Source: Fidelibacterota bacterium
Lineage (GTDB): Bacteria; Fidelibacterota; UBA8477; JABMPR01
Length of the DNA stretch: 64,000 bases
Direction of reading: 5' to 3'
Assembly: GCA_016784025.1 (NCBI GenBank)
Contig: JADHVL010000006.1
Span: 13,859-77,858, forward strand
Part shown: positions 1 through 64,000 of the stretch, one piece after another
Numbering within the stretch: the first letter of the stretch is position 1
Layout of the letters: each line of letters starts with the position of its first letter
Translations under genes and position numbers: made by a program
Notes under the pieces: model-generated
Database searches by the model: none
Told to the model about the DNA's origin: nothing
What the model saw: the letters and a program-made list of their open reading frames with translations, nothing else

Positions 1-538
1 ACTTTAACCTGGTTCCTCTAAGTCGTTTAGTCACGTTATCTTCAGTGGGGAGCAACGTATGTTGTCTTTTCTCTTTAACAAGCACATTTACTGGGTTAAA
101 GATTCAGTCCGTAAGCTGTAGTCCTGAATGGTTATTACACAGGGATATCGAAATCGTTCCAGGAATTCTCATGGATATTTAATTGAAACTAGTATGGGAT
201 TTATTTATGTCCGCACGGTGATATAAATCCAGTAGGTGCAGGTGGGATAAAAGTGGCCAATATTTGTGTATGATAATGAGTTTCTAAAGAGCTTGAGAGT
301 GACTGTGAATCAGTCGATTAGAGATACACCGGGCTGGAATTGCCATCGGCTTCGTTCAGCTCAAAGCCTAAAATTGATTCACGCGATCATTCAGGAACTT
401 ATCCCCCCAAGCCATTGGGAGCATAGCTTCCTTGGTGTAATCATATGCAGATCGTGGACTCTAGTACCATAAAGCACATTGATTCCGTAGTAAAATTAGA
501 CTACTTTTTTCCCTCATATTAAAGTTGATCTGTAGGGG

Positions 539-1816
539 GTGGATGTTTTGAGGATCATTCTGGTTTTTATTCTATGCAGTTCTGCACTACTGGCACAGGC
601 CGATTCTGTATTTACAAAAACAGATGTTTATTCAGGCAAGGTTATTTGGGCCATGTTCTATTCTGTGTTTCTTCAGAATGACACCTGTGACCAAATGGCG
701 ATTCCCACTGAGAAAATCCATCGACTCGTTTTGGGAAATGGCGAGGAGATCATCGGACCTGGGGTCCCAAACAGACGATACTACAGATATCTTGATACCT
801 TTGTTGAATTTCCATCGGGAACACCAGACTCCTTACGAGCCAATCGGCCTGCACCTGGGACCGTCTCTGTCATGGGCAAGCGAGCAGCGTTAGCATCAGA
901 CAATCCTGCTTTGGATATCTCTGAACAGCGCCTGGATGTTGTAGATGTAGATGGTAACACTTATCGGACCATCAAGATAGGATCTCAAACCTGGATGGCA
1001 GAGAATCTCAGGGTAACCCGATACCGGGACGGCACACCCATTCCACTACTCGCGCATAACAAGGACTGGACAGGCGCCCAGACAGGGGCCATGGCCGTAT
1101 ATAATCAAAAAGATACATACGGGTTACTATACAATTGGTATGCCGTGACCGATCCTCGGGGGTTGGCTCCTGACGGTTGGCACATCCCATCAGATGCTGA
1201 ATGGACTGCATTGGAACAGACCCTGGGTATGAATGTTTTTGAAGCCCAGCGAACGGGAGCCTATAGAGGCAACGGTGTTGGCGGAAAACTTTCAGGTGCA
1301 CGTGAACATTGGGAACATGGTGAACTCACAGAGGACCACCAGTTTGCCAGTACTGCGTTTTCGGCTTTGCCAGGTGGTTTTCGAGGTTATCTCAGTGGCT
1401 CCTTTAGTGGTTGGGGCAACTCAGCTTTTTTCTGGTCTTCCACTGCGATCCATGCAGGGAGCGCTTTTTACCGCAGTCTGAATTCTAAACACTCCGGAGT
1501 ATATCGTGACCATGCCAGTAAACAGGTGGGTCTGGCCATCCGCTGCATCAAGGATCTTCCAGAAGATGATGACAAAATCTATTCTGCTCAGAGAACAGCA
1601 GATGATCCACAGGGTTATGCTCCTAGTGCCATGAAGGGAATTGTGAGTGCCACACTTTGGAGGGGCATGACCACAGAAAGAGCCCGTCGGAGTCTGGGAG
1701 AACCTGAAAAGATCAATCGGACAGAATATAATTTCACGATTTATGAACGTTGGGTTTACCGCCAGGGGAGAACTCTTTTTTTTGAAAGTGGGCAGCTGAA
1801 CAGCTGGGAGGATTGA
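539..1816 (+). CDS. Exported FISUMP-domain protein (Fibrobacter succinogenes major paralogous domain, TIGR02145-like) with C-terminal BamE/SmpA-OmlA-like module
   Basis: 425-aa ORF (GTG start in track) with a hydrophobic signal-like N-terminus (ILVFILCSSALLAQA). The core 'GNTYRTIKIGSQTWMAENL...LLYNWYAV...APDGWHIPSDAEWTAL...FSALPGGFR...FFWSST...GLAIRCIKD' is the recognisable FISUMP pattern. The tail 'WRGMTTERARRSLGEPEKI...WVY...LFFESGQL' resembles BamE-like lipoprotein modules. Confidence 0.7.
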   Translation: MDVLRIILVFILCSSALLAQADSVFTKTDVYSGKVIWAMFYSVFLQNDTCDQMAIPTEKIHRLVLGNGEEIIGPGVPNRRYYRYLDTFVEFPSGTPDSLRANRPAPGTVSVMGKRAALASDNPALDISEQRLDVVDVDGNTYRTIKIGSQTWMAENLRVTRYRDGTPIPLLAHNKDWTGAQTGAMAVYNQKDTYGLLYNWYAVTDPRGLAPDGWHIPSDAEWTALEQTLGMNVFEAQRTGAYRGNGVGGKLSGAREHWEHGELTEDHQFASTAFSALPGGFRGYLSGSFSGWGNSAFFWSSTAIHAGSAFYRSLNSKHSGVYRDHASKQVGLAIRCIKDLPEDDDKIYSAQRTADDPQGYAPSAMKGIVSATLWRGMTTERARRSLGEPEKINRTEYNFTIYERWVYRQGRTLFFESGQLNSWED

Positions 1817-1876
1817 AAGAATCTCCCTCCGGTTTCTATCTCCGTGTTCTGAGGCGATCAGAATATTCGGCTCTGC

Positions 1877-3283
1877 TTAAGGGTACCATAGATAAATGAC
1901 TAGATCCATAACATTGGTGCCTGATGGACCTGTGATAAACAGCTGCTCTAATGTTTTAAAAACTGCGTAGGCATTATTCTGCTGTAATTCAGCATGGAGA
2001 TCAATATCAAGCTTGCCAGCCCGTCTTTCCGATCCAGCATCGGCCCATGCTCCGGCAGCATCAGTGGGTCCATCAATTCCATCAGTTCCAGCTGACAACA
2101 ATAAGACATCACCAAGCTGTGGTAGCAGCTCAATTGCTGCAAGAACGTATTCCTGATTTCGCCCACCTCGACCTGACCCCTGCACGGTCACAGTAGTTTC
2201 ACCTCCATAAAGGAAGCACTGTGGTGTCTTTGGATCATATAGTTGCAACCAATTTTTGATTTCCCCAATGTGTTCATCAGCGACCAATCGAGCTTCTCCG
2301 TACATATTATCAGACAAAATATGGGTATCGAACCCCATGATATCAGCTTCATCTTTTGCTGCTTCCAGGGCGTTTCTATTTTCAGCCAGGATATGATAGG
2401 AGGTGTTCTGGAAACATGGATGGTCAGGGGATGCATTGTCAGGATTCTTCCCTGTAGCAGACTCAAGCAGATGATCACGGATTGAGGAGTCGACTTCCTG
2501 GAACAGTTTGTATTTCTCCAGGATCTGGATGGCATCAGCCGCCGTGGAAGAATTAGCAACCGTCGGTCCTGATCCGATAACAGAGGGTGGTGAGCCCAGG
2601 ACATCGCTGATGCTGAGTGTCACCACGGTAGCCGGAAATAACCGTTTAGCTAAATTTCCACCCTTTACGGCTGATATCTGCTTTCTTATGGTATTGATTT
2701 GACCAATATCAGCTCCTGCGTGTAATAGCAGGTTGGTCATATCCTGTACAGATTTTAGTGAGATGCAATTCACCGGGAGTGTCAGAAGTGCTGAGGCACC
2801 TCCAGATAACACGAACAATACAAAGGTATCACTGCGGGCAGCGTCGGCATAGGCCGTTAATTCTCCAGCTGCTTTCCGGCCGCGCTCATCGGGAACGGGA
2901 TGACCAGCCTCCCTGATCTTGATCCTCTTTGTGGATCTTGAATTTCCATCACTTGTAATCACAAGACCAGCATCGAAGCGATCACCCAGGATTTCCTCCA
3001 GGGCTTCAGCCATGGAGCCTGCGGCTTTCCCCGCTCCCAGCACAAGAACTTTTTCGAAACTGTTCAGGTCCCAACTCTGATCATCAATCATCAAGATACT
3101 ATTGTCAAAATCAAGCCTACATCTGAGAGCCTGTTCAGCTTTGACTCGGGCCAGACCAGCAGTATAGATGTTTTTAATTTGCTCCAGCCGCGATTGGTTT
3201 TTATATCCTGTTCGTACATCCATAATGCTCTCATAATCGTAAATAACATCTTGAAAAACAAGCTGGTAAATACTTTTACGCAA
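1877..3283 (-). CDS. Glycerate 2-kinase / hydroxypyruvate-reductase-like protein (DUF4147 + MOFRL family)
   Basis: 468-aa ORF with 'VLVLGAGKAAGSMAEALEE', 'GGETTVTVQGSGRGGRNQEYVLAA' and 'SAGTDGIDGPTDAAGAWAD', typical of MOFRL glycerate kinases. The track start is TTG (rc of caa at 3281-3283). An internal ATG (MDVRT...) 20 codons in is an alternative start. Confidence 0.8.
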   Translation of the reverse strand: MRKSIYQLVFQDVIYDYESIMDVRTGYKNQSRLEQIKNIYTAGLARVKAEQALRCRLDFDNSILMIDDQSWDLNSFEKVLVLGAGKAAGSMAEALEEILGDRFDAGLVITSDGNSRSTKRIKIREAGHPVPDERGRKAAGELTAYADAARSDTFVLFVLSGGASALLTLPVNCISLKSVQDMTNLLLHAGADIGQINTIRKQISAVKGGNLAKRLFPATVVTLSISDVLGSPPSVIGSGPTVANSSTAADAIQILEKYKLFQEVDSSIRDHLLESATGKNPDNASPDHPCFQNTSYHILAENRNALEAAKDEADIMGFDTHILSDNMYGEARLVADEHIGEIKNWLQLYDPKTPQCFLYGGETTVTVQGSGRGGRNQEYVLAAIELLPQLGDVLLLSAGTDGIDGPTDAAGAWADAGSERRAGKLDIDLHAELQQNNAYAVFKTLEQLFITGPSGTNVMDLVIYLWYP

Positions 3284-3480
3284 AAATCATTTTCTTTTTA
3301 TTCCGATTCAATTTTAAGTTGCGCAAAAGGCGAACAGTGGTATATGTATACTAACCACGTTCTGCTATTCAAATTCCAACCCAGCCTGGGGAAGTTGCCA
3401 TGGATGACCTAGACCGCCAGTTATCTGGAGATCGTGAGATTTTTCGCAAAACAGATGCATTCATTTAAGGAGTCGCAACC

Positions 3481-4800
3481 ATGATTCAGATTTTATTGCT
3501 ATTAGCGAGTATCGCCTTCATCATTTTAGGAACCACACGACTCAAGTTGCATCCATTCCTGACCCTGCTGGGCGCAGGTGTATTTCTGGGATTGTTCTCA
3601 GGATTAAGTGGTAGTGATGTTCTAACCGCACTCAGTACTGGTTTTGGAAAAACCCTGGCTGGTATCGGTATTGTTATCACCCTGGGATCCATCATCGGGA
3701 CTTATCTCGAAAAAAATGGTGGTGCAAAGGCGATAGCATCAGCCTTGCTTAGGGCAGTAGGGGAGAAACGCTCACCCCTGGCTATCAATCTCACTGGAGC
3801 CATTGTTTCCATTCCAGTCTTCTGTGATTCTGGATTTGTTATTCTTTCCACCTTGAATAAAGCGCTTTCAAAAAAGACAGGGATTCCCTTGATCGTCTTT
3901 GCCATTGCTCTGGCGACCGGGCTCTATACGACCCATGTTTTCGTCCCACCAACTCCGGGTCCGCTGGCTGCTGCTGCTGCCCTTGATGCTGATCTTGGTT
4001 TAGTAATGCTGTTGGGAATTGCAGTTTCGATCCCGGTCACTCTGGCTGGTTGGCTCTGGGCTATCAGGCTGGGCAAGCAGGCTGATCCCAACATACCAGA
4101 GCAGGTCATTGTAGAGGAGGAAGAAGCTCCTTCTATTTCCCTGTTGAGTGCCATCGGACCAATTCTATTGCCCATTTTGTTGATTGCTATGAAATCTTTA
4201 GCTGATTATCCCAGTCATCCACTGGGAGAGAATGGTTTTTCCCAATTTGTATCAACAATTGGTCATCCAGTCATGGCACTGTTCATGGGAGTGATTCTGG
4301 CAATGACACTAGGTGGTGGTGCCGTTCGCGAGCAGCGCTTTGAATGGGTGGGTGAAGCCCTTAAAAGTGCTGGTATCATTATTTTGATTACTGGCGCAGG
4401 GGGTGCCTTTGGGAGCGTTCTACGTGCGTCAGGTATTGCTGATTTTATCGGTGATAATCTGGTAACATGGAATCTTGGTCTTTTTCTGCCATTTTTCCTG
4501 GCTGCAATGCTTAAAACAGCACAAGGCAGCTCCACAGTATCAATTATCACAACCGCTGCACTGATGGCTTCTTTGCTTGATCCACTGGGTTTAACGAGCC
4601 CGGTTAGTCGTGCCCTTGTTGTTCTGGCTATTGGAGCAGGAGCAATGACTGTGAGTCATGTCAATGACAGTTATTTCTGGGTGGTGAGTCAATTCTCAGG
4701 CCTGGACACTAGGGCTGCTTTACGTGGTCACACACTTGGGAGTCTTGTACTTGGTGTTACAGGTTTTACTATCATCACTTTGATTTCCTGGATTTTCTAA
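3481..4800 (+). CDS. GntP-family permease (gluconate/glycerate-type H+ symporter)
   Basis: 439-aa polytopic membrane ORF with an AAGGAG Shine-Dalgarno upstream. GntP-like segments include 'GKTLAGIGIVITLGSIIG', 'PVFCDSGFVIL', 'THVFVPPTPGPLAAA' and 'KTAQGSSTVSIITTAAL'. It is divergent from the glycerate kinase gene. Confidence 0.85.
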   Translation: MIQILLLLASIAFIILGTTRLKLHPFLTLLGAGVFLGLFSGLSGSDVLTALSTGFGKTLAGIGIVITLGSIIGTYLEKNGGAKAIASALLRAVGEKRSPLAINLTGAIVSIPVFCDSGFVILSTLNKALSKKTGIPLIVFAIALATGLYTTHVFVPPTPGPLAAAAALDADLGLVMLLGIAVSIPVTLAGWLWAIRLGKQADPNIPEQVIVEEEEAPSISLLSAIGPILLPILLIAMKSLADYPSHPLGENGFSQFVSTIGHPVMALFMGVILAMTLGGGAVREQRFEWVGEALKSAGIIILITGAGGAFGSVLRASGIADFIGDNLVTWNLGLFLPFFLAAMLKTAQGSSTVSIITTAALMASLLDPLGLTSPVSRALVVLAIGAGAMTVSHVNDSYFWVVSQFSGLDTRAALRGHTLGSLVLGVTGFTIITLISWIF

Positions 4801-5130
4801 TATTCCACAGGTCCAATAAAAACTATTGTCCAAGTATGGTTTTCCTGGTGGGGTCTGTTGCCCCAGAGTGATTCCTAACTCATTGCCAGTATCCGAAACG
4901 CTGATCCACAATGCTGAGATAAATCTAGCCCACATCAGCAATATCTCAGAGATGGTAGAATCTTAACATAAAGTTTATTGTGTTTCAGTGATGTCTGTAA
5001 GCGACTGAGAATCAGTCTGTTAGAATGGTAGCCAGGGCTCATCTACGTTCTTCGAACTACGATGAGTAATCCGGAAAATATCTTAATATTTTAATAAGGA
5101 AGTGCTCGCCAATCGTAGCGAAGCGTAGAA

Positions 5131-5218
5131 TGGTACCCGGGGCCGGAATCGAACCGGCACGCCTGTTTAGGGCGAGGGATTTTAAGTCCCTTGTGTCTAC
5201 CAATTCCACCACCCGGGC
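5131..5218 (-). tRNA. tRNA-Leu (anticodon UAA)
   Basis: Minus-strand cloverleaf read by hand. Acceptor GCCCGGG/CCCGGGT, anticodon arm AGGGA-CTTAAAA-TCCCT (anticodon TAA), long variable arm, T-arm GCCGG-TTCGATT-CCGGC, encoded CCA. Confidence 0.9.
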
Positions 5219-5246
5219 CAAACGGTATATCTATTGTAAAAAACTG

Positions 5247-5321
5247 AGGCGTGGGTCGGATTCGAACCGGCGAATGATGGTTTTGCAAACCACTCCCTTA
5301 GACCAACTTGGGCACCACGCC
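5247..5321 (-). tRNA. tRNA-Cys (anticodon GCA)
   Basis: Minus-strand cloverleaf. Acceptor GGCGTGG/CCACGCC, anticodon arm GTGGT-TTGCAAA-ACCAT (GCA), T-loop TTCGAAT, and discriminator U as expected for tRNA-Cys. CCA is not encoded. There is one C-A mismatch in the T-stem. Confidence 0.85.
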
Positions 5322-5337
5322 ATCAAAAAAGCCGCGC

Positions 5338-5366
5338 AATATAGTTTACCAAGAAGCATAGGTCAA
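5338..5366 (-). promoter_or_regulatory. Putative sigma70-type promoter for the tRNA-Cys/tRNA-Leu unit
   Basis: On the minus strand: TTGACC (rc of 5361-5366), a 17-nt spacer, then TATATT (rc of 5338-5343). A GC-rich discriminator (GCGCGGC) follows, and the site lies about 15 nt upstream of the tRNA-Cys 5' end. Confidence 0.5.
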
Positions 5367-5527
5367 CTATAGCATACAAGGTGTAAGATAAATCTATTCC
5401 ATCCCAAAATTGAGTTCGTAATCTTTGTTAAATTCGTTGTAAACAAAAGATCACTGCAGGTGCTACCTACCTGTGTAGAGAAGCATAAAATAATCCTCTG
5501 CGTTCTCTGTGCTCTCTGTGGTTAAAT

Positions 5528-5555
5528 AAAAAAAAGGCCGATCAAATGACCGGCC
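5528..5555 (-). terminator. Rho-independent terminator downstream of groEL
   Basis: GGCCG...CGGCC stem (5536-5555). On the minus-strand transcript it is followed by a run of 8 U (A-run 5528-5535). It lies about 30 nt after the groEL stop. Confidence 0.8.
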
Positions 5556-5583
5556 TTTTGAATGAACGTGTTACTGGGTTGGC

Positions 5584-7260
<1,677 letters not shown>

Positions 7261-7300
7261 TCAGTTGCAACTGACGTATATAATTCAAAATTATGCTCAA

Positions 7301-7327
7301 TTAGCACTCACACCTTTAGAGCGCCAA
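7301..7327 (-). promoter_or_regulatory. CIRCE-like (HrcA operator) inverted repeat in the groEL leader
   Basis: TTAGCACTC-N9-GAGCGCCAA versus the CIRCE consensus TTAGCACTC-N9-GAGTGCTAA (left arm 9/9, right arm 7/9). It lies immediately downstream of the putative -10 box. Confidence 0.7.
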
Positions 7328-7356
7328 ATTATATTCAGGTTACAATCTGACTCCAA
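7328..7356 (-). promoter_or_regulatory. Putative groEL promoter
   Basis: Minus strand: TTGGAG (rc of 7351-7356), a 17-nt spacer, then TATAAT (rc of 7328-7333). It abuts the CIRCE element. Confidence 0.5.
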
Positions 7357-7539
7357 GTAAAAATCAACGAAAAAAGAAGTGATTAATAGACCTGTATATT
7401 GAATAATAACAGTGATATAAACCGATATCATTCATTTTTCGTGACCAGGAATTACATGAAAGCAATTAGAAATAATTTTGATGAGTTGTAGCGACTGAAT
7501 TAAATAACTCAGACCGCCATTCCGGTGATATTGGGAATA

Positions 7540-7977
7540 CTAGTTCCCTGTGCTCCCAAATCCACCGGTGCCACGCGCGGTGTCACTGAGGTTCTCTACC
7601 AGTTCGAAGGTGATGGGTGAGCCATCCATGGCAACCAATTGGAACAGGCGATCTCCAGCAGAGACCTGGTAATCCTCAGTCTTAATATTGTCCACCATCC
7701 CGATTATTTCACCACGATATCCACCATCTATTAATCCAATGGAGTTTGACATCCTTAAAGGGGTCTTAGAGATACTTGAACGGGGCATGAGATAGTAGGG
7801 TTGGCCTGAGGCTGTTTCGCAGGATATTTGCAGTTTCAGAGGTGCAGTTTCACCAGCTCTGATGATTTGGTCTTCCATGATGAATAAATCGAGACCAGCA
7901 TCACCGGCATGGTAATGCCCATGTTGTTTGTATTGCTTACGGCTGGCTTCATTATGGGGTCGAATTTTTATGTGCAT
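7540..7977 (-). CDS. dut: dUTP diphosphatase (dUTPase)
   Basis: 145-aa ORF with the dUTPase motifs 'AGDAGLDL', 'PRSSISK', 'GLIDGGYRGEI', 'GDRLFQLV' and 'RGTGGFGSTG'. Confidence 0.9.
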   Translation of the reverse strand: MHIKIRPHNEASRKQYKQHGHYHAGDAGLDLFIMEDQIIRAGETAPLKLQISCETASGQPYYLMPRSSISKTPLRMSNSIGLIDGGYRGEIIGMVDNIKTEDYQVSAGDRLFQLVAMDGSPITFELVENLSDTARGTGGFGSTGN

Positions 7978-8027
7978 CTTTAACTCCTGCTTAGTTTCTT
8001 ATCGTATTCTTTCAATATTTTTGGCTT

Positions 8028-8101
8028 GTCATCCCGAGCGGAGTCGAGGGATACTGTGCATCAGTCTGGTGTGATCATCTCTCGACTCCGCTCGAGATGA
8101 C
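8028..8101. repeat. Long imperfect hairpin (REP-like element, GTCATCC-type arms)
   Basis: The 25-nt arm gtcatcccgagcggagtcgagggat (8028-8052) pairs with atctctcgactccgctcgagatgac (8077-8101), with two non-Watson-Crick positions and a 24-nt loop. It sits between the NagZ-fusion stop and the dut start. Confidence 0.6.
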
Positions 8102-8133
8102 GTGTCCGGGATCCCGCGAAGACATTTCAAACT

Positions 8134-11118
8134 TTAATGCCAAAGTTTATACCACCAGGAGTTCCGGCGTCGCTCTTCTCTAATCCAGCGGTCACGCCAT
8201 TCCAGACCTACCGTGATTTCCGTAAATCCCAGACTTTCGTATACGGATGAATGGACACGTTGACGCCAGTCAAAATAGTTGGGATATTTGTAACTACGAT
8301 TTGGATGGACCGCATTGGTGAGCAAAATGACAAACATCTGATTGTCTGGATCAATCCAAATGGAAGTTCCTGTGAACCCCGTATGCCCAAAACTATTGGC
8401 ACTCAAATAGACACCACCTGAACTGCTCTCCGAAGGACTGTCCCAACCGAGACAGCGTGAGTTTTCCTCATCCAGCATATTTGCTCGTTGGGTAAATAAT
8501 TCGATGGTCTCAGGTTTGAATATGACAGTATCTCCAAGTGTGCCCTCGTTTAGCATCATCTGTGAAAATCTAGCCAGATCAATTGCAGTAGCAAAGAGAC
8601 CAGCATGGCCAGTAATCCCACCCAGGGAATGTGAGTTTTCATCATGGACAAAACCATGTACCAACATGCTATCCAACTCACTGATCTCAGTTGGAACAAT
8701 TCGATCAAGCCTTTGATCAGGTAGATAGCCAGTGCTATGCATGGCGAGGGGTTCGAATATGACGCTATCCGTAAAAGCTTTCAAATCAGTCCCAGCCAGT
8801 TTCTCTATCACTTTCCCCAGCGTTATCAAACCGATATCAGAATACTTGTATTTGGTGCCTGGAATTGTGTCCAGTTCTGACTCAAACACACTGTCCAGCA
8901 GCGCTTCACTGTTGGGAGGCTCCATGAGGTAAAAGCGCTTGAAGGGTTTCATGCCTGCAGTGTGTGTCAGCAGGTTTTTAATGGTAATGGTTTGTTTCAA
9001 TGAGTCATTCAGCGAATCGGGTCCAGCAAATTCTGGGAGATAGGAGACCACCGTCGTGTCCAGATTAAGTTTGCCCTCCTCGTAAAGTTTCATGGCTGCC
9101 GATGTCGTGGCTATCACTTTGGTGACTGAGGCCAGATCAAAAATGTTCCCACGGTAGGTGTGTCGTTCTGAGTCGTAGGTATGTTCACCAAAATATTCAT
9201 GCATAAAAATTTTGCCGTCTTTAGCTGCCAGAAGTACGCCGCCGGGCCAGGCATTTTCGTCAAGAGCCTGATTCACATGGTGCATTATTTTGCCAGGATC
9301 AGCGCCAATGTCTTCAGGAGCCACATGTTGCAGAATCGTTGGCTGAAGTCTGGATTTGACATGAGTTGTCACACTTGATGTGGGAATTCCATTTCTGGTT
9401 AAGCCGTCACCTCGTTTTGCAATATCTGGAATGGTGATGGGAAGCTTACCAGTAATGTTGGCTTGTCCCAATAGTGCCCTGCCTAGCGCCCGCTGCATCT
9501 CCGTTTGACTGCCATAAGTCACGAGGTAGGTGGGAATGTCTGGAAAAGCGCGGATTAAATAGGGCGTTCCCAAACTGGTGACAGTCATATGAGGTGTCTT
9601 ACGAGAAAGGGAATCAACGAAATCACTTTGCAGGGGCGGTAAAAGCACACGATCCTTGTTCATTTTGACCCGACTGAAGATATTCAAAATCACCTTGGCA
9701 GAATCTGGAATACTTGCCAGAACATTGTCATAGGTCGAGGCTAAATCAGAATTGTCCAGGATCCAGGTTGAAACATTGTTGAGGGAGTGTTGGAGCACCG
9801 ACTGAATAGTTGATCTGTCATGATCATTGGCCCAGTCACGAATATCGACAATATAGACATGTTGTGAATCTGTCGTACTTACAGGCACAAGATCCTGATT
9901 GTCTCTAACCAGTGTGATGGCCTTGCTCATGATATCCTGAGCCACAGACTTATTGTGTTGGGTGCCCAGTCTGGTCTGCATATCAGCTAGACTTAAAGTT
10001 TTCTTTTTGTCCAGACCAAGTTTTTGCTTGAGAGTCAGAATCCTCACGACGGATTCATCAATTCGACTTTCGCTGATCAATCCATCTCTCACGGCTTCTT
10101 CAATCCAGTCAACTGACCCTTTATAATTCCGATTCTGAATGATGATATCAGAGCCCGCCTTTATGGTCTGGATCAAGGCATATCGATCGGGATAATTTCT
10201 GGTGATGCCACCCATGGCCATGGCATCCGTAATGATTGCGCCTTTAAAACCTTGTTTCTTTCTTAATATATCGTGTAACCAGAAGGGGGAGAGGCTGGAG
10301 GGAATACCCGGCTCCAGCTGAAATTCACCGGCATCAAGATGACCCACCATGACCAGATCAACCCCTGCATCAATGATAGCCTGAAAAGGTTTGAGCTCTA
10401 CATCCCACAGACGGGCAGAATCAGAGGGAATTTGTGCCAGCGAAATATGGGAATCTGTATGAGTGTCACCATGACCTGGATAGTGCTTGGCAGTGGCTAA
10501 CATGCCCTGGGAGTGAAGTCCCTGCATAAAACTGATGGCATACCGTGAGACTTCATCAGGATCCTCACTAAACGCTCGGGTGTTAATGATGGGATTGGAT
10601 GGGTTGTTATTCACATCAACAACTGGGGCCAGAGCCAGATGAATACCCAATGCACGGCCTTCTTCAGCGGTAATTCGACCTGCTTCAAATGCCAGCTTTG
10701 GGTCACCGGTAGCAGCCAGTGCCATAGGCCACGGAATTTGTGTTCCTGCACCAAACCTTTTCTGAAGTCCGTACTCCAGGTCTGCCTGTATCATAATCGG
10801 GACAGTAGAACGAGACTGCATTTCATTGAGCAGCGTTAAGGCGGAAGCGGTTTCACCACCCCAGACGTGGATAAATCCAATGCCATCGGTTTCAAGGAGA
10901 TCCTGGATTTCTTCCCAACGGGCAGATTCTGCTGGCAAATAGTCAAGGCTCATGGAATAGACCATCATCTGAGATATTTTTTGGCGCAGACTTAATTTCT
11001 TGAGTGTCGTCCTTACCCATGGTGATGAATCAACAGCAGCTGGTTGGCTACTACAGGTGATGAGTACGAGGACTGCCAGGGTTACAGCAGAAAGTCTAAA
11101 AATCCGAGAATAGTGCAT
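8134..11118 (-). CDS. Lipoprotein fusion: GH3 beta-N-acetylhexosaminidase (NagZ-like) + class-C-beta-lactamase-fold serine hydrolase (AmiE/YbbE-like)
   Basis: 994-aa ORF with signal peptide and lipobox (LVLITC). The N-terminal half carries 'KHYPGHGDTHTDSH' and 'GAIITDAMAMGG' (GH3/NagZ). The C-terminal half carries SxxK 'ASVTKVIATTSA', 'YSD' and 'HTGFTGTS' (serine beta-lactamase/esterase fold). Confidence 0.8.
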   Translation of the reverse strand: MHYSRIFRLSAVTLAVLVLITCSSQPAAVDSSPWVRTTLKKLSLRQKISQMMVYSMSLDYLPAESARWEEIQDLLETDGIGFIHVWGGETASALTLLNEMQSRSTVPIMIQADLEYGLQKRFGAGTQIPWPMALAATGDPKLAFEAGRITAEEGRALGIHLALAPVVDVNNNPSNPIINTRAFSEDPDEVSRYAISFMQGLHSQGMLATAKHYPGHGDTHTDSHISLAQIPSDSARLWDVELKPFQAIIDAGVDLVMVGHLDAGEFQLEPGIPSSLSPFWLHDILRKKQGFKGAIITDAMAMGGITRNYPDRYALIQTIKAGSDIIIQNRNYKGSVDWIEEAVRDGLISESRIDESVVRILTLKQKLGLDKKKTLSLADMQTRLGTQHNKSVAQDIMSKAITLVRDNQDLVPVSTTDSQHVYIVDIRDWANDHDRSTIQSVLQHSLNNVSTWILDNSDLASTYDNVLASIPDSAKVILNIFSRVKMNKDRVLLPPLQSDFVDSLSRKTPHMTVTSLGTPYLIRAFPDIPTYLVTYGSQTEMQRALGRALLGQANITGKLPITIPDIAKRGDGLTRNGIPTSSVTTHVKSRLQPTILQHVAPEDIGADPGKIMHHVNQALDENAWPGGVLLAAKDGKIFMHEYFGEHTYDSERHTYRGNIFDLASVTKVIATTSAAMKLYEEGKLNLDTTVVSYLPEFAGPDSLNDSLKQTITIKNLLTHTAGMKPFKRFYLMEPPNSEALLDSVFESELDTIPGTKYKYSDIGLITLGKVIEKLAGTDLKAFTDSVIFEPLAMHSTGYLPDQRLDRIVPTEISELDSMLVHGFVHDENSHSLGGITGHAGLFATAIDLARFSQMMLNEGTLGDTVIFKPETIELFTQRANMLDEENSRCLGWDSPSESSSGGVYLSANSFGHTGFTGTSIWIDPDNQMFVILLTNAVHPNRSYKYPNYFDWRQRVHSSVYESLGFTEITVGLEWRDRWIREERRRNSWWYKLWH

Positions 11119-11147
11119 GAGTATCCTGTAAAGTTGTGGAATGTTTC

Positions 11148-12365
11148 TTAAAAACGAATAAAGTGTGTGTGATCTTCAGCCAGATCTTTGATCAACTTAA
11201 TCTGAGTCTCAGACAAGGTTAAGCTACGGCGCTTCAACATCAGCTCAGCCGTTTGAAGTGCTTTTTCTAGCTCATGTGTTCCATTTCCCCATGAAAATGA
11301 TGGGATAGCACGTGGTGGAAAATCGGCTTGAAAGACGTTGCAAAATGGTCCGATGAGGGTGCCAGTATTTAAGCGAACCCCAATGGCTGTTTTGGTATGA
11401 TCTCCAATAATGGAGCCCAGAAATTGACGACCACTCTCGTAATTATTGCCATCCCAGGAAACACGAATCTGCTGGTAATTGTTCTTCATATTGCTGGTGA
11501 TGGTTCCTGCTCCAAGATTGATCCAGGACCCTAGAATAGAATCACCAAGAAAACCAGCATGACTCTTATTAGAATAGGGATGAATGATAGAGCCCTTGAT
11601 CTCACCGCCTAAATTGCATACTTGGCCAACAACAGTGTGTCTGATGGAGGTGGAAGGCTTTAATGAGCTGCGCTTCCCCAGATATACTGGACCAACAATT
11701 GAGCTGAAAGGACTGATCTTGCAATCCTGATCGATAACAATGGGTCCATTGCTGGCATCAAGATGCACAAATTTCCCGATCTGTGCTGTGTTGTGGATAA
11801 AAATATTGCGATCTGTAAGGGTGTAAAGATCAGCTGGAAGTTTGTTGAGGATATTATTTTCTTCAACCCAGATTTTTGCGTCAAATTCAATGGCCGGGGC
11901 GATAAAATCCAAATAATCCCATATCCAGTTCGGGTGTTTTTCGCATAACTCAGCATCGCAGATAATATTTTGTAGCTTTTCCAATGATAGATGAAAGTCT
12001 GCGCTGAATTTCAATGCTGATCCCAGGCGTGCAGCAATGATCTGATCATCAATGACTACTGCAGATGTATCTGATTCCTCTAGAATTGCAATGGCAGCGG
12101 GGTACAACCATGCTGGAGTTGCCCCATTCAGAAATATGGCATCTTTCCCAGCATTCTTATTTATGGGAGTTTTGGGATACTTCTCAATGTGCTCCTTAGC
12201 CAATATGGGCCGAACCCACATTTGGATGTCACTATCAGCAAAAATATGTTGGGCTCTTTCCAGATTGGAATAAATGCCGTATCGCAGTTCTGCAACGGAA
12301 CGAAGTAGTGTCATTGGTCCAAAGGGGGATAGGTTCTCAGGTTCAAAGAGTATGTATGGGCTCAT
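11148..12365 (-). CDS. GlmU-like putative sugar nucleotidyltransferase/acyltransferase with left-handed beta-helix
   Basis: 405-aa ORF. The N-terminus 'ILFEPENLSPFGPMTLLRSVAELRYGIYS' resembles the 'alternative bacterial GlmU' family as I recall it. The C-terminal half has hexapeptide-repeat character (GSWINLGAGTITSN..., GDHTKTAIGVRLNTGT). It is 29 nt upstream of the NagZ fusion, so probably in the same operon. Confidence 0.55.
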   Translation of the reverse strand: MSPYILFEPENLSPFGPMTLLRSVAELRYGIYSNLERAQHIFADSDIQMWVRPILAKEHIEKYPKTPINKNAGKDAIFLNGATPAWLYPAAIAILEESDTSAVVIDDQIIAARLGSALKFSADFHLSLEKLQNIICDAELCEKHPNWIWDYLDFIAPAIEFDAKIWVEENNILNKLPADLYTLTDRNIFIHNTAQIGKFVHLDASNGPIVIDQDCKISPFSSIVGPVYLGKRSSLKPSTSIRHTVVGQVCNLGGEIKGSIIHPYSNKSHAGFLGDSILGSWINLGAGTITSNMKNNYQQIRVSWDGNNYESGRQFLGSIIGDHTKTAIGVRLNTGTLIGPFCNVFQADFPPRAIPSFSWGNGTHELEKALQTAELMLKRRSLTLSETQIKLIKDLAEDHTHFIRF

Positions 12366-12531
12366 GATACTTTCCTAATTTGTGATTCTACCTAACCATC
12401 GAGTCTGTGGATAGCAAAGTGATCTTCATCCACGCAAGGTCTGCACATACTACTAGAGAATATTGCCATGAAAATGCATTCAGTTGAATCTAAGCCAGCT
12501 CTCTGTTGAATCAATACACAAAGCGATAGCA

Positions 12532-12560
12532 TTAGTAAGTAAAAAAGATTAACTTACTAA
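12532..12560. promoter_or_regulatory. Perfect 9-bp inverted repeat, candidate operator in the ROK / GlmU-like divergent region
   Basis: TTAGTAAGT (12532-12540), an 11-nt spacer, then ACTTACTAA (12552-12560). It lies 100 nt upstream of the ROK regulator start. Confidence 0.35.
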
Positions 12561-12659
12561 CCTGGGAATACAAACTGTAAACGAAGATTGTAAAGTAGAC
12601 CTCAACAAACTAATGAATTCATTCTGGATGGCTATAGCAGTTGAGCTCTGGAGACATTT

Positions 12660-13910
12660 ATGAAAAAATCGAATTTCCATTTCGTTCGTCAAATTAATGA
12701 AATCTCAGTGTTGCGGATCGTCCGTGATGAAGGTCCCATTTCCAGATCTGAAGTAGCCCGTCGCATGGGTGTTTCAAAAGTAATTATTGGTGGTATTGTT
12801 CGCCGTCTTCTCGGGACTAATATTCTTTTTGAAATTGGTAAGGGGGAATCCACTGTCCAGGGTGGAAGACGACCTGTGATGCTAGAGTTCAATGCTGATG
12901 CTGGACTGGCTATCGGAGTAGAACTACATTTACATAGTGCTACCATACTCATCACCAATATGAATGCAGAAATTTTGCATGAAGGTGTGGTGAATTTTAA
13001 TGACAACACCAATCCAAAAGCCATTTTGACCCGTATAACCAAATCAATTGAAAAAATGGTCGGTGATGAAGAGAAAATGAAATCGATTCTGGGTGTGGGA
13101 ATTGCGCTACCTGGACTGATTGATTATGAAGGGGGTTCTATTCTATCCACTCATTCATTAAAAGAGTGGGAAGGCTTTCCAATAAAAACATTCCTCGAAG
13201 ATTCCCTGGATACCAAAATCTACATGGAAAATGATGTGAAGACCATTACGCTGGGTGAATATCATTGGGGTGCTGGCCAGCAGGCCAAGAATGTGGTTTA
13301 CATCTGGTTGGGTGAGGGGATTGGAGCAGGAATCATCATAAATGGTGATATCTATCGTGGAATTACTGCTTCAGCTGGAGAAGTTGGTTATACCGAAATT
13401 TCTGCCCGTGGAATTAATCGTGGCAAATATCCCATCCTCTATCAGGATCAACATCGTTATGGCGAGATTCTTACGACACCGCATCTGGAATATTCAATGC
13501 AGCAGGCTGTAAGCGCCAATGGAAGGATGACAGTCCTCAAAGATTCTGAGATCAATTTGCAGAGCATTGCTACTGCAGCCAAGAATAATGATGCCCTAGC
13601 TCTGGAAGCCCTCAAAGAATTTGGAGAAATACTAGGAATACTCACAATTGGTGTGATCAATCTATTTAATCCGGAATTGATCATTATGGGTGGCCCCGTG
13701 ATTGATAAGTGTCCCATAGTCCTTGATTCGGCGACGAAGAGTGCCAAAGAAGATGTTTTATTGATTCCAGCGGAAGTAGTTGAAATTAAGGCGGGTGCAC
13801 TGAAAAATCGGGCCGGAACTCTTGGTGCAGTGGGAATGGTTCTTCAGGATCTCTTTAAACCACCAATTGTAAATCTGGCGACCTACCGATCGCTGATATT
13901 ACCTGAATAA
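12660..13910 (+). CDS. ROK-family transcriptional regulator (NagC/XylR-like)
   Basis: 416-aa ORF. N-terminal wHTH 'ISVLRIVRDEGPISRSEVARRMGVSKVIIGGIVRRL'. ROK sugar-kinase-fold body 'GVGIALPGLID', 'ENDVKTITLGE', 'LGEGIGAGIIINGDIYRG..SAGEVGY'. Confidence 0.8.
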   Translation: MKKSNFHFVRQINEISVLRIVRDEGPISRSEVARRMGVSKVIIGGIVRRLLGTNILFEIGKGESTVQGGRRPVMLEFNADAGLAIGVELHLHSATILITNMNAEILHEGVVNFNDNTNPKAILTRITKSIEKMVGDEEKMKSILGVGIALPGLIDYEGGSILSTHSLKEWEGFPIKTFLEDSLDTKIYMENDVKTITLGEYHWGAGQQAKNVVYIWLGEGIGAGIIINGDIYRGITASAGEVGYTEISARGINRGKYPILYQDQHRYGEILTTPHLEYSMQQAVSANGRMTVLKDSEINLQSIATAAKNNDALALEALKEFGEILGILTIGVINLFNPELIIMGGPVIDKCPIVLDSATKSAKEDVLLIPAEVVEIKAGALKNRAGTLGAVGMVLQDLFKPPIVNLATYRSLILPE

Positions 13911-13930
13911 ATTGTAAATTTTAAAACGGT

Positions 13931-14662
13931 CTACTTGGATGATCGGTCAATCTGGTCTCGAAGTATGGCTGCTTCCTCATAATTTTCAGAAAGCAAAGCC
14001 ATTTGCAGTTCAATCTCCAGTTTTTCCTGTACAGGTAACTCTGAGGGGATTCCATCGTCAGTAATGCGGTGCTGTAATTCACGAAGCTGAAAAATTTCAG
14101 GACTCAAATCGGGTTGAGGATCATCGAGAACATTTTTGTAGACATGTTTGATTTGGCGAACACCTGCTTTTAGAATTCTCAAGGCTTCACCCTTGTCGTT
14201 GGACTCAAGTTTCAGCATGGTTTTAGCAGATGTATTCATCATCATTACATATGGTCGGTGCTGTTGACTGGTAATATTCTCAACTGCTCCGGCATAGTTC
14301 GCGATGACATTGAGGATATCAAGATTATGGCGGGTATCACGTATAACACCCTGGTAATCCTTCAACTGGTGCAGACTGAGATAGCGATGATAATACTGCA
14401 GCCCCTCCTGTCTCAGGTTAAAGGATTGACGCGGATCTAAGGTGAACTCTTTTTCGGCGGCCGCCAGGGAGCGATAATAGTCCAGATAGGATTCAAAACC
14501 TTCAGGACGATAGCCATCAGGCCTGCCTATATATTCCATTTGGATAAGACCAAGGTCAACCCGCATCTGGACCAACTGTCGACCATCCTCAGCCTTAATT
14601 ATTCTGGCACTTACGGTAAGGGGATCAAAAGGCCATTCGCTTAATATTTTACTAATATCCAT
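13931..14662 (-). CDS. Conserved hypothetical protein with C-terminal UVR (UvrB/UvrC-type) motif
   Basis: 243-aa ORF. The only recognisable element is 'NYEEAAILRDQIDR' near the C-terminus. Confidence 0.45.
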   Translation of the reverse strand: MDISKILSEWPFDPLTVSARIIKAEDGRQLVQMRVDLGLIQMEYIGRPDGYRPEGFESYLDYYRSLAAAEKEFTLDPRQSFNLRQEGLQYYHRYLSLHQLKDYQGVIRDTRHNLDILNVIANYAGAVENITSQQHRPYVMMMNTSAKTMLKLESNDKGEALRILKAGVRQIKHVYKNVLDDPQPDLSPEIFQLRELQHRITDDGIPSELPVQEKLEIELQMALLSENYEEAAILRDQIDRSSK

Positions 14663-14883
14663 CGCGTCTAATTAAATCAGAACTACATGTTCCACAAAGA
14701 GAATCTCAATTATATCAATTCTCATCACACCCGAATTAGTTCAGGTGAAGGAATCCTGCAAAACTCCATAACTTTAAATTCTTCCTTCTATTTATTTCAC
14801 AACGAATTGAACGAAGCTTACGAACAAAGCAATCATGTTACCGGATTCGAACCAATCATTCAGTTTGTCAGAAAGCTCTCCTC

Positions 14884-14989
<106 letters not shown>

Positions 14990-14996
14990 TCACCCC

Positions 14997-15935
14997 ATGA
15001 ATTCACACCTACACAATCGAGAAATAATATTACTGGGGTTAGCCCCGGTGACTGCTGAAGTCCACGGTATGTGGCACAAAGGCTACCCCGTTCATCAAGG
15101 GGACACAGAATCAAGTATGAACTTTGCCACGCTTTATGCCCAGGAACATGGTATCGTTCCTGATCAAAACCTGCTCAGACAGGAATGGCTGAACTTTATA
15201 GACACCCTCTTAACAGCCGGTTTTCACCTACATATTGTTCCATTTCCTGATGAATTGAATCGACCTGACAGCCTCTATCATGATGCTGTATTTATTCGAG
15301 ATGGGGGAATGATCTTCAGGGGCATCTGGATCAAAAGTCGTTTTAGTGTAAAAGACCGCATCTATGAAGGTGAGTTCCATACCAAATTAGTGGAATCCAA
15401 ACTTGGAAAAACGGTGGTTACTCTACCAGAAGGCGCTCTTCTCGAGGGCGGTGATATCAATTATCTTGAAACCAGTCATGGCAGCTACTACTTCGGTGGT
15501 CTATCTCGTTCCAACAAGGCTGGGCATGATTTTGTACGGAGCATCATTCGTCCAGATCATTACATCCTGGTAGAATCAGAAGGATACCATCTGGATACTG
15601 TCTTTACCCCAGTTGTCACAGTGGAAAATGAAATGAAAGCTGTCATTGTGACTGCAGATATGCTCAGTGAAAAAAGCATGCGCGCGATCCGTTCGCTAGG
15701 TGTAAAAGTTATGGAAGTCTCACTATTAGACGCCTCTGGTGTGGAGGATGAACTGGGAGATTATGCAGTGAATGCTCTCATTGCACCGGGTATCATGGTA
15801 AATAGCAGTAGGTTTTCAACCCCTGGTATTGAAGACCAGCTGGCTGAGATGGGTATCCAGAGATACGTGACACCCCTGACCAGTTTTCGCTATGCAGGTG
15901 GTTCTGTCCACTGTTTGACCAACGAAGTATACTAG
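14997..15935 (+). CDS. Amidinotransferase/DDAH/arginine-deiminase-superfamily (guanidino-group-modifying) enzyme
   Basis: 312-aa ORF. The C-terminal 'YAGGSVHCLTNEV' (catalytic Cys context) and 'EGGDINY', 'YHLDTVF' resemble the GME superfamily. The specific substrate cannot be called. Confidence 0.6.
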   Translation: MNSHLHNREIILLGLAPVTAEVHGMWHKGYPVHQGDTESSMNFATLYAQEHGIVPDQNLLRQEWLNFIDTLLTAGFHLHIVPFPDELNRPDSLYHDAVFIRDGGMIFRGIWIKSRFSVKDRIYEGEFHTKLVESKLGKTVVTLPEGALLEGGDINYLETSHGSYYFGGLSRSNKAGHDFVRSIIRPDHYILVESEGYHLDTVFTPVVTVENEMKAVIVTADMLSEKSMRAIRSLGVKVMEVSLLDASGVEDELGDYAVNALIAPGIMVNSSRFSTPGIEDQLAEMGIQRYVTPLTSFRYAGGSVHCLTNEVY

Positions 15936-15951
15936 CACTTATACCTGGAGG

Positions 15952-16196
15952 CTGAGGCTCTCGAAGCCTTTTATCCTACAAATACTGTCGGACATTTCGA
16001 CCAGCCTTCGCACCTTTCGACGGGTACAAGATCCAGCTTCGGCTGGGCAGGCAAGCTCAATGTCCTGTTGCCCGGCGGCTGAGACTTCCTGCCCGGCCGT
16101 AGTACTGGAGTGCGCAGGCTGGTCGAAGCCTCAATTCTGAAAACATGAAAAGGACATTTCGTCCTTCGAGAGCCTCAGGATGACAGCTCAATGTCC
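15952..16196. repeat. GC-rich intergenic element with nested inverted and direct repeats (REP/MITE-like or structured RNA)
   Basis: Outer 15-bp perfect IR: ctgaggctctcgaag (15952-15966) / cttcgagagcctcag (16164-16178). Inner 11-bp perfect IR: ttcgaccagcc (15996-16006) / ggctggtcgaa (16117-16127). Direct repeats: ggacatttcg (15990, 16152) and agctcaatgtcc (16054, 16185). Confidence 0.6.
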
Positions 16197-16224
16197 AAAT
16201 GCGTGATGCTCTATTCTTGATAGT

Positions 16225-16252
16225 AAAAAAAAGACCGGTGAATCACCGGTCT
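16225..16252 (-). terminator. Rho-independent terminator downstream of rpsT
   Basis: agaccggtg...caccggtct stem preceded on the plus strand by an A-run (16225-16232). This gives a hairpin plus U-run on the minus transcript. Confidence 0.85.
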
Positions 16253-16297
16253 AAATGACGCTATAGTCGAAGCGACTATAAAATGCAGAAAAGTGCT

Positions 16298-16552
16298 TTA
16301 GGAAAAGGTGGCCATATGTTTGGCAACACGTGATTTCTGATTGGCAGCTTTATTTTTATGGATAATTCCATTAGCAGCTACTTTGTCAATAATAACGAGT
16401 GCAGAACGCCCAAGAGCAGTTGCGTTCTCGGCATTGTCTGCAGCCATGGCTTTTTTGATAGCGCTTTTCATCAATGTACTATAATGCTTATTGCGTATAC
16501 GGGCTTTTTCAGCTTGTCTGATACGTTTCGCGATGGTCTTTTTTACAGGCAT
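16298..16552 (-). CDS. rpsT: 30S ribosomal protein S20
   Basis: 84-aa basic ORF 'MPVKKTIAKRIRQAEKARIRNKHY...' with typical S20 sequence. Confidence 0.9.
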   Translation of the reverse strand: MPVKKTIAKRIRQAEKARIRNKHYSTLMKSAIKKAMAADNAENATALGRSALVIIDKVAANGIIHKNKAANQKSRVAKHMATFS

Positions 16553-16827
16553 ATTTTTTCTTTCTCCTCAAAAATGCCCGCGAATATAGATGCGCACCAC
16601 ACCTCTGTCAACGCTTTAAGTGGAAATAAAAATCAAGCATTTGCATGTCCTTCTTCTCTGGCGCAGCAGGTTAAATAATTTTCTATTTTGAATTTTCTGT
16701 TTTTGCTTTGCCTCATTTCTGCCTACTTTATTGAATATTTAATAATGTTGCTGAAAACGAGTTTTTAATATCACGGATTTCAAACTCAAAATATTTTTGA
16801 CTTAGTTGTCACCAGGAGGAGATCAGG

Positions 16828-17532
16828 ATGAGCGATCGGTTAGATGAAATCAAAGATTCATTGAGGTTGGTTCCTTTATTCTCGGATTTAAACGACAAAG
16901 TGCTCACACATCTTGCTGAGGTATGTCAGGAGAAAACCTACGATAAAGATCAGCATATCCTTCATCAGGAACAATCTGGGGACAATTTTTTTGTCATTGA
17001 AACAGGATCCGTAAAAGTAACACGTCTGGCTGAAGATGGACGTGAAGCTGTCCTGGCCTTCCTTCGAGAAGGAGATTTCTTTGGTGAATTGGCCATCCTT
17101 GATGGAGAAACCAGATCTGCCAATGTCATTACCTTGACTGAATGCAAAATTCAAACTATCAATCGCCGAGAATTTTTGGACCTACTGGAACACCATCCCA
17201 CAGTGGCTACGGCCTTATTGATGGAATTAGCCTTGCGTCTTCGTAAAACCGATATGCACCTCGAATATTTGACCCTCAGTGATGCCGAGGGTAAGATTGC
17301 GTCCATCCTCATTGGTCTGGCTGAAGAAAACGGAACCTATAAAATGGGTGACGTCACCCTAGGGAATATGCCCATGCAGCAGGATATTGCCAACATGGCT
17401 GGAACCACTCGCGAAACGGTTTCGCGCATGATGAAAAAATTAGAAGAGAAAAATTGGCTTACCCGCGATGGGCAGAAGGTGATTATCCGTAAATACAGCA
17501 AGTTTAAGGAAATATATCAGCTCAAATTCTGA
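16828..17532 (+). CDS. Crp/Fnr-family transcriptional regulator (cNMP-binding + HTH)
   Basis: 234-aa ORF. cNMP-binding 'GDNFFVIETGSVKV...FGELAILDGETRSA' and C-terminal HTH 'QQDIANMAGTTRETVSRMMKKL'. There is no N-terminal Cys cluster, so it is Crp-like rather than Fnr-like. Confidence 0.85.
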   Translation: MSDRLDEIKDSLRLVPLFSDLNDKVLTHLAEVCQEKTYDKDQHILHQEQSGDNFFVIETGSVKVTRLAEDGREAVLAFLREGDFFGELAILDGETRSANVITLTECKIQTINRREFLDLLEHHPTVATALLMELALRLRKTDMHLEYLTLSDAEGKIASILIGLAEENGTYKMGDVTLGNMPMQQDIANMAGTTRETVSRMMKKLEEKNWLTRDGQKVIIRKYSKFKEIYQLKF

Positions 17533-17543
17533 TCCTACCCACC

Positions 17544-18485
17544 ATGAAAATTGATTTAGATGGAATATTAGATTCCAAGCGCCTGGCCATTTCCCGGGCG
17601 CTTTCATTTGTAGAAAATACCGATAATCTCGATATGGAAATTACAGATGCGCTCTTTAAGCATCTGGGTCGAGCATATCGGATCGGAGTGACAGGCCCTC
17701 CAGGAGCTGGTAAAAGTTCACTGGTCGATCGAATCATTACCTATTGGCGTGACCAGGGCAAACGAATTGCTGTCATTTCTGTTGATCCCACCAGTCCCTT
17801 TACAGGAGGGGCTATTCTGGGAGATCGAGTTCGCATGGGACGCCACTATGCTGACAAGGGTGTTTTCATCAGATCCATGGCCACCCGTGGAAGTCATGGG
17901 GGCCTGGCATTAAGGGCCCAGGATGCAGCTGATATTTTCGATGCTGCTGGCTATGACATTATTGTTTATGAGACTGTGGGAGTAGGTCAGGTGGAGTTGG
18001 ATGTCGCCAAGGCTGCTGATACTACCCTGGTGGTTCTTGTTCCAGAATCTGGTGATGATATTCAAGCCATGAAGGCAGGTCTTATGGAGATTGCTGATCT
18101 GTTTATAATTAATAAGGCAGATCGACAAGGTGCCAATCAAGCTTTTGCTCAGATTCAATCCATGCTGGAGATGAGACATCCTGAAAAAGGATTGTGGCCA
18201 CCTCAGGTAATTAAAACCAGTGCACTCAAGGATGAGGGGATGCCAGATTTAACAGATGCTCTGGTTAAACATCGCAAATTTTTAGATGAACACGGCATCA
18301 TCCGCCAGAATTTCAGAGACAGGATTCTTTTTAAAATTACTTCTCATATTGATGAAAAAGTCCTTCACACATTTTGGACGCAAGAGAGAAGGAAGCAATT
18401 GGATCAAGCCATGATCACAGAGAATGTCATGAGCATCTTGCCAGGAAAAATTGTGGATTTTCTGTTAAAGGATGGAGCGAAGTAA
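17544..18485 (+). CDS. meaB: MeaB/ArgK-type G3E GTPase (methylmalonyl-CoA-mutase-associated)
   Basis: 313-aa ORF with 'GVTGPPGAGKSSL', 'SVDPTSPFTGGAILGDRVRM', 'ETVGVGQ' and 'INKADR'. Confidence 0.85.
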   Translation: MKIDLDGILDSKRLAISRALSFVENTDNLDMEITDALFKHLGRAYRIGVTGPPGAGKSSLVDRIITYWRDQGKRIAVISVDPTSPFTGGAILGDRVRMGRHYADKGVFIRSMATRGSHGGLALRAQDAADIFDAAGYDIIVYETVGVGQVELDVAKAADTTLVVLVPESGDDIQAMKAGLMEIADLFIINKADRQGANQAFAQIQSMLEMRHPEKGLWPPQVIKTSALKDEGMPDLTDALVKHRKFLDEHGIIRQNFRDRILFKITSHIDEKVLHTFWTQERRKQLDQAMITENVMSILPGKIVDFLLKDGAK

Positions 18486-18536
18486 AAGCGGGTTAGGGGT
18501 TGGTTCAGTTTTTAGAGTAGCTTTGCAGTTTAGTAA

Positions 18537-19010
18537 TTATTCGTCAACCTTAACATCCCAGTCCTGAAAAAGGCCATCCTGGTTGAGGGAGCGGTGCAAA
18601 TCCATTACCTGTCCCCGATGAACTCCAATCAGGTAGATTGAACCACCTCCCTGGTAGTAATAGGACATTTCAGTAAAATTGTTGCCATCCAATTCACCAG
18701 GTTGAATGTTATGCCAATCCTGGTTCATAACTTGACCTAATTCCTCATTAGGGTATTCACCCCACTCACCGTAATAAGCTCGAACTTCATTACGTATTGA
18801 CCCGAGAGCAGCCTCGCCTTCTGCTCGTACCGCTTTTTGGATACCACCACGATAGATGGGAACAGCAACAGCCGCAAGCACAGCAATAATGAGTATGACA
18901 ATCATAAGCTCGACCAGACTGAATCCCGAAATAGACCTATTTTTGATCCATTTATTATCTGAGACAGCTTGTTGATTCTTTTGTATGCACCATCGATTCA
19001 TAGTCAGCAA
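18537..19010 (-). CDS. Prepilin-type N-terminal methylation-domain protein (type IV pilin / T2SS pseudopilin-like)
   Basis: 'SG|FSLVELMIVILIIAVLAAVAVPIY' class-III signal motif. The leader is unusually long if the first ATG is used, so the start is uncertain. Confidence 0.7.
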   Translation of the reverse strand: MLTMNRWCIQKNQQAVSDNKWIKNRSISGFSLVELMIVILIIAVLAAVAVPIYRGGIQKAVRAEGEAALGSIRNEVRAYYGEWGEYPNEELGQVMNQDWHNIQPGELDGNNFTEMSYYYQGGGSIYLIGVHRGQVMDLHRSLNQDGLFQDWDVKVDE

Positions 19011-19221
19011 ATAGTATAAAGCGCAACACGGGGTAATTCAAATTCAATATTTCCAAATATTAATGGCTGAAAAAATCAGATTTCAAATACATCCCTATGC
19101 TGATTATTGAAAACAAAATCAAAGGTGGTGGCTAATTGAAGGTGGTAGATCGATTAGAATTGTTCACATCTATCCTCAATTGGGGTTTTTCTCACCTCTA
19201 ATCCTTTTATCTTAATCGACT

Positions 19222-20031
19222 ATGTCAAAAGTAAGTAATACCGAAATGCCCCTGCTGGATCACCTCGAAGAGTTGAGGTGGAGAGTGATAAAAGCTTTTA
19301 GTAGTATTCTTCTTTTTGCTATTGTCGGTTTTATATTTTCCAACCAGCTCATTTACATCTTGAGCATTCCAATTGAAAACACTGAACCCAAACTGGACCT
19401 ACTGAATACCACTATTCTTGGTGTTTTCCTAGCTAAAATGCGTGTGGCAGTGGTCCTGGGTATCGTGTTTTCCCTACCAGTCATTATTCATCAAGTTTGG
19501 AAATTTATTGCTCCCGGACTTCTGGATGATGAGCGTTCTTTCGCTCCCATGCTCATTATCACAACTATTGTGAGCTTCGTTATAGGGGGGCTTTTCTCAT
19601 ACTTTGTAATGATACCCTGGTCACTGAAATTTTTTGCAGTGCTGAATTATGGTCTTGAAGGTCTTGTTAACTACGTAACCATCACTGACTATCTCAATTA
19701 TATCACAATTCTTATACTCTTTACAGGAATGGCCTTTGAACTTCCCGTCATTGTATTCATCCTGGCCAAAATCGGTATTGTGACCCCCAATATTCTAAGG
19801 AAAATTCGTCGTTTTGCATATCTCGGTATACTCATGGTGTCAGCAATATTTACACCTGCTGATCCTTTTACTATGGTGGGTGTAGCCATGCCCATGGTTC
19901 TCCTCTATGAAGTCAGCATTTTTGTGGCGAAACTTGTGAAACAAAAAAAGCAGGAAAAAGCCGAATCGGAAGAAGTTGATTCTGAAGGAATAAATAAAGA
20001 GGACGAGTTGCTTGAAGATTTCCTTGGATGA
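19222..20031 (+). CDS. tatC: Twin-arginine translocase subunit TatC
   Basis: 269-aa polytopic ORF with 'MPLLDHLEELRWRVIK', 'FIAPGL' and 'FTPADP', the TatC hallmarks. Confidence 0.85.
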   Translation: MSKVSNTEMPLLDHLEELRWRVIKAFSSILLFAIVGFIFSNQLIYILSIPIENTEPKLDLLNTTILGVFLAKMRVAVVLGIVFSLPVIIHQVWKFIAPGLLDDERSFAPMLIITTIVSFVIGGLFSYFVMIPWSLKFFAVLNYGLEGLVNYVTITDYLNYITILILFTGMAFELPVIVFILAKIGIVTPNILRKIRRFAYLGILMVSAIFTPADPFTMVGVAMPMVLLYEVSIFVAKLVKQKKQEKAESEEVDSEGINKEDELLEDFLG

Positions 20032-20989
20032 TCTCCTTCGGCCTATTCAGGCTGAGTTGAATAGCTTTCAGCATTATTTTGAGAATTCTCTCAAATCCCA
20101 TGTGTTCCTGATTAATCAGGTCATGAAATATGTCATTGCCCAGAAGGGCAAAAAGATGCGCCCTATGCTCTTGCTGCTTTCGGCCAGACTGAGTGGAGAG
20201 TGCACCGAACAAACTTATTCCGCTGCCACACTTGTGGAGGTCTTGCATACTGCTACTCTGGTTCACGATGATGTTGTGGATGAGGCTGAAACCAGAAGGG
20301 GTCTCCCCAGCATCAACTCTATCTGGCGCAATAAAATCAGCGTGCTTATTGGAGACTATCTGTTTTCCAAGGCGCTTGTGAAAATGGTGGCTCTCAAGCA
20401 TCCAGAGATGTTGGAGATCCTGGCAAATACCGCTGACAAGCTGGTGACGGGTGAAATTGACCAGATTGATCGTGCTCGTTCTGATACCATGACCGAAGAC
20501 GCTTATTATGATATGATCGAAGATAAAACTGCTTCGCTCCTTGCCACAGGTTGTAAGCTGGGTGCCATGACTACATCTGATGACCAAAAGGTGTGGGATG
20601 CCCTCTATGAATATGGCCGGAATTTTGGAATTGCCTTTCAGATCAAAGATGATTTATTCGATTTTGAAGGACGTGCTTCATCTGTCGGGAAACCCATTGG
20701 TCTGGATGTCAAACACAACATGGTAACCTTACCCCTGATACATGCGCTGCAGCAGTGTGACAAGCGGGAGAAACGAGAGTTTAAACGCCTGACCAAAAAG
20801 GGTAGCGACAAGGTTATTCAACAAAATGTCCTGGAGTTTATCAATCGTTATGGGGGGCTGGAATACACCAAACAAAAACTTCAGGACTATTCTGACAAAG
20901 CCAAGACCGCGCTGAGCGATTTCCCAGATTCTGCGGTTAAACACTCCATGATTCAGTTTATTGATTACAATATTCAACGCGAGAAATAA
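20012..20989 (+). CDS. Long-chain polyprenyl-diphosphate synthase (IspB/HepT-like)
   Basis: 325-aa ORF (TTG start in track, overlapping the tatC end). First DDxxD 'LVHDDVVDEAETRRG', second 'FQIKDDLFDF'. Chain length cannot be called from sequence. Confidence 0.85.
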   Translation: MKISLDDLLRPIQAELNSFQHYFENSLKSHVFLINQVMKYVIAQKGKKMRPMLLLLSARLSGECTEQTYSAATLVEVLHTATLVHDDVVDEAETRRGLPSINSIWRNKISVLIGDYLFSKALVKMVALKHPEMLEILANTADKLVTGEIDQIDRARSDTMTEDAYYDMIEDKTASLLATGCKLGAMTTSDDQKVWDALYEYGRNFGIAFQIKDDLFDFEGRASSVGKPIGLDVKHNMVTLPLIHALQQCDKREKREFKRLTKKGSDKVIQQNVLEFINRYGGLEYTKQKLQDYSDKAKTALSDFPDSAVKHSMIQFIDYNIQREK

Positions 20990-20993
20990 AACC

Positions 20994-21650
20994 ATGTCGT
21001 GCCATATTCAGGTCAAAAATCTGGCACTCACTTATCGCTGGAAAACATATCAAAAAGTCATATTTCAGGATCTAAACCTATGCATTTCATCTGCATCATT
21101 TGTGACCATCATTGGTGGAAATGGCAGCGGCAAAAGCAGTCTGGTAAAGCTTATTCTGGGTTTGGTAAAACCAGATTCAGGTGAAGTCCTATTAAATGAT
21201 AAAATCGTCAGGCCGGGATATCCCGAAGCCATAAAAACCAATCGGTTAGCCTATCTTACTCAACAGATTGAGGATCTTTTTTTCTCCGAAACTGTAGCTG
21301 AAGAATTGAGCTACGGGGGTGATGGTTTAGGGAGTCCTGATATGTTGGACATTCTCCAGACTTTGGGCTTGGACACCCTTATGAATCGGAGCGTGGACAG
21401 TTTGTCAGGGGGAGAAAGACAATCCCTGGCACTGGCTCAATTCATGTTGCAGGATGCGCCGTTGTTGATATTAGACGAACCCAGTTCATATCTAGATCAG
21501 ACCAAAGCAGCCCTACTCAAAACATTTCTAGTAAAAGCCCATCAAGCCGGCAAAACAGTTATACATGTCACCCAATTCACCTCAGAGCTCTCGTGGGGAA
21601 CCCATGTCATCGATCTGGATCAATCCGATGTACACCTGGTCGCCCTATGA
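20994..21650 (+). CDS. ABC transporter ATP-binding protein (ECF/cobalt-type-like)
   Basis: Walker A 'GGNGSGKSS', signature 'LSGGERQSLALA', Walker B 'LLILDEPSSYLD'. I place the start at ATG 20994 (MSCHIQVKNL...), 5 nt after the upstream stop, rather than the track's 20961. Confidence 0.75.
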   Translation: MSCHIQVKNLALTYRWKTYQKVIFQDLNLCISSASFVTIIGGNGSGKSSLVKLILGLVKPDSGEVLLNDKIVRPGYPEAIKTNRLAYLTQQIEDLFFSETVAEELSYGGDGLGSPDMLDILQTLGLDTLMNRSVDSLSGGERQSLALAQFMLQDAPLLILDEPSSYLDQTKAALLKTFLVKAHQAGKTVIHVTQFTSELSWGTHVIDLDQSDVHLVAL

Positions 21651-22309
21651 GTCACACACTTCCAGCACTGAGCAAGCGGTACAACGACAATACAGACTTT
21701 TTTCTGGAAGCTCCTGAGCTATCCATAAACGGTGTGGGATATACCTGCATCATTGGGAAAAATGGATCTGGTAAGAGTACCTATGGGGAAACTCTGGCAG
21801 AGATATCAGCTCATAACCCAGGTGAAAAATGGTATTATTTACCTCAACATCTCAACCGTTTTCTATTTGCTGAAAACGTAAGTGAACAACTTAGCGCTTT
21901 GCTCTCACAGGAAATAAACCAATCCAGATTGATCAGTCTTATTGAGGAACTTGGATTCTCTAATCCTGAAGGAATGCTTCATTTTCCCTTTTTGCTCATG
22001 AGTGGGGGAGAACGTCGACGCATGGCACTGGTTTGTGTGTTTTATCTTGAGCCAACCCGCTTAATCCTTGATGAACCAGAGATTGGTGTGACAGCAAAAG
22101 AAAACATGGTGCTTCTATCAAAATTACATAATTTGACCGGCTCGAATGCGAGGGTTATCGTCATCTCGCATAATGCTGAATTTGTAAGGCAATCATCAGA
22201 TATTATCTGTATTATTAATGGAAAAATTGCCAGAACGGGTCAGACACAGGAACTTATTTCTGACCCTGACTTTGAACTAGAAAAATACGGAGTTAGGTTT
22301 AGTCAATAA
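21647..22309 (+). CDS. ABC transporter ATP-binding protein (second, divergent ATPase)
   Basis: Walker A 'GKNGSGKST', signature 'MSGGERRRMAL', Walker B 'LILDEPEIG', H-loop 'VISHN'. The ATG at 21647 overlaps the upstream TGA (ATGA) and is preferred over the track's 21593. Confidence 0.7.
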   Translation: MSHTLPALSKRYNDNTDFFLEAPELSINGVGYTCIIGKNGSGKSTYGETLAEISAHNPGEKWYYLPQHLNRFLFAENVSEQLSALLSQEINQSRLISLIEELGFSNPEGMLHFPFLLMSGGERRRMALVCVFYLEPTRLILDEPEIGVTAKENMVLLSKLHNLTGSNARVIVISHNAEFVRQSSDIICIINGKIARTGQTQELISDPDFELEKYGVRFSQ

Positions 22310-22888
22310 ATGGTAAATTATGCAACCATAAAAAAGTTTCTCACTGCCGCAAATCTGACCTCATTGGCCAGAGCTTTTATGGTCTTTCCTCTCGTGTATT
22401 TGTTGAATACCTGGGAAGGGGGAATTGCAGAATTTCCCATGTGGGCCGTATTCTGGATCATTCTCGCCATGTTCTCAGATTATCTGGATGGGTGGTTTGC
22501 ACGTTCCTATCATGAAGTGAGTCGCTTTGGGAAATTCCTTGATCCCATGGCAGATAAAATTGTTGTATTTGGTGTCCTATTTTTTGCGAAACCAATCTCA
22601 CAGGCAATACCAGGCTGGTTTGTGGCTTTTGTCGTCTTGAGAGAGCTTTTAATATTTGGCCTGGGATACTATGTGAGTAAGGATTCAAAGCGTGATATGC
22701 AGGCAAATCGAACTGGTAAATGGTCTATATTCCTGACCAGCATCACCTTCATACTCATGATATTTGATCTTAATCCCTGGGCTGAATACCTACTCTATCT
22801 AACCGTTGCTGTTGGGACCGCCTCCTTATTCTTTTATCTGAAACGGTATTACCACCTTTATCAGGTTGATGTCAAGCAACCCTCGTAA
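22310..22888 (+). CDS. pgsA: CDP-alcohol phosphatidyltransferase (PgsA-like)
   Basis: 192-aa membrane ORF with the CDP-alcohol motif 'DYLDGWFARSYHEVSRFGKFLDPMADK'. It starts 1 nt after the upstream stop. Confidence 0.7.
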   Translation: MVNYATIKKFLTAANLTSLARAFMVFPLVYLLNTWEGGIAEFPMWAVFWIILAMFSDYLDGWFARSYHEVSRFGKFLDPMADKIVVFGVLFFAKPISQAIPGWFVAFVVLRELLIFGLGYYVSKDSKRDMQANRTGKWSIFLTSITFILMIFDLNPWAEYLLYLTVAVGTASLFFYLKRYYHLYQVDVKQPS

Positions 22889-22924
22889 CGCCTGATTTTT
22901 AATCCTTAAGTAAAGTGTCAAAAT

Positions 22925-23848
22925 ATGATATTTTCGTCTGCATTTAATCGACTTAAACAAGGTTTAAGCCGTTCTCGTACACAGTTTAACAACCGTATCA
23001 GCAAGCTATTTACCGGATCAGTTCCCCTCACAGATGAATTGCTCGAGGAGATTGAAGAGATTCTCATCTCTGCAGATATTGGCGTGGAACTCTCCATAGA
23101 AATCATTGAGGATCTGCGAACGAATTTTCCCCTCAACCAGGTTGTGGAGATGAATTCAGTAGTAGAATTTCTAAAATCTGATCTTATGCGGCGTATGGAA
23201 GTTAAACAGACCCCCATGGAAGTTTCTGAAAAACCTCATGTCATTCTGGTTGTGGGAGTCAATGGAACAGGCAAAACTACATCCATTGGAAAGCTGGCCT
23301 ACCATTATACCAGTCAGGGTAAAAGCGTACTCCTGGTCGCTGGTGACACCTTCCGCGCAGCCGCCATAGAACAACTTGAGATATGGTCACAACGGAGTGG
23401 TGCCGAATTGACCAAAAAGGAAGCTGCAGATCCAAGTGCAGTTGTTTATGATGCGCTGCAAAGTGCGAATCAGAGGGGCATAGATGTGGTTCTCATTGAT
23501 ACAGCAGGCCGATTGCACACCCAGAAGAATCTGATGATTGAGTTGGATAAAATTCAGCGAGTAGTCAAAAAAGTTATTCCCAGTGCACCTCATGAAACTG
23601 TATTGACCATCGATGCCACAACAGGACAGAATGGCCTGATTCAGGCGCGCCAGTTTTCCGAGGTCACGCCAGTGGATCATCTCTTTCTAACAAAACTGGA
23701 TGGGACTGCCAAAGGTGGGATAGCCATTGCCATCCATCACAATCTAGATATCCCCGTGAAGTACATCGGCATTGGTGAGCAAAAAGAAGATATCCAGGAT
23801 TTCGATGCAGCGAGTTATGTGCAGGCATTATTTGAGGTAGGGTCGTAA
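22925..23848 (+). CDS. ftsY: Signal recognition particle receptor FtsY
   Basis: 307-aa ORF with 'GVNGTGKTTSIGKLA', 'DTAGRLH' and 'TKLDGTAKGG'. Confidence 0.9.
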   Translation: MIFSSAFNRLKQGLSRSRTQFNNRISKLFTGSVPLTDELLEEIEEILISADIGVELSIEIIEDLRTNFPLNQVVEMNSVVEFLKSDLMRRMEVKQTPMEVSEKPHVILVVGVNGTGKTTSIGKLAYHYTSQGKSVLLVAGDTFRAAAIEQLEIWSQRSGAELTKKEAADPSAVVYDALQSANQRGIDVVLIDTAGRLHTQKNLMIELDKIQRVVKKVIPSAPHETVLTIDATTGQNGLIQARQFSEVTPVDHLFLTKLDGTAKGGIAIAIHHNLDIPVKYIGIGEQKEDIQDFDAASYVQALFEVGS

Positions 23849-23867
23849 TATATTACGACCCTACCTC
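23834..23867 (+). terminator. 34-nt perfect palindrome spanning the ftsY stop codon (possible terminator/attenuating hairpin)
   Basis: gaggtagggtcgtaata|tattacgaccctacctc gives 17 perfect pairs. No U-run follows, so terminator function is uncertain. Confidence 0.4.
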
Positions 23868-24025
23868 TCATGAATGTGAATCAGCCCACGTCTTAAGTCG
23901 TGGGCTACACCATTATTATGATAAACCGTTGAAACGGTTACTGAACTCACGAATGTCATTACCCCACGACTTAAGTCGTGGGTTACTATAACCACAATGA
24001 GCTACTAACCGTTTTAACGGTTTAA
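23868..24025. repeat. Two tandem ~78-bp units, each carrying two hairpins
   Basis: Unit 1: ...gaatgtgaatcagCCCACGtCTTAAGtCGTGGGct...AACCGTTgaAACGGTT. Unit 2: ...gaatgtcattacCCCACGaCTTAAGtCGTGGGtt...AACCGTTttAACGGTT. The units lie between ftsY and rimO. Confidence 0.7.
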
Positions 24026-24055
24026 TATTAATGTCATCGCTAAAAGAGAATATAT

Positions 24056-25396
24056 ATGATTACCCCAGTAGAAACTAAAAAAGTCCACATCATCAGCCTT
24101 GGATGTGTGAAGAATACTGTTGATAGTGAGATTATTGCCGGGGGACTTGAATCTGCCGGGATAGAGCTGGTTGAGGAACCTGAGGACGCCAGTACCATCA
24201 TCATTAACACCTGTGGTTTTATCGGTGACGCCAAGCAAGAATCGGTTGAGGTCATCCTCGAAGCCGCTCAGCTAAAAACCGATGGTCAGCTTAAGGAGTT
24301 ACTTGTAGCTGGCTGTCTATCAGCACGTTACAAGAAAGAGCTCACCATTGAAATGCCTGAGGTTGATAAGTTTTTTGTCACCGAAGATTTTCGGAATATT
24401 TTTGAGTATATCGCTTCCAAACCGCACCTGGCCGACGATCCAGATCATCGTAGAAAACTCCTGACTCCCCGTCACTATGCCTATCTCAAAATCAGCGAGG
24501 GTTGTGACAATGTATGTAGCTTTTGTGCAATACCTCTTATGCGAGGTAAGCAACGTAGTCGGGAAGTAGATTCGCTGGTCAGTGAAGCCAAATCTCTGGT
24601 GGCACGTGGTGTCAGGGAAATGATGGTGATAGGACAGGACACGACAACCTATGGCTGGGACTTGAAACCCAAACGTTATCTGCATGAACTACTGACTGAA
24701 TTGGATGAGATTGAAGGCCTGGATTGGATCCGTTTGCACTATGCTCACCCTTCCCATTTTTCTCGGAAGCTTATTCCCATCTTCAAAAATGCCAAGCGGA
24801 TACTGCCTTACCTGGATATTCCGGTTCAACATGCCTCTACAAATATGCTGACATCAATGAAACGAGGTCTTGACGCCGATGGGCTCCGCAGATTGCTTTT
24901 GGAACTGCGTCAGGAGATACCTCACTTGAAATTGAGAACCTCTGTCATCGTTGGATTCCCAGGTGAGACTGATGACGATTTCGATATTCTTTTAAATTTC
25001 CTGGAAGAGATTCAATTTGATCGTCTAGGTGTATTCACTTATTCTGAGGAAGAAGATACCAGTGGCGCTGATCTTGAAGACGATGTCCCGACGGAAGTAA
25101 AAATCCAGAGAATGGATGCCGTTATGGATCTCCAGCATAGCATTGCCTTCAACAATAATCAGGCTCTGATAGGGCAAGAGCTGGATATCATCATAGATAG
25201 TCCAGATCCAGATGATGATCAGCAAATGCTGGGTCGCACTATCTGGGATGCACCTGAGATTGACCAGCAGGTAATTGTTTCAGGCGTTTATGAGCCAGGG
25301 AGTATTGTTAAATTGAAAATCGATGATGCTGGCGCTTATGAATTGTATGCCTCTGGGCAGGCTGACACGTTCATTCCTCTGGGTGATATCAACTAA
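24056..25396 (+). CDS. rimO: Ribosomal protein S12 methylthiotransferase RimO (radical SAM, MTTase)
   Basis: 446-aa ORF with N-terminal 'KVHIISLGCVKNTVDSE', radical-SAM 'EGCDNVCSFCAIP' and a C-terminal TRAM-like domain. Confidence 0.85.
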   Translation: MITPVETKKVHIISLGCVKNTVDSEIIAGGLESAGIELVEEPEDASTIIINTCGFIGDAKQESVEVILEAAQLKTDGQLKELLVAGCLSARYKKELTIEMPEVDKFFVTEDFRNIFEYIASKPHLADDPDHRRKLLTPRHYAYLKISEGCDNVCSFCAIPLMRGKQRSREVDSLVSEAKSLVARGVREMMVIGQDTTTYGWDLKPKRYLHELLTELDEIEGLDWIRLHYAHPSHFSRKLIPIFKNAKRILPYLDIPVQHASTNMLTSMKRGLDADGLRRLLLELRQEIPHLKLRTSVIVGFPGETDDDFDILLNFLEEIQFDRLGVFTYSEEEDTSGADLEDDVPTEVKIQRMDAVMDLQHSIAFNNNQALIGQELDIIIDSPDPDDDQQMLGRTIWDAPEIDQQVIVSGVYEPGSIVKLKIDDAGAYELYASGQADTFIPLGDIN

Positions 25397-25492
25397 ACTC
25401 AGTTTCAGTCCAGTAAAACTGGTAATTCATGCTGGCATAAGCATGTCGAAATGCTTATATCTCAGCAAATTCAACCATAAGCAGGATATATC

Positions 25493-28219
25493 ATGACCGA
25501 TAAAAAATCTAATGTAATATATTTAATTGACGGCTCAGCTCTCGTTTACAGATCTCACTTTGCCTTCATCAGAAATCCCCTGATCAACTCCAAGGGGCAG
25601 TTGGTGAGTGCCATTTTTGGATTTATGAATGCCATGCTGCGGCTCATGACCCGTGAGAATCCAGAATATCTGGCTGTGGTCATGGACACCAAAGAAAAGA
25701 CATTCAGACACAAACAATATCCGGATTATAAGGCCACCCGCGAAAAAATGCCTGACGATCTGGCTGCCCAGCTGCCTGTCATCGACGATATCGTCACCAA
25801 ACTAAATATACCCTATTTGAAGCGTGAAGGTTTTGAGGCGGATGACATTATTGGAACCCTCTCCAAACTTGGTGCAGCACAGGGATTTGAAGTAAGAGTG
25901 CTATCTGGTGATAAAGATTTTGCTCAACTTGTGAATGACCACGTCCAAATTGTGAATCCAAAAGACAATGTCGTCTGGACTGCTAAATTCGTGGAGGAGA
26001 ATTGGGGCGTTCCACCTGAAAAGATCATCGATTTGCTGGGACTCATGGGCGATGCCTCTGATAATGTCCCAGGTGTGCCCGGTGTAGGCCCTAAAACCGC
26101 CGTTAAGCTGATTCAGGAGCATGGAACCATGCTTGAGCTATATGAGAAGCTGGAGGACGTTAAAAACCCAAAATTGAAGCTCAAGCTGGAAGAGAATAAG
26201 GAAAAGGCACTCTTATCCCGAGAATTGGTCACTATTAAAACGGATATGGACGATATGCCATCCTGGGATGAGATTCGCATCGAATCCATGGATATTGATG
26301 CAGCACGTAGCGTATTTCAGGAATTTGAGCTTTTCAATCTCATGAAACCTCTTGATGATGTACGCACACTTTATTCAACGGGTGATGAGCCAGTGAGGGA
26401 GGAGAGATCTCGCAACTATACCGTGGTAAAACACATCCCCGAACTTATTGAGCTGGTGGAAACCCTTAAAACAAAACAGATGGTAGCCTTTGATCTGGAA
26501 ACAACCAGTCTGGATGTACTCACCACAGAAATTGTAGGGCTGTCCTTTGCGTGGGAAGCAAATAGTGCCGTTTATATCGCTGTAAAATATCCAAACCCAG
26601 CGGATGGCTGTTTTACCCCTGAGGATATTGATATTGTTCTCAGAGAACTCAAGCCATTCTGGGACTCAGAGACCATAAAGAAGACGGGGCACAATCTCAA
26701 ATTCGATCTTTCTGTGCTGAAAAGCTATGGAATTGATGTTGCCGGGGTTGGATTTGATTCACAAATCGCAGGGTATCTGGTGAATCCAGGTGGGCGTGGT
26801 TATGGAATGAATGACCTCAGTGTCCAATATCTCGGTATTGACCCTATCCACATAGAAGAACTGATCGGTAAGGGCAAAGACCAAATCACCATGGATCTGG
26901 TAACCCTGGATGTCATCAGTGAATATGCAGCCGAAGATGCAGACATTTCATTTCAACTCTACGAGATACTCGCAGAAAAAATTGAGAAGGACCAGCTCAA
27001 CTCGGTTCTGGATGACATCGATCTGCCCCTGATTCCCGTGCTTATGGACATGGAGCGTGAAGGTACTTTTGTAGATGCCGGGATTCTGAATGATATGTCA
27101 GAGAGCCTTGGTAAAGAATTGGTGAGGCTTGAAAAAGCCATTTTCGAAGAAGCTGGCGAAGAGTTTAATGTGGCTTCTCCGCGGCAGGTGGCTGAGATTC
27201 TTTTTGAGAAAAAGGGTATCAAGCCTATCCGCAAGACCAAGACAGGCTATTCCACCGATGTGAATGTCCTCCAGATACTGGCCAAGGAGCATGCTATCCC
27301 GCGCTATATGCTGGATTATAGACAAGTTGCTAAACTCAAATCGACCTACACTGATACTTTGCCATTGCTTATTCATGAAAAGACTGGTCGCATTCATTCT
27401 AATTTTAACCAGACCATTGCAGCCACAGGACGTTTGAGTTCCACCAATCCAAACTTTCAGAACATACCAGTGAGAACTGAACTGGGTCGGGACATCCGAA
27501 AGGCTTTTCGACCTCAATCCAGCGGCTGGAAAATTCTGGCAGCTGATTATTCCCAGATCGAACTGCGGCTCATGGCTCAATACTCAAAGGACGCGCGTCT
27601 GATTGAGGCCTTTAAAAATGGGGAAGATATTCACACGGCCACTGCTGCTCATGTTTTCGGTACCAATCTCTTTGGTGTCTCTGAGGACCAACGTCGTCGG
27701 GCTAAGGTAGTTAACTTTGGTATCATGTATGGGGCTGGTCCATTTCGGATGTCCAATGAACTGGAAATATCCAGAGGAGAAGCTGCTGAATTGATCAGCG
27801 ATTACTTCAACACATATCCCGGAATACGCAATTACCTGGATGAGACCATCGAGTTCGCCCGGGAAAATAAGTTCGTCCAGACCCTCTTTGGCAGAAAGCG
27901 GCCTGTTCCAGATATTGATGCCTCCAACAGAATGAGCAGGGAAGGGGCAGAACGCATTGCCACTAATATGCCCATTCAGGGAACGGCAGCAGACATCATT
28001 AAGCTGGCTATGATCCAGGTACATAAGCGAATAAAAGCTGAAGGTCTAAAGAGTAAGCTGATCCTGCAGGTCCATGATGAATTGGTGTTTGAAGTGCCTG
28101 ATGATGAAATAGAAGCGCTCACTTCTCTTGTGAGGGAGACCATGGAACACGCCGTCAATTTGGATATTCCACTGACAGTGGATATCGGGGTCGGTGACAA
28201 TTGGTTAGAGGCACATTGA
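25493..28219 (+). CDS. polA: DNA polymerase I
   Basis: 908-aa ORF. 5'-nuclease N-terminus (LIDGSALVYRSHFA), 3'-5' exonuclease region (FDLETTSL), and polymerase motifs 'DYSQIELR', 'RRRAKVVNFGIMYG' and 'QVHDELVFE'. Confidence 0.95.
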   Translation: MTDKKSNVIYLIDGSALVYRSHFAFIRNPLINSKGQLVSAIFGFMNAMLRLMTRENPEYLAVVMDTKEKTFRHKQYPDYKATREKMPDDLAAQLPVIDDIVTKLNIPYLKREGFEADDIIGTLSKLGAAQGFEVRVLSGDKDFAQLVNDHVQIVNPKDNVVWTAKFVEENWGVPPEKIIDLLGLMGDASDNVPGVPGVGPKTAVKLIQEHGTMLELYEKLEDVKNPKLKLKLEENKEKALLSRELVTIKTDMDDMPSWDEIRIESMDIDAARSVFQEFELFNLMKPLDDVRTLYSTGDEPVREERSRNYTVVKHIPELIELVETLKTKQMVAFDLETTSLDVLTTEIVGLSFAWEANSAVYIAVKYPNPADGCFTPEDIDIVLRELKPFWDSETIKKTGHNLKFDLSVLKSYGIDVAGVGFDSQIAGYLVNPGGRGYGMNDLSVQYLGIDPIHIEELIGKGKDQITMDLVTLDVISEYAAEDADISFQLYEILAEKIEKDQLNSVLDDIDLPLIPVLMDMEREGTFVDAGILNDMSESLGKELVRLEKAIFEEAGEEFNVASPRQVAEILFEKKGIKPIRKTKTGYSTDVNVLQILAKEHAIPRYMLDYRQVAKLKSTYTDTLPLLIHEKTGRIHSNFNQTIAATGRLSSTNPNFQNIPVRTELGRDIRKAFRPQSSGWKILAADYSQIELRLMAQYSKDARLIEAFKNGEDIHTATAAHVFGTNLFGVSEDQRRRAKVVNFGIMYGAGPFRMSNELEISRGEAAELISDYFNTYPGIRNYLDETIEFARENKFVQTLFGRKRPVPDIDASNRMSREGAERIATNMPIQGTAADIIKLAMIQVHKRIKAEGLKSKLILQVHDELVFEVPDDEIEALTSLVRETMEHAVNLDIPLTVDIGVGDNWLEAH

Positions 28220-28498
28220 TTTAAACCTTTTCTAACGGGAAAAACTCTCGCTAAAAGGGGATAATCCATCTCATGATTCTATATGGGATGATTCCTTTTG
28301 ACTATAAAAAACAATGAGATAGGGGAATAGGCAAGTCCTCATCCTCTAGTTAATAAATAATTAGTATTAACTGATTGAATCCCTATATTTCAGCAATTCA
28401 AAATTGATGGAGATACACACAAATGTGTTTGTCAAGGTTCTACAATCTTGTCCACTTTATTGCTCTAGATTTCCATAGGTTAATCCAATAAAAATTAT

Positions 28499-28520
28499 GG
28501 TTGTTAACACGAAACATTTT
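28499..28520 (+). promoter_or_regulatory. Conserved upstream motif GGTTGTTAACA(C)GAAACA shared with 61491-61510
   Basis: ggttgttaacacgaaacatttt sits here, 65 nt before the ATG of receptor 1. ggttgttaacagaaacaatt sits at 61491-61510, 15 nt before the ATG of receptor 4. The motif contains the palindrome TGTTAACA. Confidence 0.4.
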
Positions 28521-28584
28521 ATCTGGAATTTGGTGGGTTCACTGACACCCCATCATAAAAATTTCACAGCTTGAGGAACGATAT

Positions 28585-31500
28585 ATGAGAAAAGCGAGTC
28601 TATTCCTTATCATGTTAGTCCTGGCATCCACTACCATGGCAGCAACCACCGGCAAAATTTCTGGAGAGGTGGTTGAGCAGACCACCGGTGAAGCCATGAT
28701 CGGCGTCAATATCATTGTTGAAGGAACCAGCCTTGGGGCGGTTACTGATATTACTGGTTATTACGTCATACTTAATGTTCCACCAGGATATCAAACTTTA
28801 AAAGCGACCATGATTGGCTATTCACAATACACCATTGAAGATATCCGCGTAGAAATAGATCGAACTCAAACCGTTAATATTGAAATGGCAGAACAGGTAC
28901 TTGAAGGTGAATCAGTTGTGATCGTCGCTGAACGCAAAGTAATAAAGATGGATGTGGCTGCCAGCCAGCGCAGTGTTACAGCTGAGGGGATAGAGGAGTT
29001 GCCAGTCACTAGTATTTCCGAAGTATTGACCCTTCAGGCTGGAGTGAGTGGTTTTTCTGTCAGGGGTGGTGGAACTGAAGAAACAGCTCTCATGATTGAT
29101 GGGATTGAGTTGAAAGATGAGAGAACCAATAAACCAATCACAGGCATTCCACTTAGCTCGGTACAAGAAATTTCGGTTCAAACCGGTGGCTTTAGTGCTG
29201 AATATGGAAACGTTCGATCTGGTGTGGTGAATGTAGTAACCAAGGACGGAAGTGGTGGTTACAGTGGAACCCTGACTATCAAGCATAGCGCCGCAGAACC
29301 AAAGCATTTCGGTATATCACCCTATGATGAAGACTCGTTCTATATGAGGCCCTATCTTGATGATGCCGTAGCCTGGACCGGTACTGAGGTTGGTGAAACC
29401 TATACTGACGCCAATAACAATGGATATTGGGATGAAGGCGAAACCTTTACCGATTTTAACGAAGATGGAGCATACACGGTCTGGGATAAATACACCCAAC
29501 GTCAATATCCTTCATTTGTGGGCTGGAATGCAGTTTCAGAAGCCACGCTGGCAAATGATGATCCCTCAGACGATTTAACACCCTCAGCGGCAAAAAGATT
29601 ATTTGAATGGCAGTATCGCAAACCTGGAAATATTGTCAATCCTGATATAAACATTGATGGTGGTTTTGGGGGACCAGTTCCAGTTATCGGTGAGGACCTG
29701 GGCAATTTGAGATTTTTTCTTTCCTATAGACAGGAGAACAGTGAATACCTCTATCCTGTCTCTGAAAGCGGAACCCTGTCCAGGACGACCTTGCTGAGAC
29801 TGACTTCTGATGTGGACAAAACCAAAAAATTAAACTTTACCTATATGGCTGGAAATCTTACTGCTACCACCTCATCCAGAGGTGGACTAACCAGTTATAT
29901 GTCCTCAGTATGGGATCTGGCATCACAGGTCAACCGTTCGGGTTTCACCATGCCCTGGAGATTGTACTCCAATGAATACTGGGCACCTACAGCCGTTTCA
30001 CATGCAACCTATTCTGCAAAATTCACGCACTTGCTCAGCTCTTCCTCCTATTATGAGATCATAGCAAAACACATAAAGAAACAATATGATACAGCTCCAG
30101 GTCCTGAGAGAAATCTAGACAAAGTCTATGAGATATTTGATGGTTATTTTGTGGATGAAGGTCCAGTAGGCTTCTATGGTACTCCTGTTAGTACTATCGA
30201 TGGTAATATGAATATGGGTGGTGCAGTAAGTACCTCCCGAGATCAGTCTGTGGTAAAAACCACTGCCATTAGTGGAGACTATGTAAATCAAGTAAACCAG
30301 AACAACCAAATCAAGGCTGGATTTGATTTTGTGTATGATGATCTGGAAATGGAATTTGGTTCATTGAACTACTTTTTACCTGAAGGAAATTATTGGTCGC
30401 GGATGTATTACACTCCATATCGATTTACCACCTACCTCCAGGATAAAATGGAGTTTGAGGGTTTTATCGCTTCCCTGGGTCTCAACGCCGAGCTTATCAG
30501 TCCCAATACCTCATGGTACAAGGTTGACCCCTATGATGAAAGTTTTTACTCCTCAAGCTATAGCCAGAGTGCAGAGGACAACTTTGAGAAAGAGGATGTG
30601 AAGACACGCTTTTACCTGAGTCCGCGCTTGGCAATCTCACATCCCATCACCATTAATTCAAAATTGTATTTCAACTATGGTCATTATCGACAAGTCCCAA
30701 CCACTGAAAGTCTATTTAGAGTGCAACGCAAGGTGGTTCTCAATGGCGATCGAGAAATCGAAGATCTCACCCAACTGTCAATTATTGGTGATCCTAATCT
30801 GGATCAAGCCAGGACCATTTCATATGAGTTGGGCTATGACCATGCCTTATTTGATGCCTATCTACTCCATCTTGCTGCTTACTATAAGGATATTACTGAT
30901 CAACAGGACTGGACCCGCTACATCAGTGCCAGCGGTCAGGTGAATTATAGCCACCTCACAGCAAACAGTTATGAGGATATCAGGGGGTTTGAAGCTGATA
31001 TATCCAAAATGGTGGGTGACTGGATTACTGGAAATGTAAACTTTGAATATCGCGTAAATACCTCAGGCTATTTTGGTGTAAAACAATATTATCAAAATCC
31101 CAGCGAGCAGAGGGACTATCTGAAAAACAATTCAGTACAGAGTAAGCCGCGACCGACCCCACGGGTTAAATCAGTGGTGGATTTTCACACTCCTCGCAAC
31201 TTTGGACCTACCATCTTCAGCCAAAAACCACTGGCCGAATGGCATCTTAATGTATTGAGCAGTTGGAGAGCCGGTTCCTGGTTTGAATACAATCCCAGAG
31301 GCATAGAAGGTATTGGTTACAATTTTAGATGGCAGGATTCAAAATCAGTGGATTTGAAGATATCCAAGATTTTCAAGGCAGGAAAAATGAGTATCAAGTT
31401 TTTTGCTGACATCAACAATGCCTTGAATCTTAAAATATTTAGTGGGTATGGTTTTGAAGATATTCATGACTATGACTTCTATTTAGGCTCCCTATTGCTT

Positions 31501-31851
31501 CCTCAAGACAAATTAGATGCCATCGGTGAACCCGTTTTCCCTGGTATTGAGCACAATGATAATCCAGGTGATGTGAGACCAGACGATGTCGCCTTTGTAC
31601 CCATTGAATGGATTGCTGATGTGGATAAGCTGTCTGCCGACGCACGGAGTGAGCGTGGTATTTATTATGATGCAGCCACTGAGACTTACCTGCAATTCAA
31701 TCACGTCGCTGGTTGGGAAGAAGTTGAATCGAGCTTTCTGGATGAAGTGGTTGAGAATAAGGCATATATCGATATGCCCAACCAGGGTTCGTTCATATTT
31801 CTTTCACCCCAGGACATCTTTTTGGGTCTAAATATTTCTTATGATTTCTAG
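28585..31851 (+). CDS. TonB-dependent receptor-like outer-membrane protein 1 (CarboxypepD_reg + Plug + large barrel; Oar/SusC-like architecture)
   Basis: 1088 aa with a signal peptide. 'GKISGEVVEQTTGEAMIGVNIIVEG...TDITGYYVILNVPPGYQTLKATMIGY' is CarboxypepD_reg-like. The TonB-box-like strand is 'ESVVIVAER'. Plug and early barrel: 'VRGGGTEETALMIDG', 'GGFSAEYGNVRSGVVNVVTK'. The C-terminal residue is F. Confidence 0.85.
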   Translation: MRKASLFLIMLVLASTTMAATTGKISGEVVEQTTGEAMIGVNIIVEGTSLGAVTDITGYYVILNVPPGYQTLKATMIGYSQYTIEDIRVEIDRTQTVNIEMAEQVLEGESVVIVAERKVIKMDVAASQRSVTAEGIEELPVTSISEVLTLQAGVSGFSVRGGGTEETALMIDGIELKDERTNKPITGIPLSSVQEISVQTGGFSAEYGNVRSGVVNVVTKDGSGGYSGTLTIKHSAAEPKHFGISPYDEDSFYMRPYLDDAVAWTGTEVGETYTDANNNGYWDEGETFTDFNEDGAYTVWDKYTQRQYPSFVGWNAVSEATLANDDPSDDLTPSAAKRLFEWQYRKPGNIVNPDINIDGGFGGPVPVIGEDLGNLRFFLSYRQENSEYLYPVSESGTLSRTTLLRLTSDVDKTKKLNFTYMAGNLTATTSSRGGLTSYMSSVWDLASQVNRSGFTMPWRLYSNEYWAPTAVSHATYSAKFTHLLSSSSYYEIIAKHIKKQYDTAPGPERNLDKVYEIFDGYFVDEGPVGFYGTPVSTIDGNMNMGGAVSTSRDQSVVKTTAISGDYVNQVNQNNQIKAGFDFVYDDLEMEFGSLNYFLPEGNYWSRMYYTPYRFTTYLQDKMEFEGFIASLGLNAELISPNTSWYKVDPYDESFYSSSYSQSAEDNFEKEDVKTRFYLSPRLAISHPITINSKLYFNYGHYRQVPTTESLFRVQRKVVLNGDREIEDLTQLSIIGDPNLDQARTISYELGYDHALFDAYLLHLAAYYKDITDQQDWTRYISASGQVNYSHLTANSYEDIRGFEADISKMVGDWITGNVNFEYRVNTSGYFGVKQYYQNPSEQRDYLKNNSVQSKPRPTPRVKSVVDFHTPRNFGPTIFSQKPLAEWHLNVLSSWRAGSWFEYNPRGIEGIGYNFRWQDSKSVDLKISKIFKAGKMSIKFFADINNALNLKIFSGYGFEDIHDYDFYLGSLLLPQDKLDAIGEPVFPGIEHNDNPGDVRPDDVAFVPIEWIADVDKLSADARSERGIYYDAATETYLQFNHVAGWEEVESSFLDEVVENKAYIDMPNQGSFIFLSPQDIFLGLNISYDF

Positions 31852-31865
31852 AAGAATGCAGATGC

Positions 31866-33971
31866 ATGAATAAGGACAATAAATTTATGATGGCTAATAA
31901 AATGAGAAGTAAGATTTATTGGAGGGCGCTTGGCATACTGGTCGGGATCGGTCTACTGGTAAATATTATATCTGCCGCCGAAAGCAAGTGGATTGCTGTA
32001 GGTAATTTGCATAACTGGTATTCTGAAGAGGGTAGCGAGGTTGAAGTTGGTCGTACTGGTCAAATACGGGATCAACAGGATGGTCTCCGTTGGCCGGCAC
32101 AATATAGCTTTCAAGATGCTCAAGCCGCCAAAGGCTTGTGGATTGGTACCACCAATTTTTTCGATTACCAGGTAAACAATGAATTTGATTTTAAAGTGGC
32201 TCATGTGGGTCCCCGTGGTCCAGTGGATGGTAAAACTGAGATCATGACCCAAACCTTTAAGATGTACGGTAAATATGATCATCCCGCAGTGTTTGTGGAT
32301 GGTGATCCAGCCAGTACGCTACAGTATCTGGATATTGTAGATAGTGTCGACGCTGCCATGATCGAGGATCGCAAAATCGTAAATATTATCAATACCTCCA
32401 CTGGTATAACAATGACACGGACCATTCGGGGATTCTCAAATCAAAATCATGATAACTACCATGTCTTTGATTATGTCTTTGAGAATACCGGTATTTATAG
32501 TGTAGACGGAAGTTCATTTAGTGAAACACTGACTGGTGTATACTTTGGATTGCAATATCGTTATGCTCCGACAAGGGAAAGTGGTCCCTACGGTGCTGGT
32601 GGATATTGGGCCCCTCAAAATACAGCCTGGGGCGCCAACACTATCAATGAAGTGATTGGAGAGAATCCCGCAGACGATGAAATTCGTGCGCTCTATTCAT
32701 GGCATGGATTGCATTCTCAGGCAGCCGATGGCCATGATAATATTGGTTCTCCATACTATGGTGATGGGGGAGATGGTCACCTCAGTGCTCAGCAATTTGT
32801 GGGAGTAGTCACCATCCATGCTGATAAATCTACTACTGACCAAAGCGATGACTTATATCAACCAACAACTACTTTATACACAGGTTCTGACGAACCCATT
32901 ACCCAAAGCAATGATCAATTCAATCCCGTCAAAATGCAGGCGAGATATAACCATATGGCTGCGGGTCATCCCCCTGAATCACATGCTGAAGCAGTTGGAG
33001 ACAGTTACGCAGACACCTGGGGAACCGATCCAGGTGGTTATTCACAGCTACATGCCTTTGGACCTTATGACATGGCTCCTGGAGAGAAAATCCATATTGT
33101 TCTGGCTGAAGCGGCTGCCGGAATTAGTCGAGATATGTGCTATGAGGTAGGTGGGAACTGGTTCGACGGTAATGTTGCAGTTGGCGACCTTTTAAATCCT
33201 GATGGATCAATCCCAGGTACTAAGGACGAATACAAGAATAAGTGGGTCTTTACTGGTGAGGATTCGCTTTTCCAGACATTTCACCGCGCCATCGATACTT
33301 ATGTTTCAGATTATGCGGTACCAGAACCACCACCACCGCCAGCTGAATTTACCGTGACCTCAGGCGGTGATCAAATTGGCCTCGCATGGGATTCAAACGC
33401 TGAGACCCATCCTGGATTTATGGGTTATAAAGTTTTTAGGGCGATTCACAAACCAGATACGACCTATGAGGAAATATTTTCCTGTGATGTGGATAACCTC
33501 ACCAATGAATTGGCCGATGTAAAAGCGAAGCGTGGTTTTAAATATTTCTACTATGTTGTGTCTTATGACGATGGAAATACGAATCAGGTATCTCCTGGTG
33601 CACCACTTTTCAGCAGCAAATTTTACACGATGACCAATAAGGGAGCCTCCCTTAAACGACCTGCCGGGGATCAACTCAGTCAGATTCGTGTGGTTCCTAA
33701 CCCATTTAATATCAAGTCGAAAAAACTCCAATTCAGTGAGTCTGGGGAAGACCGTCTATATTTTTATGACATCCCGGGTATATGTACCATTCGCATATAT
33801 ACCGAGCGTGGTGAATTGATAAAAACAATTGAACATACTGATAATAGTGGTGATGAGTCCTGGGATTCTATTACCGAATACAGGCAGGTTGTGGTGAGTG
33901 GAATATATATCGCTCATTTTGAAACACCTGATGGTCAATCAACGTTTCGCAAAATTATAATTATTCGCTAA
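31866..33971 (+). CDS. T9SS-CTD partner protein A1 (uncharacterised family; FN3-like module + C-terminal sorting domain)
   Basis: 701 aa with a signal peptide. It is a paralog of 38979-41081 (for example 'ITMTRTIRGFSNQNHDNYHVFDYVFENTG', 'FGPYDMAPGEKIHIVLAE'). The proline hinge 'PEPPPPPAEF' is followed by the FN3-like 'GYKVFRAIHKPDTTYEEI'. CTD: 'IRVVPNPFN...CTIRIYTERGELIKTI...VVVSGIYIAHFETPDGQS'. Confidence 0.7.
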   Translation: MNKDNKFMMANKMRSKIYWRALGILVGIGLLVNIISAAESKWIAVGNLHNWYSEEGSEVEVGRTGQIRDQQDGLRWPAQYSFQDAQAAKGLWIGTTNFFDYQVNNEFDFKVAHVGPRGPVDGKTEIMTQTFKMYGKYDHPAVFVDGDPASTLQYLDIVDSVDAAMIEDRKIVNIINTSTGITMTRTIRGFSNQNHDNYHVFDYVFENTGIYSVDGSSFSETLTGVYFGLQYRYAPTRESGPYGAGGYWAPQNTAWGANTINEVIGENPADDEIRALYSWHGLHSQAADGHDNIGSPYYGDGGDGHLSAQQFVGVVTIHADKSTTDQSDDLYQPTTTLYTGSDEPITQSNDQFNPVKMQARYNHMAAGHPPESHAEAVGDSYADTWGTDPGGYSQLHAFGPYDMAPGEKIHIVLAEAAAGISRDMCYEVGGNWFDGNVAVGDLLNPDGSIPGTKDEYKNKWVFTGEDSLFQTFHRAIDTYVSDYAVPEPPPPPAEFTVTSGGDQIGLAWDSNAETHPGFMGYKVFRAIHKPDTTYEEIFSCDVDNLTNELADVKAKRGFKYFYYVVSYDDGNTNQVSPGAPLFSSKFYTMTNKGASLKRPAGDQLSQIRVVPNPFNIKSKKLQFSESGEDRLYFYDIPGICTIRIYTERGELIKTIEHTDNSGDESWDSITEYRQVVVSGIYIAHFETPDGQSTFRKIIIIR

Positions 33972-33976
33972 AGGAT

Positions 33977-35008
33977 ATGAGTATGAGGAAAAACACTAAT
34001 TCAAAAATTTGGCTAACCAGTAGTTTAGTCATCCTTGCGCTAGCATTTCTGATATCCTGTGAGGATTACCAACCAGTTGAGCCATTAGAAACAAATTATG
34101 ATGATATCGCCTGTGATCGACTCACAGGTAGGTTGGCCGAAGATTTCACGCTTCTGGATATAAATTTTCTGGGACCGCAATGGAGTGATGAGACAGTTGA
34201 CCGGGCCATGGCTGAGAATGAAAGAATCGGCGAGAGTTGGCTGGATGCAGATTCCATCATAACTCCTGATGTATTTGTCTTGCAGACAGAAGCGGGTATC
34301 ACCAGCATCTTTGCTTTTAATTCCTTTTTCTACAATTCTTCAGATGCAGCATTTGATAGTATTGAGATACACTTCCAAACACATCCAGTTGGATCTGCGG
34401 ATTTTAGTGCAGACCCTATTGATACCTTATGGGTACTGGGAAGCGCCGATGAAGATAAATACATAGATTTTGGTGTCGGTCTGGTCCCGGCAGATTCAAT
34501 CTGGGACATCATGATTTCCGGAGCTGCGGTCTCACTGGGAGAGCATACAGAAGTCTATCGATTGCAGGGACTTTCCTTGTTGGATTATTCAGATCTACCA
34601 GCAATGGCATATTTTGCAAGGGACACACTTGGTTTTGCCGTTGCTTATGAATATCTGGAGTCATTGAATAAAGAGTTGGTGGAGTTGAATACCACCTTCA
34701 ACATAATTCTGCCTGATCTACCAGAAATCAAAAATTCCTCCTATTGCCTGTTGGACCTGGAAGAAGCATCTGCAGGGACCTACATTTTCTATGCAGATGA
34801 TTTCTATGCATTTTCGGTCTTTGACACCAGTGGTATTGAGATGGTACCTACCTCAAACACCCTTGATATGGAGACTATCGCTGAATGTCACTTGATTAAA
34901 TCGAGAACAGTCTTCGAGTTTAGCCCCCAAAAATATTTTGTAAAATTTGATCCACAGGAGACTGTTGAAGAAACAGAGTTCCGACTATCCATTCTGAGGG
35001 AGGACTAA
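33977..35008 (+). CDS. Acidic lipoprotein of unknown function
   Basis: 343 aa with signal peptide and lipobox 'AFLISC|EDYQ'. No recognisable domain. It starts 5 nt after the upstream stop. Confidence 0.6.
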   Translation: MSMRKNTNSKIWLTSSLVILALAFLISCEDYQPVEPLETNYDDIACDRLTGRLAEDFTLLDINFLGPQWSDETVDRAMAENERIGESWLDADSIITPDVFVLQTEAGITSIFAFNSFFYNSSDAAFDSIEIHFQTHPVGSADFSADPIDTLWVLGSADEDKYIDFGVGLVPADSIWDIMISGAAVSLGEHTEVYRLQGLSLLDYSDLPAMAYFARDTLGFAVAYEYLESLNKELVELNTTFNIILPDLPEIKNSSYCLLDLEEASAGTYIFYADDFYAFSVFDTSGIEMVPTSNTLDMETIAECHLIKSRTVFEFSPQKYFVKFDPQETVEETEFRLSILRED

Positions 35009-35010
35009 AA

Positions 35011-36018
35011 ATGAGTCTAAGAAATCATTATATGAACATTTTGAGAATCCTGCTCATCCTTCCTCTCCTCAATGGCGGTCTGGCCATGGCTCAGATAAAA
35101 TTGGCTCAGTCTGGTGCTCAATTTTTAAGTGTTGATTCTGATGCCAAGGCCGGAGGTATGGCTGGAGCATTGACCACGGTTGAATCTAATTCTGCTTCAA
35201 TTTTCTTCAATCCGGCGGGAATGGCCAGAATGAATCCCAGCATTGACTTGATGGCCAGTCAGAATCAGTGGTTTGCAGATATCGCCTACAACTCCTTCTC
35301 CGCTGCCTTTAAACCAGGAACCGGTGAATTTGGTGTATTCGGACTGTCCTTTGTTTCAGTTGACTACGGAGAAATTCAGGGAACTCAGCGTTGGGACAAT
35401 GATCTGGGATATAAAGATACTGAGATACTCACACCTTCAGCGTTTGCTGCTGGATTTGGTTATGCCAAGTCTCTCAACGATAAGTTTTCAGTTGGTGCTC
35501 ATGTCAAGTACATCGGTCTTAATTATGGCAAGAGTATTTACCCCGATGATGATGGCAATCCTGATACGGTCAAGTCTCATCTGGCTTTCGCCAATGCTTT
35601 TGATTTTGGAACCATCTATAGGACTGGATGGAAGACGCTGGCTTTTGGTATGTCTGTGAAAAATTTCTCAAATGAAGTGGTTTTCGAAAAGGAAGGCTTT
35701 CAACTACCCCTGACCTTCACACTTGGCATATCAATGGATGCCTTTGAATTGGTGAGAAATGTCATGGGCCAGCAGATCATGTTAGTAAGCCTGGATGTGC
35801 TGCATTATCGCTCACACGCAGAGCAACTCAGAATTGGTTTTGAATACAAACCTATCGATATGCTTGCTCTACGAGCGGGATACATGTCTGCCAATGATGA
35901 GAATGATATTTCATTTGGTCTCGGAATCCAGCAATTCGGTCTTGCCTTTGATTATGCTTATGAGCCCTTCGGGCGCTTAGGCGATGTACAACGGATGACT
36001 GTCAGATTCTCTCTGTAA
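35011..36018 (+). CDS. PorV/PorQ-like outer-membrane beta-barrel (copy 1)
   Basis: 335 aa with a signal peptide. 'SGAQFLSVDSDAKAGGMAGALTTVESNSASIFFNPAGMA' matches the PorV/PorQ N-terminal signature (D-A-R/K-A-x-G-M-G...NPAG). It has alternating beta-strand character and a 'FDYAYEPFGRLGDVQRMTVRFSL' terminus. It is a paralog of 60356-61396. Confidence 0.65.
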   Translation: MSLRNHYMNILRILLILPLLNGGLAMAQIKLAQSGAQFLSVDSDAKAGGMAGALTTVESNSASIFFNPAGMARMNPSIDLMASQNQWFADIAYNSFSAAFKPGTGEFGVFGLSFVSVDYGEIQGTQRWDNDLGYKDTEILTPSAFAAGFGYAKSLNDKFSVGAHVKYIGLNYGKSIYPDDDGNPDTVKSHLAFANAFDFGTIYRTGWKTLAFGMSVKNFSNEVVFEKEGFQLPLTFTLGISMDAFELVRNVMGQQIMLVSLDVLHYRSHAEQLRIGFEYKPIDMLALRAGYMSANDENDISFGLGIQQFGLAFDYAYEPFGRLGDVQRMTVRFSL

Positions 36019-36036
36019 TGTGAGTGGTGGGGAGTA

Positions 36037-38979
36037 ATGTCTAATCAGATAAGGCGCGGAGTGTTATTACTGCTCATTTGTGTGAGCACAATAATTTCAG
36101 CAACCACAGGTAAGATTAGTGGTCATGTCACTGATTCAGAAACAGGTGACCCCCTGATTGGCGTAAATATTTTCATCTCTAATCTAGGTACTGGTGCCGC
36201 CACAGATATTGATGGCTATTATGCTATTCTAAACATCCGTCCAGGTAAGCATGAATTGCGCGCATCCATGATTGGTTACGCTCCTTTGGTTATGCAGAAT
36301 GTGGATGTGGTGATGGGACTCACATCAACCATCGATTTATCTATGTCCTCTGAAATTCTGGGCATGGAAGCGGTCACAGTTATCAGTGAGAGACCCATTG
36401 TTGCCAAGGATTTATCAGGGAGTCAGTTAAACGTGGATTCAGAGTCAATCCAACAATGGCCCATTTCCTCGGTTACTGCTGTACTGGGTGTCCAGGCCGG
36501 TGTTGAAAATATGCAGGTCAGGGGAGGCTCGATTTCCCAGACTGCGGTTATGGTTGATGGCTTCCTATCTAACGACAGTCGCTCAAATGCACCTGTGACA
36601 ACCTTGAGTTTGAGCTCTGTAGAAGAGATTCAGGTTCAATCCGGTGGATTCAATGCCGAGTATGGCAACATCCGGTCTGGTATTGTTAACATTGTGACAG
36701 CCGAGGGTCCAGCAGATCATTACTCAGGATCCTTCTACTATCAGAATAGTCCCGCTGCTCCCAAACACTATGGCATATCGCCTTTTGATGAGGATTCATA
36801 TTTTATGCGCCCCTATCTGGATGACGATGTTGCCTGGACTGGAACTGGAAGTGGTGGCTGGGATACATATACTCAAGATCAGTATCCAGGCTTTGAAGGT
36901 TGGAATTCATATAACAATACAGAAACTGGAATGACTGCATCGGCAGCACAACAGGAATGGATTTATGAACATCGCAGGACTGGTGAAATTACCAAACCAG
37001 ATCAAACACTGGACTTTGGTTTTGGTGGTCCTGCTCCTGGAATCTCAAAGCTTAGATTTTATCTATCCATAAGAAGTGAAGAAGAGCAATTTATTGTTCC
37101 CTTGTCCAGAGATGGATATAGCTCTAACTCCAGCCGTCTAAAATTGAATTATGATTTGAGCACCAATCAGAAGCTGGTTGCCACATTGCTTTATTCAGAA
37201 GAGCACTCAGTAAACCAATACAACTGGACCACAGTGCCTGAGGGCAATCTTTTACGTGGAACCTATAGTGTGGCTAATCTGGTGACACCAACAGGGTTAT
37301 TTACGCCTGCTTATTATAGCCCCTACTCAATATTCCGAGGACGATTTGATGTGAGTTATAACCATATGCTGAGTTCTGACTCCTATTATGAAATAGTCTT
37401 CCAACATGGGCAAACCCAATACCAGACTTATGAGATGGGTGCTCGAGACACCACGAAACTTGAAATATTTCCAGGCTATTTCCATGATGAAGCACCTTAT
37501 GGTTACAATTCTGCCGATTGGATGAACCTGGGACGGGATACCAGTCACACCAGCTCCACACTCCTGAAAGCAGACTATACCGACCAGATCAATTCAAGCA
37601 ATCAGCTCAAGATGGGGGTACAGGCCAATTTTTATGACCTGCAGATAAGATCCTACACCGAAAGTGATAAGGATACCTGGTCCAGGACCATGAACTATGA
37701 TGTAACTCCCATCAGGTTAAGTGCTTATGTTCAGGACAAACTTGAGTTTGAGGGATTCATTGCAAACCTGGGTCTTCGTGCAGAATATTCATCAGCCAAC
37801 ACCGATGTGTATGAACTGGATGCCTATGATGATCTTTTTAAACAAGGGCTGGGTAGTAATCTCGAGGAATTAGCAGAAAAACAAAATGCAAAATCCACAT
37901 TTACGCTAAGTCCAAGATTGGGAATTTCCCATCCCATAACCGATCATTCCAAATTGTATTTCAATTATGGACATTTTTACTCCGAAGCGGGTTCCACCTA
38001 CCGGTTCAGACTTCAGAGAGAATCCAACGGATTGGTCACCAATCTTGGTAACCCTGAACTGGAACAGGAGCGAACCATTGCCTATGAGTTGGGCTATTCA
38101 CATGGATTTAGTAACACATACATACTCGATTTAGCCACCTACTATAAAGACATTACACAACAACCGGGCTGGGTGATTTATAAGAATGCCACTGGCTCAG
38201 TCCACTATCGTAAGGCAGAAAGCAATAACTATCAGGATATTCGTGGTATTGAAGTCACGCTTAGTAAGCCCAAGGGTCGCATATTCTCAGGATTTATCAA
38301 TTATACCTATATGGTAAAGACCAGTGGCTATTTTGGACTGTTACGTCAGTTTCAGAATCCCCAGGAACAGCGAGATTATGAAAATCTCAACGTCGTGGAT
38401 AGCAAACCCAGAGCCCAACCCTATTTTCGTGCAAATCTTTCCATGAAAACTCCTCATAAATTTGGACCGTCTTTGGCTGGTATGCACCCCGCAGAAAGAT
38501 TTGAACTTAGTTTCCTGGCCAGCCACAAAACGGGAAGCCAATTTATTTATAATACTCCTGAGGCAGGGGATGTCTATGTCCAATGGTTGTCTCGATGGGA
38601 TGTGGATTTGCGTATTCAGAGATCCATTTCTGTAGGTGGTTCGTCTCTGGTGGCATTTTGTGATATTGCCAATCTCTTTGACCACAAATATTTGAGCTAT
38701 AGTGGCTTTTCAGATCAATTTGACTATGCTGATTATCTCACCTCTCTCAACTTTTCCTTCGAAGAGGGCATAAATCATGGGGATGATTATGTCGGTGCAT
38801 ATCGTGAAGATGATATAGCATATGAGGCTCTCGTGCCAAATCCTGATAATGATCCCCAAATTGCTGCAGACAATGAGCGCCGGCGGGAAACTAAATCATA
38901 CATCGATATGCCCAACTATCGATCTCTTACTTTCTTAAACCCCCGTAAATTCACTTTCGGGTTGAGGTTTAATTTCTGA
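36037..38979 (+). CDS. TonB-dependent receptor-like outer-membrane protein 2 (close paralog of receptor 1)
   Basis: 980 aa. 'GKISGHVTDSETGDPLIGVNIFIS', TonB-box-like 'EAVTVISER', and 'GGFNAEYGNIRSGIVNIVT...PKHYGISPFDEDSYFMRPYLDDDVAWTGT', which is collinear with receptor 1. It ends '...GLRFNF'. Confidence 0.85.
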   Translation: MSNQIRRGVLLLLICVSTIISATTGKISGHVTDSETGDPLIGVNIFISNLGTGAATDIDGYYAILNIRPGKHELRASMIGYAPLVMQNVDVVMGLTSTIDLSMSSEILGMEAVTVISERPIVAKDLSGSQLNVDSESIQQWPISSVTAVLGVQAGVENMQVRGGSISQTAVMVDGFLSNDSRSNAPVTTLSLSSVEEIQVQSGGFNAEYGNIRSGIVNIVTAEGPADHYSGSFYYQNSPAAPKHYGISPFDEDSYFMRPYLDDDVAWTGTGSGGWDTYTQDQYPGFEGWNSYNNTETGMTASAAQQEWIYEHRRTGEITKPDQTLDFGFGGPAPGISKLRFYLSIRSEEEQFIVPLSRDGYSSNSSRLKLNYDLSTNQKLVATLLYSEEHSVNQYNWTTVPEGNLLRGTYSVANLVTPTGLFTPAYYSPYSIFRGRFDVSYNHMLSSDSYYEIVFQHGQTQYQTYEMGARDTTKLEIFPGYFHDEAPYGYNSADWMNLGRDTSHTSSTLLKADYTDQINSSNQLKMGVQANFYDLQIRSYTESDKDTWSRTMNYDVTPIRLSAYVQDKLEFEGFIANLGLRAEYSSANTDVYELDAYDDLFKQGLGSNLEELAEKQNAKSTFTLSPRLGISHPITDHSKLYFNYGHFYSEAGSTYRFRLQRESNGLVTNLGNPELEQERTIAYELGYSHGFSNTYILDLATYYKDITQQPGWVIYKNATGSVHYRKAESNNYQDIRGIEVTLSKPKGRIFSGFINYTYMVKTSGYFGLLRQFQNPQEQRDYENLNVVDSKPRAQPYFRANLSMKTPHKFGPSLAGMHPAERFELSFLASHKTGSQFIYNTPEAGDVYVQWLSRWDVDLRIQRSISVGGSSLVAFCDIANLFDHKYLSYSGFSDQFDYADYLTSLNFSFEEGINHGDDYVGAYREDDIAYEALVPNPDNDPQIAADNERRRETKSYIDMPNYRSLTFLNPRKFTFGLRFNF

Positions 38980-41081
38980 TGAATCGAATTTATATCAAAA
39001 ACCTACTGTTTTTGGCGATACTGATTCTCATTGGTGCAAATGTTTATGGACAGGTCGATGCTGCCACCAAGAGATATGTGAGGGTTGGAACTCTCCAGAG
39101 TCATTTCTCGGCCTATGGTGCTGAAAGAGCATGGAATAATTCCTACTATGAAGGTCTCATCTGGCCGGCTGATTATCCCTATCAAGACAATGCTGTAATC
39201 AAACGAGCCTGGGCTGGAGTTAAGGATTTTAGAGATCCCAGAGGTGTCTTCTGGCCCTATTATGGTATCTATTATACTCTCGCAGCAGCAGAGACTGGAT
39301 TGTTCCCAATGGAGCTGACCCAGACTGCCAAATTTAGACCTCCAGATGTGTTTGTTGATGGTAATGATTTACGAGTCATCTATGCTGGTGAAATCGATAG
39401 TATTGATCCAGACCAGGTTGCTGATCGGGTGATTAATAACGTTGTCAATTCTTCCATGGGATTGACCATGACCCGTAAAGTCTATGCCTTCAGTCAGCAG
39501 TATCATGATAACTATTTCATCAAGGAATTTACTTTCACAAATACAGGAAATACCAATAGTGACGATGTGATTGAATTGAATGATACTCTAAGGGGTGTTC
39601 GATTTGGTTGGGGTACTCGTTATTCTGGTGGACGTGAAGCGAGCTGGACCATCGGCGATGGTCAAAGTTATGGCAAACATTCCTGGGTTACCCGCCGTGG
39701 TGAGAATTATCCCCAGCATTACACTGAGGAGATTACGCCGGCAAATCCCATTGTAGATTGGCTGAGAGCCGGATTCTCCTGGGCTGGTCAGGGAGAAAAC
39801 AACGCCTTTGATAATCTGGGTGGACCTGATATGACTGCAACTGGTCGCCTGACTTCACCTCATCATGTGGGCTCTATTGCCATTCATGTAGATAGATCTG
39901 CCAGCGACAGTCAGGATTGGATCTATCAACCCGCCTTTTTAGGGTGGCATGCAGGGGACACCTATCCTCAGGTTGGTGATCAACGCCTTGAAGATGCTCC
40001 CAAAATGAAAAGTTTGTATGAGATGCTGAGTGGCATTCCATTTGGTGCAAATAAGGGCGCCCAGACCCGAATGGATGAAGTCTTCGGAGATTTCTTCGAT
40101 GATGCCTACAAGGTTCACAATGATGGGGGAGGCACAAATGTCATGTTGACCTATGGTCCCTTTGATCTTGGACCAGGTGAAAGTGTCACCATTGTGGAAG
40201 CTGAAGGAATCAACGGACTGAATCGTCAGATGTGCGAAATGATAGGCGAGCGGTGGAAACAAGCCTATGACACCCCTGGTGATAATGGACCTTTTCTATT
40301 GCCTAATGGCGACGAAACTGGAAATCTGAATCAATACAAAAATACCTGGGTCGAGACGGGAAAAGATTCTTTGATGTTGACTTTTGGAAGAGCCAAAAGA
40401 AACTGGGATGCGAATTTTCAGATTCCTCAACCTCCGCTGCCACCCAGCAGTTTTTCCGTTGAATCAGGGGGGGACAGGATTTATACAAGCTGGTTGCCCA
40501 GTGCCTCGGAATCAGATCCTGATTTTGGCGGATATCGACTTTTTCGCGCTATCGGAAAACCAGACACGACCTATGAAGAAATTTATGCCTGCGGCTTTGG
40601 CACCGATAATGCGCTAAGTTACTATTATGATGACATTTCACCTGTGAGGGGTCAGGAGTATTACTATTACCTGGTTGCCTTTGATGATGGGACTGAGAAT
40701 AACACCAATCTCAATCCGTCAGGCTCGCTCCACAGCAGTCGTTTTTATACCAGGACTACCGAAGGCGCAACACTCCAACGGAGACCCGGTACACTAAATG
40801 ATATTCGGGTTGTACCCAACCCATTCAACATCCATCAGGAAACCTTTATTGGTAGCCCAGATAAACTGGCATTTTTTGATGTTCCCGGTCACTGTACCAT
40901 TCGGATCTATACCGAAAGGGGAGATCTTATCAAAACCATCGATCATAGCAATGGTAGTGGTACAGAATACTGGTGGTTGAACACAGATCAACGACAGGTT
41001 GTTGTGAGTGGCATATATATAGCACATTTTGAGACGCCAGATGGACAATCTGCGTTTAAGAAATTTATAATTGTACGTTAG
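38979..41081 (+). CDS. T9SS-CTD partner protein A2 (paralog of 31866-33971)
   Basis: 700 aa with a signal peptide. The start overlaps the receptor stop (TGATG). 'LTMTRKVYAFSQQYHDNYFIKEFTFTNTG', 'YGPFDLGPGESVTIVEAE', 'PQPPLPPSSF...GYRLFRAIGKPDTTYEEI'. CTD: 'IRVVPNPFN...CTIRIYTERGDLIKTI...VVVSGIYIAHFETPDGQS'. Confidence 0.7.
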   Translation: MNRIYIKNLLFLAILILIGANVYGQVDAATKRYVRVGTLQSHFSAYGAERAWNNSYYEGLIWPADYPYQDNAVIKRAWAGVKDFRDPRGVFWPYYGIYYTLAAAETGLFPMELTQTAKFRPPDVFVDGNDLRVIYAGEIDSIDPDQVADRVINNVVNSSMGLTMTRKVYAFSQQYHDNYFIKEFTFTNTGNTNSDDVIELNDTLRGVRFGWGTRYSGGREASWTIGDGQSYGKHSWVTRRGENYPQHYTEEITPANPIVDWLRAGFSWAGQGENNAFDNLGGPDMTATGRLTSPHHVGSIAIHVDRSASDSQDWIYQPAFLGWHAGDTYPQVGDQRLEDAPKMKSLYEMLSGIPFGANKGAQTRMDEVFGDFFDDAYKVHNDGGGTNVMLTYGPFDLGPGESVTIVEAEGINGLNRQMCEMIGERWKQAYDTPGDNGPFLLPNGDETGNLNQYKNTWVETGKDSLMLTFGRAKRNWDANFQIPQPPLPPSSFSVESGGDRIYTSWLPSASESDPDFGGYRLFRAIGKPDTTYEEIYACGFGTDNALSYYYDDISPVRGQEYYYYLVAFDDGTENNTNLNPSGSLHSSRFYTRTTEGATLQRRPGTLNDIRVVPNPFNIHQETFIGSPDKLAFFDVPGHCTIRIYTERGDLIKTIDHSNGSGTEYWWLNTDQRQVVVSGIYIAHFETPDGQSAFKKFIIVR

Positions 41082-41100
41082 TCATCGGAGGTAACGTATT

Positions 41101-42354
41101 ATGCAAAATACAGGACATAATCATATGAAATTACTTAAGAGTATTATCCATCCACTTGTGTTATTGAGTGCAACCTTCTTCATACTTATAGCCTGTGAGG
41201 AGGAGCCGAAAAGCATATACGATCCAAATGTCGAAGGCAATCCCGATCCGGTTATTGCGACGGTGGTGCCTGATAGCAATTTTAGCAGTAATAATATTTC
41301 GTTTGCAGGTATTGGAGTGGTCAATATTACGGGACAGAATTTTTCTTCAACTGTAGCTTATAACACCGTCTTCTTTGATGGAGTTCCTGGTACTGTGCTT
41401 TCCTCAACATTGACCCAACTTAGAGTACAAGTGCCAAACGTCACGGGAGACTCCGTTGAGGTTAAAGTTGCCGTTCGTGGCGCCTATTATTTTGCTGAAT
41501 ATTCCCAACCATTTCCAGTAGTGTCAGCTGTGAAGGAGGTTGGGGGTTTTATTGATAGTGACACATATATCTCAACAATTTCATGTGATAATTCCGGCAA
41601 TCTCTTTGTGAATGCAGGCAACCACCTCCATATCATTGAACAGGATAGTTTGCACACCTATTACGATTCGACCCGACTCACTGGAATTGGGAAAATGAAA
41701 ATGGGACCGGAGGGAAAAAATTATTTCATCATAACCACAGCCATTTCCAGAATAACCCCTCCAGATGTGGTGGAGAGTCTCTGGTTTAAAGCCCTGCCTG
41801 AAGCCTTGGTGGATTTTGATTTCAATGAAAATGGAACCATCTTTATTGCTGGAGTGTCTGGTTTGATTTATCCATTTGATGCAGAAACTAAAACCTATAC
41901 TGTGGATTCAACCTTTTATGGCCTAAAAATTAAAACCATTCGTGTGTTTGATGGGAATCTCTATGTGGTTGGTAATGAAGTTGATGATGCAGATGTAGTG
42001 CTGCAAAAAGGTATATATAGCAGTCAGATTACAGGAGATGACCTGGGAGAAAAACTGCTGCTGACAACTTTAGATGAATTGGATCTAGACGGAACCCTCT
42101 CTATTACATCAATAGCAATCTCTCAATCTGGTTCATTATTCTTAGGAAACATGACTGATCCTCCTCTTATCATTTACGAAAATGGTCAACTCTCCCCGTT
42201 TCATGAACCCATCCTTTCATCACCAATTGGAGCATTATCGTGGGGCAGTGGTGACTATTTATACATTGTTAGACAGGCTCGAGGCGATGTCACTCAGCGG
42301 GTTTTAGAACTCGATATGGGGCAGGCTGGTGCTATTTATTACGGACGAGATTAA
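41101..42354 (+). CDS. Lipoprotein with IPT/TIG-like domain followed by beta-propeller-like repeats
   Basis: 417 aa with lipobox 'FILIAC|EEE'. 'PVIATVVPDS...VNITGQNFSSTVAYNTVFFDGVPGTVLSSTLTQLRVQVP' is IPT/TIG-like. It is followed by repeated 'D.SGNLFV / NGTIFIAG / SGSLFLG / DYLYIV' blades. Confidence 0.6.
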   Translation: MQNTGHNHMKLLKSIIHPLVLLSATFFILIACEEEPKSIYDPNVEGNPDPVIATVVPDSNFSSNNISFAGIGVVNITGQNFSSTVAYNTVFFDGVPGTVLSSTLTQLRVQVPNVTGDSVEVKVAVRGAYYFAEYSQPFPVVSAVKEVGGFIDSDTYISTISCDNSGNLFVNAGNHLHIIEQDSLHTYYDSTRLTGIGKMKMGPEGKNYFIITTAISRITPPDVVESLWFKALPEALVDFDFNENGTIFIAGVSGLIYPFDAETKTYTVDSTFYGLKIKTIRVFDGNLYVVGNEVDDADVVLQKGIYSSQITGDDLGEKLLLTTLDELDLDGTLSITSIAISQSGSLFLGNMTDPPLIIYENGQLSPFHEPILSSPIGALSWGSGDYLYIVRQARGDVTQRVLELDMGQAGAIYYGRD

Positions 42355-42458
42355 AGAAATTAGATATAATTAACAAAGATGTGCTATAAAGCAATGAATG
42401 TGAACTCACATAAATTATCTTTAGGCACAAAAAAAGACACAAGAAGAAGGAGAAAGAC

Positions 42459-43865
42459 ATGAGAAAAATGCTACCCGTACTGGTCGTATTTCTGACACTG
42501 AGCAGTGCTCTGTTCGGTGGTTGGGAGTTTGATGATGTTGTGGTTTCTTACCCTGAGCTAGAGGTCTCAGATGGTTGGGGTATTCACAGCGTCGTTGTTG
42601 ACAATAGTGGAAACATCTGGTATACCATGTATGGTGTTACCACAGGAAGCTACTACCCAACTGCCACTGATACTGTAAATGCCATTGGTATCCATGCAGT
42701 AACAGCAGCAGGTGTCCCCCTTTCATTTTCACCCATCGATTTTGTGACCGTGGGTGGCGTGACAGATACATTGACAGTTTCTTGTCGGGGTATGGCCAGA
42801 GCCCATGATGGAAACATCCTGGTTGCACTTGGTAATGGTGCCCTGTATAAGATTAATGCTACTGATGGTACCGGTATGGCAAAATATGAGCATCCAGATG
42901 GATCCTCATTGACCAAACCTGCTGTTGATGCTGCCGGAAATATTTATATCGGTCGTGTAAGTTCAAACTATCCAGTTAAAATGTTGAACTCAGATCTGGT
43001 ATTTCAGACTGATGTTGTAACAGCATTTCCAAAAATCAATAGAGCTATCGCAGTTTCCCCTGATGGAACAGATCTCTATTTTGGAAGTACCTGGACTGGT
43101 GGGGGAGTTTACAAGTATCATAGTGATGCACCTGGTATTTTGCCCCATGAGCCAGACTTGACTACTCCAGTAATTGGTAACTGGGAGCCAGAAGGTGTCA
43201 TGGATACAACCATCACCATTTCCAATGATACAACCATCATTGGCACTGATACTACCATTGTTGTGGTAAGTGATACAAGTATTACTCAGCATGTGGACTA
43301 TCTCTGGGCTGAGGATGTAACCTTAGGTCCTGACGGTAATATTTATGCTGCAAACACTCAGATAAATTTTACTGGTGACGAGGAGCATGGATCACTGTGG
43401 TATGTCTACGATACTGATGGAAATGAACTTTATTCCATAGGTATACAGCAGGGTGATTATCTGCAGGGTGGTGTCTACAATGGTCGTGGAGCAGCCTGGA
43501 ATGCAGATGGAACTGTTATGTATCTGGCTGAATGGGGCTACAATTGTATCTCTGTTTGGAATCTAAACCCTGAGGGTGTAGATCCTGCCATCACAGTTCC
43601 AAGTGCACACACTTTAGCGCAGAACTACCCCAATCCATTTAATCCTTCAACCAACATACCTTTCGAGCTACATCAGGATGGTTTAGTTGAGTTGACAGTA
43701 TTTGATGTGAATGGTCGTGAAGTTGCAACACTACTGAACGAACATCTGAATGTTGGAATTCACACTGCACAGTTTAACGGATCAGATCTGAGCTCAGGTC
43801 TTTATATCTATCAATTATCCTTTAACGGAGAAGTGAGTGCAAAGAATATGTTGCTTGTAAAATAA
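42459..43865 (+). CDS. Beta-propeller (NHL/SMP-30-like) protein with T9SS type-A C-terminal sorting domain
   Basis: 468 aa with a signal peptide. Blades include 'DNSGNIWYT', 'DGNILVALGNGALYKI', 'DAAGNIYIG', 'SPDGTDLYFG', 'GPDGNIYAAN' and 'DGTVMYLAE'. CTD: 'LAQNYPNPFNPSTNIPFEL...LTVFDVNGREV...SGLYIYQL...MLLVK'. Confidence 0.7.
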   Translation: MRKMLPVLVVFLTLSSALFGGWEFDDVVVSYPELEVSDGWGIHSVVVDNSGNIWYTMYGVTTGSYYPTATDTVNAIGIHAVTAAGVPLSFSPIDFVTVGGVTDTLTVSCRGMARAHDGNILVALGNGALYKINATDGTGMAKYEHPDGSSLTKPAVDAAGNIYIGRVSSNYPVKMLNSDLVFQTDVVTAFPKINRAIAVSPDGTDLYFGSTWTGGGVYKYHSDAPGILPHEPDLTTPVIGNWEPEGVMDTTITISNDTTIIGTDTTIVVVSDTSITQHVDYLWAEDVTLGPDGNIYAANTQINFTGDEEHGSLWYVYDTDGNELYSIGIQQGDYLQGGVYNGRGAAWNADGTVMYLAEWGYNCISVWNLNPEGVDPAITVPSAHTLAQNYPNPFNPSTNIPFELHQDGLVELTVFDVNGREVATLLNEHLNVGIHTAQFNGSDLSSGLYIYQLSFNGEVSAKNMLLVK

Positions 43866-43890
43866 GAGCAATCTATTGTTTCTTAAAAAA

Positions 43891-43915
43891 GGGCGAGTGT
43901 TTACTCGCCCTTTTT
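43891..43915 (+). terminator. Rho-independent terminator ending the 28585-43865 gene string
   Basis: gggcgagt-gttt-actcgccc stem-loop followed by TTTTT. Confidence 0.8.
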
Positions 43916-44033
43916 ATTATTGACTGTAATTGTCCAATTTAAACTCAATTCTCTCATAGTTAGTATGCTAAATTTACTTACTTAAAGTGCATTCATGCTT
44001 ATCTTCATGGAGATTTATTAAAGGGAGGAAGAC

Positions 44034-47000
44034 ATGCGGTTAAAAACAATTGGTATTGTGCTACTATTATTGGTTTCAATGGTTTGGGCTCAAACCGATA
44101 ACGAAGAGTTCCGAGCAACCTGGGTCATCACCTGGGAACACATAAGCGCAGGTAGCAGCGTCGAACAAAATCAGGCTCGCATACGGACTATCATGGACAA
44201 CCATTTAGCCGCGAACATGAGCAGCGTGTTGTTCCAGGCACGACAGAGCGGAACAGCCTACTACAACTCATCTTATGAACCCTGGGGTGCCTATGCAGGC
44301 GGTTCTTCCCCTGGATATGATCCCCTTGAATACGCCATTGAGCAAGCTCATGCGAGAGGATTGGAATTGCATGCCTGGTTCAATTGTTTTCAGGCGGCCT
44401 CCACAGTGCCAGGAGCACCAGCAGCCGAGCATCCAGATTGGGTATGTCGCGATGAGGGCGGAGCACCCATGCCAGCATATAGAGCCCTTTCACCAGGCAT
44501 GCCTGAGGTAAGGGAGTATCTGGTTGATGTCGCTATGGAAATCGTCAACAACTATGATGTCGATGGATTACACCTGGATTATGTTCGTTGGAATGAGTAT
44601 GACAATCTACTTTTAAACTCAGTTTCTCCTACAAGCCTGGAAGAAGTCAGCACGCTGGACCAGGAAACGGATTACAGCCATATCGGATCATTGAGGGACA
44701 GTCAATCTGGTCGCTATCTATATGATATAGATCATCCATACAATGGAGGTGTGCCAGCGGGATTCGATTCATGGCCTGATTTCTGGAGATCATCAGTAAC
44801 CGATTTCGTCCATTCACTCCACGATTCAATGCAGACTCAAAAACCATGGGTAAGACTCTCCGTTGCAGCTTTGGGGAAATACAACTGGAGCGGTTGGAAT
44901 GGATATAATGTTGTCTACCAAGACGCTGCCTTATGGTTTAATGAAGGCTATATCGATCAATTAACTCCCATGCATTATCACTGGACAACATCCTCAGGAT
45001 TTGTGGGTATGCTCACCGATGACAGTCCCTATTGCTGGGGTGACTATATTCAACCTGGCGTAAATGCCGGTCGACTTTTCTCAGTAGGTCCTGGCTCCTA
45101 TATTCTGGATCAAAACAATATCTGGAACAGACATGCCAGTATCGTCAATATCTCACGCTCTGTAAGCTGGGTAGATGGATTTCAATTTTTCTCTTATGGT
45201 AGTTGGCAAGATTATCAATATTGGCCAACTGCTGGAAGTAGTTTTTTCAGCAAAAAAACCAAGATTCGTGGGAATGGACTGTTTGTAGACGAAACGCCTC
45301 CCACACCTGCCATCGCTTTGGATATCGTTGATTCTCTCACATTCGATCTCACGGTTACGCCTGACAATACGGCAACTGGTGACTATTGGTGGGCATTGTA
45401 CAGATCACAGTCTGATGACATCATGGTAACGTCAAGTGATATTGTCGGTGTCTATTTCGGATCTGAAGCCTTTACAGTTACAGAGGAATTCGACGGTACT
45501 CAGGATGAAAACACCAGCTATTTTTATAGCGCCACCATGCTGGATCGTTATTGGAATGAGTCTGAGTTAGCAACGGCGGTTGAAACAAGCCAGCTACCAT
45601 CATTGCCACCTGTTTTGACCAGTGTTTATCCTGCTCAGGATGATACTGTGGAGGTAAGTACGCTGCTCACAATCCAGTTCTCAAAAACAATGGATGTTGC
45701 CTCGGTTGAATCATCTCTCAGTTTTAGTCCAGAAATTGCCATTGATCACTATACCTGGACTGAAGGTGATCATAGAATAATAATTTATCCGGATACTAAC
45801 TTTGCTTATATGAGCAGTTATACCATGACCCTTACTGATGCTGCCATGGATATCAATGGCTCAGCTTTAGATGGGGATGCTGATGGTACAGCCGGGGGAG
45901 ATATCATCATCACCTTTCACACCAAAGCCCTGGATGAGGCTGGTCCCACAGTGCTGTATAGCACACCAGAAATCAATGTAGGTACAGAATCATTTGATGT
46001 GGATGGCAATATCTCATTGGTTTTTGATGAGATGTTGAACTCCTCAACGGTCAATCTGGAATCTATTCATTTAGAAGAAGGTGGAACTCCCATAGAGGTA
46101 GATTATTTATTATCTACTGCTCATGGAAAATCAGTATTGGATATCAAGCCATACAGCAGAATTGGTGCAGCCAGTGATTATCTGCTCACCCTGGATTCCA
46201 CGCTGGCTGATGCTCTGGGAAATACTGTTGATGCACAGATTCTGATTCCCTTTTCAACTGCAAATGAACACTATTCCACCATAAACTACATCGATAGTTT
46301 TACCTTTACAAATGAATGGTGGGATCCAGAAGGAAGTGGATCAACCGTTGGAACCATTGGTTCAACCACCAACTGGGGGTATTCAACCTCTATTTATCTG
46401 CCTGGCACAAGCACAGTTCAGTCACAAAAAAGGGCTGGCTTTATCAATTATGAATGGGATTTGGCCTCTGGTAGTCATTTATTACGTGAGTATATGCCCA
46501 GCGGTGGACCGCGTAACGTCATATTTGACAATACCTATATCATGCAGTGTTATGTCTATGGCGACGGCAGCAATAATAAATTCAGATTTGCTATTGATGA
46601 AGGCGATGGAACGGATTGGCCCGCTCATGAAGTCTCTGTCTGGTTTGACATCGATTGGGAGGGCTGGAGATTGCTTGAATGGGATTTCACGGATCCCTCC
46701 ATGGTGGGCAATTGGATTGGCAATGGCACTCTGGATGGTCAAGCCTATCGTGTGGATAGCTTTCAAATGACCTATAATTCAGAATCAGGTGCCACTTCCG
46801 GTCGTATCTATCTGGATAATTTTAGAGTTGTGAAGAAGATGCCAGGTGTTTCCATTGATGATGAACTTCCCGAGCTCCCACAGACAGTCAGTCTGCATCA
46901 GAACTATCCCAATCCCTTTAATCCTGAGACGGTGATTAGCTTCGACTTGCCTTCAAGCATGGAGGTAGAGGTATCTGTTTTTGATATTCGAGGTCGGGAA

Positions 47001-47144
47001 TTGGAAATTCTGGTCAACGATAATCTTCCGGCTGGAAGGCATACGCTTCATTTTAATGGAAGTGATTTCGCTGCAGGCGTGTATATGGTTGTCCTGGAAA
47101 CCCAATTTGGCACCCAGGCCAAACGGATGCTATTGCTCAAATAA
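44034..47144 (+). CDS. T9SS-targeted multidomain protein: GHL10 (glycosyl-hydrolase-like 10 / DUF187) domain + 2 SbsA/Big_5-like Ig domains + jelly-roll (CBM-like) domain + CTD
   Basis: 1036 aa with a signal peptide. 'FRATWVITW...VLFQARQSGTAYYNSSYEPW...GYDPLEYAIEQAHARGLELHAWFN...DGLHLDYVRW' is GHL10-like. 'PPVLTSVYPAQDDTVEVS...' and 'GPTVLYSTPEINVG...' are Ig-like. CTD: 'LHQNYPNPFNPETVISFDL...VSVFDIRGRE...AGVYMVVL...MLLLK'. Confidence 0.7.
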   Translation: MRLKTIGIVLLLLVSMVWAQTDNEEFRATWVITWEHISAGSSVEQNQARIRTIMDNHLAANMSSVLFQARQSGTAYYNSSYEPWGAYAGGSSPGYDPLEYAIEQAHARGLELHAWFNCFQAASTVPGAPAAEHPDWVCRDEGGAPMPAYRALSPGMPEVREYLVDVAMEIVNNYDVDGLHLDYVRWNEYDNLLLNSVSPTSLEEVSTLDQETDYSHIGSLRDSQSGRYLYDIDHPYNGGVPAGFDSWPDFWRSSVTDFVHSLHDSMQTQKPWVRLSVAALGKYNWSGWNGYNVVYQDAALWFNEGYIDQLTPMHYHWTTSSGFVGMLTDDSPYCWGDYIQPGVNAGRLFSVGPGSYILDQNNIWNRHASIVNISRSVSWVDGFQFFSYGSWQDYQYWPTAGSSFFSKKTKIRGNGLFVDETPPTPAIALDIVDSLTFDLTVTPDNTATGDYWWALYRSQSDDIMVTSSDIVGVYFGSEAFTVTEEFDGTQDENTSYFYSATMLDRYWNESELATAVETSQLPSLPPVLTSVYPAQDDTVEVSTLLTIQFSKTMDVASVESSLSFSPEIAIDHYTWTEGDHRIIIYPDTNFAYMSSYTMTLTDAAMDINGSALDGDADGTAGGDIIITFHTKALDEAGPTVLYSTPEINVGTESFDVDGNISLVFDEMLNSSTVNLESIHLEEGGTPIEVDYLLSTAHGKSVLDIKPYSRIGAASDYLLTLDSTLADALGNTVDAQILIPFSTANEHYSTINYIDSFTFTNEWWDPEGSGSTVGTIGSTTNWGYSTSIYLPGTSTVQSQKRAGFINYEWDLASGSHLLREYMPSGGPRNVIFDNTYIMQCYVYGDGSNNKFRFAIDEGDGTDWPAHEVSVWFDIDWEGWRLLEWDFTDPSMVGNWIGNGTLDGQAYRVDSFQMTYNSESGATSGRIYLDNFRVVKKMPGVSIDDELPELPQTVSLHQNYPNPFNPETVISFDLPSSMEVEVSVFDIRGRELEILVNDNLPAGRHTLHFNGSDFAAGVYMVVLETQFGTQAKRMLLLK

Positions 47145-47172
47145 AAATTTGAGTCTATTAGCACTTCTCATT

Positions 47173-47201
47173 AGCACCCGAATTTATTCGGGTGCTTTTT
47201 T
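47173..47201 (+). terminator. Rho-independent terminator after the GHL10 gene
   Basis: agcacccgaa-ttta-ttcgggtgct perfect 10-bp stem followed by TTTTT. Confidence 0.85.
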
Positions 47202-47211
47202 ATTAAACCAT

Positions 47212-48726
47212 CTATGGAAAAAGAATATACGCAGCAATAAAAAATAATCCACCGGACAGCGATCCAGCCACATTAACCCAATCATTATCCAGCCATAGCA
47301 TGCCTGATACGTGGGCAGTCTCTTCATGGCAATGAACGACTCTCTCAGTCGCCTTGCCACAGACCTCACATTTAAATTTGGCCTGTATGCTGGCACCAAG
47401 AATACTATCGATAATACTACCGAGAAATCCGGCAATAATTATCACAACGATGAGGTTCATATCCCACTGAATAAATCCCATAAGTGCAGCGATGGAGACA
47501 ATAATTGCAGCGCCAAGAACGCCGCCTGAGGTTCCTAGCAATGATATCCCGCCTGAATAGCCCTTGGGAACTCTTTTCCAGGTAAGAATGTTTAGCGGGA
47601 GTGATTTGCTGAAGCTGCCAATCTCTGTTTCCCAGGTATCTGCAGTAGCACTGGCCAGAGAGGCCAGAAAGGCCCAGTAAAGCCAATCAATTGAGTAATT
47701 GCTAAGATACCATGCAATGGTAAAAATCAGCGGTATACCGCCATTGGCGTACACTTGAACGATATCTCGCTGGGACCCTTTGGATGAGATGATATCCTTT
47801 TTGGATTGTCTATCTGCAATTTTAGAAAGAAGACTGGAGAGGACAAAAAAACCGATCAGTGGCAGCATGGTATGCCAACTACCCATACCAAACATGAACA
47901 CTCCCAGCAGGAAGGCGCCAAAACCACCACTCACACTGAGGGCTTTGAGTTTGTGGGCTCCATAACCTAAAATCATGGATGCAGCCAGCCAGCCACCCAT
48001 ATTTGGAAGCGTACCGGAGTGCATGGATGATAGATATAAATCCATACCCAGTGCTGCAGTCAGGGTAAGCGTCAGATTGTCACTCCCACGCTTGGAAACA
48101 GCTTCACCAACCGTAGCAACAAAAGCCGTGAAAAAAGCCATGGTTACCAAATGATGTAGGGGTAATGGTGGATTGCTGATGATGTTGGAATAAATGGGGA
48201 AGGCTCCCATGACCACGATAAGCGTCATGAGAAAGAAGGCAATACTACCTGGCCAGCTTTTTTTATCATGCCATAAAATAAATTTGTGCTTTGAATTGAT
48301 CCGTTCTCCAACCACGGTTGCGGCTGTATCCGAGAAGGCCAGAACCAGCATAGCCACTATAAACAGTACAATGTTGCGATCCCAGAACATGATGACCAGC
48401 AGGGTAAATGCAATTGGGAAATAGACAGTCCCGAATGACACGCGCTCAGTGGTATGCATGCCTTTGAGGCTATCCTTCCGAAGGGCAACATAGTTCAGAA
48501 TGGTGAAAATGATGCCCAGGAGGATGACTGGTATTTTTGACTGAAGGAAGAAGGGTGCCAGAGAAACCAGAATGCCCACCATGACGTGGACAAATTTTCT
48601 TGAAAGCTCAGGGGAGAGCTTCAGAAGAGATCGGGCAACTTCAGCAATTCCTATAAAAAATATGATGATTGAAAAAAATACAAGAAACGCAATCCATTCG
48701 TTGGGAAGATCAAAGAAAATGGGCAC
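47212..48726 (-). CDS. Membrane fusion protein: phytol/dolichol-kinase-like (COG0170) N-half + DUF92/TMEM19 (COG1836, VTE6-like) C-half with CxxC...HCH tail
   Basis: 504 aa, polytopic. N-half: 'SRKFVHVMVG', 'FSDTAATVVGERI...KKSWPGSIAFF' (CTP-dependent polyprenol-kinase pattern). C-half: 'ATADTWETEIGS...ILTWKRVPKGYSGGISLLGTSGGVLGA' (DUF92 pattern). It ends with 'KFKCEVCGKATERVVHCHEE' plus a final TM segment. Confidence 0.65.
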   Translation of the reverse strand: MPIFFDLPNEWIAFLVFFSIIIFFIGIAEVARSLLKLSPELSRKFVHVMVGILVSLAPFFLQSKIPVILLGIIFTILNYVALRKDSLKGMHTTERVSFGTVYFPIAFTLLVIMFWDRNIVLFIVAMLVLAFSDTAATVVGERINSKHKFILWHDKKSWPGSIAFFLMTLIVVMGAFPIYSNIISNPPLPLHHLVTMAFFTAFVATVGEAVSKRGSDNLTLTLTAALGMDLYLSSMHSGTLPNMGGWLAASMILGYGAHKLKALSVSGGFGAFLLGVFMFGMGSWHTMLPLIGFFVLSSLLSKIADRQSKKDIISSKGSQRDIVQVYANGGIPLIFTIAWYLSNYSIDWLYWAFLASLASATADTWETEIGSFSKSLPLNILTWKRVPKGYSGGISLLGTSGGVLGAAIIVSIAALMGFIQWDMNLIVVIIIAGFLGSIIDSILGASIQAKFKCEVCGKATERVVHCHEETAHVSGMLWLDNDWVNVAGSLSGGLFFIAAYILFP

Positions 48727-48848
48727 TGGCTAGTCCTTTCATTGAGGCGGATTCTCTGTCATTCTAATACACCATAAAGCTAGCGTAAAGCTAAAAGAAT
48801 AGGTGATGGTGAGGGGAGAAATTAATGATTAAACATTGATGAAGTATC

Positions 48849-48876
48849 AAAAAAAAAGGCCTCCCGAAGGAGGCCT
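48849..48876 (-). terminator. Rho-independent terminator downstream of the FG-GAP gene
   Basis: aggcctcc-cgaa-ggaggcct stem preceded on the plus strand by a 9-A run, which is a U-run on the minus transcript. Confidence 0.85.
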
Positions 48877-48899
48877 TTTAATAAAACTAGACTCTCAAA

Positions 48900-51743
48900 T
48901 TATTTAATGAGGGTCATCTTAGCTGTTTTGGAAACATTTCCTGAACTAAGTTCATAAATGTATACACCAGCAGCGGCAGGTGTTCCGTTTGCATTCAAGC
49001 TGTTCCAGGAAACACTGTGTGTTCCAGGACCGTATGAAGCATTATCAGCTAAACGAATAACTTCTTGTCCAAGCATGTTATAGATAGTCAGATTCACATT
49101 GTCTTTTGCCAATGGAATAGTGAACTCTATAGTTGTACTAGGATTGAAGGGGTTTGGAAAGTTCTGGGCAAGTTTGTAATCATCTGGTGTGATGACTGTC
49201 CAGTTCTTATCTGTACCCGTGGTTCCCATAAACTCAGAAACTGAGAAGGTGTATCCGTATCCATTGCCACTTGAAAGTGGTGGTTCCAGGAATCCCTGAA
49301 TAATCTCTGGATGAGAATCACCATCAATATCATCAGCGAAAGCCAGTGCGAATCCACCCATGGTGTAATCCCAGTTAGCTACCACAGACATGTCCCAACC
49401 TGTTCCAGTATAATCCCACTGGTATACACGGGCATGGGTATAATCTACAGTGAAGAGCTCAGCTTCGGCATCATCATCGGCGTTTCCACCTGCGAGATCC
49501 CAAGGAGCACCAAAATCACTAATGATAGTTACATTTCCGTTGGCATAACTGATATCAGCTACATCGTCGCCACCATCAACTTGAACAACCCAACCGGCTG
49601 AATAAAGTCCACAATAGAACTCATCTGCGCCATCGTTGTCAATATCGGTGACAAATGTAGTACCGTAAATAGCTTTGTCAGTCAATGCTGAATCCAACTG
49701 AGTCACACTCTGTAATTCGTATGTGTTGGCAGCTGTTGTTTCAACCACGAGAAGTGTAGCATGATCCCATGCAACAAACAGTGCTTCCAGATCGCCATCA
49801 CCATCAAGGTCACCAATATTTGGCTGTCCCCAGGGAGATCCGTTGAAATCGCCAGTAACAGTACGAACATTGGAGTATTCAACAACCAGATCGAAGAAAC
49901 CACCAGAGAAAGTACCCTGGATCGAACCGATGACGAAAACATCAGAACTATTATCAGAACCATTCACAGCAACCAGCAATTCGTTGGCTCCATCACCATC
50001 AACATCGCCAGTATTCAAGGTACGATCGCCATAATAGCGGTCAACTTCAACACCATCAACGAGGATTGGAACTACATAACGTGTATAGGTATCACTACCA
50101 TCTACACCATCCCATTCCCAGACATTGATACCATTGTAAGCTTCGCCCAGGGCGCGCATACCCATGTAGATAATCTCACCACGACCATTGTTATCAAGAT
50201 CGCCTGTGATGACGTGACGAGGGGTAGCCCAATATGATGTTGAATCATCAGCCATGGTTGCAACCCATTCTAAAGTATTGTCACTGGTAGCTTCGTAAAC
50301 ATGTATACCATGAACTTGGTAGTCAGTGATAATGATTTCTTGAAAACCATCATTATCCAGATCACTACCAGCTGTCATACCACGTGTTTGGAAACCAGGA
50401 TGATCAAGAGTATCAGCTACAACGGAATACATACTTACCATAGGAACGGTGTTCCAACCATCATGTTCGTAAACCTGAAGGAGAGGAGCACGGCGGTTAG
50501 CAGCCATAATCTCATCAAGACCGTCAAAGTCAAAATCACCAAGCACGACATCCTGCCACTCACCTGGAGCATCAGGATTCAGTATTTCATAACCGGTCCA
50601 GGAAGCTGCACTGGTAACATCACCGATACCATCATACTCTAAATCAACTATAGCAGTTGAATCAGTAGTAATGATATAGTCAATGCCATCAGAGGAGCCA
50701 TGCCAGATGTCTGTGTTCCCAATCTTGGCACCGTTGAATCCATAATCATATGAAAAGATTTCATAGACATCTGTATCAACATCAAAATCAGCAAGATCAG
50801 CACCAACATGATACATGATCACTGTACCAGCAGTTGAAGCAAGATAGATTTCATCATATCCATCACCATCAGCATCAGCAACGTCTAATGAGCGTAAGGA
50901 GCCACCATCATATGTTGTTAGATCATCGGTGAAAAGAATCAGTTCATAGTCATTGATGCCATTAACATCAAAAAAGCTGATTCCATTATAGTCCCATTCG
51001 ACCATGGCAAAGTTGTTGGTACCGTTATTGTCAAAATCTCCGGTTACAACGCCATATGCGGAACAGCAAAAACTGACATCTGTAAACTCTAAAATCCAGT
51101 TTGGAAAACCAAAGGTAGAGTTTGTGTCAAGGGACATGACCTGTACTGCATGAGTACGACCATCATATAGCAGAATTTCTGTGACACCATCATCATCTAA
51201 ATCTTCCGCCATAAGTGATTTTACGGATGTAGCAAATTCGCCCTCATCATCGGTGATACCGGCAACTTCGGCCGGATTCACTGCAGCAACTTCGATAAAA
51301 TTCAACATACCATCAGTTCTGGCTGTTGTATCATATTCGAATATGAAAAGAGCATCGAGGGTTCCATCACTAGATCCGGAACCACCTACAAGAAATTCAT
51401 CAATGCCATTGCGATCAAGATCTGTTACTTCGTCAGCAACTTCATAGCTATCACCGGCATCAGCGATATCATACATGAAAACTTCAGTCCACATATCATT
51501 GCCTGTATTCTCATACATATGCAAGGTGAGTCCACCTTCATCTGAGTAAGCTATGACTTCTGGAAATCCATCCTCATCAAAGTCATACGACCCTGATATA
51601 CCCCAATACACGTCTGCATCAGTGGCATGGGTTTCTGACCAACCCATTGTATAACTGTTTACACCATTTTCGCCGGCCATGGCGAAAACTGCGAATGCAA
51701 GCAGCAGTAGGGTAATCGACCATTTTGGTAAATTCATTCCCAT
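48900..51743 (-). CDS. FG-GAP/VCBS-repeat (integrin-alpha-like, Ca-binding) protein with T9SS type-A CTD
   Basis: About 12 'D.D.DG..E(I/L)' FG-GAP calcium loops (DFDEDGFPEVI, DLDDDGVTEIL, DADGDGYDEIY, DLDNDGFQEII, ...). CTD: 'LAQNFPNPFNPSTTIEFTI...LTIYNMLGQEV...AGVYIYEL...MTLIK'. I place the start at ATG 51743 (MGMNLPKW...), 6 nt after AAAGGAGG, rather than the track's 51776. Confidence 0.8.
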   Translation of the reverse strand: MGMNLPKWSITLLLLAFAVFAMAGENGVNSYTMGWSETHATDADVYWGISGSYDFDEDGFPEVIAYSDEGGLTLHMYENTGNDMWTEVFMYDIADAGDSYEVADEVTDLDRNGIDEFLVGGSGSSDGTLDALFIFEYDTTARTDGMLNFIEVAAVNPAEVAGITDDEGEFATSVKSLMAEDLDDDGVTEILLYDGRTHAVQVMSLDTNSTFGFPNWILEFTDVSFCCSAYGVVTGDFDNNGTNNFAMVEWDYNGISFFDVNGINDYELILFTDDLTTYDGGSLRSLDVADADGDGYDEIYLASTAGTVIMYHVGADLADFDVDTDVYEIFSYDYGFNGAKIGNTDIWHGSSDGIDYIITTDSTAIVDLEYDGIGDVTSAASWTGYEILNPDAPGEWQDVVLGDFDFDGLDEIMAANRRAPLLQVYEHDGWNTVPMVSMYSVVADTLDHPGFQTRGMTAGSDLDNDGFQEIIITDYQVHGIHVYEATSDNTLEWVATMADDSTSYWATPRHVITGDLDNNGRGEIIYMGMRALGEAYNGINVWEWDGVDGSDTYTRYVVPILVDGVEVDRYYGDRTLNTGDVDGDGANELLVAVNGSDNSSDVFVIGSIQGTFSGGFFDLVVEYSNVRTVTGDFNGSPWGQPNIGDLDGDGDLEALFVAWDHATLLVVETTAANTYELQSVTQLDSALTDKAIYGTTFVTDIDNDGADEFYCGLYSAGWVVQVDGGDDVADISYANGNVTIISDFGAPWDLAGGNADDDAEAELFTVDYTHARVYQWDYTGTGWDMSVVANWDYTMGGFALAFADDIDGDSHPEIIQGFLEPPLSSGNGYGYTFSVSEFMGTTGTDKNWTVITPDDYKLAQNFPNPFNPSTTIEFTIPLAKDNVNLTIYNMLGQEVIRLADNASYGPGTHSVSWNSLNANGTPAAAGVYIYELSSGNVSKTAKMTLIK

Positions 51744-51850
51744 TTTTGTCCTCCTTTGTTGATTGACAATATTCACTCTCGATTAAATAAAAAGAATGGA
51801 TACATCTTAAGAGTGATCCATTCGTTTGTATGCCATTTGAAAGTGCCATA

Positions 51851-51879
51851 AATCTAGAGAGAACTCTGAGGGTTGACAA
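51851..51879 (-). promoter_or_regulatory. Putative promoter of the FG-GAP gene
   Basis: Minus strand: TTGTCA (rc of 51874-51879), a 17-nt spacer, then TAGATT (rc of 51851-51856). Confidence 0.4.
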
Positions 51880-51900
51880 GGGAAAAGGGCTTTTTTTTGG

Positions 51901-51932
51901 TAGTTAGTTAATAATAGTAAGCTAACTAACTA
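51901..51932. promoter_or_regulatory. Perfect 10-bp inverted repeat (candidate operator) just upstream of the receptor-3 promoter
   Basis: TAGTTAGTTA (51901-51910), a 12-nt spacer, then TAACTAACTA (51923-51932). The right arm ends 6 nt before the -35 box. The spacer itself contains TAGTAAG. Confidence 0.45.
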
Positions 51933-51938
51933 AGATAG

Positions 51939-51967
51939 TTGACTTGTCTGCGGAAGGCGACTATAAT
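51939..51967 (+). promoter_or_regulatory. Near-consensus sigma70-type promoter for the 52019-61396 operon
   Basis: TTGACT (51939-51944), exactly 17 nt of spacer, then TATAAT (51962-51967). A GGGAGAG Shine-Dalgarno sits 5-11 nt before the ATG at 52019. Confidence 0.6.
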
Positions 51968-52018
51968 AGTGGATTAGAATTCTTTACATTAGTAATGAAA
52001 TAGAACCAGGGAGAGTGT

Positions 52019-55000
52019 ATGAGTTCAGTGCTGGTAAATCTTCGTAGAACCATCCTTAACGTATTGATCCTAGTCTTAATCACCACCAATCTATTAGCAG
52101 GAACTACTGGAAAAATATCCGGTCGAGTAATTGATGCTGAAACTGGTGAAGGTCTAATTGGGGTGAATGTTATCGTCGAAAATACTGGTATGGGAGCCTC
52201 CACTGATAGCGAGGGAATCTACTTCATCATTAATGTACCAGTGGGCATATTTTCAGTTCGTGCCGGAATGATTGGATATACGACCCAGCTTATGACCGAA
52301 GTTTCTGTTCGTGGCGATTTAACCACTGAAATAAATTTTAACATGACAGTCCAGGTTCTTGAATCTGATCAGGAAGTCATTGTTGTTGCTGAACGCCCAA
52401 TGGTTCAAAAGGATTTAACCTCAGGTCGATCTATTGTGAGTGCCTCTGAAATGGCTGAAATGCCAGTTGAATCTCTGGCTGGTGTGATTGGCACCAAAGC
52501 TGGAATCGTAAGTGATGCAGGAGGAGCGATTCATATTCGAGGGGGACGTTCCAGCGAAGTAACCTATATGATTGATGGTGTACCTGTCACAAATCTCTCT
52601 TCAGGTGGGCTTGGAGTGGGACTTGAGACTAGCGCTGTTCAGGAACTCCAGATTCTAAGTGGAACTTTTAATGCTGAATATGGTCAAGCCATGTCTGGAA
52701 TTATTAATATCATTACCAAGGAAGGTGGCGAAAAATATTCTGGTAATCTCAGCGCTTATATGGGCGACTACTATACCGAAAATACCCGCTTTTTTGAACA
52801 TGCCGATGAATTCGATCCCTCAAACATAAAAAATGTTGAATTGAGCCTGTCAGGACCTGTTCCTGGTTTTGGAAAAAATTTAAACTTTTTTGCAAACGGT
52901 CGTTATTACGATTATGGGGGCTTGTATCGAGGGGTGCAAGAGTATAGCCCCAATGATGTGAACTATCTAACATCCAAGGCTGTGGAAGAATTGCGTGATT
53001 CACCCTGGGGTCGGGCAGGATTATTAAATTTTGCAGAACCATTCACAGATTTGAATGAAGATGGACAGCTGGAACCTGGTAGCGAATCATATTTTGATTT
53101 TGATGGGAATGGCTCTTTTACACTGGGTGAACCTTTTAGAGACATCAATGGAGATGGCCGTTACAACCACAATATTGATTTTAACCAGAATGGATACATT
53201 GATTCTGAAGACTGGGAGTTTGTTGATTTAAATGGTGATGGCGTTCTCACTGGAGACCCCTTCGTCGATGCCAACCATAATGGCATTTTGGATGGGGAAC
53301 CTTATATAGACTTTAATGGTAATCATATGTGGGATAGTGGTGCTTCTGGTGACTCCAGTATAGTCAGGATGAATACCTCTACTCGTGTTAATGGGATGCT
53401 CAAATTGACCTGGCGTATCTCTCCTAAGATGAAGCTGAACACCAGCATTATCCATAATTCAGCTCAATCACAAAGCTATTCCATGACAAATGGATTTGCG
53501 TATAAGTATAATCCTTCCGGCAGACCTACAAATCAGTCAACTTCCACCTCCATAATCATGGATCTACGACATTCATTAAACGAAAGAATGTTTTATAACA
53601 TTAAAGGTTCTTTCTACCAAACCACTGCAAAAACTTTTTACATCGATGTGGATCCAGAAGAGTTAAGTGAAGAAAAATCATTCACCTATACCGATATTTC
53701 CCAATGGGCTGATTTTCTATCCGATGCTGTTGCTGATCCCGTTTCGGGAATTGGAATGGGAAGCTATTATGGATCAGTAAGTGATTCTCTGCTCATATTA
53801 AAAAGTGATATGACTGTTTCCTTTTATGACAGCCTTTCCATCGGCGGTGACATGTTTTATGTGGAGGACTTCTTTGGTCAGAATACCTGGACTTTGGGGA
53901 TTACAAATACCTGGGAAGAAATGAGTGCACCTTCATGGATTGAAGCACTGACAACCCCTGGAATCACAGAATGGGTGAAACAGATTCGTTTTGAATTCGT
54001 AATCAATGATCTTAAAAAGGCTTACTTCTTGCCAAATGAAATTTCTGAGCAGCCAGTAAACGAATATCTGGCTGGCGGTCATAGTCACAGCTACTCCCAA
54101 AGAATCAACCGTACTTATCTCATGAGTGGAGATTTAACCTGGCAGATAAATAATACCCATCAATTCAAGGGTGGAGTGGGTTTCAAGACTCACTCAATGG
54201 CGTATAAGGCTTATACAGTATTTGTTCAGAAAAATCTCGATTGGGTACCTACCATCAAAGACACTGAATCAAGTTTTTCCAATGACTCATATGACAACTG
54301 GTTAACTGATGCGGTCTCAAAATTGTCCCTCAATACTCGCACACCCCGTGAGGCCTATGTCTATCTCCAGGACAAAATCGAACTTACAGATATGATTGTG
54401 AACATTGGTTTGCGTTATGATTATTTCGATCCAAACTATTTTGTCCCCAGCGATTACCGCGATCCCGAGAATCCAAAATATTGGATGTATACGCTTGCCA
54501 GCTCTGATTCTGCAAGAATTGATACTTTTTTCCAATTTGCAGGAGAAGTAACCGCTTTTGATCAAATTTTAGATACCCTGGATGCCAACGGTGAACCATG
54601 GCGGGATTATAATGGTTTTTATGAAGACACTGAACCTGTGCATCAGTTCTCACCCAGGATCGGTGTGGCATATCCCATCACCGATAAAGGTATCATCCAC
54701 TTTAGTTATGGACACTTTTTCCAGATACCAACCTTCAGTTATCTCTATTCAAATCCTGAGATGGAAATCAGTACGGCCAGTAATGAATCTCGACTGGGAA
54801 ATGCCAATCTGAAACCACAAAAAACGGTTACTTACGAAATTGGCTTGCAGCAAGAGCTGACATCTGATTTGGGGATTGAGATTATAGCATTTTATAAGGA
54901 CTTCTCAGGCCTCCTCAGCTTAGACCAATATGAAAAGTACAATACTGTCAGTTATATGGTTTACTCCAACAGGGACTACGGTGATACCCGTGGTATAACC

Positions 55001-55582
55001 TTCTCCATCAATAAACGTCGGACAGGGCTGCTCTCTGCTTCAGCTGATTATACTTATCTGGTAGCTCAGGGAAATGCTTCCGATCCACTCGCACTATTTT
55101 ACGCCAATCAAAGTGATCCGCCAGCTGAGGTCATAAAACAGGTATTACCCCTGAATTGGGATCAAACCCATACCATAAATGTGAATATATCCCTCTCTGA
55201 GCCACAGAAGTGGGGAGTATCAATCCTCACCAAATATGGATCTGGTTTGCCCTATACACCTACCTATCAGGGGAGCTCGCTAGATGCACCCAACTCAGAT
55301 AGAAAACCTGATTATTTCAATGTTGATATAAATATGCACAAAGATGTGGTAATTGCTGGTCTGCATTGGACCGTATTTGCCAAAATATATAATGCGCTTA
55401 ACATCCAGAATGAGAGAAGTGTTTTCTCCGATACTGGACGAGCAACCTACTCGTTAATCCCAACCTACACACCCGACAATGGAAACATATACGGAAGACA
55501 CTCGCTAACAGACTATTTGACACGTCCCACATACTTTAGCAGTCCTCGTCAGTTCCGAATCGGTTTCTCAACAAGTTTCTAG
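52019..55582 (+). CDS. TonB-dependent receptor-like outer-membrane protein 3 (CarboxypepD_reg + Plug + barrel with large Ca-binding-repeat insertion)
   Basis: 1187 aa. 'GKISGRVIDAETGEGLIGVNVIVENTG', TonB-box-like 'QEVIVVAERP', 'IHIRGGRSSEVTYMIDG', 'GTFNAEYGQAMSGIINIITKEG'. The insertion holds about 6 D/N-x-D/N-x-D/N-G loops. It ends '...GFSTSF'. Confidence 0.85.
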   Translation: MSSVLVNLRRTILNVLILVLITTNLLAGTTGKISGRVIDAETGEGLIGVNVIVENTGMGASTDSEGIYFIINVPVGIFSVRAGMIGYTTQLMTEVSVRGDLTTEINFNMTVQVLESDQEVIVVAERPMVQKDLTSGRSIVSASEMAEMPVESLAGVIGTKAGIVSDAGGAIHIRGGRSSEVTYMIDGVPVTNLSSGGLGVGLETSAVQELQILSGTFNAEYGQAMSGIINIITKEGGEKYSGNLSAYMGDYYTENTRFFEHADEFDPSNIKNVELSLSGPVPGFGKNLNFFANGRYYDYGGLYRGVQEYSPNDVNYLTSKAVEELRDSPWGRAGLLNFAEPFTDLNEDGQLEPGSESYFDFDGNGSFTLGEPFRDINGDGRYNHNIDFNQNGYIDSEDWEFVDLNGDGVLTGDPFVDANHNGILDGEPYIDFNGNHMWDSGASGDSSIVRMNTSTRVNGMLKLTWRISPKMKLNTSIIHNSAQSQSYSMTNGFAYKYNPSGRPTNQSTSTSIIMDLRHSLNERMFYNIKGSFYQTTAKTFYIDVDPEELSEEKSFTYTDISQWADFLSDAVADPVSGIGMGSYYGSVSDSLLILKSDMTVSFYDSLSIGGDMFYVEDFFGQNTWTLGITNTWEEMSAPSWIEALTTPGITEWVKQIRFEFVINDLKKAYFLPNEISEQPVNEYLAGGHSHSYSQRINRTYLMSGDLTWQINNTHQFKGGVGFKTHSMAYKAYTVFVQKNLDWVPTIKDTESSFSNDSYDNWLTDAVSKLSLNTRTPREAYVYLQDKIELTDMIVNIGLRYDYFDPNYFVPSDYRDPENPKYWMYTLASSDSARIDTFFQFAGEVTAFDQILDTLDANGEPWRDYNGFYEDTEPVHQFSPRIGVAYPITDKGIIHFSYGHFFQIPTFSYLYSNPEMEISTASNESRLGNANLKPQKTVTYEIGLQQELTSDLGIEIIAFYKDFSGLLSLDQYEKYNTVSYMVYSNRDYGDTRGITFSINKRRTGLLSASADYTYLVAQGNASDPLALFYANQSDPPAEVIKQVLPLNWDQTHTINVNISLSEPQKWGVSILTKYGSGLPYTPTYQGSSLDAPNSDRKPDYFNVDINMHKDVVIAGLHWTVFAKIYNALNIQNERSVFSDTGRATYSLIPTYTPDNGNIYGRHSLTDYLTRPTYFSSPRQFRIGFSTSF

Positions 55583-55595
55583 GAAGGTGTTGAAT

Positions 55596-58500
55596 ATGAA
55601 GAAGAATATTACCTTATTGCTCGCCTTCATCACCTTCATTGGTGTGCTGAACGCAGGATCAAATACAAATAATCCAGTCCCCGAAAACAAACTTGATCGG
55701 GCGGCTTGGTTGAAATACTACAACACGCTAGATCGACGCAACCACATGTCGAAAGCGTCTGCTCTCAGCGATCGCAAGGCTGGTACCCATAACGGAAATC
55801 GTGTCCGAACCCTGTTTTATAATTATGGTTCTATTGGACGCCCCAACACCGAGCCTTCCATGGAATGGCCCATTGGTTCTGGTCGTGGCTATGCCTTTGA
55901 GTTTGGTGTCGTCGCAGGTGCAAGAATCACCACCCATGGTGGCACATCTGATATCATCGTTAGTGATGGTCTCACTGTAGCAGGTGTTACCTATGATAAT
56001 AGCGGATTTGATAATAATCCCGGTGATTGGCAACCCCTGCCGGGTCATCACGATCCCTTCCAGTCATCCATCGCCATGAGCACCACTATTGATGACAACC
56101 GTGATGGGAAACCGGATTCGTGGCCCAGCAAATGGTTCAATCCAGCCTTCAACGACTTTATGTGGCCAGGTGAGTACGGCCAGGGTGTGACGACGGCAGA
56201 TCAGGAATCCTACTATGTAATGGATGACTTCTATATTAAGAGTCACAACACATATTGGCCACAACAAGGCTGGTCAGATTCACTAAGGGATGATGAATTT
56301 TACCCATCTTTTCCCATTGATACGGTAAGAGGTGGATTGGGTCTCCAGGTTGAATCACGCGGTTACCAATGGATCGCCACGCGAGCGCAAAATGTGATCT
56401 TCTTTGTATATGAATTAGAGAACGTAGGAAATGACACGCTGGACAATATGTACTTCGGAATGTACGGTGATCCCCATGTTGGCGGGGCATCGGACTACAA
56501 TGATGATGATGCCTATTTCGATACCTTTATTGATATTGTCTACGGCTGGGACGATAATGCCATCGGTGATCCAGTATTTGGTAACACCGTTCCAGGCTTC
56601 TTTGGTTATAAGTTTCTTGAATCACCAGGTGAACCTCGCGATGGCATTGACAATGATGATGATGGGATGATTGATGAATCTATGCAGGACGGCATCGATA
56701 ATGATGGTGACTGGCGTCCCTATTCAGATTGGAACCTTAGTAGTGAATGGGAACCAGGTGAACCAGTCAATGATGATTTAGGTACCGATGGTGTAGGTCC
56801 AGATGATGCCCAGTACGTCGCTCCTGATGTAGATGGTACTGAGGCAAATGGATTGCCTGATCCAGGGGAACCCAATTTTGATGAAAAAGACCTTGATGAA
56901 GCGGATCAGATAGGATTGACCGGATTTATCGTGGATCAATATGACAACAGTACTGAGACTGAAGATTACTATTATTCCAGTCGTCTCACTGCTCCAATTG
57001 ATACGGCAGCTTTCCAGCAACGGGCAGACAATATCTTTATGTACAGTTCAGGTCCAATTAAAATGGGTCCTGGTGATGTCCGTCGTTTTTCAATTGCCAT
57101 GCTATTTGGTTATAATATCAACGCAGCCACAGGTGAATACCTGTACGAAGACCCTCATAATACAAGGGACCTCTATGCTACAGCTGAAATTATGCAGGAA
57201 ATTTATGATGCAGGCTATCGTTTTGTTAAACCACCGAATAAGCCGCGCGTAACAGCTATTCCCGGTGACGGTCAGGTCACACTATATTGGGATGATGGCG
57301 CCGAACTTTCAAGAGACCCCCTTTATGGCAAGGATTTTGAGGGATATGCCATTTACCGGGCCACTGATTTTGGCTTTAATGAATCTTTGAATATTACCGA
57401 TACATATGGGAGTCCATACCTCTGGAATCCAATAGCCAAATTTGATCTGGATAACGGCTTATCAGGCCCTCATGAAGTGGAGCAGATTAAAAATTCCGGG
57501 CTTCATTTCGATATGGGTGCTAATTCAGGTCTTGTACACAGCTTTGTGGATAAAAACCTGGTCAATGGTCAGCGATATTTTTATGCGCTCTGTGCTTATG
57601 ACTCAGGATCAGCTATCGATACGATTCCACCTACTGAGACATCCAAAACAATCCAGGAAGATTTTGCAGGAAATGTCACCCTTGATATAAATACAGCAGT
57701 TGTGACACCTCAGGCACCATCAATTGGATATCTGCCTCCACAAATCACTGCAGTAGATGGCAGCGACGAACTACCTGGTACTGGAACCATTGATTTTAAA
57801 ATCATTGATCCGACGCAAATTCCAGATGGAAGAACCCTGGAACTTCGCTTTCTTGATTCAGGAATGGATGAAATTGATAATGATGGTGATTGGGATTCCT
57901 ATGCTGACATGGATCAGATAAGGGACAATGGGATATACGTTGATATGATTATCCCGGCCAGCGAGGATAGCATTATCTATTCCAGTACTTTAACTGAAAG
58001 AGTTGTACTCGAGGGTCTTGTGGGTAACGTTTTTGAGCACAATGGATTTGAGTGGGAAATCAAGACCTGGCTGGAAGGACCTACAATTACAACTGATACA
58101 GTAATTATCTATCCAGATGCTTTTGAAATTGGCCCCACCATGGATGTCTGGAACCCAGCCATCGATGGCAGTGTAAATGATGATGTGGGCTCAGATGGCT
58201 GTTCTGATGAATATGAGCTTGGTGGTGGCAACTGCTCTGAGGCAATAGTGGCGTCTCCTGGTGATGATCCAAATGGTGATAATTGGGATCCATTGACTAA
58301 TCCAGATGGAACCGAAGCCAATGGCAAACCAAATGCAGGTGAGCCAGATGTGGATTTAAGAGATTTTCAGGAACTGGTGATGGAAACTGAATCCTTCTCA
58401 ATCGTTGATGTCACCGATCCAGCAAATGAAATCCCATTCGTTGATACTCAATACGGGATTCATGGAGAGGATTTTAATCAGATAAGCAATGGGATTCAAG

Positions 58501-60344
58501 TTTTTGTAGAAAATGATACTCTCCAGCTGGACTACAGTCGACTAGGGTGGTCATCTGGAGATTGTATCTGGTCTCCTAATGCCAGAGTATATAGTGGGGG
58601 AACACCTGGTATTGCAATGCCTCTTGATTACCGTCTCGAATTCTTTGAAACTGTGGTGGATACCTCACTGAGTCTGGGTGCCTGGACGAGAACTCAATTT
58701 CAAATGACCTACAAAATCACAGATGTCCAAACTGGTGAGCGCAGGAATGTAATTGTTACGAGTCCTCAGGATTCAACCTTGCAGCCAACCAGTAAAATCA
58801 CCCCATTTCAGTACACCAATGAAGAGCAGACAGGGGATGAGATTGGCAGTGATTTGCTACCAACATGGGAATTCACTTTTCAATCACCAATCTCAAAAAT
58901 TGAGAGTCTCTATCCTCTTGAGGATGGTGTGATGATAGGAACTGCGGGCGAAGGTCTGGCAATTTACAATCAGGATACCAAGGGTTGGAAGTTTTGGAAT
59001 TTCTCCAATTCAGGTGGTGGTCTATTGTCCAGTGTTGGGATTAAGGACATCGTTTACCATGAAGGCCACTATTGGGTGGCTACCAATCGGGGACCAGCTC
59101 TATACGATGGAGAGATATGGAAACACCATCTTCAATTAGAAACTGTTTTTGACGAATGGGAAGATGATAAGAATGCTACACTGGAGAATCCTGATAATAC
59201 CAAGGATTATGCTGCCTGTGTAGCCATTGATGTTGACAGTGAAGGTGCCATATGGTTGGGTTCTGATACTCATGGTCTGGTCAGGGTGAACACGCGTGGC
59301 ACTTATTTGACCAGTTTTGATGATATCATTGAATACTACCCTGGACCTGACTCCTTGTCTGATTATTTAGAATCTTTGGCCGATACAGACTTAAATGATA
59401 TCATGGTGGATGATGATCTCGTTTGGATTGCCACGAATAAGGGTGTTATTTCCTACAATTATGTTGACACAGTTTGGACTCACTATCCCAAAGACAATGT
59501 GAATGGGCTCCAGAATGATGATATCTACGCCATTGATAAGTTACCCGAATCTCAAGGTGGAAATCTTGTATTTGGTACTGCAAAGGGTGTGGCTTTCATG
59601 GTTGATGATGCCTTTGTTGTGTACACGAAATCTGATAGCACGATTCCTAATAACAAGGTATATAGCTTATTCAATCGTGACACCGATGAATACTACCTGG
59701 GAACAGGTACAGGTTATGCGGTAATGGATCTTTCAAATGCATCAAGTGATTTTACATCTGGAATCACATTTGAAATCTTTTCAGCCAGTTGGGGTGATGA
59801 AACTATCTATAGTGATAAGAATGTTAAAGCCATCAACTTTTCAGGCGATATAGGATATTTTGGTACAGAAATAGGTGTGGAACAAAGACTCTCTGCCACT
59901 GAGTGGAACACCTTTAGTCCCCAACCTGGTGATGTCTTGAATATTTACACCCGTAAGGAATTCAGCTCACGGGATATCTATAGATATGAGACTACTGCAG
60001 CAAAAGAGGATGCAGAAAAGGTTGCTAATGAGCTTGGAAAAGTTGCAGTGGTTCCAAATCCTTACGTAGCCGCTGCCATTTGGGAGCAAAAACCCTATCT
60101 ACAGTCAGGACGAGGAGAGCGTAAGATCTTTTTCATCAATCTCCCAACAGACTGTACAATTCGAATTTACACCATGGCTGGAGAGTTGGTAAAAAAATTG
60201 GAACACCATGAGACTGTTTATAACGGCGCTCAATCCTGGGATCTTCTAAATCTGGACAATCTGGAGGTTGCCTACGGTGTTTACATCTACCACGTTGAAA
60301 CCGATAATGCAGAAACTATCGGCAAATTTGCCGTGATTAAATAA
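55596..60344 (+). CDS. Giant T9SS-CTD partner protein B (family core + acidic Ca-binding repeats + FN3-like + 7-blade Reg_prop-type beta-propeller + CTD)
   Basis: The start is moved to ATG 55596 (MKKNITLLLAF..., AGGAAGG SD) from the track's GTG at 55587. The family core 'LGLQVESRGYQWIATRAQNVIFFVYELENVG' and 'SGPIKMGPGDVRRFSIAM' aligns with A1/A2. Acidic repeats include 'GIDNDDDGMIDESMQDGIDNDGDW'. FN3-like: 'GYAIYRATDFG'. The seven propeller blades are 'IGTAGEGLAIYN / WVATNRGPALYD / IWLGSDTHGLVRVN / VWIATNKGVISYN ...'. CTD: 'VAVVPNPY...CTIRIYTMAGELVKKL...YGVYIYHVETDN'. Confidence 0.7.
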   Translation: MKKNITLLLAFITFIGVLNAGSNTNNPVPENKLDRAAWLKYYNTLDRRNHMSKASALSDRKAGTHNGNRVRTLFYNYGSIGRPNTEPSMEWPIGSGRGYAFEFGVVAGARITTHGGTSDIIVSDGLTVAGVTYDNSGFDNNPGDWQPLPGHHDPFQSSIAMSTTIDDNRDGKPDSWPSKWFNPAFNDFMWPGEYGQGVTTADQESYYVMDDFYIKSHNTYWPQQGWSDSLRDDEFYPSFPIDTVRGGLGLQVESRGYQWIATRAQNVIFFVYELENVGNDTLDNMYFGMYGDPHVGGASDYNDDDAYFDTFIDIVYGWDDNAIGDPVFGNTVPGFFGYKFLESPGEPRDGIDNDDDGMIDESMQDGIDNDGDWRPYSDWNLSSEWEPGEPVNDDLGTDGVGPDDAQYVAPDVDGTEANGLPDPGEPNFDEKDLDEADQIGLTGFIVDQYDNSTETEDYYYSSRLTAPIDTAAFQQRADNIFMYSSGPIKMGPGDVRRFSIAMLFGYNINAATGEYLYEDPHNTRDLYATAEIMQEIYDAGYRFVKPPNKPRVTAIPGDGQVTLYWDDGAELSRDPLYGKDFEGYAIYRATDFGFNESLNITDTYGSPYLWNPIAKFDLDNGLSGPHEVEQIKNSGLHFDMGANSGLVHSFVDKNLVNGQRYFYALCAYDSGSAIDTIPPTETSKTIQEDFAGNVTLDINTAVVTPQAPSIGYLPPQITAVDGSDELPGTGTIDFKIIDPTQIPDGRTLELRFLDSGMDEIDNDGDWDSYADMDQIRDNGIYVDMIIPASEDSIIYSSTLTERVVLEGLVGNVFEHNGFEWEIKTWLEGPTITTDTVIIYPDAFEIGPTMDVWNPAIDGSVNDDVGSDGCSDEYELGGGNCSEAIVASPGDDPNGDNWDPLTNPDGTEANGKPNAGEPDVDLRDFQELVMETESFSIVDVTDPANEIPFVDTQYGIHGEDFNQISNGIQVFVENDTLQLDYSRLGWSSGDCIWSPNARVYSGGTPGIAMPLDYRLEFFETVVDTSLSLGAWTRTQFQMTYKITDVQTGERRNVIVTSPQDSTLQPTSKITPFQYTNEEQTGDEIGSDLLPTWEFTFQSPISKIESLYPLEDGVMIGTAGEGLAIYNQDTKGWKFWNFSNSGGGLLSSVGIKDIVYHEGHYWVATNRGPALYDGEIWKHHLQLETVFDEWEDDKNATLENPDNTKDYAACVAIDVDSEGAIWLGSDTHGLVRVNTRGTYLTSFDDIIEYYPGPDSLSDYLESLADTDLNDIMVDDDLVWIATNKGVISYNYVDTVWTHYPKDNVNGLQNDDIYAIDKLPESQGGNLVFGTAKGVAFMVDDAFVVYTKSDSTIPNNKVYSLFNRDTDEYYLGTGTGYAVMDLSNASSDFTSGITFEIFSASWGDETIYSDKNVKAINFSGDIGYFGTEIGVEQRLSATEWNTFSPQPGDVLNIYTRKEFSSRDIYRYETTAAKEDAEKVANELGKVAVVPNPYVAAAIWEQKPYLQSGRGERKIFFINLPTDCTIRIYTMAGELVKKLEHHETVYNGAQSWDLLNLDNLEVAYGVYIYHVETDNAETIGKFAVIK

Positions 60345-60355
60345 GGAGATTGACC

Positions 60356-61396
60356 ATGTATAAGAAAATGATCATGCTCCTTGTAATTGCAGTTTCAATG
60401 AGCTTTGGACAGTACAAAGGTGGTACAACTGCAGCACAATTCCTCAAAATAGGTATTGGTAGCCGTGCAACTGGTATGGGCGAGGCATATGTCGCTATGA
60501 GTCAGGATGCCTCTGGACTCTATTGGAATCCGGCTGGTATAGCCCAGGCTGGTGGTGGCGAAATCATGTTCCTCAGAAACAATTGGATTGCCGATGTAGC
60601 CATCAATTATCTGGGTGTCATTTTTCCGCTCTATGGTGTTGGAACCGTTGGCATTAGTATCACCTCATTAACAATGGATGATATGCCGGTTACTACTGAG
60701 CTGGAACCCAATGGAACTGGTGAGGAATTTACCGCCAGTGATTTAGCCTTGCAAGTGACCCTGGCAAGATCGCTTACGGATAGATTTTCCATTGGATTTA
60801 ACGGAAAATATATCCAGCAGACCATCTGGCATAGCCGTGCCAGTGCCATGGCGGTTGATGTGGGTACCTTGTTTAGAACCCAGTTTAATGATATGCGTCT
60901 CGGCATGAGCATCTCCAATTATGGATCAGGTATGAGAATGTCTGGCCGGGATATTCTTGAGCGCTATGACCCAGCACCTGGCTTTGAAGGCAACAACGAT
61001 GCTATTCCTGTAGACTATGCTCTGGATGATTGGGATTTACCCCTCATCTTCCGGGTTGGGGTAGCCATGGACGTGATTGAATTGGGTGTGACTAAGTTGA
61101 CGGTAGCGGTGGATGCCATTCATCCCAATGATAATTATGAATCTATCAACATTGGTACCGAACTGAGCGTGTTGGATAAATACTTTCTTAGAGGAGGTTG
61201 GAAATCACCTTTCGTAGAGACCAACACCAGCCTGGCAGCATCCGAGCTGGAAACTCGCGAGGAAGGCTTCACATTTGGTGCAGGATTTGATCTACCAATT
61301 TTTGGATCAGCTTCAGGGTTGAGATTTGATTATGCGTATGCCGATTTCGGGCGATTGAATAATGTGCAAAGATTTAATCTGAGTCTGTATTTTTAA
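60356..61396 (+). CDS. PorV/PorQ-like outer-membrane beta-barrel (copy 2)
   Basis: The start is moved to ATG 60356 (MYKKMIMLL..., AAGGAG SD 7 nt upstream) from the track's TTG at 60350. 'TAAQFLKIGIGSRATGMGEAYVAMSQDASGLYWNPAGIA'. The terminus is 'RFDYAYADFGRLNNVQRFNLSLYF'. Confidence 0.65.
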   Translation: MYKKMIMLLVIAVSMSFGQYKGGTTAAQFLKIGIGSRATGMGEAYVAMSQDASGLYWNPAGIAQAGGGEIMFLRNNWIADVAINYLGVIFPLYGVGTVGISITSLTMDDMPVTTELEPNGTGEEFTASDLALQVTLARSLTDRFSIGFNGKYIQQTIWHSRASAMAVDVGTLFRTQFNDMRLGMSISNYGSGMRMSGRDILERYDPAPGFEGNNDAIPVDYALDDWDLPLIFRVGVAMDVIELGVTKLTVAVDAIHPNDNYESINIGTELSVLDKYFLRGGWKSPFVETNTSLAASELETREEGFTFGAGFDLPIFGSASGLRFDYAYADFGRLNNVQRFNLSLYF

Positions 61397-61435
61397 TGCA
61401 TTCCCGGATTACCTCTAGCTAGGTAAGAAGTACTC

Positions 61436-61485
61436 AAGGCACCTTTCCAATCTCCAGGGATTTCGAAGAGGTGCCTTTATTTTTT
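61436..61485 (+). terminator. Probable terminator after the PorV-like gene
   Basis: aaggcacct (61436-61444) pairs with aggtgcctt (61469-61477) and is followed by a T-rich run (tttatttttt). The loop is long (24 nt), hence the moderate confidence. Confidence 0.5.
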
Positions 61486-61524
61486 ATATAGGTTGTTAAC
61501 AGAAACAATTAAGGCGAGACTGGT

Positions 61525-64000
61525 ATGAAAAATCTATGTCGTATATCTCTGATTTTATTGATTGGGGCACAATTTCTCTTTTCAGGGACTTCAGGAAAAT
61601 TGACGGGTCGGGTGACCGATCAAAGTACAGGTGAAGCCCTTATTGGAGTAAATGTTTTTCTACCAGCCACCGGTCAGGGTGGCGCAACCGATTTAGATGG
61701 AAATTTCTACATACTGAACATCGCACCAGGTGAATATCAACTCCGCTGTTCCATGATTGGTTATTCAGAACAGGTCATCGACGGAATTCGGATAATGATT
61801 GATTTGACCACAACCCAGGATGTGCAGATGACGCTCAGCATTATTGAGGGAGACGTGGTCACCGTCACGGCAGACCGATCCATGATACAGGCTGATATTA
61901 CGCATGCACAGGCGAATATAAGTTCTGCCGAATTAGAAGCATTGCCTGTTGAGTCATTCCAGGCTGCAGTCTCACTACAGGCTGGTGTGGTTGTGGATGG
62001 TGCTGGAGCCATTCATATCAGGGGCGGACGCTCCTCTGAAGTCGCCTATTTGATCGATGGGATACCTGTGACCAACTCCTATGGTCAGAACATGGGTGTC
62101 GGCATCGAAAACAATGCGATTCAGGAACTTCAGGTCATTTCAGGAACATTTAATGCTGAATACGGCCAGGCCATGTCAGGTATTATCAATATTATTACCA
62201 AGGATGGAAGCTTGAGTGATTACTCTGGAGAGTTGAGCTACCGTTACGGTCGCTATATCTCAATGGATCCTGAAATATATCTTGGTATCATTCCAGGAGA
62301 TCTGGCTTTGAAAGATGATATCGATATTTCCAAGGTAGATATTTTCGGTACGAATCCAGATGTTTTTACACCCCAGGGCAGACATGATTTTCAATGGAGT
62401 ATGAGTGGTCCAGTACCAGGATTGTCAAAGAGTACGTCATTTTTCACCTCTGGAAGATATGAAGATTTAGCTGGTCGCCTGTATGGTGTACGACGTTTTA
62501 ATACAGATTCATTTTATTGGGATAACACCAATTCCATGCCCATCGAGAATGGTGAATACTTTTCTGACTATATTGATTATGGCGAGGATGGCTGTCCCGA
62601 TGAATATGAAAATGGGACAGGCGGCTGTGCCAGTGTACCCCTTAATCTTGGTGGTGACCCCAATGGAGACAATTGGGATTTCTATCTCAACCCCAACGGC
62701 GGAGAGGGCAATAATATCCGTGATGGAGGTGAATCGGGGAATGGTTTGTGGGATGGTGGCGATCGTGTATATCCGGTTGATCCTGATGTATATCTCGATA
62801 ATGCCACAGGTACCTGGTATCGTGATGTTGATGGAAATGGAGAATGGAACTCAGATGTAGATACAGATGTCGGTTTTCCACAATTCACCTATGAAGATGT
62901 CGATGGCAACGGAGCCTTGAGTGGGGAATGGTATTTTGATGGAGATCAAAACGGTGAATGGACCAATATGCGTGGTGACAACGCCGTGGTACCTCTCTAT
63001 AGCTCGAAGAGTCTTAATTTACAGGGCAAACTAACACACCGATTCTCACAACAATTGAAACTTTCTTTAAATGTCCTTTATGGAAGTTCCCAAACCTACA
63101 ACAGCAATGGCTTAAATTGGAAATATACTCCTGAGGGTCGAGCTACTTCCTATGGGACCAATATGAACATCGGTCTGGTGTTGCAGCATACCCTCAGCCC
63201 AGAGGCATTTTACAGTGTTAAAGCATCAATCCTGGGAAACTTTGGCCGATCCTATTATGAACCAATTTATGATGTAAACTGGAATCAGCTTTTTATGTCA
63301 AACATGTTCAATATCTCAGATTTTGACATGCCCGCTGATACTTCCTATGACACCAACAATCTGGAGGAATATGAGAATGACAATAACATTCTGGATGCCT
63401 CAATCGGTCAGAAATTTAATTTAGGTGGAATATCAAAATATCATCTTTATCGAATGACTCGCAGCCAGCTCATCAAATTTGATATGACCAATCAGGTAAA
63501 TAATATGCACCAGCTTCAGGGTGGTCTTGAATACAAATATACCAGCATTTTCCGTAGGGATTTTTCCATTATTTATGATCCTGCAGAAGGCTATTCCACC
63601 CCTCAAATCCTAACCCCAAATGTGAGTCCCTCAACACCAACTTACAGTGAGATGATTAAACATCCGTCTGAGTTTGCAGTCTATCTCCAGGATAAAATTG
63701 AAGTGGTTGATATGATTGTTAACGCAGGAATTCGATACGAAATATTTGATCCCGATGGTGTGACACCCTCAGATCCTGCAGATCCCAACCCCAGGTCTCC
63801 GCTAAAATTGATCAACAGATTCCATGATACAGATGGAGATGGTCAGATTTCAGAGGAAGAAGCAATAGATACCAATGCTAAAACCCTGGAAGATCGCATG
63901 GAGTACTGGTTCAAGGAAGCCTCAAAGAAGGTTCAGTTCAGCCCACGACTTGCTATGGCTTATCCCATCACAGATAAAGGTGTGTTGCATTTCTCCTATG
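61525..64000 (+). CDS. TonB-dependent receptor-like outer-membrane protein 4 (5' partial; runs off the window; absent from the ORF track)
   Basis: I translated frame 1 from ATG 61525 to 64000 by hand and found no stop. 'MKNLCRISLILLIGAQFLFSGTSGKLTGRVTDQSTGEALIGVNVFL', 'GDVVTVTADR', 'IHIRGGRSSEVAYLIDG' and 'GTFNAEYGQAMSGIINIITKDG' are collinear with receptor 3. The end '...FSPRLAMAYPITDKGVLHFSY' matches receptor 3 '...FSPRIGVAYPITDKGIIHFSY'. Confidence 0.85.
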   Translation, partial: MKNLCRISLILLIGAQFLFSGTSGKLTGRVTDQSTGEALIGVNVFLPATGQGGATDLDGNFYILNIAPGEYQLRCSMIGYSEQVIDGIRIMIDLTTTQDVQMTLSIIEGDVVTVTADRSMIQADITHAQANISSAELEALPVESFQAAVSLQAGVVVDGAGAIHIRGGRSSEVAYLIDGIPVTNSYGQNMGVGIENNAIQELQVISGTFNAEYGQAMSGIINIITKDGSLSDYSGELSYRYGRYISMDPEIYLGIIPGDLALKDDIDISKVDIFGTNPDVFTPQGRHDFQWSMSGPVPGLSKSTSFFTSGRYEDLAGRLYGVRRFNTDSFYWDNTNSMPIENGEYFSDYIDYGEDGCPDEYENGTGGCASVPLNLGGDPNGDNWDFYLNPNGGEGNNIRDGGESGNGLWDGGDRVYPVDPDVYLDNATGTWYRDVDGNGEWNSDVDTDVGFPQFTYEDVDGNGALSGEWYFDGDQNGEWTNMRGDNAVVPLYSSKSLNLQGKLTHRFSQQLKLSLNVLYGSSQTYNSNGLNWKYTPEGRATSYGTNMNIGLVLQHTLSPEAFYSVKASILGNFGRSYYEPIYDVNWNQLFMSNMFNISDFDMPADTSYDTNNLEEYENDNNILDASIGQKFNLGGISKYHLYRMTRSQLIKFDMTNQVNNMHQLQGGLEYKYTSIFRRDFSIIYDPAEGYSTPQILTPNVSPSTPTYSEMIKHPSEFAVYLQDKIEVVDMIVNAGIRYEIFDPDGVTPSDPADPNPRSPLKLINRFHDTDGDGQISEEEAIDTNAKTLEDRMEYWFKEASKKVQFSPRLAMAYPITDKGVLHFSY

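Follow-up and report, generated by a model that had tools for sequence, protein, structure and literature searches.

SusC transporters combine an N-terminal CarboxypepD_reg domain, a TonB box, a plug and a large barrel, and in Bacteroidota they are strictly paired and translationally coupled with a SusD lipoprotein. In the attachment complex of P. gingivalis, PorZ sits on PorQ and PorU on PorV, and the CTDs of the held proteins are retained. A cognate carrier protein takes up the cargo of type IX secretion systems (T9SS) as it exits the translocon; a type B carrier also anchors its cargo at the surface, the carrier-anchored type B cargo of Bacteroidota being gliding adhesins (PMC10994853). In Myxococcus, Oar is required for secretion of PopC (PMC6434023).

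A Marinimicrobia locus in the window, the 64,000-nucleotide stretch of DNA analyzed here, carries four copies of a module composed of a transporter (T), a secreted partner (P) and, usually, a PorV-like barrel (V). The transporter is laid out like SusC, but the module is devoid of SusD, and we propose P as the counterpart of the SusD lipoprotein (or of BtuG). We found no description of this module in the searchable literature; widespread in the non-Bacteroidota members of the FCB group, it has apparently gone undescribed. We consider it fairly probable that T-P-V takes up nutrients as a functional analogue of SusCD coupled to the T9SS; this locus holds four ancient paralogous copies of the module.

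Anatomy of the four cassettes

The transporters, which like all features below lie on the forward strand unless noted, are T1 (28585..31851, 1088 aa), T2 (36037..38979, 980 aa), T3 of a second subfamily (52019..55582, 1187 aa) and T4, cut by the window end (61525..>64000). T1 consists of a signal peptide, a CarboxypepD_reg-like domain, a TonB box, a plug and a large divergent barrel. CarbopepD_reg_2 and Plug matched above Pfam cut-offs in all four (66 and 43 bits in T1), and a signal peptide is present in 4/4. T1 and T2 are 39% identical over their full length, T3 and T4 are 35% identical, and the two pairs share about 40% identity across the N-terminal 240 aa; by alignment, the paralogy of the four is far beyond chance, as a first-pass annotation of this DNA had proposed along with the domain content. 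The TonB-box-like strings that it had listed were all found (ESVVIVAER in T1, EAVTVISER in T2, QEVIVVAER in T3 and GDVVTVTADR in T4), with the box moderately conserved among 74 T1 and 41 T2 orthologues and the plug motifs likewise conserved in the 74 T1 orthologues. The C-terminal F that it had seen is the last residue of all three complete copies (T1, T2 and T3).

Barrel models behaved differently in the two subfamilies. No Pfam barrel model, the Oar-like PF25183 included, matched the barrels of T1 or T2 (for T1, even at E<=5), and T1 scored 65 bits against the SusC/RagA model TIGR04056, whose cut-off is 368. T3, which carries acidic Ca-binding-like loop inserts, matches the barrel model PF00593 (96 bits), and relatives of T3 match PF25183.

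Each complete transporter is followed by a large secreted protein, as first read, with P1 to P3 starting 0-35 nt 3' of T1 to T3: P1 (31866..33971, ~694-701 aa), which probably starts at M8 (31887), a residue that is invariant in alignment A1; P2 (38979..41081, 700 aa), whose start overlaps the T2 stop (TGATG); and P3 (55587/55596..60344, 1582-1585 aa). P4 falls off the window. V1 (35011..36018) and V2 (60350..61396, in cassette 3) are the last core genes in two of the four cassettes, and T2-P2 lacks a separate V within the window. The fourth cassette, T4-P4-V3, is complete in a 91%-identical relative (L171) with the gene order T3-P3-V-T4-P4-V, where P4 is 1600 aa long and a third PorV-like barrel follows it. 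Subfamilies of T and P mirror each other, T1/T2 occurring with P1/P2 and T3/T4 with P3/P4. A profile search of every ORF of at least 150 aa in 28585-64000 agreed with the earlier reading in returning no match to SusD/RagB, to ECF sigma/anti-sigma factors or to hybrid two-component regulators, and in yielding a single CAZyme-like protein, the GHL10 protein at 44034-47144.

Gene linkage and conservation across genomes

We confirmed relatives of P1/P2 at 591 places in a species-representative genome set; these places are spread over Marinimicrobia, KSB1, Calditrichota, Ignavibacteriota and others. At species level, 80 genome loci belonging to several phyla keep the order T-P-V-G(-S)(-T2-P2)(-H), in which G, S and H are accessory genes discussed below. 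Across these 80 loci, a transporter stands immediately 5' of P1/P2 in 102 of 107 testable cases, with a median T-P intergenic gap of 16 nt. Pairing is strict: T1 precedes P1 (n=66) and T2 precedes P2 (n=36), and T2 never precedes P1. For P3/P4, a transporter is immediately 5' in 60/66 testable cases from 79 metagenome loci, many of which may derive from related organisms. V lies within 3 kb downstream of P1/P2 in 68 of 76 testable cases and downstream of P3/P4 in 60 of 66.

Identity between phyla is 47-56% for T, P and V, compared with ~30% for G and S. P1 has 710 homologues at ~50% identity across phyla, P2 orthologues have a median identity of 56% across phyla, and P3 has >3247 homologues of 975-1600 aa. 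The four-fold iteration noted at first pass is real; it reflects ancient paralogy that is preserved in several phyla, and recent or local amplification was rejected as its origin.

The partners and their proposed carrier

P1 has no Pfam match. P2 is 39% identical to it over 700 aa (BLASTP E 6e-146). P1 is built of a beta-rich N-domain, a helix, FN3 and a conserved T9SS-type CTD, whereas P3 has a beta-rich N-domain with DxDxDG clusters, FN3, middle domains, a propeller-like region and a partner-type CTD. In profile-profile comparison P3 shares with P1/P2 only the helix plus FN3 (E 1e-11) and the last ~120 aa (E 9e-20), and no shared family was detectable for its N-terminal part. The idea of one shared partner family thus holds for architecture and fold but not for the N-terminal sequence of P3. 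The AF2 model of P1 (pLDDT 88) and the N-terminal model of P3 are beta-rich with few helices, each showing an N-terminal beta-supersandwich fold match, which is weak, followed by FN3; that of P1 additionally shows a C-terminal beta-sandwich. N-domain models of P1 and P3 retrieve the same PDB folds, again weakly (TM 0.2-0.25), the matches of P1 being to GH94, dextran dextrinase and FN3 structures, so that a glycan-binding role of the N-domains is only suggestive. Neither these models nor profile searches revealed a SusD-like fold among the cassette proteins.

The CTD is the sole sequence element, together with FN3, that is common to all partners. It is also the most conserved region of P, with 43% of its columns near-invariant, as expected of a retained interaction domain, and it bears a family-specific insertion common to P1-P4. 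The three partners scored 21.3, 19.0 and 19.7 bits against TIGR04183, under its cut-off of 23 bits, but hhalign against the canonical type-A CTDs of these loci gave Prob 95-96% (E 2e-8 and 6.5e-9). The FN3-like module and T9SS-type CTD described earlier stand, with the CTD reading as a divergent, type-A-like homologue of canonical type-A CTDs that misses the family cut-off. The window encodes three proteins with canonical CTDs, which suggests that this genome may have a T9SS translocon.

Besides T, only V is common to the cassettes, which links the CTD to V. Both barrels belong to the PorV/PorQ family, as first suspected: V1 scored 176.8 bits and V2 203 bits against NF033709 (cut-off 90), V2 also reached 34.7 bits against Pfam PorV (cut-off 27), and FadL/Toluene_X was rejected at 26 bits, under its cut-off of 29.7. 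The two are 29% identical, and the assignment is at family level only, since neither reaches the equivalog cut-off of PorV, PorQ or PorV2. The best equivalog score of V2 is to PorQ, partner CTDs give weak local matches to the PorZ C-terminus (NF052228), and P3 gives faint PorZ_N_b_propeller and Reg_prop matches, so P and V could be imagined as a secretion or attachment apparatus like the PorZ/PorQ or PorU/PorV pairs of P. gingivalis, with their retained CTDs, that merely adjoins TBDT genes. This is very improbable: the PorZ matches are confined to the CTD and lie far under the cut-off (19 versus 260 bits), genomes hold several paralogous P-V sets in which each P has its own T subfamily, and thousands of diversified family members with variable catabolic neighbors are unlike a single housekeeping apparatus.

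For the SusCD-like import machine, we propose that Sec would carry P over the inner membrane and the type IX system over the outer membrane, and that P would exit the translocon with its CTD bound to V, the carrier barrel encoded in the same cassette. At the surface beside T, P would capture substrate and pass it to T for TonB-powered import. Gene linkage, CTD conservation and the precedent of anchored cargo (PMC10994853) together suggest that P may be a lid on T, that its CTD may be retained on V, and that T, P and V may form one machine; V1 is proposed as a dedicated carrier or anchor for the CTDs of both P1 and P2. The surface machine envisaged at first pass gains from the linkage to T, the absence of SusD and the PorV/PorQ membership of V, and loses the single partner family. 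We looked for three of the four findings that had been named as counting against it, namely partners encoded away from TBDT genes, a SusD fold and a FadL-type barrel, and none speaks against the machine.

A looser arrangement would serve the same uptake, with P as ordinary T9SS cargo, V as a mere dedicated shuttle and the CTD cleaved, leaving P LPS-anchored or released, to work as an enzyme or a free glycan binder at the surface and not as a docked lid. We regard this as unlikely, though it has points in its favor: partner CTDs are homologous to cleavable type-A CTDs, T2-P2 is without its own V in the window, the large multi-domain P3 and P4 resemble surface binding proteins, and the PUL-like contexts described below fit a lid and a surface glycan-binding protein equally. 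However, such conservation of the CTD and its common insertion would be unusual for a disposable signal, and cognate T-P pairing with translational coupling matches SusC-SusD.

Neighboring genes and direction of transport

In other genomes, the module is accompanied by symporters of the inner membrane, by ROK proteins and by enzymes of the cytoplasm or periplasm that act on glycans and muropeptides, giving PUL-like flanks with SSF symporters, ROK, DigH-like GHL10, NamZ, secreted MurNAc amidase, GH18 and GH94. One type of context joins an SSF symporter, ROK and a GH94 phosphorylase, another has GH18+CTD, NamZ, LD-carboxypeptidase S66 and S13, and in relatives ROK or GH3+beta-lactamase stands directly 5' of T1. 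Among 82 clustered P3-type loci, we counted Amidase_2+CTD in 19, GH18+CTD in 10, NamZ in 9 and Orn/DAP decarboxylase in 7. The peptidoglycan-type contexts belong to P3 relatives, outside the present window; the gene content of P1/P2 loci is unusually uniform for a PUL, and their flanks are mainly unrelated housekeeping genes. The substrate is possibly an amino-sugar glycan, for example peptidoglycan-derived strands, which is the best lead. An Amidase_3 cluster was rejected as a peptidoglycan clue, being an artifact of CTD similarity.

These symporter, ROK and glycan- or muropeptide-enzyme contexts favor import over an Oar-like export in which T would run in reverse, moving P or another protein out with V receiving it. 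Export would suit the Oar-type domain layout of T (CarboxypepD_reg, plug and large barrel), the PF25183 matches of T3 relatives and the Myxococcus precedent, in which PopC secretion needs Oar (PMC6434023). It is nevertheless improbable, since the Sec signal peptide and T9SS-type CTD of P already give it a way out, PF25183 matches neither T1 nor T2, the TonB box and plug show the conservation of an importer, and the catabolic and uptake neighbors (SSF symporters, ROK, GH94, NamZ and DAP decarboxylase) fit import. The same conserved TonB box and plug and the same catabolic contexts make a surface adhesion, S-layer or gliding structure, with T as scaffold only, the least probable reading we weighed, and gliding genes were absent from the loci examined; what recommends it are the large FN3- and propeller-containing surface proteins, the FG-GAP repeat neighbors and the type B cargo precedent in Bacteroidota (PMC10994853).

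The accessory genes G, S and H are proposed to be binders or enzymes serving the import module. G (41101..42354) is a lipoprotein whose N-terminal domain is Ig-like, of the IPT/TIG type (Pfam TIG, 37 bits), and whose body is beta-rich; it occurs in 68/80 loci, mostly directly 3' of V, is ~30% identical across phyla, frequently has acidic residues after the lipobox Cys and is a candidate surface binding protein. S (42459..43865), a beta-propeller of the SGL type that carries a canonical type-A T9SS CTD (SGL 33, Por_Secre_tail 36 and TIGR04183 40 bits), recurs in P1/P2 loci, also at ~30% identity across phyla. H (44034..47144) combines GHL10 (Pfam, 123 bits), two Big_5 domains and a canonical T9SS CTD and is 24% identical to E. 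coli DigH (b1491) over 363 aa (E 1e-25); a GHL10-domain protein is found in at least 9 loci, mostly at the block's 3' end. The strongest site in a terminator scan, an intrinsic-terminator-like hairpin at 47173..47196 (10-bp stem with 6 GC pairs, then a T run), ends the unit that starts with T1, and T1-P1-(lipoprotein)-V1-T2-P2-G-S-H forms one operon with H as its last gene.

The lipoprotein within that unit (33977..35008, LISC lipobox) is a fast-evolving accessory protein that has no family matches; its orthologues are 27-32% identical in close Marinimicrobia relatives (L006-L012) and absent from other phyla, and all (7/7) have acidic residues after the lipobox Cys. Upstream of T3, and diverging from it on the reverse strand, lies a protein with FG-GAP repeats and a canonical T9SS CTD (48900..51776; FG-GAP_3 81 bits, Por_Secre_tail 28 bits), a family found in 19 of the 82 clustered P3-type loci.

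Organization of the window

The four-fold cassette proposed in the first-pass annotation, in which TonB-dependent barrels are joined by large secreted partners and PorV/PorQ-like barrels, has a real anatomy that is far beyond chance. Signal peptides, CarboxypepD_reg-like domains and plugs scored above Pfam cut-offs in all four paralogous TonB-dependent transporters (TBDTs; T1 to T4). The TonB-box strings originally quoted are present, and an E-x-V-x-V-x-A-E-R pattern is conserved together with plug motifs in 74 T1 and 41 T2 orthologues. T1 to T3 end in the phenylalanine described earlier, T4 being truncated by the window end. Identity is 39% over the full length of T1 and T2, 35% for T3 and T4, and about 40% over the first 240 residues between the pairs. 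All four fall below the SusC/RagA model TIGR04056, at 52 to 70 bits against a cut-off of 368, and mainly the N-terminal 230 residues are matched. The only Pfam barrel model to recognize a window transporter was PF00593, for T3; T1 and T2 matched none, even at E<=5, and at that same level none of the four matched the Oar-like barrel PF25183, which is recorded for T3-type relatives in two of the fetched loci (L089 and L090).

[quoted passage not shown] Just 3' of H lies a strong terminator-like hairpin (47173-47196), and a DUF92 gene on the minus strand stands between this hairpin and the gene for an FG-GAP repeat protein with a canonical CTD (48900-51776, -), which is divergent from T3 (52019-55582, +). 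Downstream of T3 are its partner P3 (two possible starts, 55587 or 55596, to 60344, +), the PorV/PorQ-family barrel V2 (60350-61396, +) and T4 (61525 to the window end, +). Among other genomes, Candidatus Neomarinimicrobiota MAGs come closest, sharing 91-95% protein identity, and in a 91%-identical relative T4 is followed by P4, a P3 paralogue (1,600 aa, 35% identical), and then by a third PorV-like barrel. Housekeeping genes, such as polA and a miaB-like gene, lie upstream of 28585. No transporter has an Rfam-recognized riboswitch in its upstream region, and a sigma-70 promoter scan returned no more sites than it did in shuffled sequence.

The lipoprotein between P1 and V1 is confined to close Marinimicrobia relatives, where its identity is 27-32% and that of its neighbors exceeds 70%; other phyla have a different small open reading frame (ORF) or nothing at this position. 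At 539-1816, this Marinimicrobia genome encodes a Fibrobacter succinogenes major paralogous domain (Fib_succ_major, 150 bits). A protein with a prepilin-type N-terminal methylation motif (18537-19010, -) and two tRNA genes (5134-5321, -) are unrelated to the cassettes.

Conservation and architecture of the partner proteins

The 710 scored homologues of P1, about 50% identical to it and named 'fibronectin' or 'hypothetical', come from Marinimicrobia/Fidelibacterota, KSB1, Calditrichota, WOR-3, Melioribacteraceae, Stahlbacteria and others, and when one genome per GTDB species was scanned, relatives of P1/P2 were confirmed at no fewer than 591 places. Across 80 fetched loci, gene order hardly varied: T-P-V-G came first, and S, T2-P2 and H often came after it. 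T lay directly upstream in 102 of the 107 P genes with enough upstream sequence, separated by a median of 16 nt and frequently overlapping, and V lay within 3 kb downstream of P in 68 of 76 cases. Pairing was exclusively T1-P1 (66) or T2-P2 (36), with no crossed pairs. The P3 family is larger still (>3,247 matches, 975-1,600 aa), and T directly upstream and V directly downstream were each seen in 60 of 66 testable cases from 79 metagenome loci, many of which may be phylogenetically related. The juxtaposition of transporter and partner noticed in the window thus extends to other genomes.

Relative to other phyla, the window proteins have median identities of 48% for T1, 50% for P1, 47% for V, 47% for T2 and 56% for P2, and of just 30% for G and 32% for S. 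Because T1/P1 and T2/P2 form separate orthologous groups across phyla, the four-fold iteration represents old paralogous modules, and a recent local amplification was rejected. When the P1/P2 profile was run with HMMER against the full set of 1.84 billion cluster representatives, it retrieved 520 clusters at E<=1e-30, 3,114 at E<=1e-10 and 9,149 at E<=1e-3, 1,200-1,600-aa variants among them.

The partners had been assigned to one shared family; what they share is an architecture, and P3 belongs to a different sequence family from P1 and P2. The latter are 39% identical over 700 residues and match no Pfam or NCBIfam family, and sequence searches of partners against the PDB gave just one marginal FN3 match (E 0.06). 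When profiles of 45 P1/P2 relatives and 26 P3 relatives were compared, only the last ~120 residues aligned (E 9e-20). Alignment of trimmed profiles with hhalign added a helix and an FN3 module (E 1e-11), and similarity between the P1/P2 and P3/P4 N-domains was insignificant (E 0.04). AlphaFold models of both types are beta-rich (pLDDT 88 for P1 and 74 for the first 760 residues of P3) and weakly retrieve the same few PDB entries (TM 0.2-0.25): GH94 cellobiose and chitobiose phosphorylases, dextran dextrinase and the phosphorylase domain of a cyclic-glucan synthase, with GH116 matched by the P3 model only. Fold searches with P1 and with the N-terminal region of P3 also matched FN3 structures, likewise weakly, and no catalytic domain was seen. 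Since the models have few helices, we read these weak matches as a probable non-catalytic N-terminal beta-supersandwich of the kind found in GH94-like enzymes, lacking the (alpha/alpha)6 domain. The partners would then be united by a supersandwich-type N-domain, a helix, FN3, extra domains in some cases, and a CTD, rather than by membership in one sequence family.

Some relatives, including P0247, P0249, P0250 and P0252, are 1,200-1,600 aa long and join a P1-like N-domain and FN3 to ~900 extra residues, so the P1/P2 family also includes long, P3-like architectures; others carry N-terminal extensions of 430-630 aa. An acidic, Cys-containing segment of 67 aa (DxGxDGCxDEYExGxGxC...DPNGDNWD...NPxGxExN) is common to a T4 loop (~62575-62775, aa ~350-410) and the middle of P3 (~58180-58380, aa ~866-925), with 46% identity and E 1e-14. 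It may be a Ca-dependent contact or binding insert; Ca-binding-like repeats (DxDxDG / DxNxNG) also occur in loops of T1 and T3 and in the P3 N-domain.

The claim that the partners end in a T9SS-type CTD is supported by profile homology, with scores just short of the standard threshold. P1 to P3 scored 21.3, 19.0 and 19.7 bits against TIGR04183 (cut-off 23 bits) and did not match PF18962. Three window proteins carry canonical CTDs above the cut-off, an indirect hint that this organism has type IX secretion. In an hhalign comparison, the profiles of the partner CTDs aligned at Prob 95-96% (E 2e-8 and 6.5e-9) to a profile of canonical CTDs taken from S-, H- and FG-GAP-type proteins in the fetched loci, with PNP...GxY...K motifs in register and a family-specific insertion after the first strand. 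An AF2 model places about seven strands in residues 608-699. Unusually for a CTD, the domain is the best-conserved region of the P1/P2 proteins, with a mean top-residue frequency of 0.77 and near-invariant columns at 43% versus 26% in the N-domain; both peptide patterns picked by the locus finder as most conserved fall within it.

V1 and V2 proved to be members of the PorV/PorQ family, as first suggested (NF033709, 176.8 and 203.3 bits; cut-off 90), and FadL/Toluene_X models stayed below threshold. Their best equivalog scores of 47-89 bits lie below the PorV, PorQ and PorV2 cut-offs (NF033710, 250; NF033711, 220; NF052325, 325), which makes them a separate branch of the family. The absences recorded at first reading also held: no cassette protein matched a SusD family in Pfam or NCBIfam, and the cassette region contained no ECF sigma/anti-sigma pair or hybrid sensor. 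A polysaccharide utilization locus (PUL) of SusCD type has a SusD/RagB-like lipoprotein gene beside the transporter; here that place is always taken by P, for which both models are beta-rich.

Gene neighborhoods and candidate substrate

Mainly unrelated housekeeping genes flank the P1/P2 locus, which marks it as a self-contained block. Within it, H belongs to GHL10 (PF02638, 123.5 bits) and is a homologue of Escherichia coli DigH (E 1e-25), a glycosyl hydrolase of the divisome whose substrates are denuded peptidoglycan strands (PMC12288456). Several lineages have a ROK+HTH gene immediately upstream of T1, and several loci, some labelled Marinimicrobia, have a GH3+beta-lactamase fusion there; such fusions include RmNag3, which has been characterized as a beta-N-acetylglucosaminidase (PMC6987092).

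P3-type modules occupy variable, PUL-like neighborhoods, for example CBM9 - T - P - V - SSF symporter - ROK - GH94, GH18+CTD - NamZ - T - P - V ... SSF - LD-carboxypeptidase S66 - S13 peptidase, and GHL10 - T - P - V - T - P - V. We clustered the flanking ORFs of 82 such loci (79 metagenome loci, plus three from look-ups, many perhaps phylogenetically related) at >=60% length coverage. FG-GAP+CTD proteins, whose window copy lies upstream of T3, and Amidase_2 (MurNAc-L-Ala amidase)+CTD proteins, just downstream of V where gene maps were read, each occurred at 19 loci, followed by GH18+CTD proteins (10), NamZ exo-muramidase (9) and Orn/DAP decarboxylase (7). The coverage requirement was introduced after an Amidase_3+Big_5+CTD flank cluster of '14 loci', considered as peptidoglycan evidence for P1/P2, had to be rejected because its members were joined solely through Big_5/CTD similarity, the amidase domain being present in L023 alone.

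Import systems are accompanied by symporters, by sugar kinases or regulators, and by catabolic enzymes of the periplasm or cytoplasm, and we therefore favor import over export by the module. Export by T is the Oar-like alternative, and the CarboxypepD_reg domains, plugs, and very large barrels found here without SusD do resemble the Oar protein of Myxococcus xanthus; T3-type relatives match PF25183, and T1 and T2 do not. Such a role could apply, yet it fits poorly with the catabolic contexts and with the Sec and CTD signals of P. PMC6434023 describes no CTD partner or PorV-like neighbor of Oar. For an importing module, the best lead to a substrate is peptidoglycan or amino-sugar glycans; for the window's own cassettes this substrate is weakly indicated, mainly by H.

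Two further gene arrangements were seen. A GH3+beta-lactamase-domain fusion of RmNag3-like architecture (8134-11118, -), a sugar nucleotidyltransferase with hexapeptide repeats (11148-12365, -) and a ROK+HTH protein (12660-13910, +) are adjacent in the window; the fusion and the ROK gene, T1-flanking elsewhere, are here 15-20 kb from T1. In a Melioribacteraceae locus (L003, 2743-6548), T1 is directly preceded by a Reg_prop/Y_Y_Y/HisKA_3 sensor kinase and a GerE-type response regulator, a pair absent from the window that resembles the hybrid two-component glycan sensors of Bacteroides PULs.

Proposed mechanism and relation to known systems

Besides T, all partner types have in common the FN3+CTD tail and, as the one other component common to their cassettes, a PorV-family barrel. 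In Bacteroidota, T9SS cargo has a cognate carrier barrel that recognizes it at the translocon; this carrier is PorV for type A CTDs, and type B CTDs rely on alternative carriers, by which they are then anchored at the surface (PMC10994853). The simplest reading is that V serves as a dedicated carrier and anchor for the partner-type CTD, which would account for the strong conservation of this domain. Anchoring on V would put P beside its cognate T, where P would capture substrate in the manner of SusD or BtuG. One other possibility is that P is cleaved and works as a free surface binding protein, and the module could also be an adhesion structure. P and V could likewise be an attachment pair like PorZ and PorQ, but the many diversified, T-paired copies are a poor fit to that role. 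We tentatively propose, at somewhat short of even confidence in the whole, that T9SS sorting domains include a third class, served by a dedicated PorV-family carrier and used to build a TBDT 'lid' that needs no lipid anchor, and that Marinimicrobia, Calditrichota, KSB1, Ignavibacteriota and their relatives thereby possess a phylum-spanning, SusD-independent import machine, subsets of which would be specialized scavengers of the peptidoglycan of dead cells.

SusCD is the textbook account of polymer uptake by Bacteroidota. Other polymer degraders of the FCB group are abundant, among them the SAR406/Marinimicrobia of the dark ocean, the Calditrichota and KSB1 of sediments, and Ignavibacteriota, and to our knowledge their polymer uptake is largely unexplained. 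If our proposal is correct, the conserved T-P-V triad, whose partner has relatives at at least 591 places in a species-representative genome set and runs to thousands of clusters, would offer a second general way to take up polymers and a direct link between type IX secretion and nutrient import. Its CTD and carrier would form a pair of a new class, and loci for particular substrates in uncultured lineages would gain a genomic marker. The enzyme sets of peptidoglycan type found next to many modules would open the turnover of bacterial necromass in oceans and sediments to direct tests.

A TBDT with a surface partner for uptake is a known principle; its construction from T9SS parts would be the new element. 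As in SusC/SusD (RagA/RagB), a TBDT with an N-terminal CarboxypepD_reg-like extension, TonB box and plug is followed immediately by a translationally coupled partner gene, cognate pairs have been duplicated and diversified, and loci include surface lipoproteins with Ig-like N-domains, secreted enzymes, inner-membrane symporters and regulators. Unlike SusD, however, P is beta-rich and no lipoprotein, having a Sec signal peptide and a T9SS-type CTD; a PorV-family barrel is added to the conserved core, and the gene content of the P1/P2 locus, in contrast to that of SusCD PULs, is nearly fixed across phyla. Known T9SS pairs include PorZ-PorQ and PorU-PorV, and PorP/SprF-like carriers adjoin type B CTD cargo. 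Two features recall such cargo-carrier pairs, namely a C-terminal sandwich of about seven modelled strands, homologous to type A CTDs by profile comparison, and a dedicated outer membrane barrel encoded beside the cargo gene. The carrier here is of the PorV/PorQ family rather than PorP/SprF, the CTD forms a separate and highly conserved subclass with its insertion following strand 1, a TBDT always accompanies the cargo, and the hosts lie outside Bacteroidota. In the published model, a carrier receives cargo from the translocon and can hold it on the surface (PMC10994853). A beta-rich, non-SusD surface partner also serves a TBDT in BtuB-BtuG and other complexes of Bacteroides, as cited in PMC12578637. 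BtuG is a lipid-anchored beta-propeller, whereas the proposed anchor of P is a CTD held by a PorV-like barrel, and we found no sequence relationship.

The searchable literature, which takes in few subscription papers, so that absence is not proof, contained no description of a T-P-V architecture. The sole possible prior sighting in it is in a table of the Rhodothermus marinus xylan locus, in which the TBDT Rmar_1070 and Rmar_1071, a hypothetical protein with a Por-secretion CTD, are predicted to be co-transcribed with a xylanase and are tabulated without comment (PMC6987092). Rmar_1071, which follows its TBDT as P follows T, may be a counterpart of P, and that locus, unlike the window, also has a classical SusC/SusD pair. 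SusCDE is present in Melioribacter roseus as well (PMC3534657), so both systems can coexist in Ignavibacteriota.

Follow-up and report, generated by a model that had tools for sequence, protein, structure and literature searches.

In type IX secretion (T9SS), PorV is the general carrier of type A CTDs; it docks into SprA/Sov and is usually encoded as a single copy beside porU. PorZ consists of two β-propellers and a CTD that is retained. In the attachment complex of P. gingivalis, the PorQ barrel is for one CTD protein, PorZ, and the retained CTD is the tether (PMC10202324). Cognate carrier barrels have been established or proposed for PorZ, with PorQ, and for type B CTDs, with PorP/SprF (PMC10202324, PMC10994853, PMC12618676). 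A PorP/SprF-like shuttle is both carrier and anchor, its gene is beside that of its cargo, and it can serve several related CTDs (PMC12618676). BamG, a FadL-like barrel of the Bacteroidota BAM complex, binds a surface lipoprotein via its extracellular loops (PMC12578637).

Here, we describe a 64,000-nucleotide window of a Fidelibacterota (Marinimicrobia) MAG, the whole stretch of DNA that was analyzed, in which barrels of the PorV/PorQ family end gene cassettes that also encode TonB-dependent receptors (TBDRs). We suggest, with a probability of about 0.5 for the explanation as a whole, that these barrels are dedicated carriers and tethers of partner proteins that capture substrate for the adjacent receptors. 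In the literature, we found no description of this module or of its link to TonB-dependent receptors.

Organization of the Locus

Cassettes have a common order: first a TBDR, next a partner whose type-A-like CTD is divergent (aCTD), in some cases a lipoprotein, and finally a barrel. Genes within barrel cassettes are tightly packed, with gaps of −1 to 19 bp, and the barrel is at the 3′ end. The features are listed below; lipoboxes are read from sequence.

28585..31851, + strand: TBDR1, TonB-dependent receptor, 1088 aa; Pfam PF13715, PF13620, PF07715
31866..33971, + strand: partner P1, 701 aa; no Pfam match; TIGR04183 21.3 bits (cutoff 23)
33977..35008, + strand: accessory lipoprotein, 343 aa; lipobox LISC
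35011..36018, + strand: barrel A, 335 aa, PorV/PorQ-family outer-membrane β-barrel; NF033709 176.8 bits (cutoff 90)
36037..38979, + strand: TBDR2, TonB-dependent receptor, 980 aa; Pfam CarboxypepD_reg and Plug
38979..41081, + strand: partner P2, 700 aa; paralog of P1
41101..42354, + strand: TIG/IPT-domain lipoprotein, 417 aa; PF01833; lipobox LIAC
42459..43865, + strand: SGL-like protein with canonical type A CTD, 468 aa; TIGR04183 40.2 bits (cutoff 23); PF08450
44034..47144, + strand: GHL10 glycoside-hydrolase-like protein with Big_5 and canonical type A CTD, 1036 aa; PF02638, PF13205, PF18962
47173..47196, + strand: terminator-like hairpin, 10-bp stem then T-run; closes a 9-gene block
52019..55582, + strand: TBDR3, TonB-dependent receptor, 1187 aa; PF00593, PF07715, PF13715
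55587..60344, + strand: partner P3, 1585 aa; TIGR04183 19.7 bits (cutoff 23); B-type aCTD ending ...GKFAVIK
60356..61396, + strand: barrel B, 346 aa from ATG, PorV/PorQ-family β-barrel; NF033709 203.3 bits
61525..64000, + strand: TBDR4, cut by the window end; opens a further cassette

Barrel B has an alternative start, a TTG at 60350 that gives 348 aa. The accessory lipoprotein at 33977..35008 has no family match in Pfam or NCBIfam, and cassette 2 (TBDR2 and P2) has no barrel of its own. The 9-gene block includes two canonical type A cargos, the SGL-like and GHL10 proteins. The SGL-like protein is a conserved member of the locus, the GHL10 protein is kept in related loci L004 and L009, and the TIG/IPT lipoprotein is kept at the same position in L004, L007, and L009. 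A further cassette beyond the window (L015, contig JADHUN010000006.1) encodes a TBDR of 1115 aa, a partner of 1594 aa, and a barrel of 346 aa. At least three barrel paralogs, each ending a TBDR/partner cassette, are located within ∼45 kb of contig. Scans for sigma-70 promoters gave matches at chance level and are uninformative for this phylum; among such signals, only the terminator at 47173 stands out.

These findings agree with the outline given by the first-pass annotation, which had placed each of two paralogous barrels (335 and 346 aa) at the end of a cassette and had reported no core T9SS gene: none is present among window ORFs of at least 100–120 aa.

The cassettes resemble SusC/SusD (RagA/RagB) loci in that a TBDR with CarboxypepD_reg-like and Plug domains is followed at once by the gene of a partner, and in that accessory lipoproteins and secreted glycoside-hydrolase-like enzymes are encoded in the same locus. 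TBDR1, for example, has a signal peptide, a CarboxypepD_reg-like domain, a Plug, and a barrel ending in ...YDF, and the architecture of CarboxypepD_reg, Plug, and barrel is common to cassette TBDRs and SusC/RagA. Unlike SusC, however, the cassette TBDRs score only 65.2, 51.8, and 67.9 bits with the SusC/RagA model TIGR04056 (cutoff 368), with matches mostly in the N-terminal region.

Family and Fold of the Barrels

Barrels A and B are paralogous over their full length, with 29% identity by BLASTP (E of 5e-35) and 34% when aligned with MAFFT. Both carry the N-terminal signature of PorV/PorQ noted in the first-pass annotation (DAKAGGMAG...NPAGMA in A and GSRATGMGEA...NPAGIA in B) and they have the terminus FDYAY..FGRL..VQR in common. 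The kinship that was read from these motifs is borne out by the NCBIfam model of the PorV/PorQ family, NF033709, which matches both barrels over their full length at about twice its cutoff and also matches 70 of 70 cassette barrels of other genomes. In addition, barrel B is above the cutoff of the Pfam PorV model PF19572 (34.7 bits; cutoff 27).

Orthology to PorV, PorQ, and PorV2 was judged by the cutoffs of NCBIfam equivalog models rather than by a phylogeny with PorV and PorQ. By these cutoffs, A and B are members of the PorV/PorQ family and are not orthologs of any of the three. Their respective scores are 68 and 65 bits with the PorV model (NF033710; cutoff 250), 62.7 and 88.6 bits with the PorQ model (NF033711; cutoff 220), and 46.9 and 82.4 bits with the PorV2 model (NF052325; cutoff 325). 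All 70 cassette barrels elsewhere are likewise in the family and show the same equivalog pattern, with best E values of 1.8e-28 for PorV and 8.9e-32 for PorQ. The PorP/SprF model TIGR03519 has no match to A or B at an E of 0.01 or better and matches 9 of the 70 relatives weakly. The FadL/Toluene_X model PF03349 (cutoff 29.7) yields a sub-threshold 26.3 bits for A and no match for B.

The AF2 model of barrel A (pLDDT 82) has a FadL-like fold with an N-terminal hatch and is nearest to PorV. Top Foldseek matches are to F. johnsoniae PorV (TM 0.68–0.69; E of 1.8e-14 for 8gl6_F and 1.1e-11 for 6h3i_F), which is also the sole sequence relative of the barrels in the PDB; matches to FadL (TM 0.57) and BamG (TM 0.45–0.48) are weaker. 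Cassette barrels have the same hatch and NPAG signature as this PorV (6H3I/8GL6) but differ from PorV in being ∼60 residues shorter, multi-copy, and bound to cassettes, and no porU adjacency was seen for them in the gene tables inspected. As for PorQ, barrel B scores highest with this model among those of PorV, PorQ, and PorV2, but scores of 63–89 bits are far from the PorQ cutoff. We consider A and B to represent a distinct cassette-linked subfamily of PorV/PorQ (FadL-like) outer-membrane barrels.

Barrel A could instead be the general type A shuttle of these phyla, that is, the PorV ortholog in an ancient locus, with B-type barrels as specialized offshoots and with low PorV scores because the models were trained on Bacteroidota. 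It scores with PorV as well as with PorQ (68 vs 63 bits), its best structural match is PorV, and no other PorV candidate was seen in the ∼20 kb inspected per genome. A-type barrels occur at ∼1 per genome, in the deeply conserved 9-gene block with its two canonical cargos. But in loci L001, L025, L055, L061, L067, and L079, one array has two A-type barrels, each after an aCTD partner. The barrel is always straight after an aCTD partner or a small lipoprotein and never beside canonical cargos, neither porU nor sprA is a neighbor in the tables of genes examined around related loci (∼20 kb per genome), and B-type paralogs show that cassette-wise specialization occurs in the family. That barrel A is the general shuttle is improbable. 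Because the conserved locus holds two canonical type A cargos, barrel A could serve these as well, which counts against dedicated carriers.

Partner Proteins and Their CTDs

P1 is predicted to have an SPase I signal peptide followed by a β-rich N-terminal domain of ∼440 aa, a PPPPP linker, an FN3 domain, and the atypical CTD (aa ∼604–701; nt ∼33675–33968). Its AF2 model (pLDDT 86) is β-rich with FN3 and a C-terminal β-sandwich, for which Foldseek matches are limited to tandem FN3 domains and, weakly, the N-terminal sandwich of GH94. Sequence searches found 710 homologs, of which the best 120 listed are at least 48% identical to P1 and distributed across phyla. P3 combines a signal peptide and a B-type aCTD with a large passenger that includes an FN3-like segment; it has no sequence match in the PDB, and its passenger shows faint matches to the propeller models PF07494 (Reg_prop) and PF21544 (PorZ_N). 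B-type passengers vary from 663 to 1600 aa and have little in common with P1 beyond the FN3-like segment. Because the signal peptides of partners are of the SPase I type and lack a lipobox, as far as can be read from sequence, T9SS is the obvious route to the surface.

SusD-like and PorZ-like identities for P1 were considered and rejected on the basis of AF2 and Foldseek. Unlike PorZ, P1 is composed of a β-sandwich and FN3 and has no propeller. Unlike SusD, partners are β-rich rather than TPR proteins, have no Pfam SusD/RagB match, have signal peptides of the SPase I type rather than being lipoproteins, and come with a T9SS-type CTD and a PorV-family barrel.

Partner tails read VVPNPF/Y...CTIRIYT, whereas three other cargos in the window, encoded at 42459, 44034, and 48900, have canonical QNYPNPFNP tails that pass TIGR04183. 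This distinction, already drawn in the first-pass annotation, is sharp, as HMMs cleanly separate aCTDs from canonical CTDs of the same loci. By eye, the aCTD has the hallmarks of type A (VPNP[FY], GxYxY, and a basic C-terminal ...K/R), and its 7-strand sandwich is exactly at the C-terminus. Scores with type A models nevertheless fall short of the cutoffs: 21.3, 19.0, and 19.7 bits for P1, P2, and P3 with TIGR04183 (cutoff 23) and 18.3 bits with PF18962 (cutoff 27). Family matches of the aCTD are limited to T9SS CTD models (PF18962, CHU_C weakly, TIGR04183, and the PorZ tail). The nearest relative of solved structure is the CTD of PorZ (5m11_A), at a marginal E of 0.11, and PorZ is also the nearest NCBIfam relative, with similarly marginal matches to the C-terminus of model NF052228 (E of 3.6e-4 for P1, and 1.3e-3). 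These resemblances and the faint propeller signals before the CTD of P3 are reminiscent of PorQ-PorZ, and likeness to a CTD that is retained and bound by PorQ counts in favor of dedicated carriers. The sub-cutoff scores and the marginal nature of the likeness to PorZ count against dedicated carriers.

The same scores could indicate that the aCTD is an Ig-like/FlgD-like interaction module rather than a secretion signal, in which case partners would be periplasmic accessories of TBDRs and the barrel would be linked to them in some other way. The clean separation from canonical CTDs is consistent with such a module, and the surface location of partners is itself a prediction from sequence. However, three type A motif positions and the sandwich are positioned exactly at the C-terminus, only T9SS CTD models are matched, and wherever the aCTD occurs, so do a PorV/PorQ-family barrel and canonical T9SS cargos. 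We regard periplasmic accessories as very improbable, the least probable of the alternatives considered here.

CTDs of partners are related across subtypes, with 37% identity between those of P3 and P1 (E of 3e-16). Between P1 and P2 of the window, CTDs are 68.5% identical and passengers 40.7%; elsewhere the values are 64% and 42%, and the pattern is present in 32 of 32 genomes. Greater conservation of the CTD than of the passenger was rejected as a special trait of aCTDs, as the canonical CTD of SGL orthologs behaves likewise (50% vs 41%). Within a genome, CTDs of P1 and P2 also resemble each other slightly more (64.0%) than they do across genomes (60.3%; 21 of 30), and passengers show no such excess. 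We interpret this likeness as a signal of a shared receptor for the two CTDs and count it in favor of dedicated carriers.

Distribution and Pairing of Barrels and Partners

The module is widespread outside Bacteroidota. GTDB species genomes contain at least 586 aCTD genes (Marinimicrobia, Melioribacteraceae, Calditrichota, and KSB1), and 78 loci in these genomes have the cassette order of the window. The order of TBDR, aCTD partner, optional lipoprotein, and barrel is kept in Marinimicrobia, Calditrichota, and Melioribacteraceae, and B-type cassettes (TBDR, aCTD partner, and barrel) are present in Gemmatimonadota and three other MAGs. A TBDR is directly upstream of the aCTD gene in 86 of 90 evaluable cases. 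The barrel is next after the partner, or after one small gene, in 64 of 91 cases, with the small gene present in half of these pairs (32 of 64). An aCTD protein without a near barrel is in nearly every case encoded as second partner in a tandem array that has a barrel elsewhere; L062, L063, and L082 have no barrel within the stretch inspected. The third component of the module, present throughout, is the TonB-dependent receptor, to which the first-pass annotation gave little weight, and nutrient uptake is therefore the likely biology. As a further resemblance to SusC/SusD loci, one Melioribacteraceae genome has an upstream sensor kinase (Reg_prop/Y_Y_Y/HisKA_3) and, as a separate protein, a GerE-type response regulator.

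Subtypes of adjacent CTDs and barrels are concordant in all 81 pairs (74 A-A, 7 B-B, and 0 mixed). This pairing and the linkage of the genes fit the idea of dedicated anchors, for which PorQ-PorZ and PorP/SprF with type B CTDs would be analogs. Because A- and B-type cassettes are whole-cassette paralogs, concordance could also reflect duplication history alone. Co-evolution of barrel and CTD was dropped as evidence: in mirror-tree analyses with partial Mantel tests, the partial correlation of barrel and CTD (r(V,C|P) of 0.23; permutation p of 0.001) is no stronger than that of TBDR and CTD (r(T,C|P) of 0.25), and the want of a specific signal counts against dedicated carriers.

The first-pass annotation had proposed that the barrels are cargo-specific anchors. 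Family membership, multiplicity, linkage to aCTDs across phyla, and concordance of subtypes support a revised form of this proposal, but a simple pairing of one barrel with one partner does not hold. The ratio of partners to barrels is often 2:1, as it is in the window, where cassette 2 relies on no barrel of its own. This departure from 1:1 stoichiometry, in cassette 2 and in many loci elsewhere, counts against dedicated carriers.

Known carrier systems show the same features in part. Barrels and partners differ from PorQ-PorZ in that they adjoin a TBDR, are multi-copy, are found in non-Bacteroidota phyla, and often have two partners per barrel. As with PorP/SprF and type B cargos (SprF-SprB, Fjoh_3951-Fjoh_3952, and Fjoh_1677 of F. 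johnsoniae), the barrel adjoins its cargo and there are several pairs per genome. However, the cassette barrels are of another family, the partner CTDs are type-A-like, matching type A models plus weakly CHU_C and no type B family, and a TBDR, not PorE or gliding machinery, makes up the third member.

Divergence of barrels follows that of TBDRs best (r of 0.70), which is consistent with a role outside T9SS in which barrels join the TBDR complex independently of the CTD. They could be FadL-type channels importing a small or hydrophobic molecule that is set free at the receptor, or docking subunits whose loops hold surface proteins, as those of BamG do for a surface-exposed lipoprotein. The FadL-superfamily fold with its NPA(G) hatch motif, the near-threshold Toluene_X score and FadL match of barrel A, and weak matches of barrels to models of BamG (6 of 70) and FilD (8 of 70) are compatible with either version. 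Yet the PorV/PorQ model is the one that fits all 70 barrels best, and their likeness to FadL and BamG is much weaker. BamG, moreover, works with BamA/BamH and not with CTD proteins. The T9SS-like CTD is the sole feature common to otherwise unrelated partners, and its subtype matches that of the barrel. A role independent of the CTD is unlikely, if less so than a general shuttle.

Proposed Mechanism

Under the explanation that we prefer, that of dedicated carriers, a partner encoded beside a TBDR would be exported by Sec, as predicted from its signal peptide, and its aCTD would take it through the type IX translocon. There, the cognate barrel rather than the general PorV shuttle would act as its carrier and would then keep it at the cell surface, non-covalently, through an uncleaved CTD, on the model of PorQ holding PorZ and of PorP/SprF barrels holding type B cargos. 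The tethered partner may serve as a surface-exposed substrate-capture subunit of the adjacent TBDR, analogous to SusD and the surface glycan-binding lipoproteins of Bacteroidota. One A-type barrel could serve the two paralogous partners P1 and P2, and B-type barrels would serve partners with a B-type aCTD. What we observe are membership in the family, lack of orthology to PorV, PorQ, and PorV2, the fold, synteny across phyla, and pairing of subtypes; from these we infer binding of CTD and barrel, retention of the CTD, surface location, and cooperation with the receptor.

Possible Implications for Nutrient Uptake in Uncultured Phyla

The sources and titles of MAGs indicate a wide occurrence of Marinimicrobia (SAR406) and related lineages in ocean and sediments. 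The proposal bears on how TonB-dependent receptors of these lineages capture polymers without SusD-type lipoproteins. Our findings suggest that many non-Bacteroidota bacteria use T9SS to tether a surface partner to nutrient receptors. It is possible, though we advance this tentatively, that the module of TBDR, T9SS-exported partner with its own class of CTD, and PorV/PorQ-family tether is a T9SS-dependent counterpart of SusCD. It would place a capture subunit by receptors in FCB-related phyla outside Bacteroidota (Marinimicrobia/SAR406, Calditrichota, Ignavibacteriota, and KSB1) and in Gemmatimonadota, and PorQ-PorZ would be a specialized relative of an older carrier–cargo system.

If this is true, the module would connect TonB-dependent uptake with type IX secretion, which are usually the subjects of separate studies, and a third class of CTD and carrier would stand beside type A with PorV and type B with PorP/SprF. 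A function would be assigned to a partner family that has no Pfam domain, and the combination of aCTD, barrel, and TBDR would provide an annotation rule for uptake loci in uncultured phyla. The module would also bear on the evolution of PorQ and PorZ and on how T9SS chooses between cleavage and retention of the CTD.

Results

Barrels A and B (ORF A and ORF B) lie in cassettes that pair a TonB-dependent receptor (TBDR) with a partner protein (P1, P2 or P3). Cassette genes are all on the forward strand, with intra-cassette gaps of -1 to 19 bp.

Cassette genes and associated features in the window
28585-31851, +, cassette 1, TBDR1
31866-33971, +, cassette 1, partner P1
33977-35008, +, cassette 1, lipoprotein, 343 aa
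35011-36018, +, cassette 1, barrel A, 335 aa
36037-38979, +, cassette 2, TBDR2
38979-41081, +, cassette 2, partner P2
41101-42354, +, cassette 2, TIG lipoprotein; barrel absent from this cassette
42459, +, SGL-like protein with canonical type A C-terminal domain (CTD), 3' of cassette 2
44034, +, GHL10 protein with canonical type A CTD, 3' of cassette 2
47173-47196, strong terminator-like hairpin (10-bp stem and T-run) ending a nine-gene block
52019-55582, +, cassette 3, TBDR3
55587-60344, +, cassette 3, partner P3
60356-61396, +, cassette 3, barrel B, 346 aa
61525 onward, +, cassette 4, opening 128 bp 3' of ORF B and extending beyond the window (database locus L015, 11170-20366)

TBDR1 through the GHL10-CTD protein make up nine tightly packed genes (28585-47196), with the hairpin at their end. 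Cassette 4 encodes a TBDR of 1115 aa, a partner of 1594 aa whose atypical C-terminal domain (aCTD, below) is B-type, and a PorV-family barrel of 346 aa; thus, the contig carries at least three cassette barrels. The cassette TBDRs have CarboxypepD_reg-like and Plug domains and score under the SusC/RagA cutoff. The lipoprotein of cassette 1 has no match in Pfam or NCBIfam, and counterparts, 190 to 350 aa in size, are missing from about half of the related cassettes. Remaining genes of the window are housekeeping, including GroEL, PolA, RimO, FtsY and TatC, and the first-pass annotation was right that no core T9SS gene is within the window, as judged from ORFs of at least 100-120 aa. Other ORFs encode a FISUMP-domain protein (Fibrobacter succinogenes major paralogous domain, TIGR02145; 539-1816, +; 108.6 bits), a DUF92/TIGR00297 membrane protein with an extra N-terminal half of ∼250 aa that lacks a family match (47212-48726, -), and a 243-aa product without a match in Pfam or NCBIfam (13931-14662, -).

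That annotation had also described two paralogous PorV/PorQ-like barrels; both ORFs are present with the motifs as it quoted them, and they are full-length paralogs (E 5e-35). Their nearest database proteins are titled "PorV/PorQ family protein [Ca. Marinimicrobia]", and both exceed the cutoff for the NCBIfam PorV/PorQ family (NF033709; 176.8 bits for A and 203.3 for B; cutoff 90). Scores for A and B are far under the cutoffs of the ortholog-level models of PorV (68 and 65 bits; cutoff 250), PorQ (63 and 89; cutoff 220) and PorV2 (47 and 82; cutoff 325). Cassette barrels as a group behave alike: all 70 tested fall in NF033709 and none comes near the PorV, PorQ or PorV2 cutoffs. Nine of the 70 weakly match TIGR03519, and an A-type barrel at L001 (16279-17277) has a precomputed weak PorP_SprF Pfam match; in sequence, the subfamily may be intermediate between PorV/PorQ and PorP/SprF.

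The AlphaFold2 model of ORF A (39 homologs as input; pLDDT 82) predicts a barrel of the FadL type, its N-terminus forming a hatch. Among solved structures it is closest to Flavobacterium johnsoniae PorV (TM 0.68-0.69), followed by FadL (0.57) and BamG (0.48). It is possible that the barrels act without a T9SS, being either a channel like FadL or a docking barrel like BamG (PMC12578637).

The partners, which lack Pfam domains, have predicted SPase I signal peptides. Their last ∼95 aa form an atypical, divergent type-A-like CTD (aCTD) with the motif VVPNPF/Y ... CTIRIYT ... G(I/V)YI ... (R/K)KF(I/V)(I/V)(I/V)(R/K). On TIGR04183 (cutoff 23), the aCTD reaches 19-21 bits; its other matches are T9SS tails only (PF18962, CHU_C and the PorZ C-terminus). 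Among solved and curated sequences, its closest relative is the retained CTD of PorZ, a marginal match. The model of P1 (pLDDT 86) runs from a beta-rich N-terminal domain through a PPPPP linker and an FN3 domain to a C-terminal beta-sandwich; the predicted structure is like neither SusD nor PorZ. P3 and P1 have in common an FN3-like segment and the aCTD, and nothing else. In 32 of 32 genomes, the CTDs of P1 and P2 are much more similar to each other than are the passengers, and a canonical CTD is likewise better conserved than its passenger. P1 and P2 CTDs are also slightly more similar within than between genomes (21 of 30), a pattern not seen in the passengers.

Cleavage at the SPase I site is predicted to leave Gln as the first mature residue of barrels A (AMA-QIK) and B (SFG-QYK), as well as of P2 (38979; VYG-QVD) and the GHL10 protein (44034; VWA-QTD). 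These termini resemble the "Q-rule", which has been described as Bacteroidetes-specific and not common to the whole FCB group (PMC5837995).

The partner family has 710 homologs, the best 120 at ≥48% identity; among these 120 are members from Marinimicrobia, KSB1, Fidelibacterota, WOR-3, Calditrichota, Melioribacteraceae and Stahlbacteria. Marinimicrobia and Melioribacteraceae keep the full block (TBDR, partner, a small protein in some, barrel, TBDR, partner, TIG lipoprotein, SGL-CTD and GHL10-CTD). In Calditrichota, all block genes are present in rearranged form: the second TBDR and partner lie 3' of SGL-CTD. Upstream of the conserved locus in one Melioribacteraceae genome (L009, 2743-6548) are a sensor kinase (Reg_prop, Y_Y_Y, HisKA_3) and a GerE-type response regulator, an arrangement like that of Bacteroidota polysaccharide utilization loci. 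Since the conserved locus also encodes canonical type A cargos, barrel A might function as these phyla's general shuttle, or do so in addition to a role with the aCTD.

Scanning GTDB species genomes with the aCTD alignment found at least 586 aCTD-encoding stretches, and the 78 best loci were annotated with HMMs made from the window proteins. At these loci, a TBDR is directly upstream of 86 of 90 evaluable aCTD proteins. A PorV-family barrel is downstream of 64 of 91, directly in 32 and after one small gene in 32; the other 27 are mostly second partners in a barrel-containing tandem array (TCVTC or TCTCV; T, TBDR; C, aCTD partner; V, barrel) or truncated at a contig end. Only L062, L063 and L082 show no barrel within the stretch retrieved. 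Gemmatimonadota and three further MAGs have barrel B homologs (∼50% identity), which in all evaluable cases lie behind a TBDR and a partner of 663-1508 aa without Pfam domains. The B-type aCTD (...GKFAVIK) terminates the partners in all three loci given an aCTD HMM check (L095-L097); at L099, the gene order is likewise TBDR, no-Pfam partner, barrel B homolog. CTD subtype equals that of the neighboring barrel in 74 A-A and 7 B-B pairs, with no mixed pairs, a concordance expected from descent as well as function because the subtypes are paralogs of whole cassettes. The signal in a mirror-tree analysis of barrels versus CTDs was not specific.

Discussion

What stays constant across cassettes with unrelated passengers is the set of TBDR, aCTD and PorV/PorQ-family barrel. 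Cognate carrier barrels have precedents: PorQ retains PorZ via the CTD, which is left uncleaved; the genes of PorP/SprF-like shuttles neighbor those of type B cargos, whose secretion needs the shuttle and which the shuttle then anchors; and several related CTDs can use one shuttle (PMC10202324; PMC10994853; PMC12618676). We therefore propose, by analogy, that the cassette barrel would be a dedicated carrier and then tether of the aCTD partner, which would act on the cell surface together with the adjacent TBDR. P1 and P2 would both use barrel A. Weaker observations are consistent with this proposal, namely the likeness of the aCTD to the retained CTD of PorZ, the high similarity of P1 and P2 CTDs relative to passengers, and its within-genome excess.

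Some neighboring genes touch on substrates. The L097 B-type cassette is flanked (1-2169 and 17221-21038) by genes for GH18/GH85-CTD, NamZ, S66 LD-carboxypeptidase and S13 peptidase proteins, a hint that, for some cassettes, the imported substrates derive from peptidoglycan. The window itself has a cluster that looks, from its gene content, like amino-sugar or murein-fragment recycling: a 994-aa fusion of a GH3/NagZ-like beta-N-acetylhexosaminidase and a PBP4B/AmpH-like beta-lactamase-fold domain (8134-11118, -), adjoined by an alternative GlmU and a NagC/ROK regulator (11148-12365, -; 12660-13910, +). Exogenous muropeptides sustain one cultured representative of the phylum (PMC11652737), which makes this cluster interesting.

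Cargo-specific PorV-like barrels are already an idea in the literature. None of the papers searched describes a PorV/PorQ subfamily with its own CTD class, in TBDR cassettes and across several non-Bacteroidota phyla. The combination would be of substantial interest if the surface role of the partner is true.

Follow-up and report, generated by a model that had tools for sequence, protein, structure and literature searches.

Three consecutive genes on the forward strand of the window (the whole stretch of DNA that was analyzed, 64,000 nucleotides, from a marine Marinimicrobia genome) encode a TonB-dependent transporter, a giant partner protein with a putative C-terminal sorting domain (CTD) for type IX secretion (T9SS), and an outer-membrane barrel of the PorV/PorQ family, here called the trio (Table 1). 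The preliminary description of this DNA had placed the three genes behind a single promoter, and every feature that it listed was present. The intergenic gaps were confirmed to be exactly 13 and 11 nt with the corrected starts: gene 2 starts at ATG 55596 and not at the first possible GTG (55587), and gene 3 starts at ATG 60356 and not at TTG 60350. Public gene calls on the source contig give identical starts for the trio genes. Both gaps contain a Shine-Dalgarno-like sequence, GGAAGG or AAGGAG. This layout may reflect translational coupling and stoichiometric co-production of the three proteins. Internal promoter or terminator signals within the three genes were considered and dropped, as promoter-like sites occur there at chance level (39 versus 37.1 expected) and terminator-like sites below it (5 versus 9.6 expected).

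Table 1. Positions of the trio and of its flanking features in the window
Feature	Position	Strand	Remark
Promoter-like site TTGTCA-17-TAGATT of the divergent FG-GAP/CTD gene (48900-51776)	51851..51879	-	
Inverted repeat TAGTTAGTTA-N12-TAACTAACTA, perfect 10 bp	51901..51932	.	100% complementary
Sigma-70-type promoter TTGACT-17-TATAAT (predicted)	51939..51967	+	11/12 match
Gene 1, TonB-dependent transporter	52019..55582	+	1187 aa
Gene 2, giant partner	55596..60344	+	1582 aa
Gene 3, PorV/PorQ-family outer-membrane barrel	60356..61396	+	346 aa
Long imperfect hairpin and T-run, intrinsic-terminator-like, possibly an attenuator	61436..61485	+	
Barrel 4, first gene of the paralogous second trio; runs off the window	61525..64000	+	1115 aa in source contig

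The predicted promoter ahead of gene 1 was found where it had been described and has the joint best score in a 14-kb scan. Since promoter-like sites in the region are as frequent as expected by chance (besides the count given above, 7 versus 7.5 in a second count), the motif by itself proves nothing. Its conservation supports the assignment of this putative promoter. In an alignment of 11 Marinimicrobia loci whose PorV-like proteins are 58-97% identical, the -35 TTGAC is invariant (11/11), and by hand count, TTGAC(T/A)-17-TAT(A/T)NT is present in each of five loci (L002, L011, L012, L014, and L015), even though the remaining intergenic DNA has diverged.

The inverted repeat lies just 5' of the -35 hexamer, with its center near -58. 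Its half-site cores, TAGTT and AAC(T/A)AA, are kept in relatives, and the repeat is a probable binding site of a regulator, for which a ROK-family protein encoded in the window (12660-13910) and other local regulators are candidates. A reading of co-variation within the palindrome in L015 was withdrawn, as the match there is imperfect and only the half-site cores are conserved. Two blocks near the divergent promoter-like site, CTAGATT and CTTGTCAA, are also kept in the 11-locus alignment. An Rfam scan of the leader and the divergent region returned nothing except a single match at E 0.89, which argues against a riboswitch in this segment.

The hairpin and T-run that had been described after gene 3 were likewise recovered, the hairpin spanning 61436-61477 and TTTATTTTTT following it to 61485. 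The hairpin (-18.1 kcal/mol, z = -3.6) has the two marks of an intrinsic terminator, a stable stem and a U-run directly after it. Like the promoter, it is kept in the 11 related Marinimicrobia loci: a hairpin of different sequence stands at the equivalent place, with z between -3.3 and -5.9, and 5 of the 8 pairs of the hairpin consensus show compensatory changes.

The start of barrel 4 at 61525 was also confirmed. Past position 64000, the source contig continues after barrel 4 with the gene of a second giant partner (1594 aa) and then a PorV-like gene of 346 aa. This outcome favors the preliminary description, which had proposed to look there for exactly such a pair and would have been contradicted by unrelated genes. 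Identity between the two trios, which hold the third and fourth sets of these genes (B3/B4, P3/P4, and V3/V4), amounts to 35-43% for the TonB barrels, 35% for the partners, and 46% for the PorV-like proteins, and judged from these comparisons, the whole trio is duplicated as a unit. The genes downstream of the two trios encode a 383-aa protein, a CTD protein, and a PD40 protein.

Domain composition of the three proteins

The product of gene 1 consists of a signal peptide, a CarboxypepD_reg-like N-terminal domain (PF13715, 57.8 bits), a plug (PF07715, 36.8 bits; cut-off 23.9), and a beta-barrel (PF00593, 95.6 bits; cut-off 27), all three Pfam matches being above cut-off. The combination of plug and barrel domains identifies it as a TonB-dependent transporter. 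A TonB-box-like stretch, EVIVVAER, can be located by eye at residues ~118-125, between the N-terminal domain and the plug. The protein scores below the cut-off of the SusC/RagA family model TIGR04056 (67.9 versus 368.25 bits), and the match is confined to its N-terminal 234 residues.

The partner carries a Sec signal peptide that lacks a lipobox cysteine, so another anchor is needed. Its residues 1-752 comprise a family-wide beta-sandwich domain and FN3, residues ~753-1440 form a clade-specific insert with a Reg_prop-type beta-propeller, and the conserved residues 1441-1582 end in a type-A-like T9SS CTD. The family to which it belongs comprises ~1,600 clusters at E<=1e-30, is unnamed, and is now annotated as hypothetical. 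Sequence and profile searches of Pfam, NCBIfam, and the PDB returned only weak matches to Reg_prop, the PorZ propeller, and CTDs.

The C-terminus of the partner aligns as a type-A CTD, with the motifs VVPNPY, IRIYT..GELV, GVYIYH, and GKFAVIK. It scores 19.7 bits on TIGR04183, just under the cut-off of 23, and gives no match to PF18962. Compared with the PDB, the CTD profile gave two weak matches and no others, PorU (E 0.02) and PorZ (E 0.17), in both cases at the CTD. Within the T9SS, CTD retention is known for these two proteins, whose CTDs remain bound to PorV and PorQ, respectively (PMC10202324). The AF2 model of the partner places a beta-sandwich at the C-terminus. A divergent type-A CTD with a 15-residue insert is in line with the motifs, the weak PDB matches, and the beta-sandwich predicted at the terminus. 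No other part of the module is as well conserved as the CTD, which has a mean pairwise identity of 0.60; the PorV-like barrel reaches 0.50, the partner N-domain 0.46, and the TonB barrel 0.45. Such conservation would be unexpected if the CTD were a signal that is simply cut off. Two other proteins in the window (42459-43865 and 44034-47144) score above CTD cut-offs, indirect evidence that the organism uses the T9SS sorting route; the product of the minus-strand gene at 48900-51776 has a weak precomputed match to Por_Secre_tail.

With respect to fold, the C-terminal half of the partner is closest to the periplasmic domains with which hybrid two-component systems of Bacteroides sense glycans (E 4e-14) and to PorZ (E 5.6e-14). 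The N-terminal half shows FN3 and weak fold matches to GH94 and GH116 proteins, which on the model we read as matches to the beta-sandwich domains of these enzymes. With so poor a fold match (TM ~0.25), the predicted role of the N-domain in binding, as opposed to catalysis, is tentative.

Gene 3 belongs to the PorV/PorQ family, scoring 203.3 bits on NF033709 (cut-off 90) and 34.8 bits on PF19572 (cut-off 27), and its family profile matches the solved PorV structure 6h3i at E 4e-24. It lies below the equivalog models of both PorV proper (NF033710, 65 versus 250 bits) and PorQ proper (NF033711, 88.6 versus 220 bits). A mirror-tree comparison of CTD, PorV-like, and barrel distances across 49 trios detected no specific co-evolution of the CTD with the PorV-like protein, the correlation for this pair (r = 0.64) being lower than for the others.

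Conservation and genomic neighborhood

Sampling centered on the PorV-like gene covered 83 homologues in 76 genomes from many phyla. The partner gene is directly upstream of the PorV-like gene in 78 of the 83 cases, and a TonB barrel precedes the partner in 53 of the 56 loci with enough upstream DNA; the three exceptions are split partner genes. These counts bear out the proposal in the preliminary description that barrel, CTD-bearing partner, and PorV-like protein form a conserved core. Sampling centered on the partner gave the same order of the three genes. Junctions within the trio are tight (median ~14 nt), while those at its edges are loose (~100 nt) or divergent. A largely unrelated family of ~700-aa partners, which we call P1-type, occurs in the same order between TonB barrel and PorV-like gene, and its members share the CTD type of the giant partner, minus the short insert. 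At least three partner/PorV-like pairs are present on the source contig.

In other phyla, the trio is found next to genes for an ABC sugar-binding protein with permeases and for GH130 and GH94 phosphorylases, and elsewhere next to an SSF symporter, a ROK protein, and GH94. The neighborhood in other phyla also includes a Reg_prop/Y_Y_Y sensor kinase, encoded upstream. No carbohydrate-active enzyme or sugar transporter adjoins either of the two trios in the Marinimicrobia locus, and the substrate there could be something other than a glycan.

The lipoproteins and the propeller protein of a further locus type in the window had been regarded as accessories to the core. This view holds for the lipoprotein encoded between the partner and the PorV-like gene, which has 343 aa here and 193 aa in Calditrichota and is absent from Melioribacteraceae, but not for the pair formed by a TIG lipoprotein and an SGL-propeller CTD protein, which all three lineages sampled (Marinimicrobia here, Calditrichota, and Melioribacteraceae) retain in this type of locus. 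Our search of the literature accessible without subscription found no published description of the trio.

Proposed function

We think it probable that the trio is an uptake module akin to SusCD, with the partner exported by the T9SS and retained by a PorV-like barrel of its own. The gene 1 product would provide the TonB-dependent import channel of this nutrient-capture module in the outer membrane. The partner is predicted to cross the inner membrane via Sec and the outer membrane via the T9SS, directed by its CTD. The gene 3 barrel would then bind the CTD and hold the partner at the cell surface beside the transporter, an anchoring modeled on PorQ holding PorZ and on SprF-type barrels serving SprB-type cargo, and we infer a physical association of both proteins with the transporter. 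Through its beta-sandwich, FN3, and propeller, the partner may capture a polymer as its substrate, a glycan being the likeliest, and hand it to the TonB barrel, thus standing in functionally for the SusD-type lipoprotein of Bacteroidota. Transcription would proceed from the conserved sigma-70-type promoter, with the palindromic site just upstream, and the hairpin after gene 3 probably lowers, rather than abolishes, transcription into the second trio.

Other readings of the same proteins have to be weighed against this module. The PorV-like barrel could be a dedicated shuttle from the T9SS translocon, in which case the CTD would be cleaved, the partner attached to LPS or released, and the transporter would gain only indirectly. 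Canonical PorV does shuttle cargo with a cleavable type-A CTD (reviews including PMC10202324), the partner CTD is type-A-like, and the mirror-tree result is in keeping with such a shuttle; yet the strong conservation of the CTD, the pairing of each partner paralogue with its own PorV-like paralogue, and the restriction of the PDB matches, weak as they are, to PorU and PorZ, whose CTDs are retained, make a shuttle unlikely. We hold it to be quite unlikely that the partner is a surface enzyme (a glycoside hydrolase, lyase, or peptidase) cutting polymers ahead of the transporter and not a binding or lid protein. The many invariant Asp, Glu, and His residues of the N-terminal domain would suit an enzyme, as would its weak fold matches, all of them to carbohydrate-active proteins (GH94, GH116, and dextran dextrinase). 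However, many of the invariant Asp residues sit in DxDxDG-type calcium-binding repeats, the matches are taken to be the beta-sandwich domains of those enzymes, the model is nearly all beta-strand with no helix-rich region seen of the kind that a catalytic (alpha/alpha)6 barrel needs, and the Pfam, NCBIfam, and PDB sequence searches matched the partner to no enzyme family. Lastly, genes 2 and 3 might be the PorZ and PorQ of this organism, core parts of T9SS attachment encoded next to a TonB receptor by chance. PorZ does rank among the top fold matches of the C-terminal half of the partner, and gene 3 scores slightly better on the PorQ than on the PorV model (88.6 versus 65 bits). Nevertheless, the equivalog scores are far under their cut-offs: the PorQ score compares with a threshold of 220, and the PorZ model NF052228 (cut-off 260) does not match the 1582-aa partner P3 and matches partners P1 and P2 over their last 65-94 residues only (19 and 17 bits). 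The presence of several partner/PorV-like pairs on a single contig, the conserved 750-aa N-domain, which has no counterpart in PorZ, and the constant TonB barrel and link to sugar uptake are also unfit for a housekeeping secretion component. On copy number, equivalog scores, and the extra 750-aa domain, we rejected this highly improbable assignment.

The uptake module can be combined with more than one reading of the transcription unit. The preliminary description had called the trio self-contained, a term that holds only in part, as the second trio has no recognizable promoter of its own and may need read-through. Promoter 51939 could therefore drive a longer operon composed of both trios and downstream genes, with the hairpin acting as an internal attenuator or as an mRNA-stabilizing element. 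The ATG of barrel 4 comes just 39 nt after the T-run, a consensus scan of 61000-61530 found no sigma-70-like site with at least 8/12 matches, and no hairpin follows the second trio, where the next gene begins 52 nt on. Taken together, these features suggest that the hairpin may attenuate a longer operon. In the same direction, the T-run is absent after the hairpin in L008 and L009, a hairpin again lies ~20 nt before the next barrel ATG in L012, and in other phyla further genes often follow the trio at 0-30 nt. Against the longer operon, the hairpin in the window has a good U-tract, and a promoter for another sigma factor, or one within the last part of gene 3, could escape a consensus scan. 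We consider the case for the longer operon to be evenly balanced.

The uncultured Marinimicrobia (SAR406) and their relatives are abundant in the dark ocean and in sediments, where they degrade organic matter, and their polymer uptake is poorly understood because the SusD marker for uptake loci is absent. The trio looks like an undescribed counterpart of Bacteroides SusC/SusD in many related phyla. More tentatively, we suggest that the main polymer-uptake machine of the non-Bacteroidia FCB phyla (Marinimicrobia, KSB1, Calditrichota, Ignavibacteria, Gemmatimonadota, WOR-3, and others) might have three parts: a TonB barrel, a giant partner exported by the T9SS, and a PorV-like barrel that keeps a permanent hold on the uncleaved CTD and docks the partner onto the transporter. 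If true, this would be a SusD-independent solution in which the T9SS and the barrels of the PorV family take on a second role, a structural one, in the import of nutrients. The known uses of these barrels and of the sorting domain, which lie in secretion and gliding, would then extend to building an import machine. It would also assign a function to a partner family of ~1,600 diverse clusters. The signature of the trio (TonB barrel, partner from one of the two unnamed families, and PorV-like barrel) would reveal such loci in thousands of metagenome-assembled genomes.

Comparison with known systems

Like the trio, SusC/SusD (RagA/RagB) systems combine a TonB barrel that has a CarboxypepD_reg-like extension and a plug with an immediately adjacent gene for a surface partner. 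They too are multiplied in tandem and have glycan enzymes, inner-membrane sugar transporters, and sensor regulators nearby. Unlike in SusC/SusD, the barrel of the trio fails the SusC cut-off (67.9 versus 368 bits), the next gene lacks a SusD Pfam domain and encodes a non-lipoprotein of 1100-1600 aa with a T9SS sorting domain, and there is an obligatory third gene, the PorV-like barrel. TbpA/TbpB of Neisseria similarly pairs a TonB barrel with a separately exported, ligand-capturing surface partner, but there the partner is a lipoprotein that Slam flips, and neither a T9SS nor a PorV-like barrel is involved. We know of no sequence relationship between TbpA/TbpB and the trio.

A published gene table contains a similar arrangement, which we liken to the trio by its descriptions, not by sequences. 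In the xylan locus of Rhodothermus marinus, Rmar_1070-1072 encode a TonB-dependent receptor, a hypothetical protein with a Por sorting domain, and another hypothetical protein; the first two genes are predicted to be co-transcribed along with xylanases, and the authors left these genes without interpretation (PMC6987092).

The PorZ-PorQ and PorU-PorV pairs of Porphyromonas gingivalis offer a precedent for a T9SS substrate that keeps its CTD and is held at the surface by a 14-strand barrel of the PorV family (PMC10202324), and the propeller and CTD half of the trio partner resembles PorZ in fold. These pairs differ from the trio in being single-copy secretion parts with no link to a TonB transporter; the equivalog models of PorZ, PorQ, and PorV do not recognize the trio proteins, for which CTD retention is assumed. 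In Flavobacterium, SprB and other type-B CTD cargo require an adjacent PorP/SprF-like barrel that serves that cargo only (PMC10202324). The CTD of the trio is type-A-like and not type B, its barrel scores with the PorV/PorQ family, and its cargo is coupled to a transporter, whereas SprB is coupled to gliding motility; in both systems, the gene of a giant surface protein is followed directly by that of its cognate PorV-like barrel.

Gene content and synteny of the three-gene unit

The preliminary description had placed a promoter, three genes with gaps of 13 and 11 nt, a hairpin and the start of barrel 4 in and around 52019-61396, and all of these are present (table). The three genes, hereafter the trio, encode a TonB-dependent transporter (gene 1, barrel 3), a giant partner (gene 2) and a PorV-like barrel (gene 3). 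The gaps follow from the ATG starts, which are also those called in the public source record; a Shine-Dalgarno-like GGAAGG or AAGGAG lies in each gap. Gene 1 combines plug and barrel with a CarboxypepD_reg-like N-terminal domain, all three above the Pfam cut-off, and fails the curated SusC model (67.9 versus 368 bits). Gene 3 belongs to the PorV/PorQ family (NF033709, 203 bits, cut-off 90) and falls below the cut-offs of the equivalog models specific for PorV and for PorQ; its family profile matches the solved Flavobacterium PorV (E 4e-24).

[quoted passage not shown]
Feature	Position	Strand	Remarks
Divergent promoter-like site for minus-strand CTD gene	51879-51851	-	also conserved
Perfect 10-bp inverted repeat, TAGTTAGTTA-N12-TAACTAACTA	51901-51932		just upstream of trio promoter
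Sigma-70-type promoter, TTGACT-17-TATAAT	51939-51967	+	11/12 match
Gene 1, TonB-dependent transporter	52019-55582		same strand as genes 2 and 3
Gene 2, giant partner, 1582 aa	55596-60344		ATG; earliest possible start GTG 55587
Gene 2, N-terminal region	residues 1-752		conserved, 50% identity to 1114-aa homologue
Gene 2, middle	residues ~753-1440		variable; long only in this Marinimicrobia clade
Gene 2, C-terminal region	residues 1441-1582		conserved, 53% identity to 1114-aa homologue
Acidic module, partner	58158-58370		partner residues 855-925
Acidic module, barrel 4	12188-12400 of Marinimicrobia locus L002		barrel 4 residues 340-410
Gene 3, PorV-like barrel	60356-61396		ATG; earliest possible start TTG 60350
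Long imperfect hairpin	61436-61477		after gene 3 stop; then TTTATTTTTT
Barrel 4	starts 61525		

The genes following barrel 4 had been named as a test of the trio as a unit. They lie beyond the window and were read from contig JADHUN010000006.1 (GCA_016784505.1, a Candidatus Marinimicrobia/Neomarinimicrobiota MAG), which is identical to the window over the shared part. Barrel 4 (1115 aa) is followed there by a 1594-aa partner and then a 346-aa PorV-like gene, so the trio is repeated in tandem (trio 2). Identities between the two trios are 35-43% for the barrels, 35% for the partners and 46% for the PorV-like proteins, and separate orthologues of both types occur in other Marinimicrobia. By these comparisons, the two trios are paralogues of old date that arose by duplication of the whole unit.

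For synteny, we took 76 loci from a genome-collection scan using the PorV-like alignment, called their ORFs anew and scored them by HMMs built from the window's proteins. As labelled, the loci come from Neomarinimicrobiota, KSB1, Calditrichota, Gemmatimonadota, Ignavibacteria/Melioribacteraceae, WOR-3, Stahlbacteria, Delongbacteria, Zhuqueibacterota and others. Of the 83 PorV-like genes that have an upstream neighbour, 78 are immediately preceded, on the same strand, by a partner-family gene. Where a second neighbour is present, a TonB barrel precedes the partner in 53 of 56 cases, the three exceptions being partner genes split in two. Partner-centred look-ups gave the same gene order. These counts bear out the proposal that barrel, CTD partner and PorV-like gene form the core unit. 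Packing is tight and operon-like across phyla, with a median gap of ~14 nt within trios versus ~100 nt to flanking same-strand genes. The gene upstream of the trio is often divergent, and tandem double trios are common in the sampled loci.

Some deposited names are odd. Two loci 58-87% identical to the window trio (L009 and L015) were deposited as 'uncultured Lentisphaeria', several 'Cytophagia' MAGs carry KSB1/Calditrichota-like loci, and the PorV/PorQ homologue P0095 is labelled 'Methanosarcinaceae archaeon'. These names probably reflect errors of binning or labelling in public MAGs.

The string at 28585-43865 is built on a separate partner family, P1/P2 (~700 aa; 710+ homologues, named 'hypothetical' or 'fibronectin'), which has no Pfam domain and only an FN3-like part and the CTD in common with the giant partner. 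Its order is barrel, ~700-aa partner, optional small gene, PorV-like, barrel, partner, TIG lipoprotein and SGL-propeller CTD protein. The entire string is kept in the loci L086 and L087, from Calditrichota and Melioribacteraceae. The order in Calditrichota GD2 is barrel, partner, 193-aa gene, PorV-like, TIG, SGL/CTD, barrel, partner; in Melioribacteraceae it is Reg_prop/Y_Y_Y sensor kinase, response regulator, barrel, partner, PorV-like, barrel, partner, TIG, SGL/CTD. The lipoproteins and propeller protein had been taken for accessories. This holds for the small lipoprotein encoded between the partner and PorV-like genes, which is variable, but not for the TIG and SGL-propeller pair, which, judged by gene order, is a conserved feature of this locus type. 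That two partner families follow an identical three-gene logic strengthens the general architecture.

The trio frequently sits within sugar-uptake neighbourhoods. Downstream of it, Melioribacteraceae carry a sugar-binding protein, an ABC permease and a GH130, and WOR-3 carries a GH94 beyond ORFs of ABC-transporter size (a label based on size only). Another MAG has a CBM9 protein upstream and an SSF symporter, ROK and GH94 downstream, and a further MAG has GHL10 upstream. Elsewhere in the window, 8134-11118 (minus strand) encodes a 994-aa fusion of GH3 glycosidase N- and C-domains with a beta-lactamase-family domain, and 539-1816 encodes a Fibrobacter succinogenes major paralogous domain protein (PF09603, E 1e-43) in a Marinimicrobia genome.

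Promoter, hairpin and transcription unit

The trio promoter has the joint top score in a 14-kb scan. Promoter-like motifs in that scan numbered 39 versus 37.1 in shuffles, and TTGAC-N16-18-TANNNT occurred 7 times in the whole window versus 7.5 expected. Since these counts are at chance, the motif by itself is no evidence, and the evidence lies in its conservation. Across 11 aligned Marinimicrobia loci (PorV-like protein 58-97% identical to the window's), the -35 TTGAC is unchanged, and TTGAC(T/A)-17-TAT(A/T)NT, with spacing counted by hand, is found in L002, L011, L012, L014 and L015. The surrounding intergenic DNA is mostly unalignable in distant loci, yet the promoter site is kept. Judged by this conservation, the predicted promoter is real. 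The half-site cores of the inverted repeat at 51901-51932 are also kept in the alignment, and this repeat is likely a regulator site.

Related AT-rich palindromes with TAGT(T/A)A and T(A/T)ACTA half-sites lie at ~28349-28376, 12533-12559 and ~43955-43985, upstream of barrel 1, a ROK-family gene (12660-13910) and a GHL10/CTD gene (44034), respectively; a ROK gene is also found within the trio locus of another MAG (L085). The palindromes may represent a common regulator site, though spacing varies among them. An imperfect inverted repeat of 19 nt (51790-51827, 79% complementary, adjacent arms), kept in close relatives only, lies in the leader of the minus-strand FG-GAP/CTD gene.

A hairpin follows gene 3 in every relative, its sequence differing each time. 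Individual folds have z = -3.3 to -5.9, and 5 of the 8 consensus pairs show compensatory changes; on this covariation, we consider the predicted hairpin real. The U-run is good in the window and missing in L008 and L009.

The trio had been called self-contained. Against this, the barrel 4 start codon comes only 39 nt after the T-run, and no sigma-70-like site of at least 8/12 was found in 61000-61530. The equivalent hairpin of L012 likewise lies ~20 nt before the next barrel, and nothing terminator-like follows trio 2, where the next gene is 52 nt downstream. The trio is probably not fully isolated as a transcription unit. On the simplest reading there is one promoter, and the hairpin serves to reduce expression of trio 2 or to stabilise the message upstream of it; we hold this about even with a self-contained trio. 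The observation in the preliminary description is confirmed and its interpretation partly supported: the core unit and the expected genes after barrel 4 are borne out, and 'self-contained' and 'accessories' hold only with qualification.

In Marinimicrobia, a conserved same-strand gene set follows the trio(s) (L014 11199-16818; L002 from 20419). It encodes a 383-aa protein with a weak WD40-like match, a ~725-aa protein that combines FlgD_ig with a Por sorting tail, a ~396-aa protein without match and a PD40 beta-propeller protein, and may belong to the trio operon.

The giant partner and its C-terminal domain

The gene 2 product begins with a Sec signal peptide that lacks a lipobox cysteine. 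No Pfam family scores above threshold on it, and sequence and profile searches of the PDB gave no match. A word-indexed search returned >3,200 homologues, every one named 'hypothetical', and a profile search run exhaustively over 1.84 billion cluster representatives returned 1,623 at E<=1e-30 and 4,967 at E<=1e-10. Comparison with a 1114-aa homologue divides the protein into three parts (table).

The AlphaFold model of residues 1-760 (pLDDT 75, pTM 0.75) is mostly beta-strand followed by an FN3-like domain, with acidic DxDxDG-type stretches at low confidence. Foldseek gave weak matches (TM ~0.25, E 1e-4) to GH94, GH116, dextran dextrinase and FN3 domains. We read the enzyme matches of this model as matches to their beta-sandwich domains; with a fold match so weak, there is still room for catalysis by the partner. 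The model of residues 740-1582 (pLDDT 83) has a beta-propeller region of high confidence and ends in a beta-sandwich. Its top Foldseek matches are BT3049, BT4663 and BT4673 (E 4e-14), glycan-sensing periplasmic domains of Bacteroides hybrid two-component systems, and PorZ (E 5.6e-14). Barrel 4 and both giant partners share a ~55-residue cysteine-containing acidic module (~51% identity; DGCxDEYE..C..GDDPNGDNW..NPNG), absent from barrel 3 and of low confidence in the partner model. It could, for example, be a common element for calcium binding or docking.

Over its last ~100 residues, the partner aligns as a T9SS sorting domain of type A and carries the motifs VVPNPY, IRIYT..GELV, W(D/N)LL, GVYIYH and GKFAVIK; TIGR04183 scores 19.7 bits, slightly below the cut-off of 23. 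Against the PDB, the CTD profile matches only the CTDs of PorU (E 0.02) and PorZ (E 0.17), both weakly. These two CTDs remain uncleaved, bound to PorV and PorQ (PMC10202324). The CTD is the best-conserved segment of the module (mean pairwise identity 0.60 versus 0.45-0.50 elsewhere), with 58% mean column identity across phyla in the partner-family alignment (A5; window 59892-60344 and homologues). After the PNPY motif it carries a 15-residue insert, WEPKPxxxSGRGERK, which P1/P2-type CTDs lack.

Proposed working and relation to known systems

We propose that the partner would be exported by Sec and then by the T9SS via its CTD. By analogy with PorZ-PorQ, PorU-PorV and SprB-SprF, the adjacent PorV-like barrel would bind this CTD and hold the partner on the surface. 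There, the partner would capture polymer and feed the TonB barrel, the role of SusD and surface glycan-binding proteins in Bacteroidota. Retention through the CTD is favoured by the partner having no lipid anchor, by the CTD being the most conserved segment and by each partner paralogue having its own barrel paralogue. A mirror-tree comparison gave no signal, which counts against retention; the partner CTD score under the curated cut-off and the absence of sugar genes adjoining trios 3 and 4 in the window's genome also weigh against the proposal.

Full-text literature searches found no description of the trio. In Rhodothermus marinus the same gene order is tabulated as unexplained hypothetical proteins (PMC6987092), a likeness by gene order alone. 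The trio would work like a SusC/SusD pair, but it has neither the SusC model score nor the adjacent SusD lipoprotein that define such pairs. With PorZ-PorQ and SprB-SprF it has the cargo-plus-cognate-barrel logic in common, and it is neither system. We class it with a kind already known, TonB-dependent uptake with a surface partner; it has an uncharacterised partner family, and the use of a PorV-family barrel in such uptake is new.
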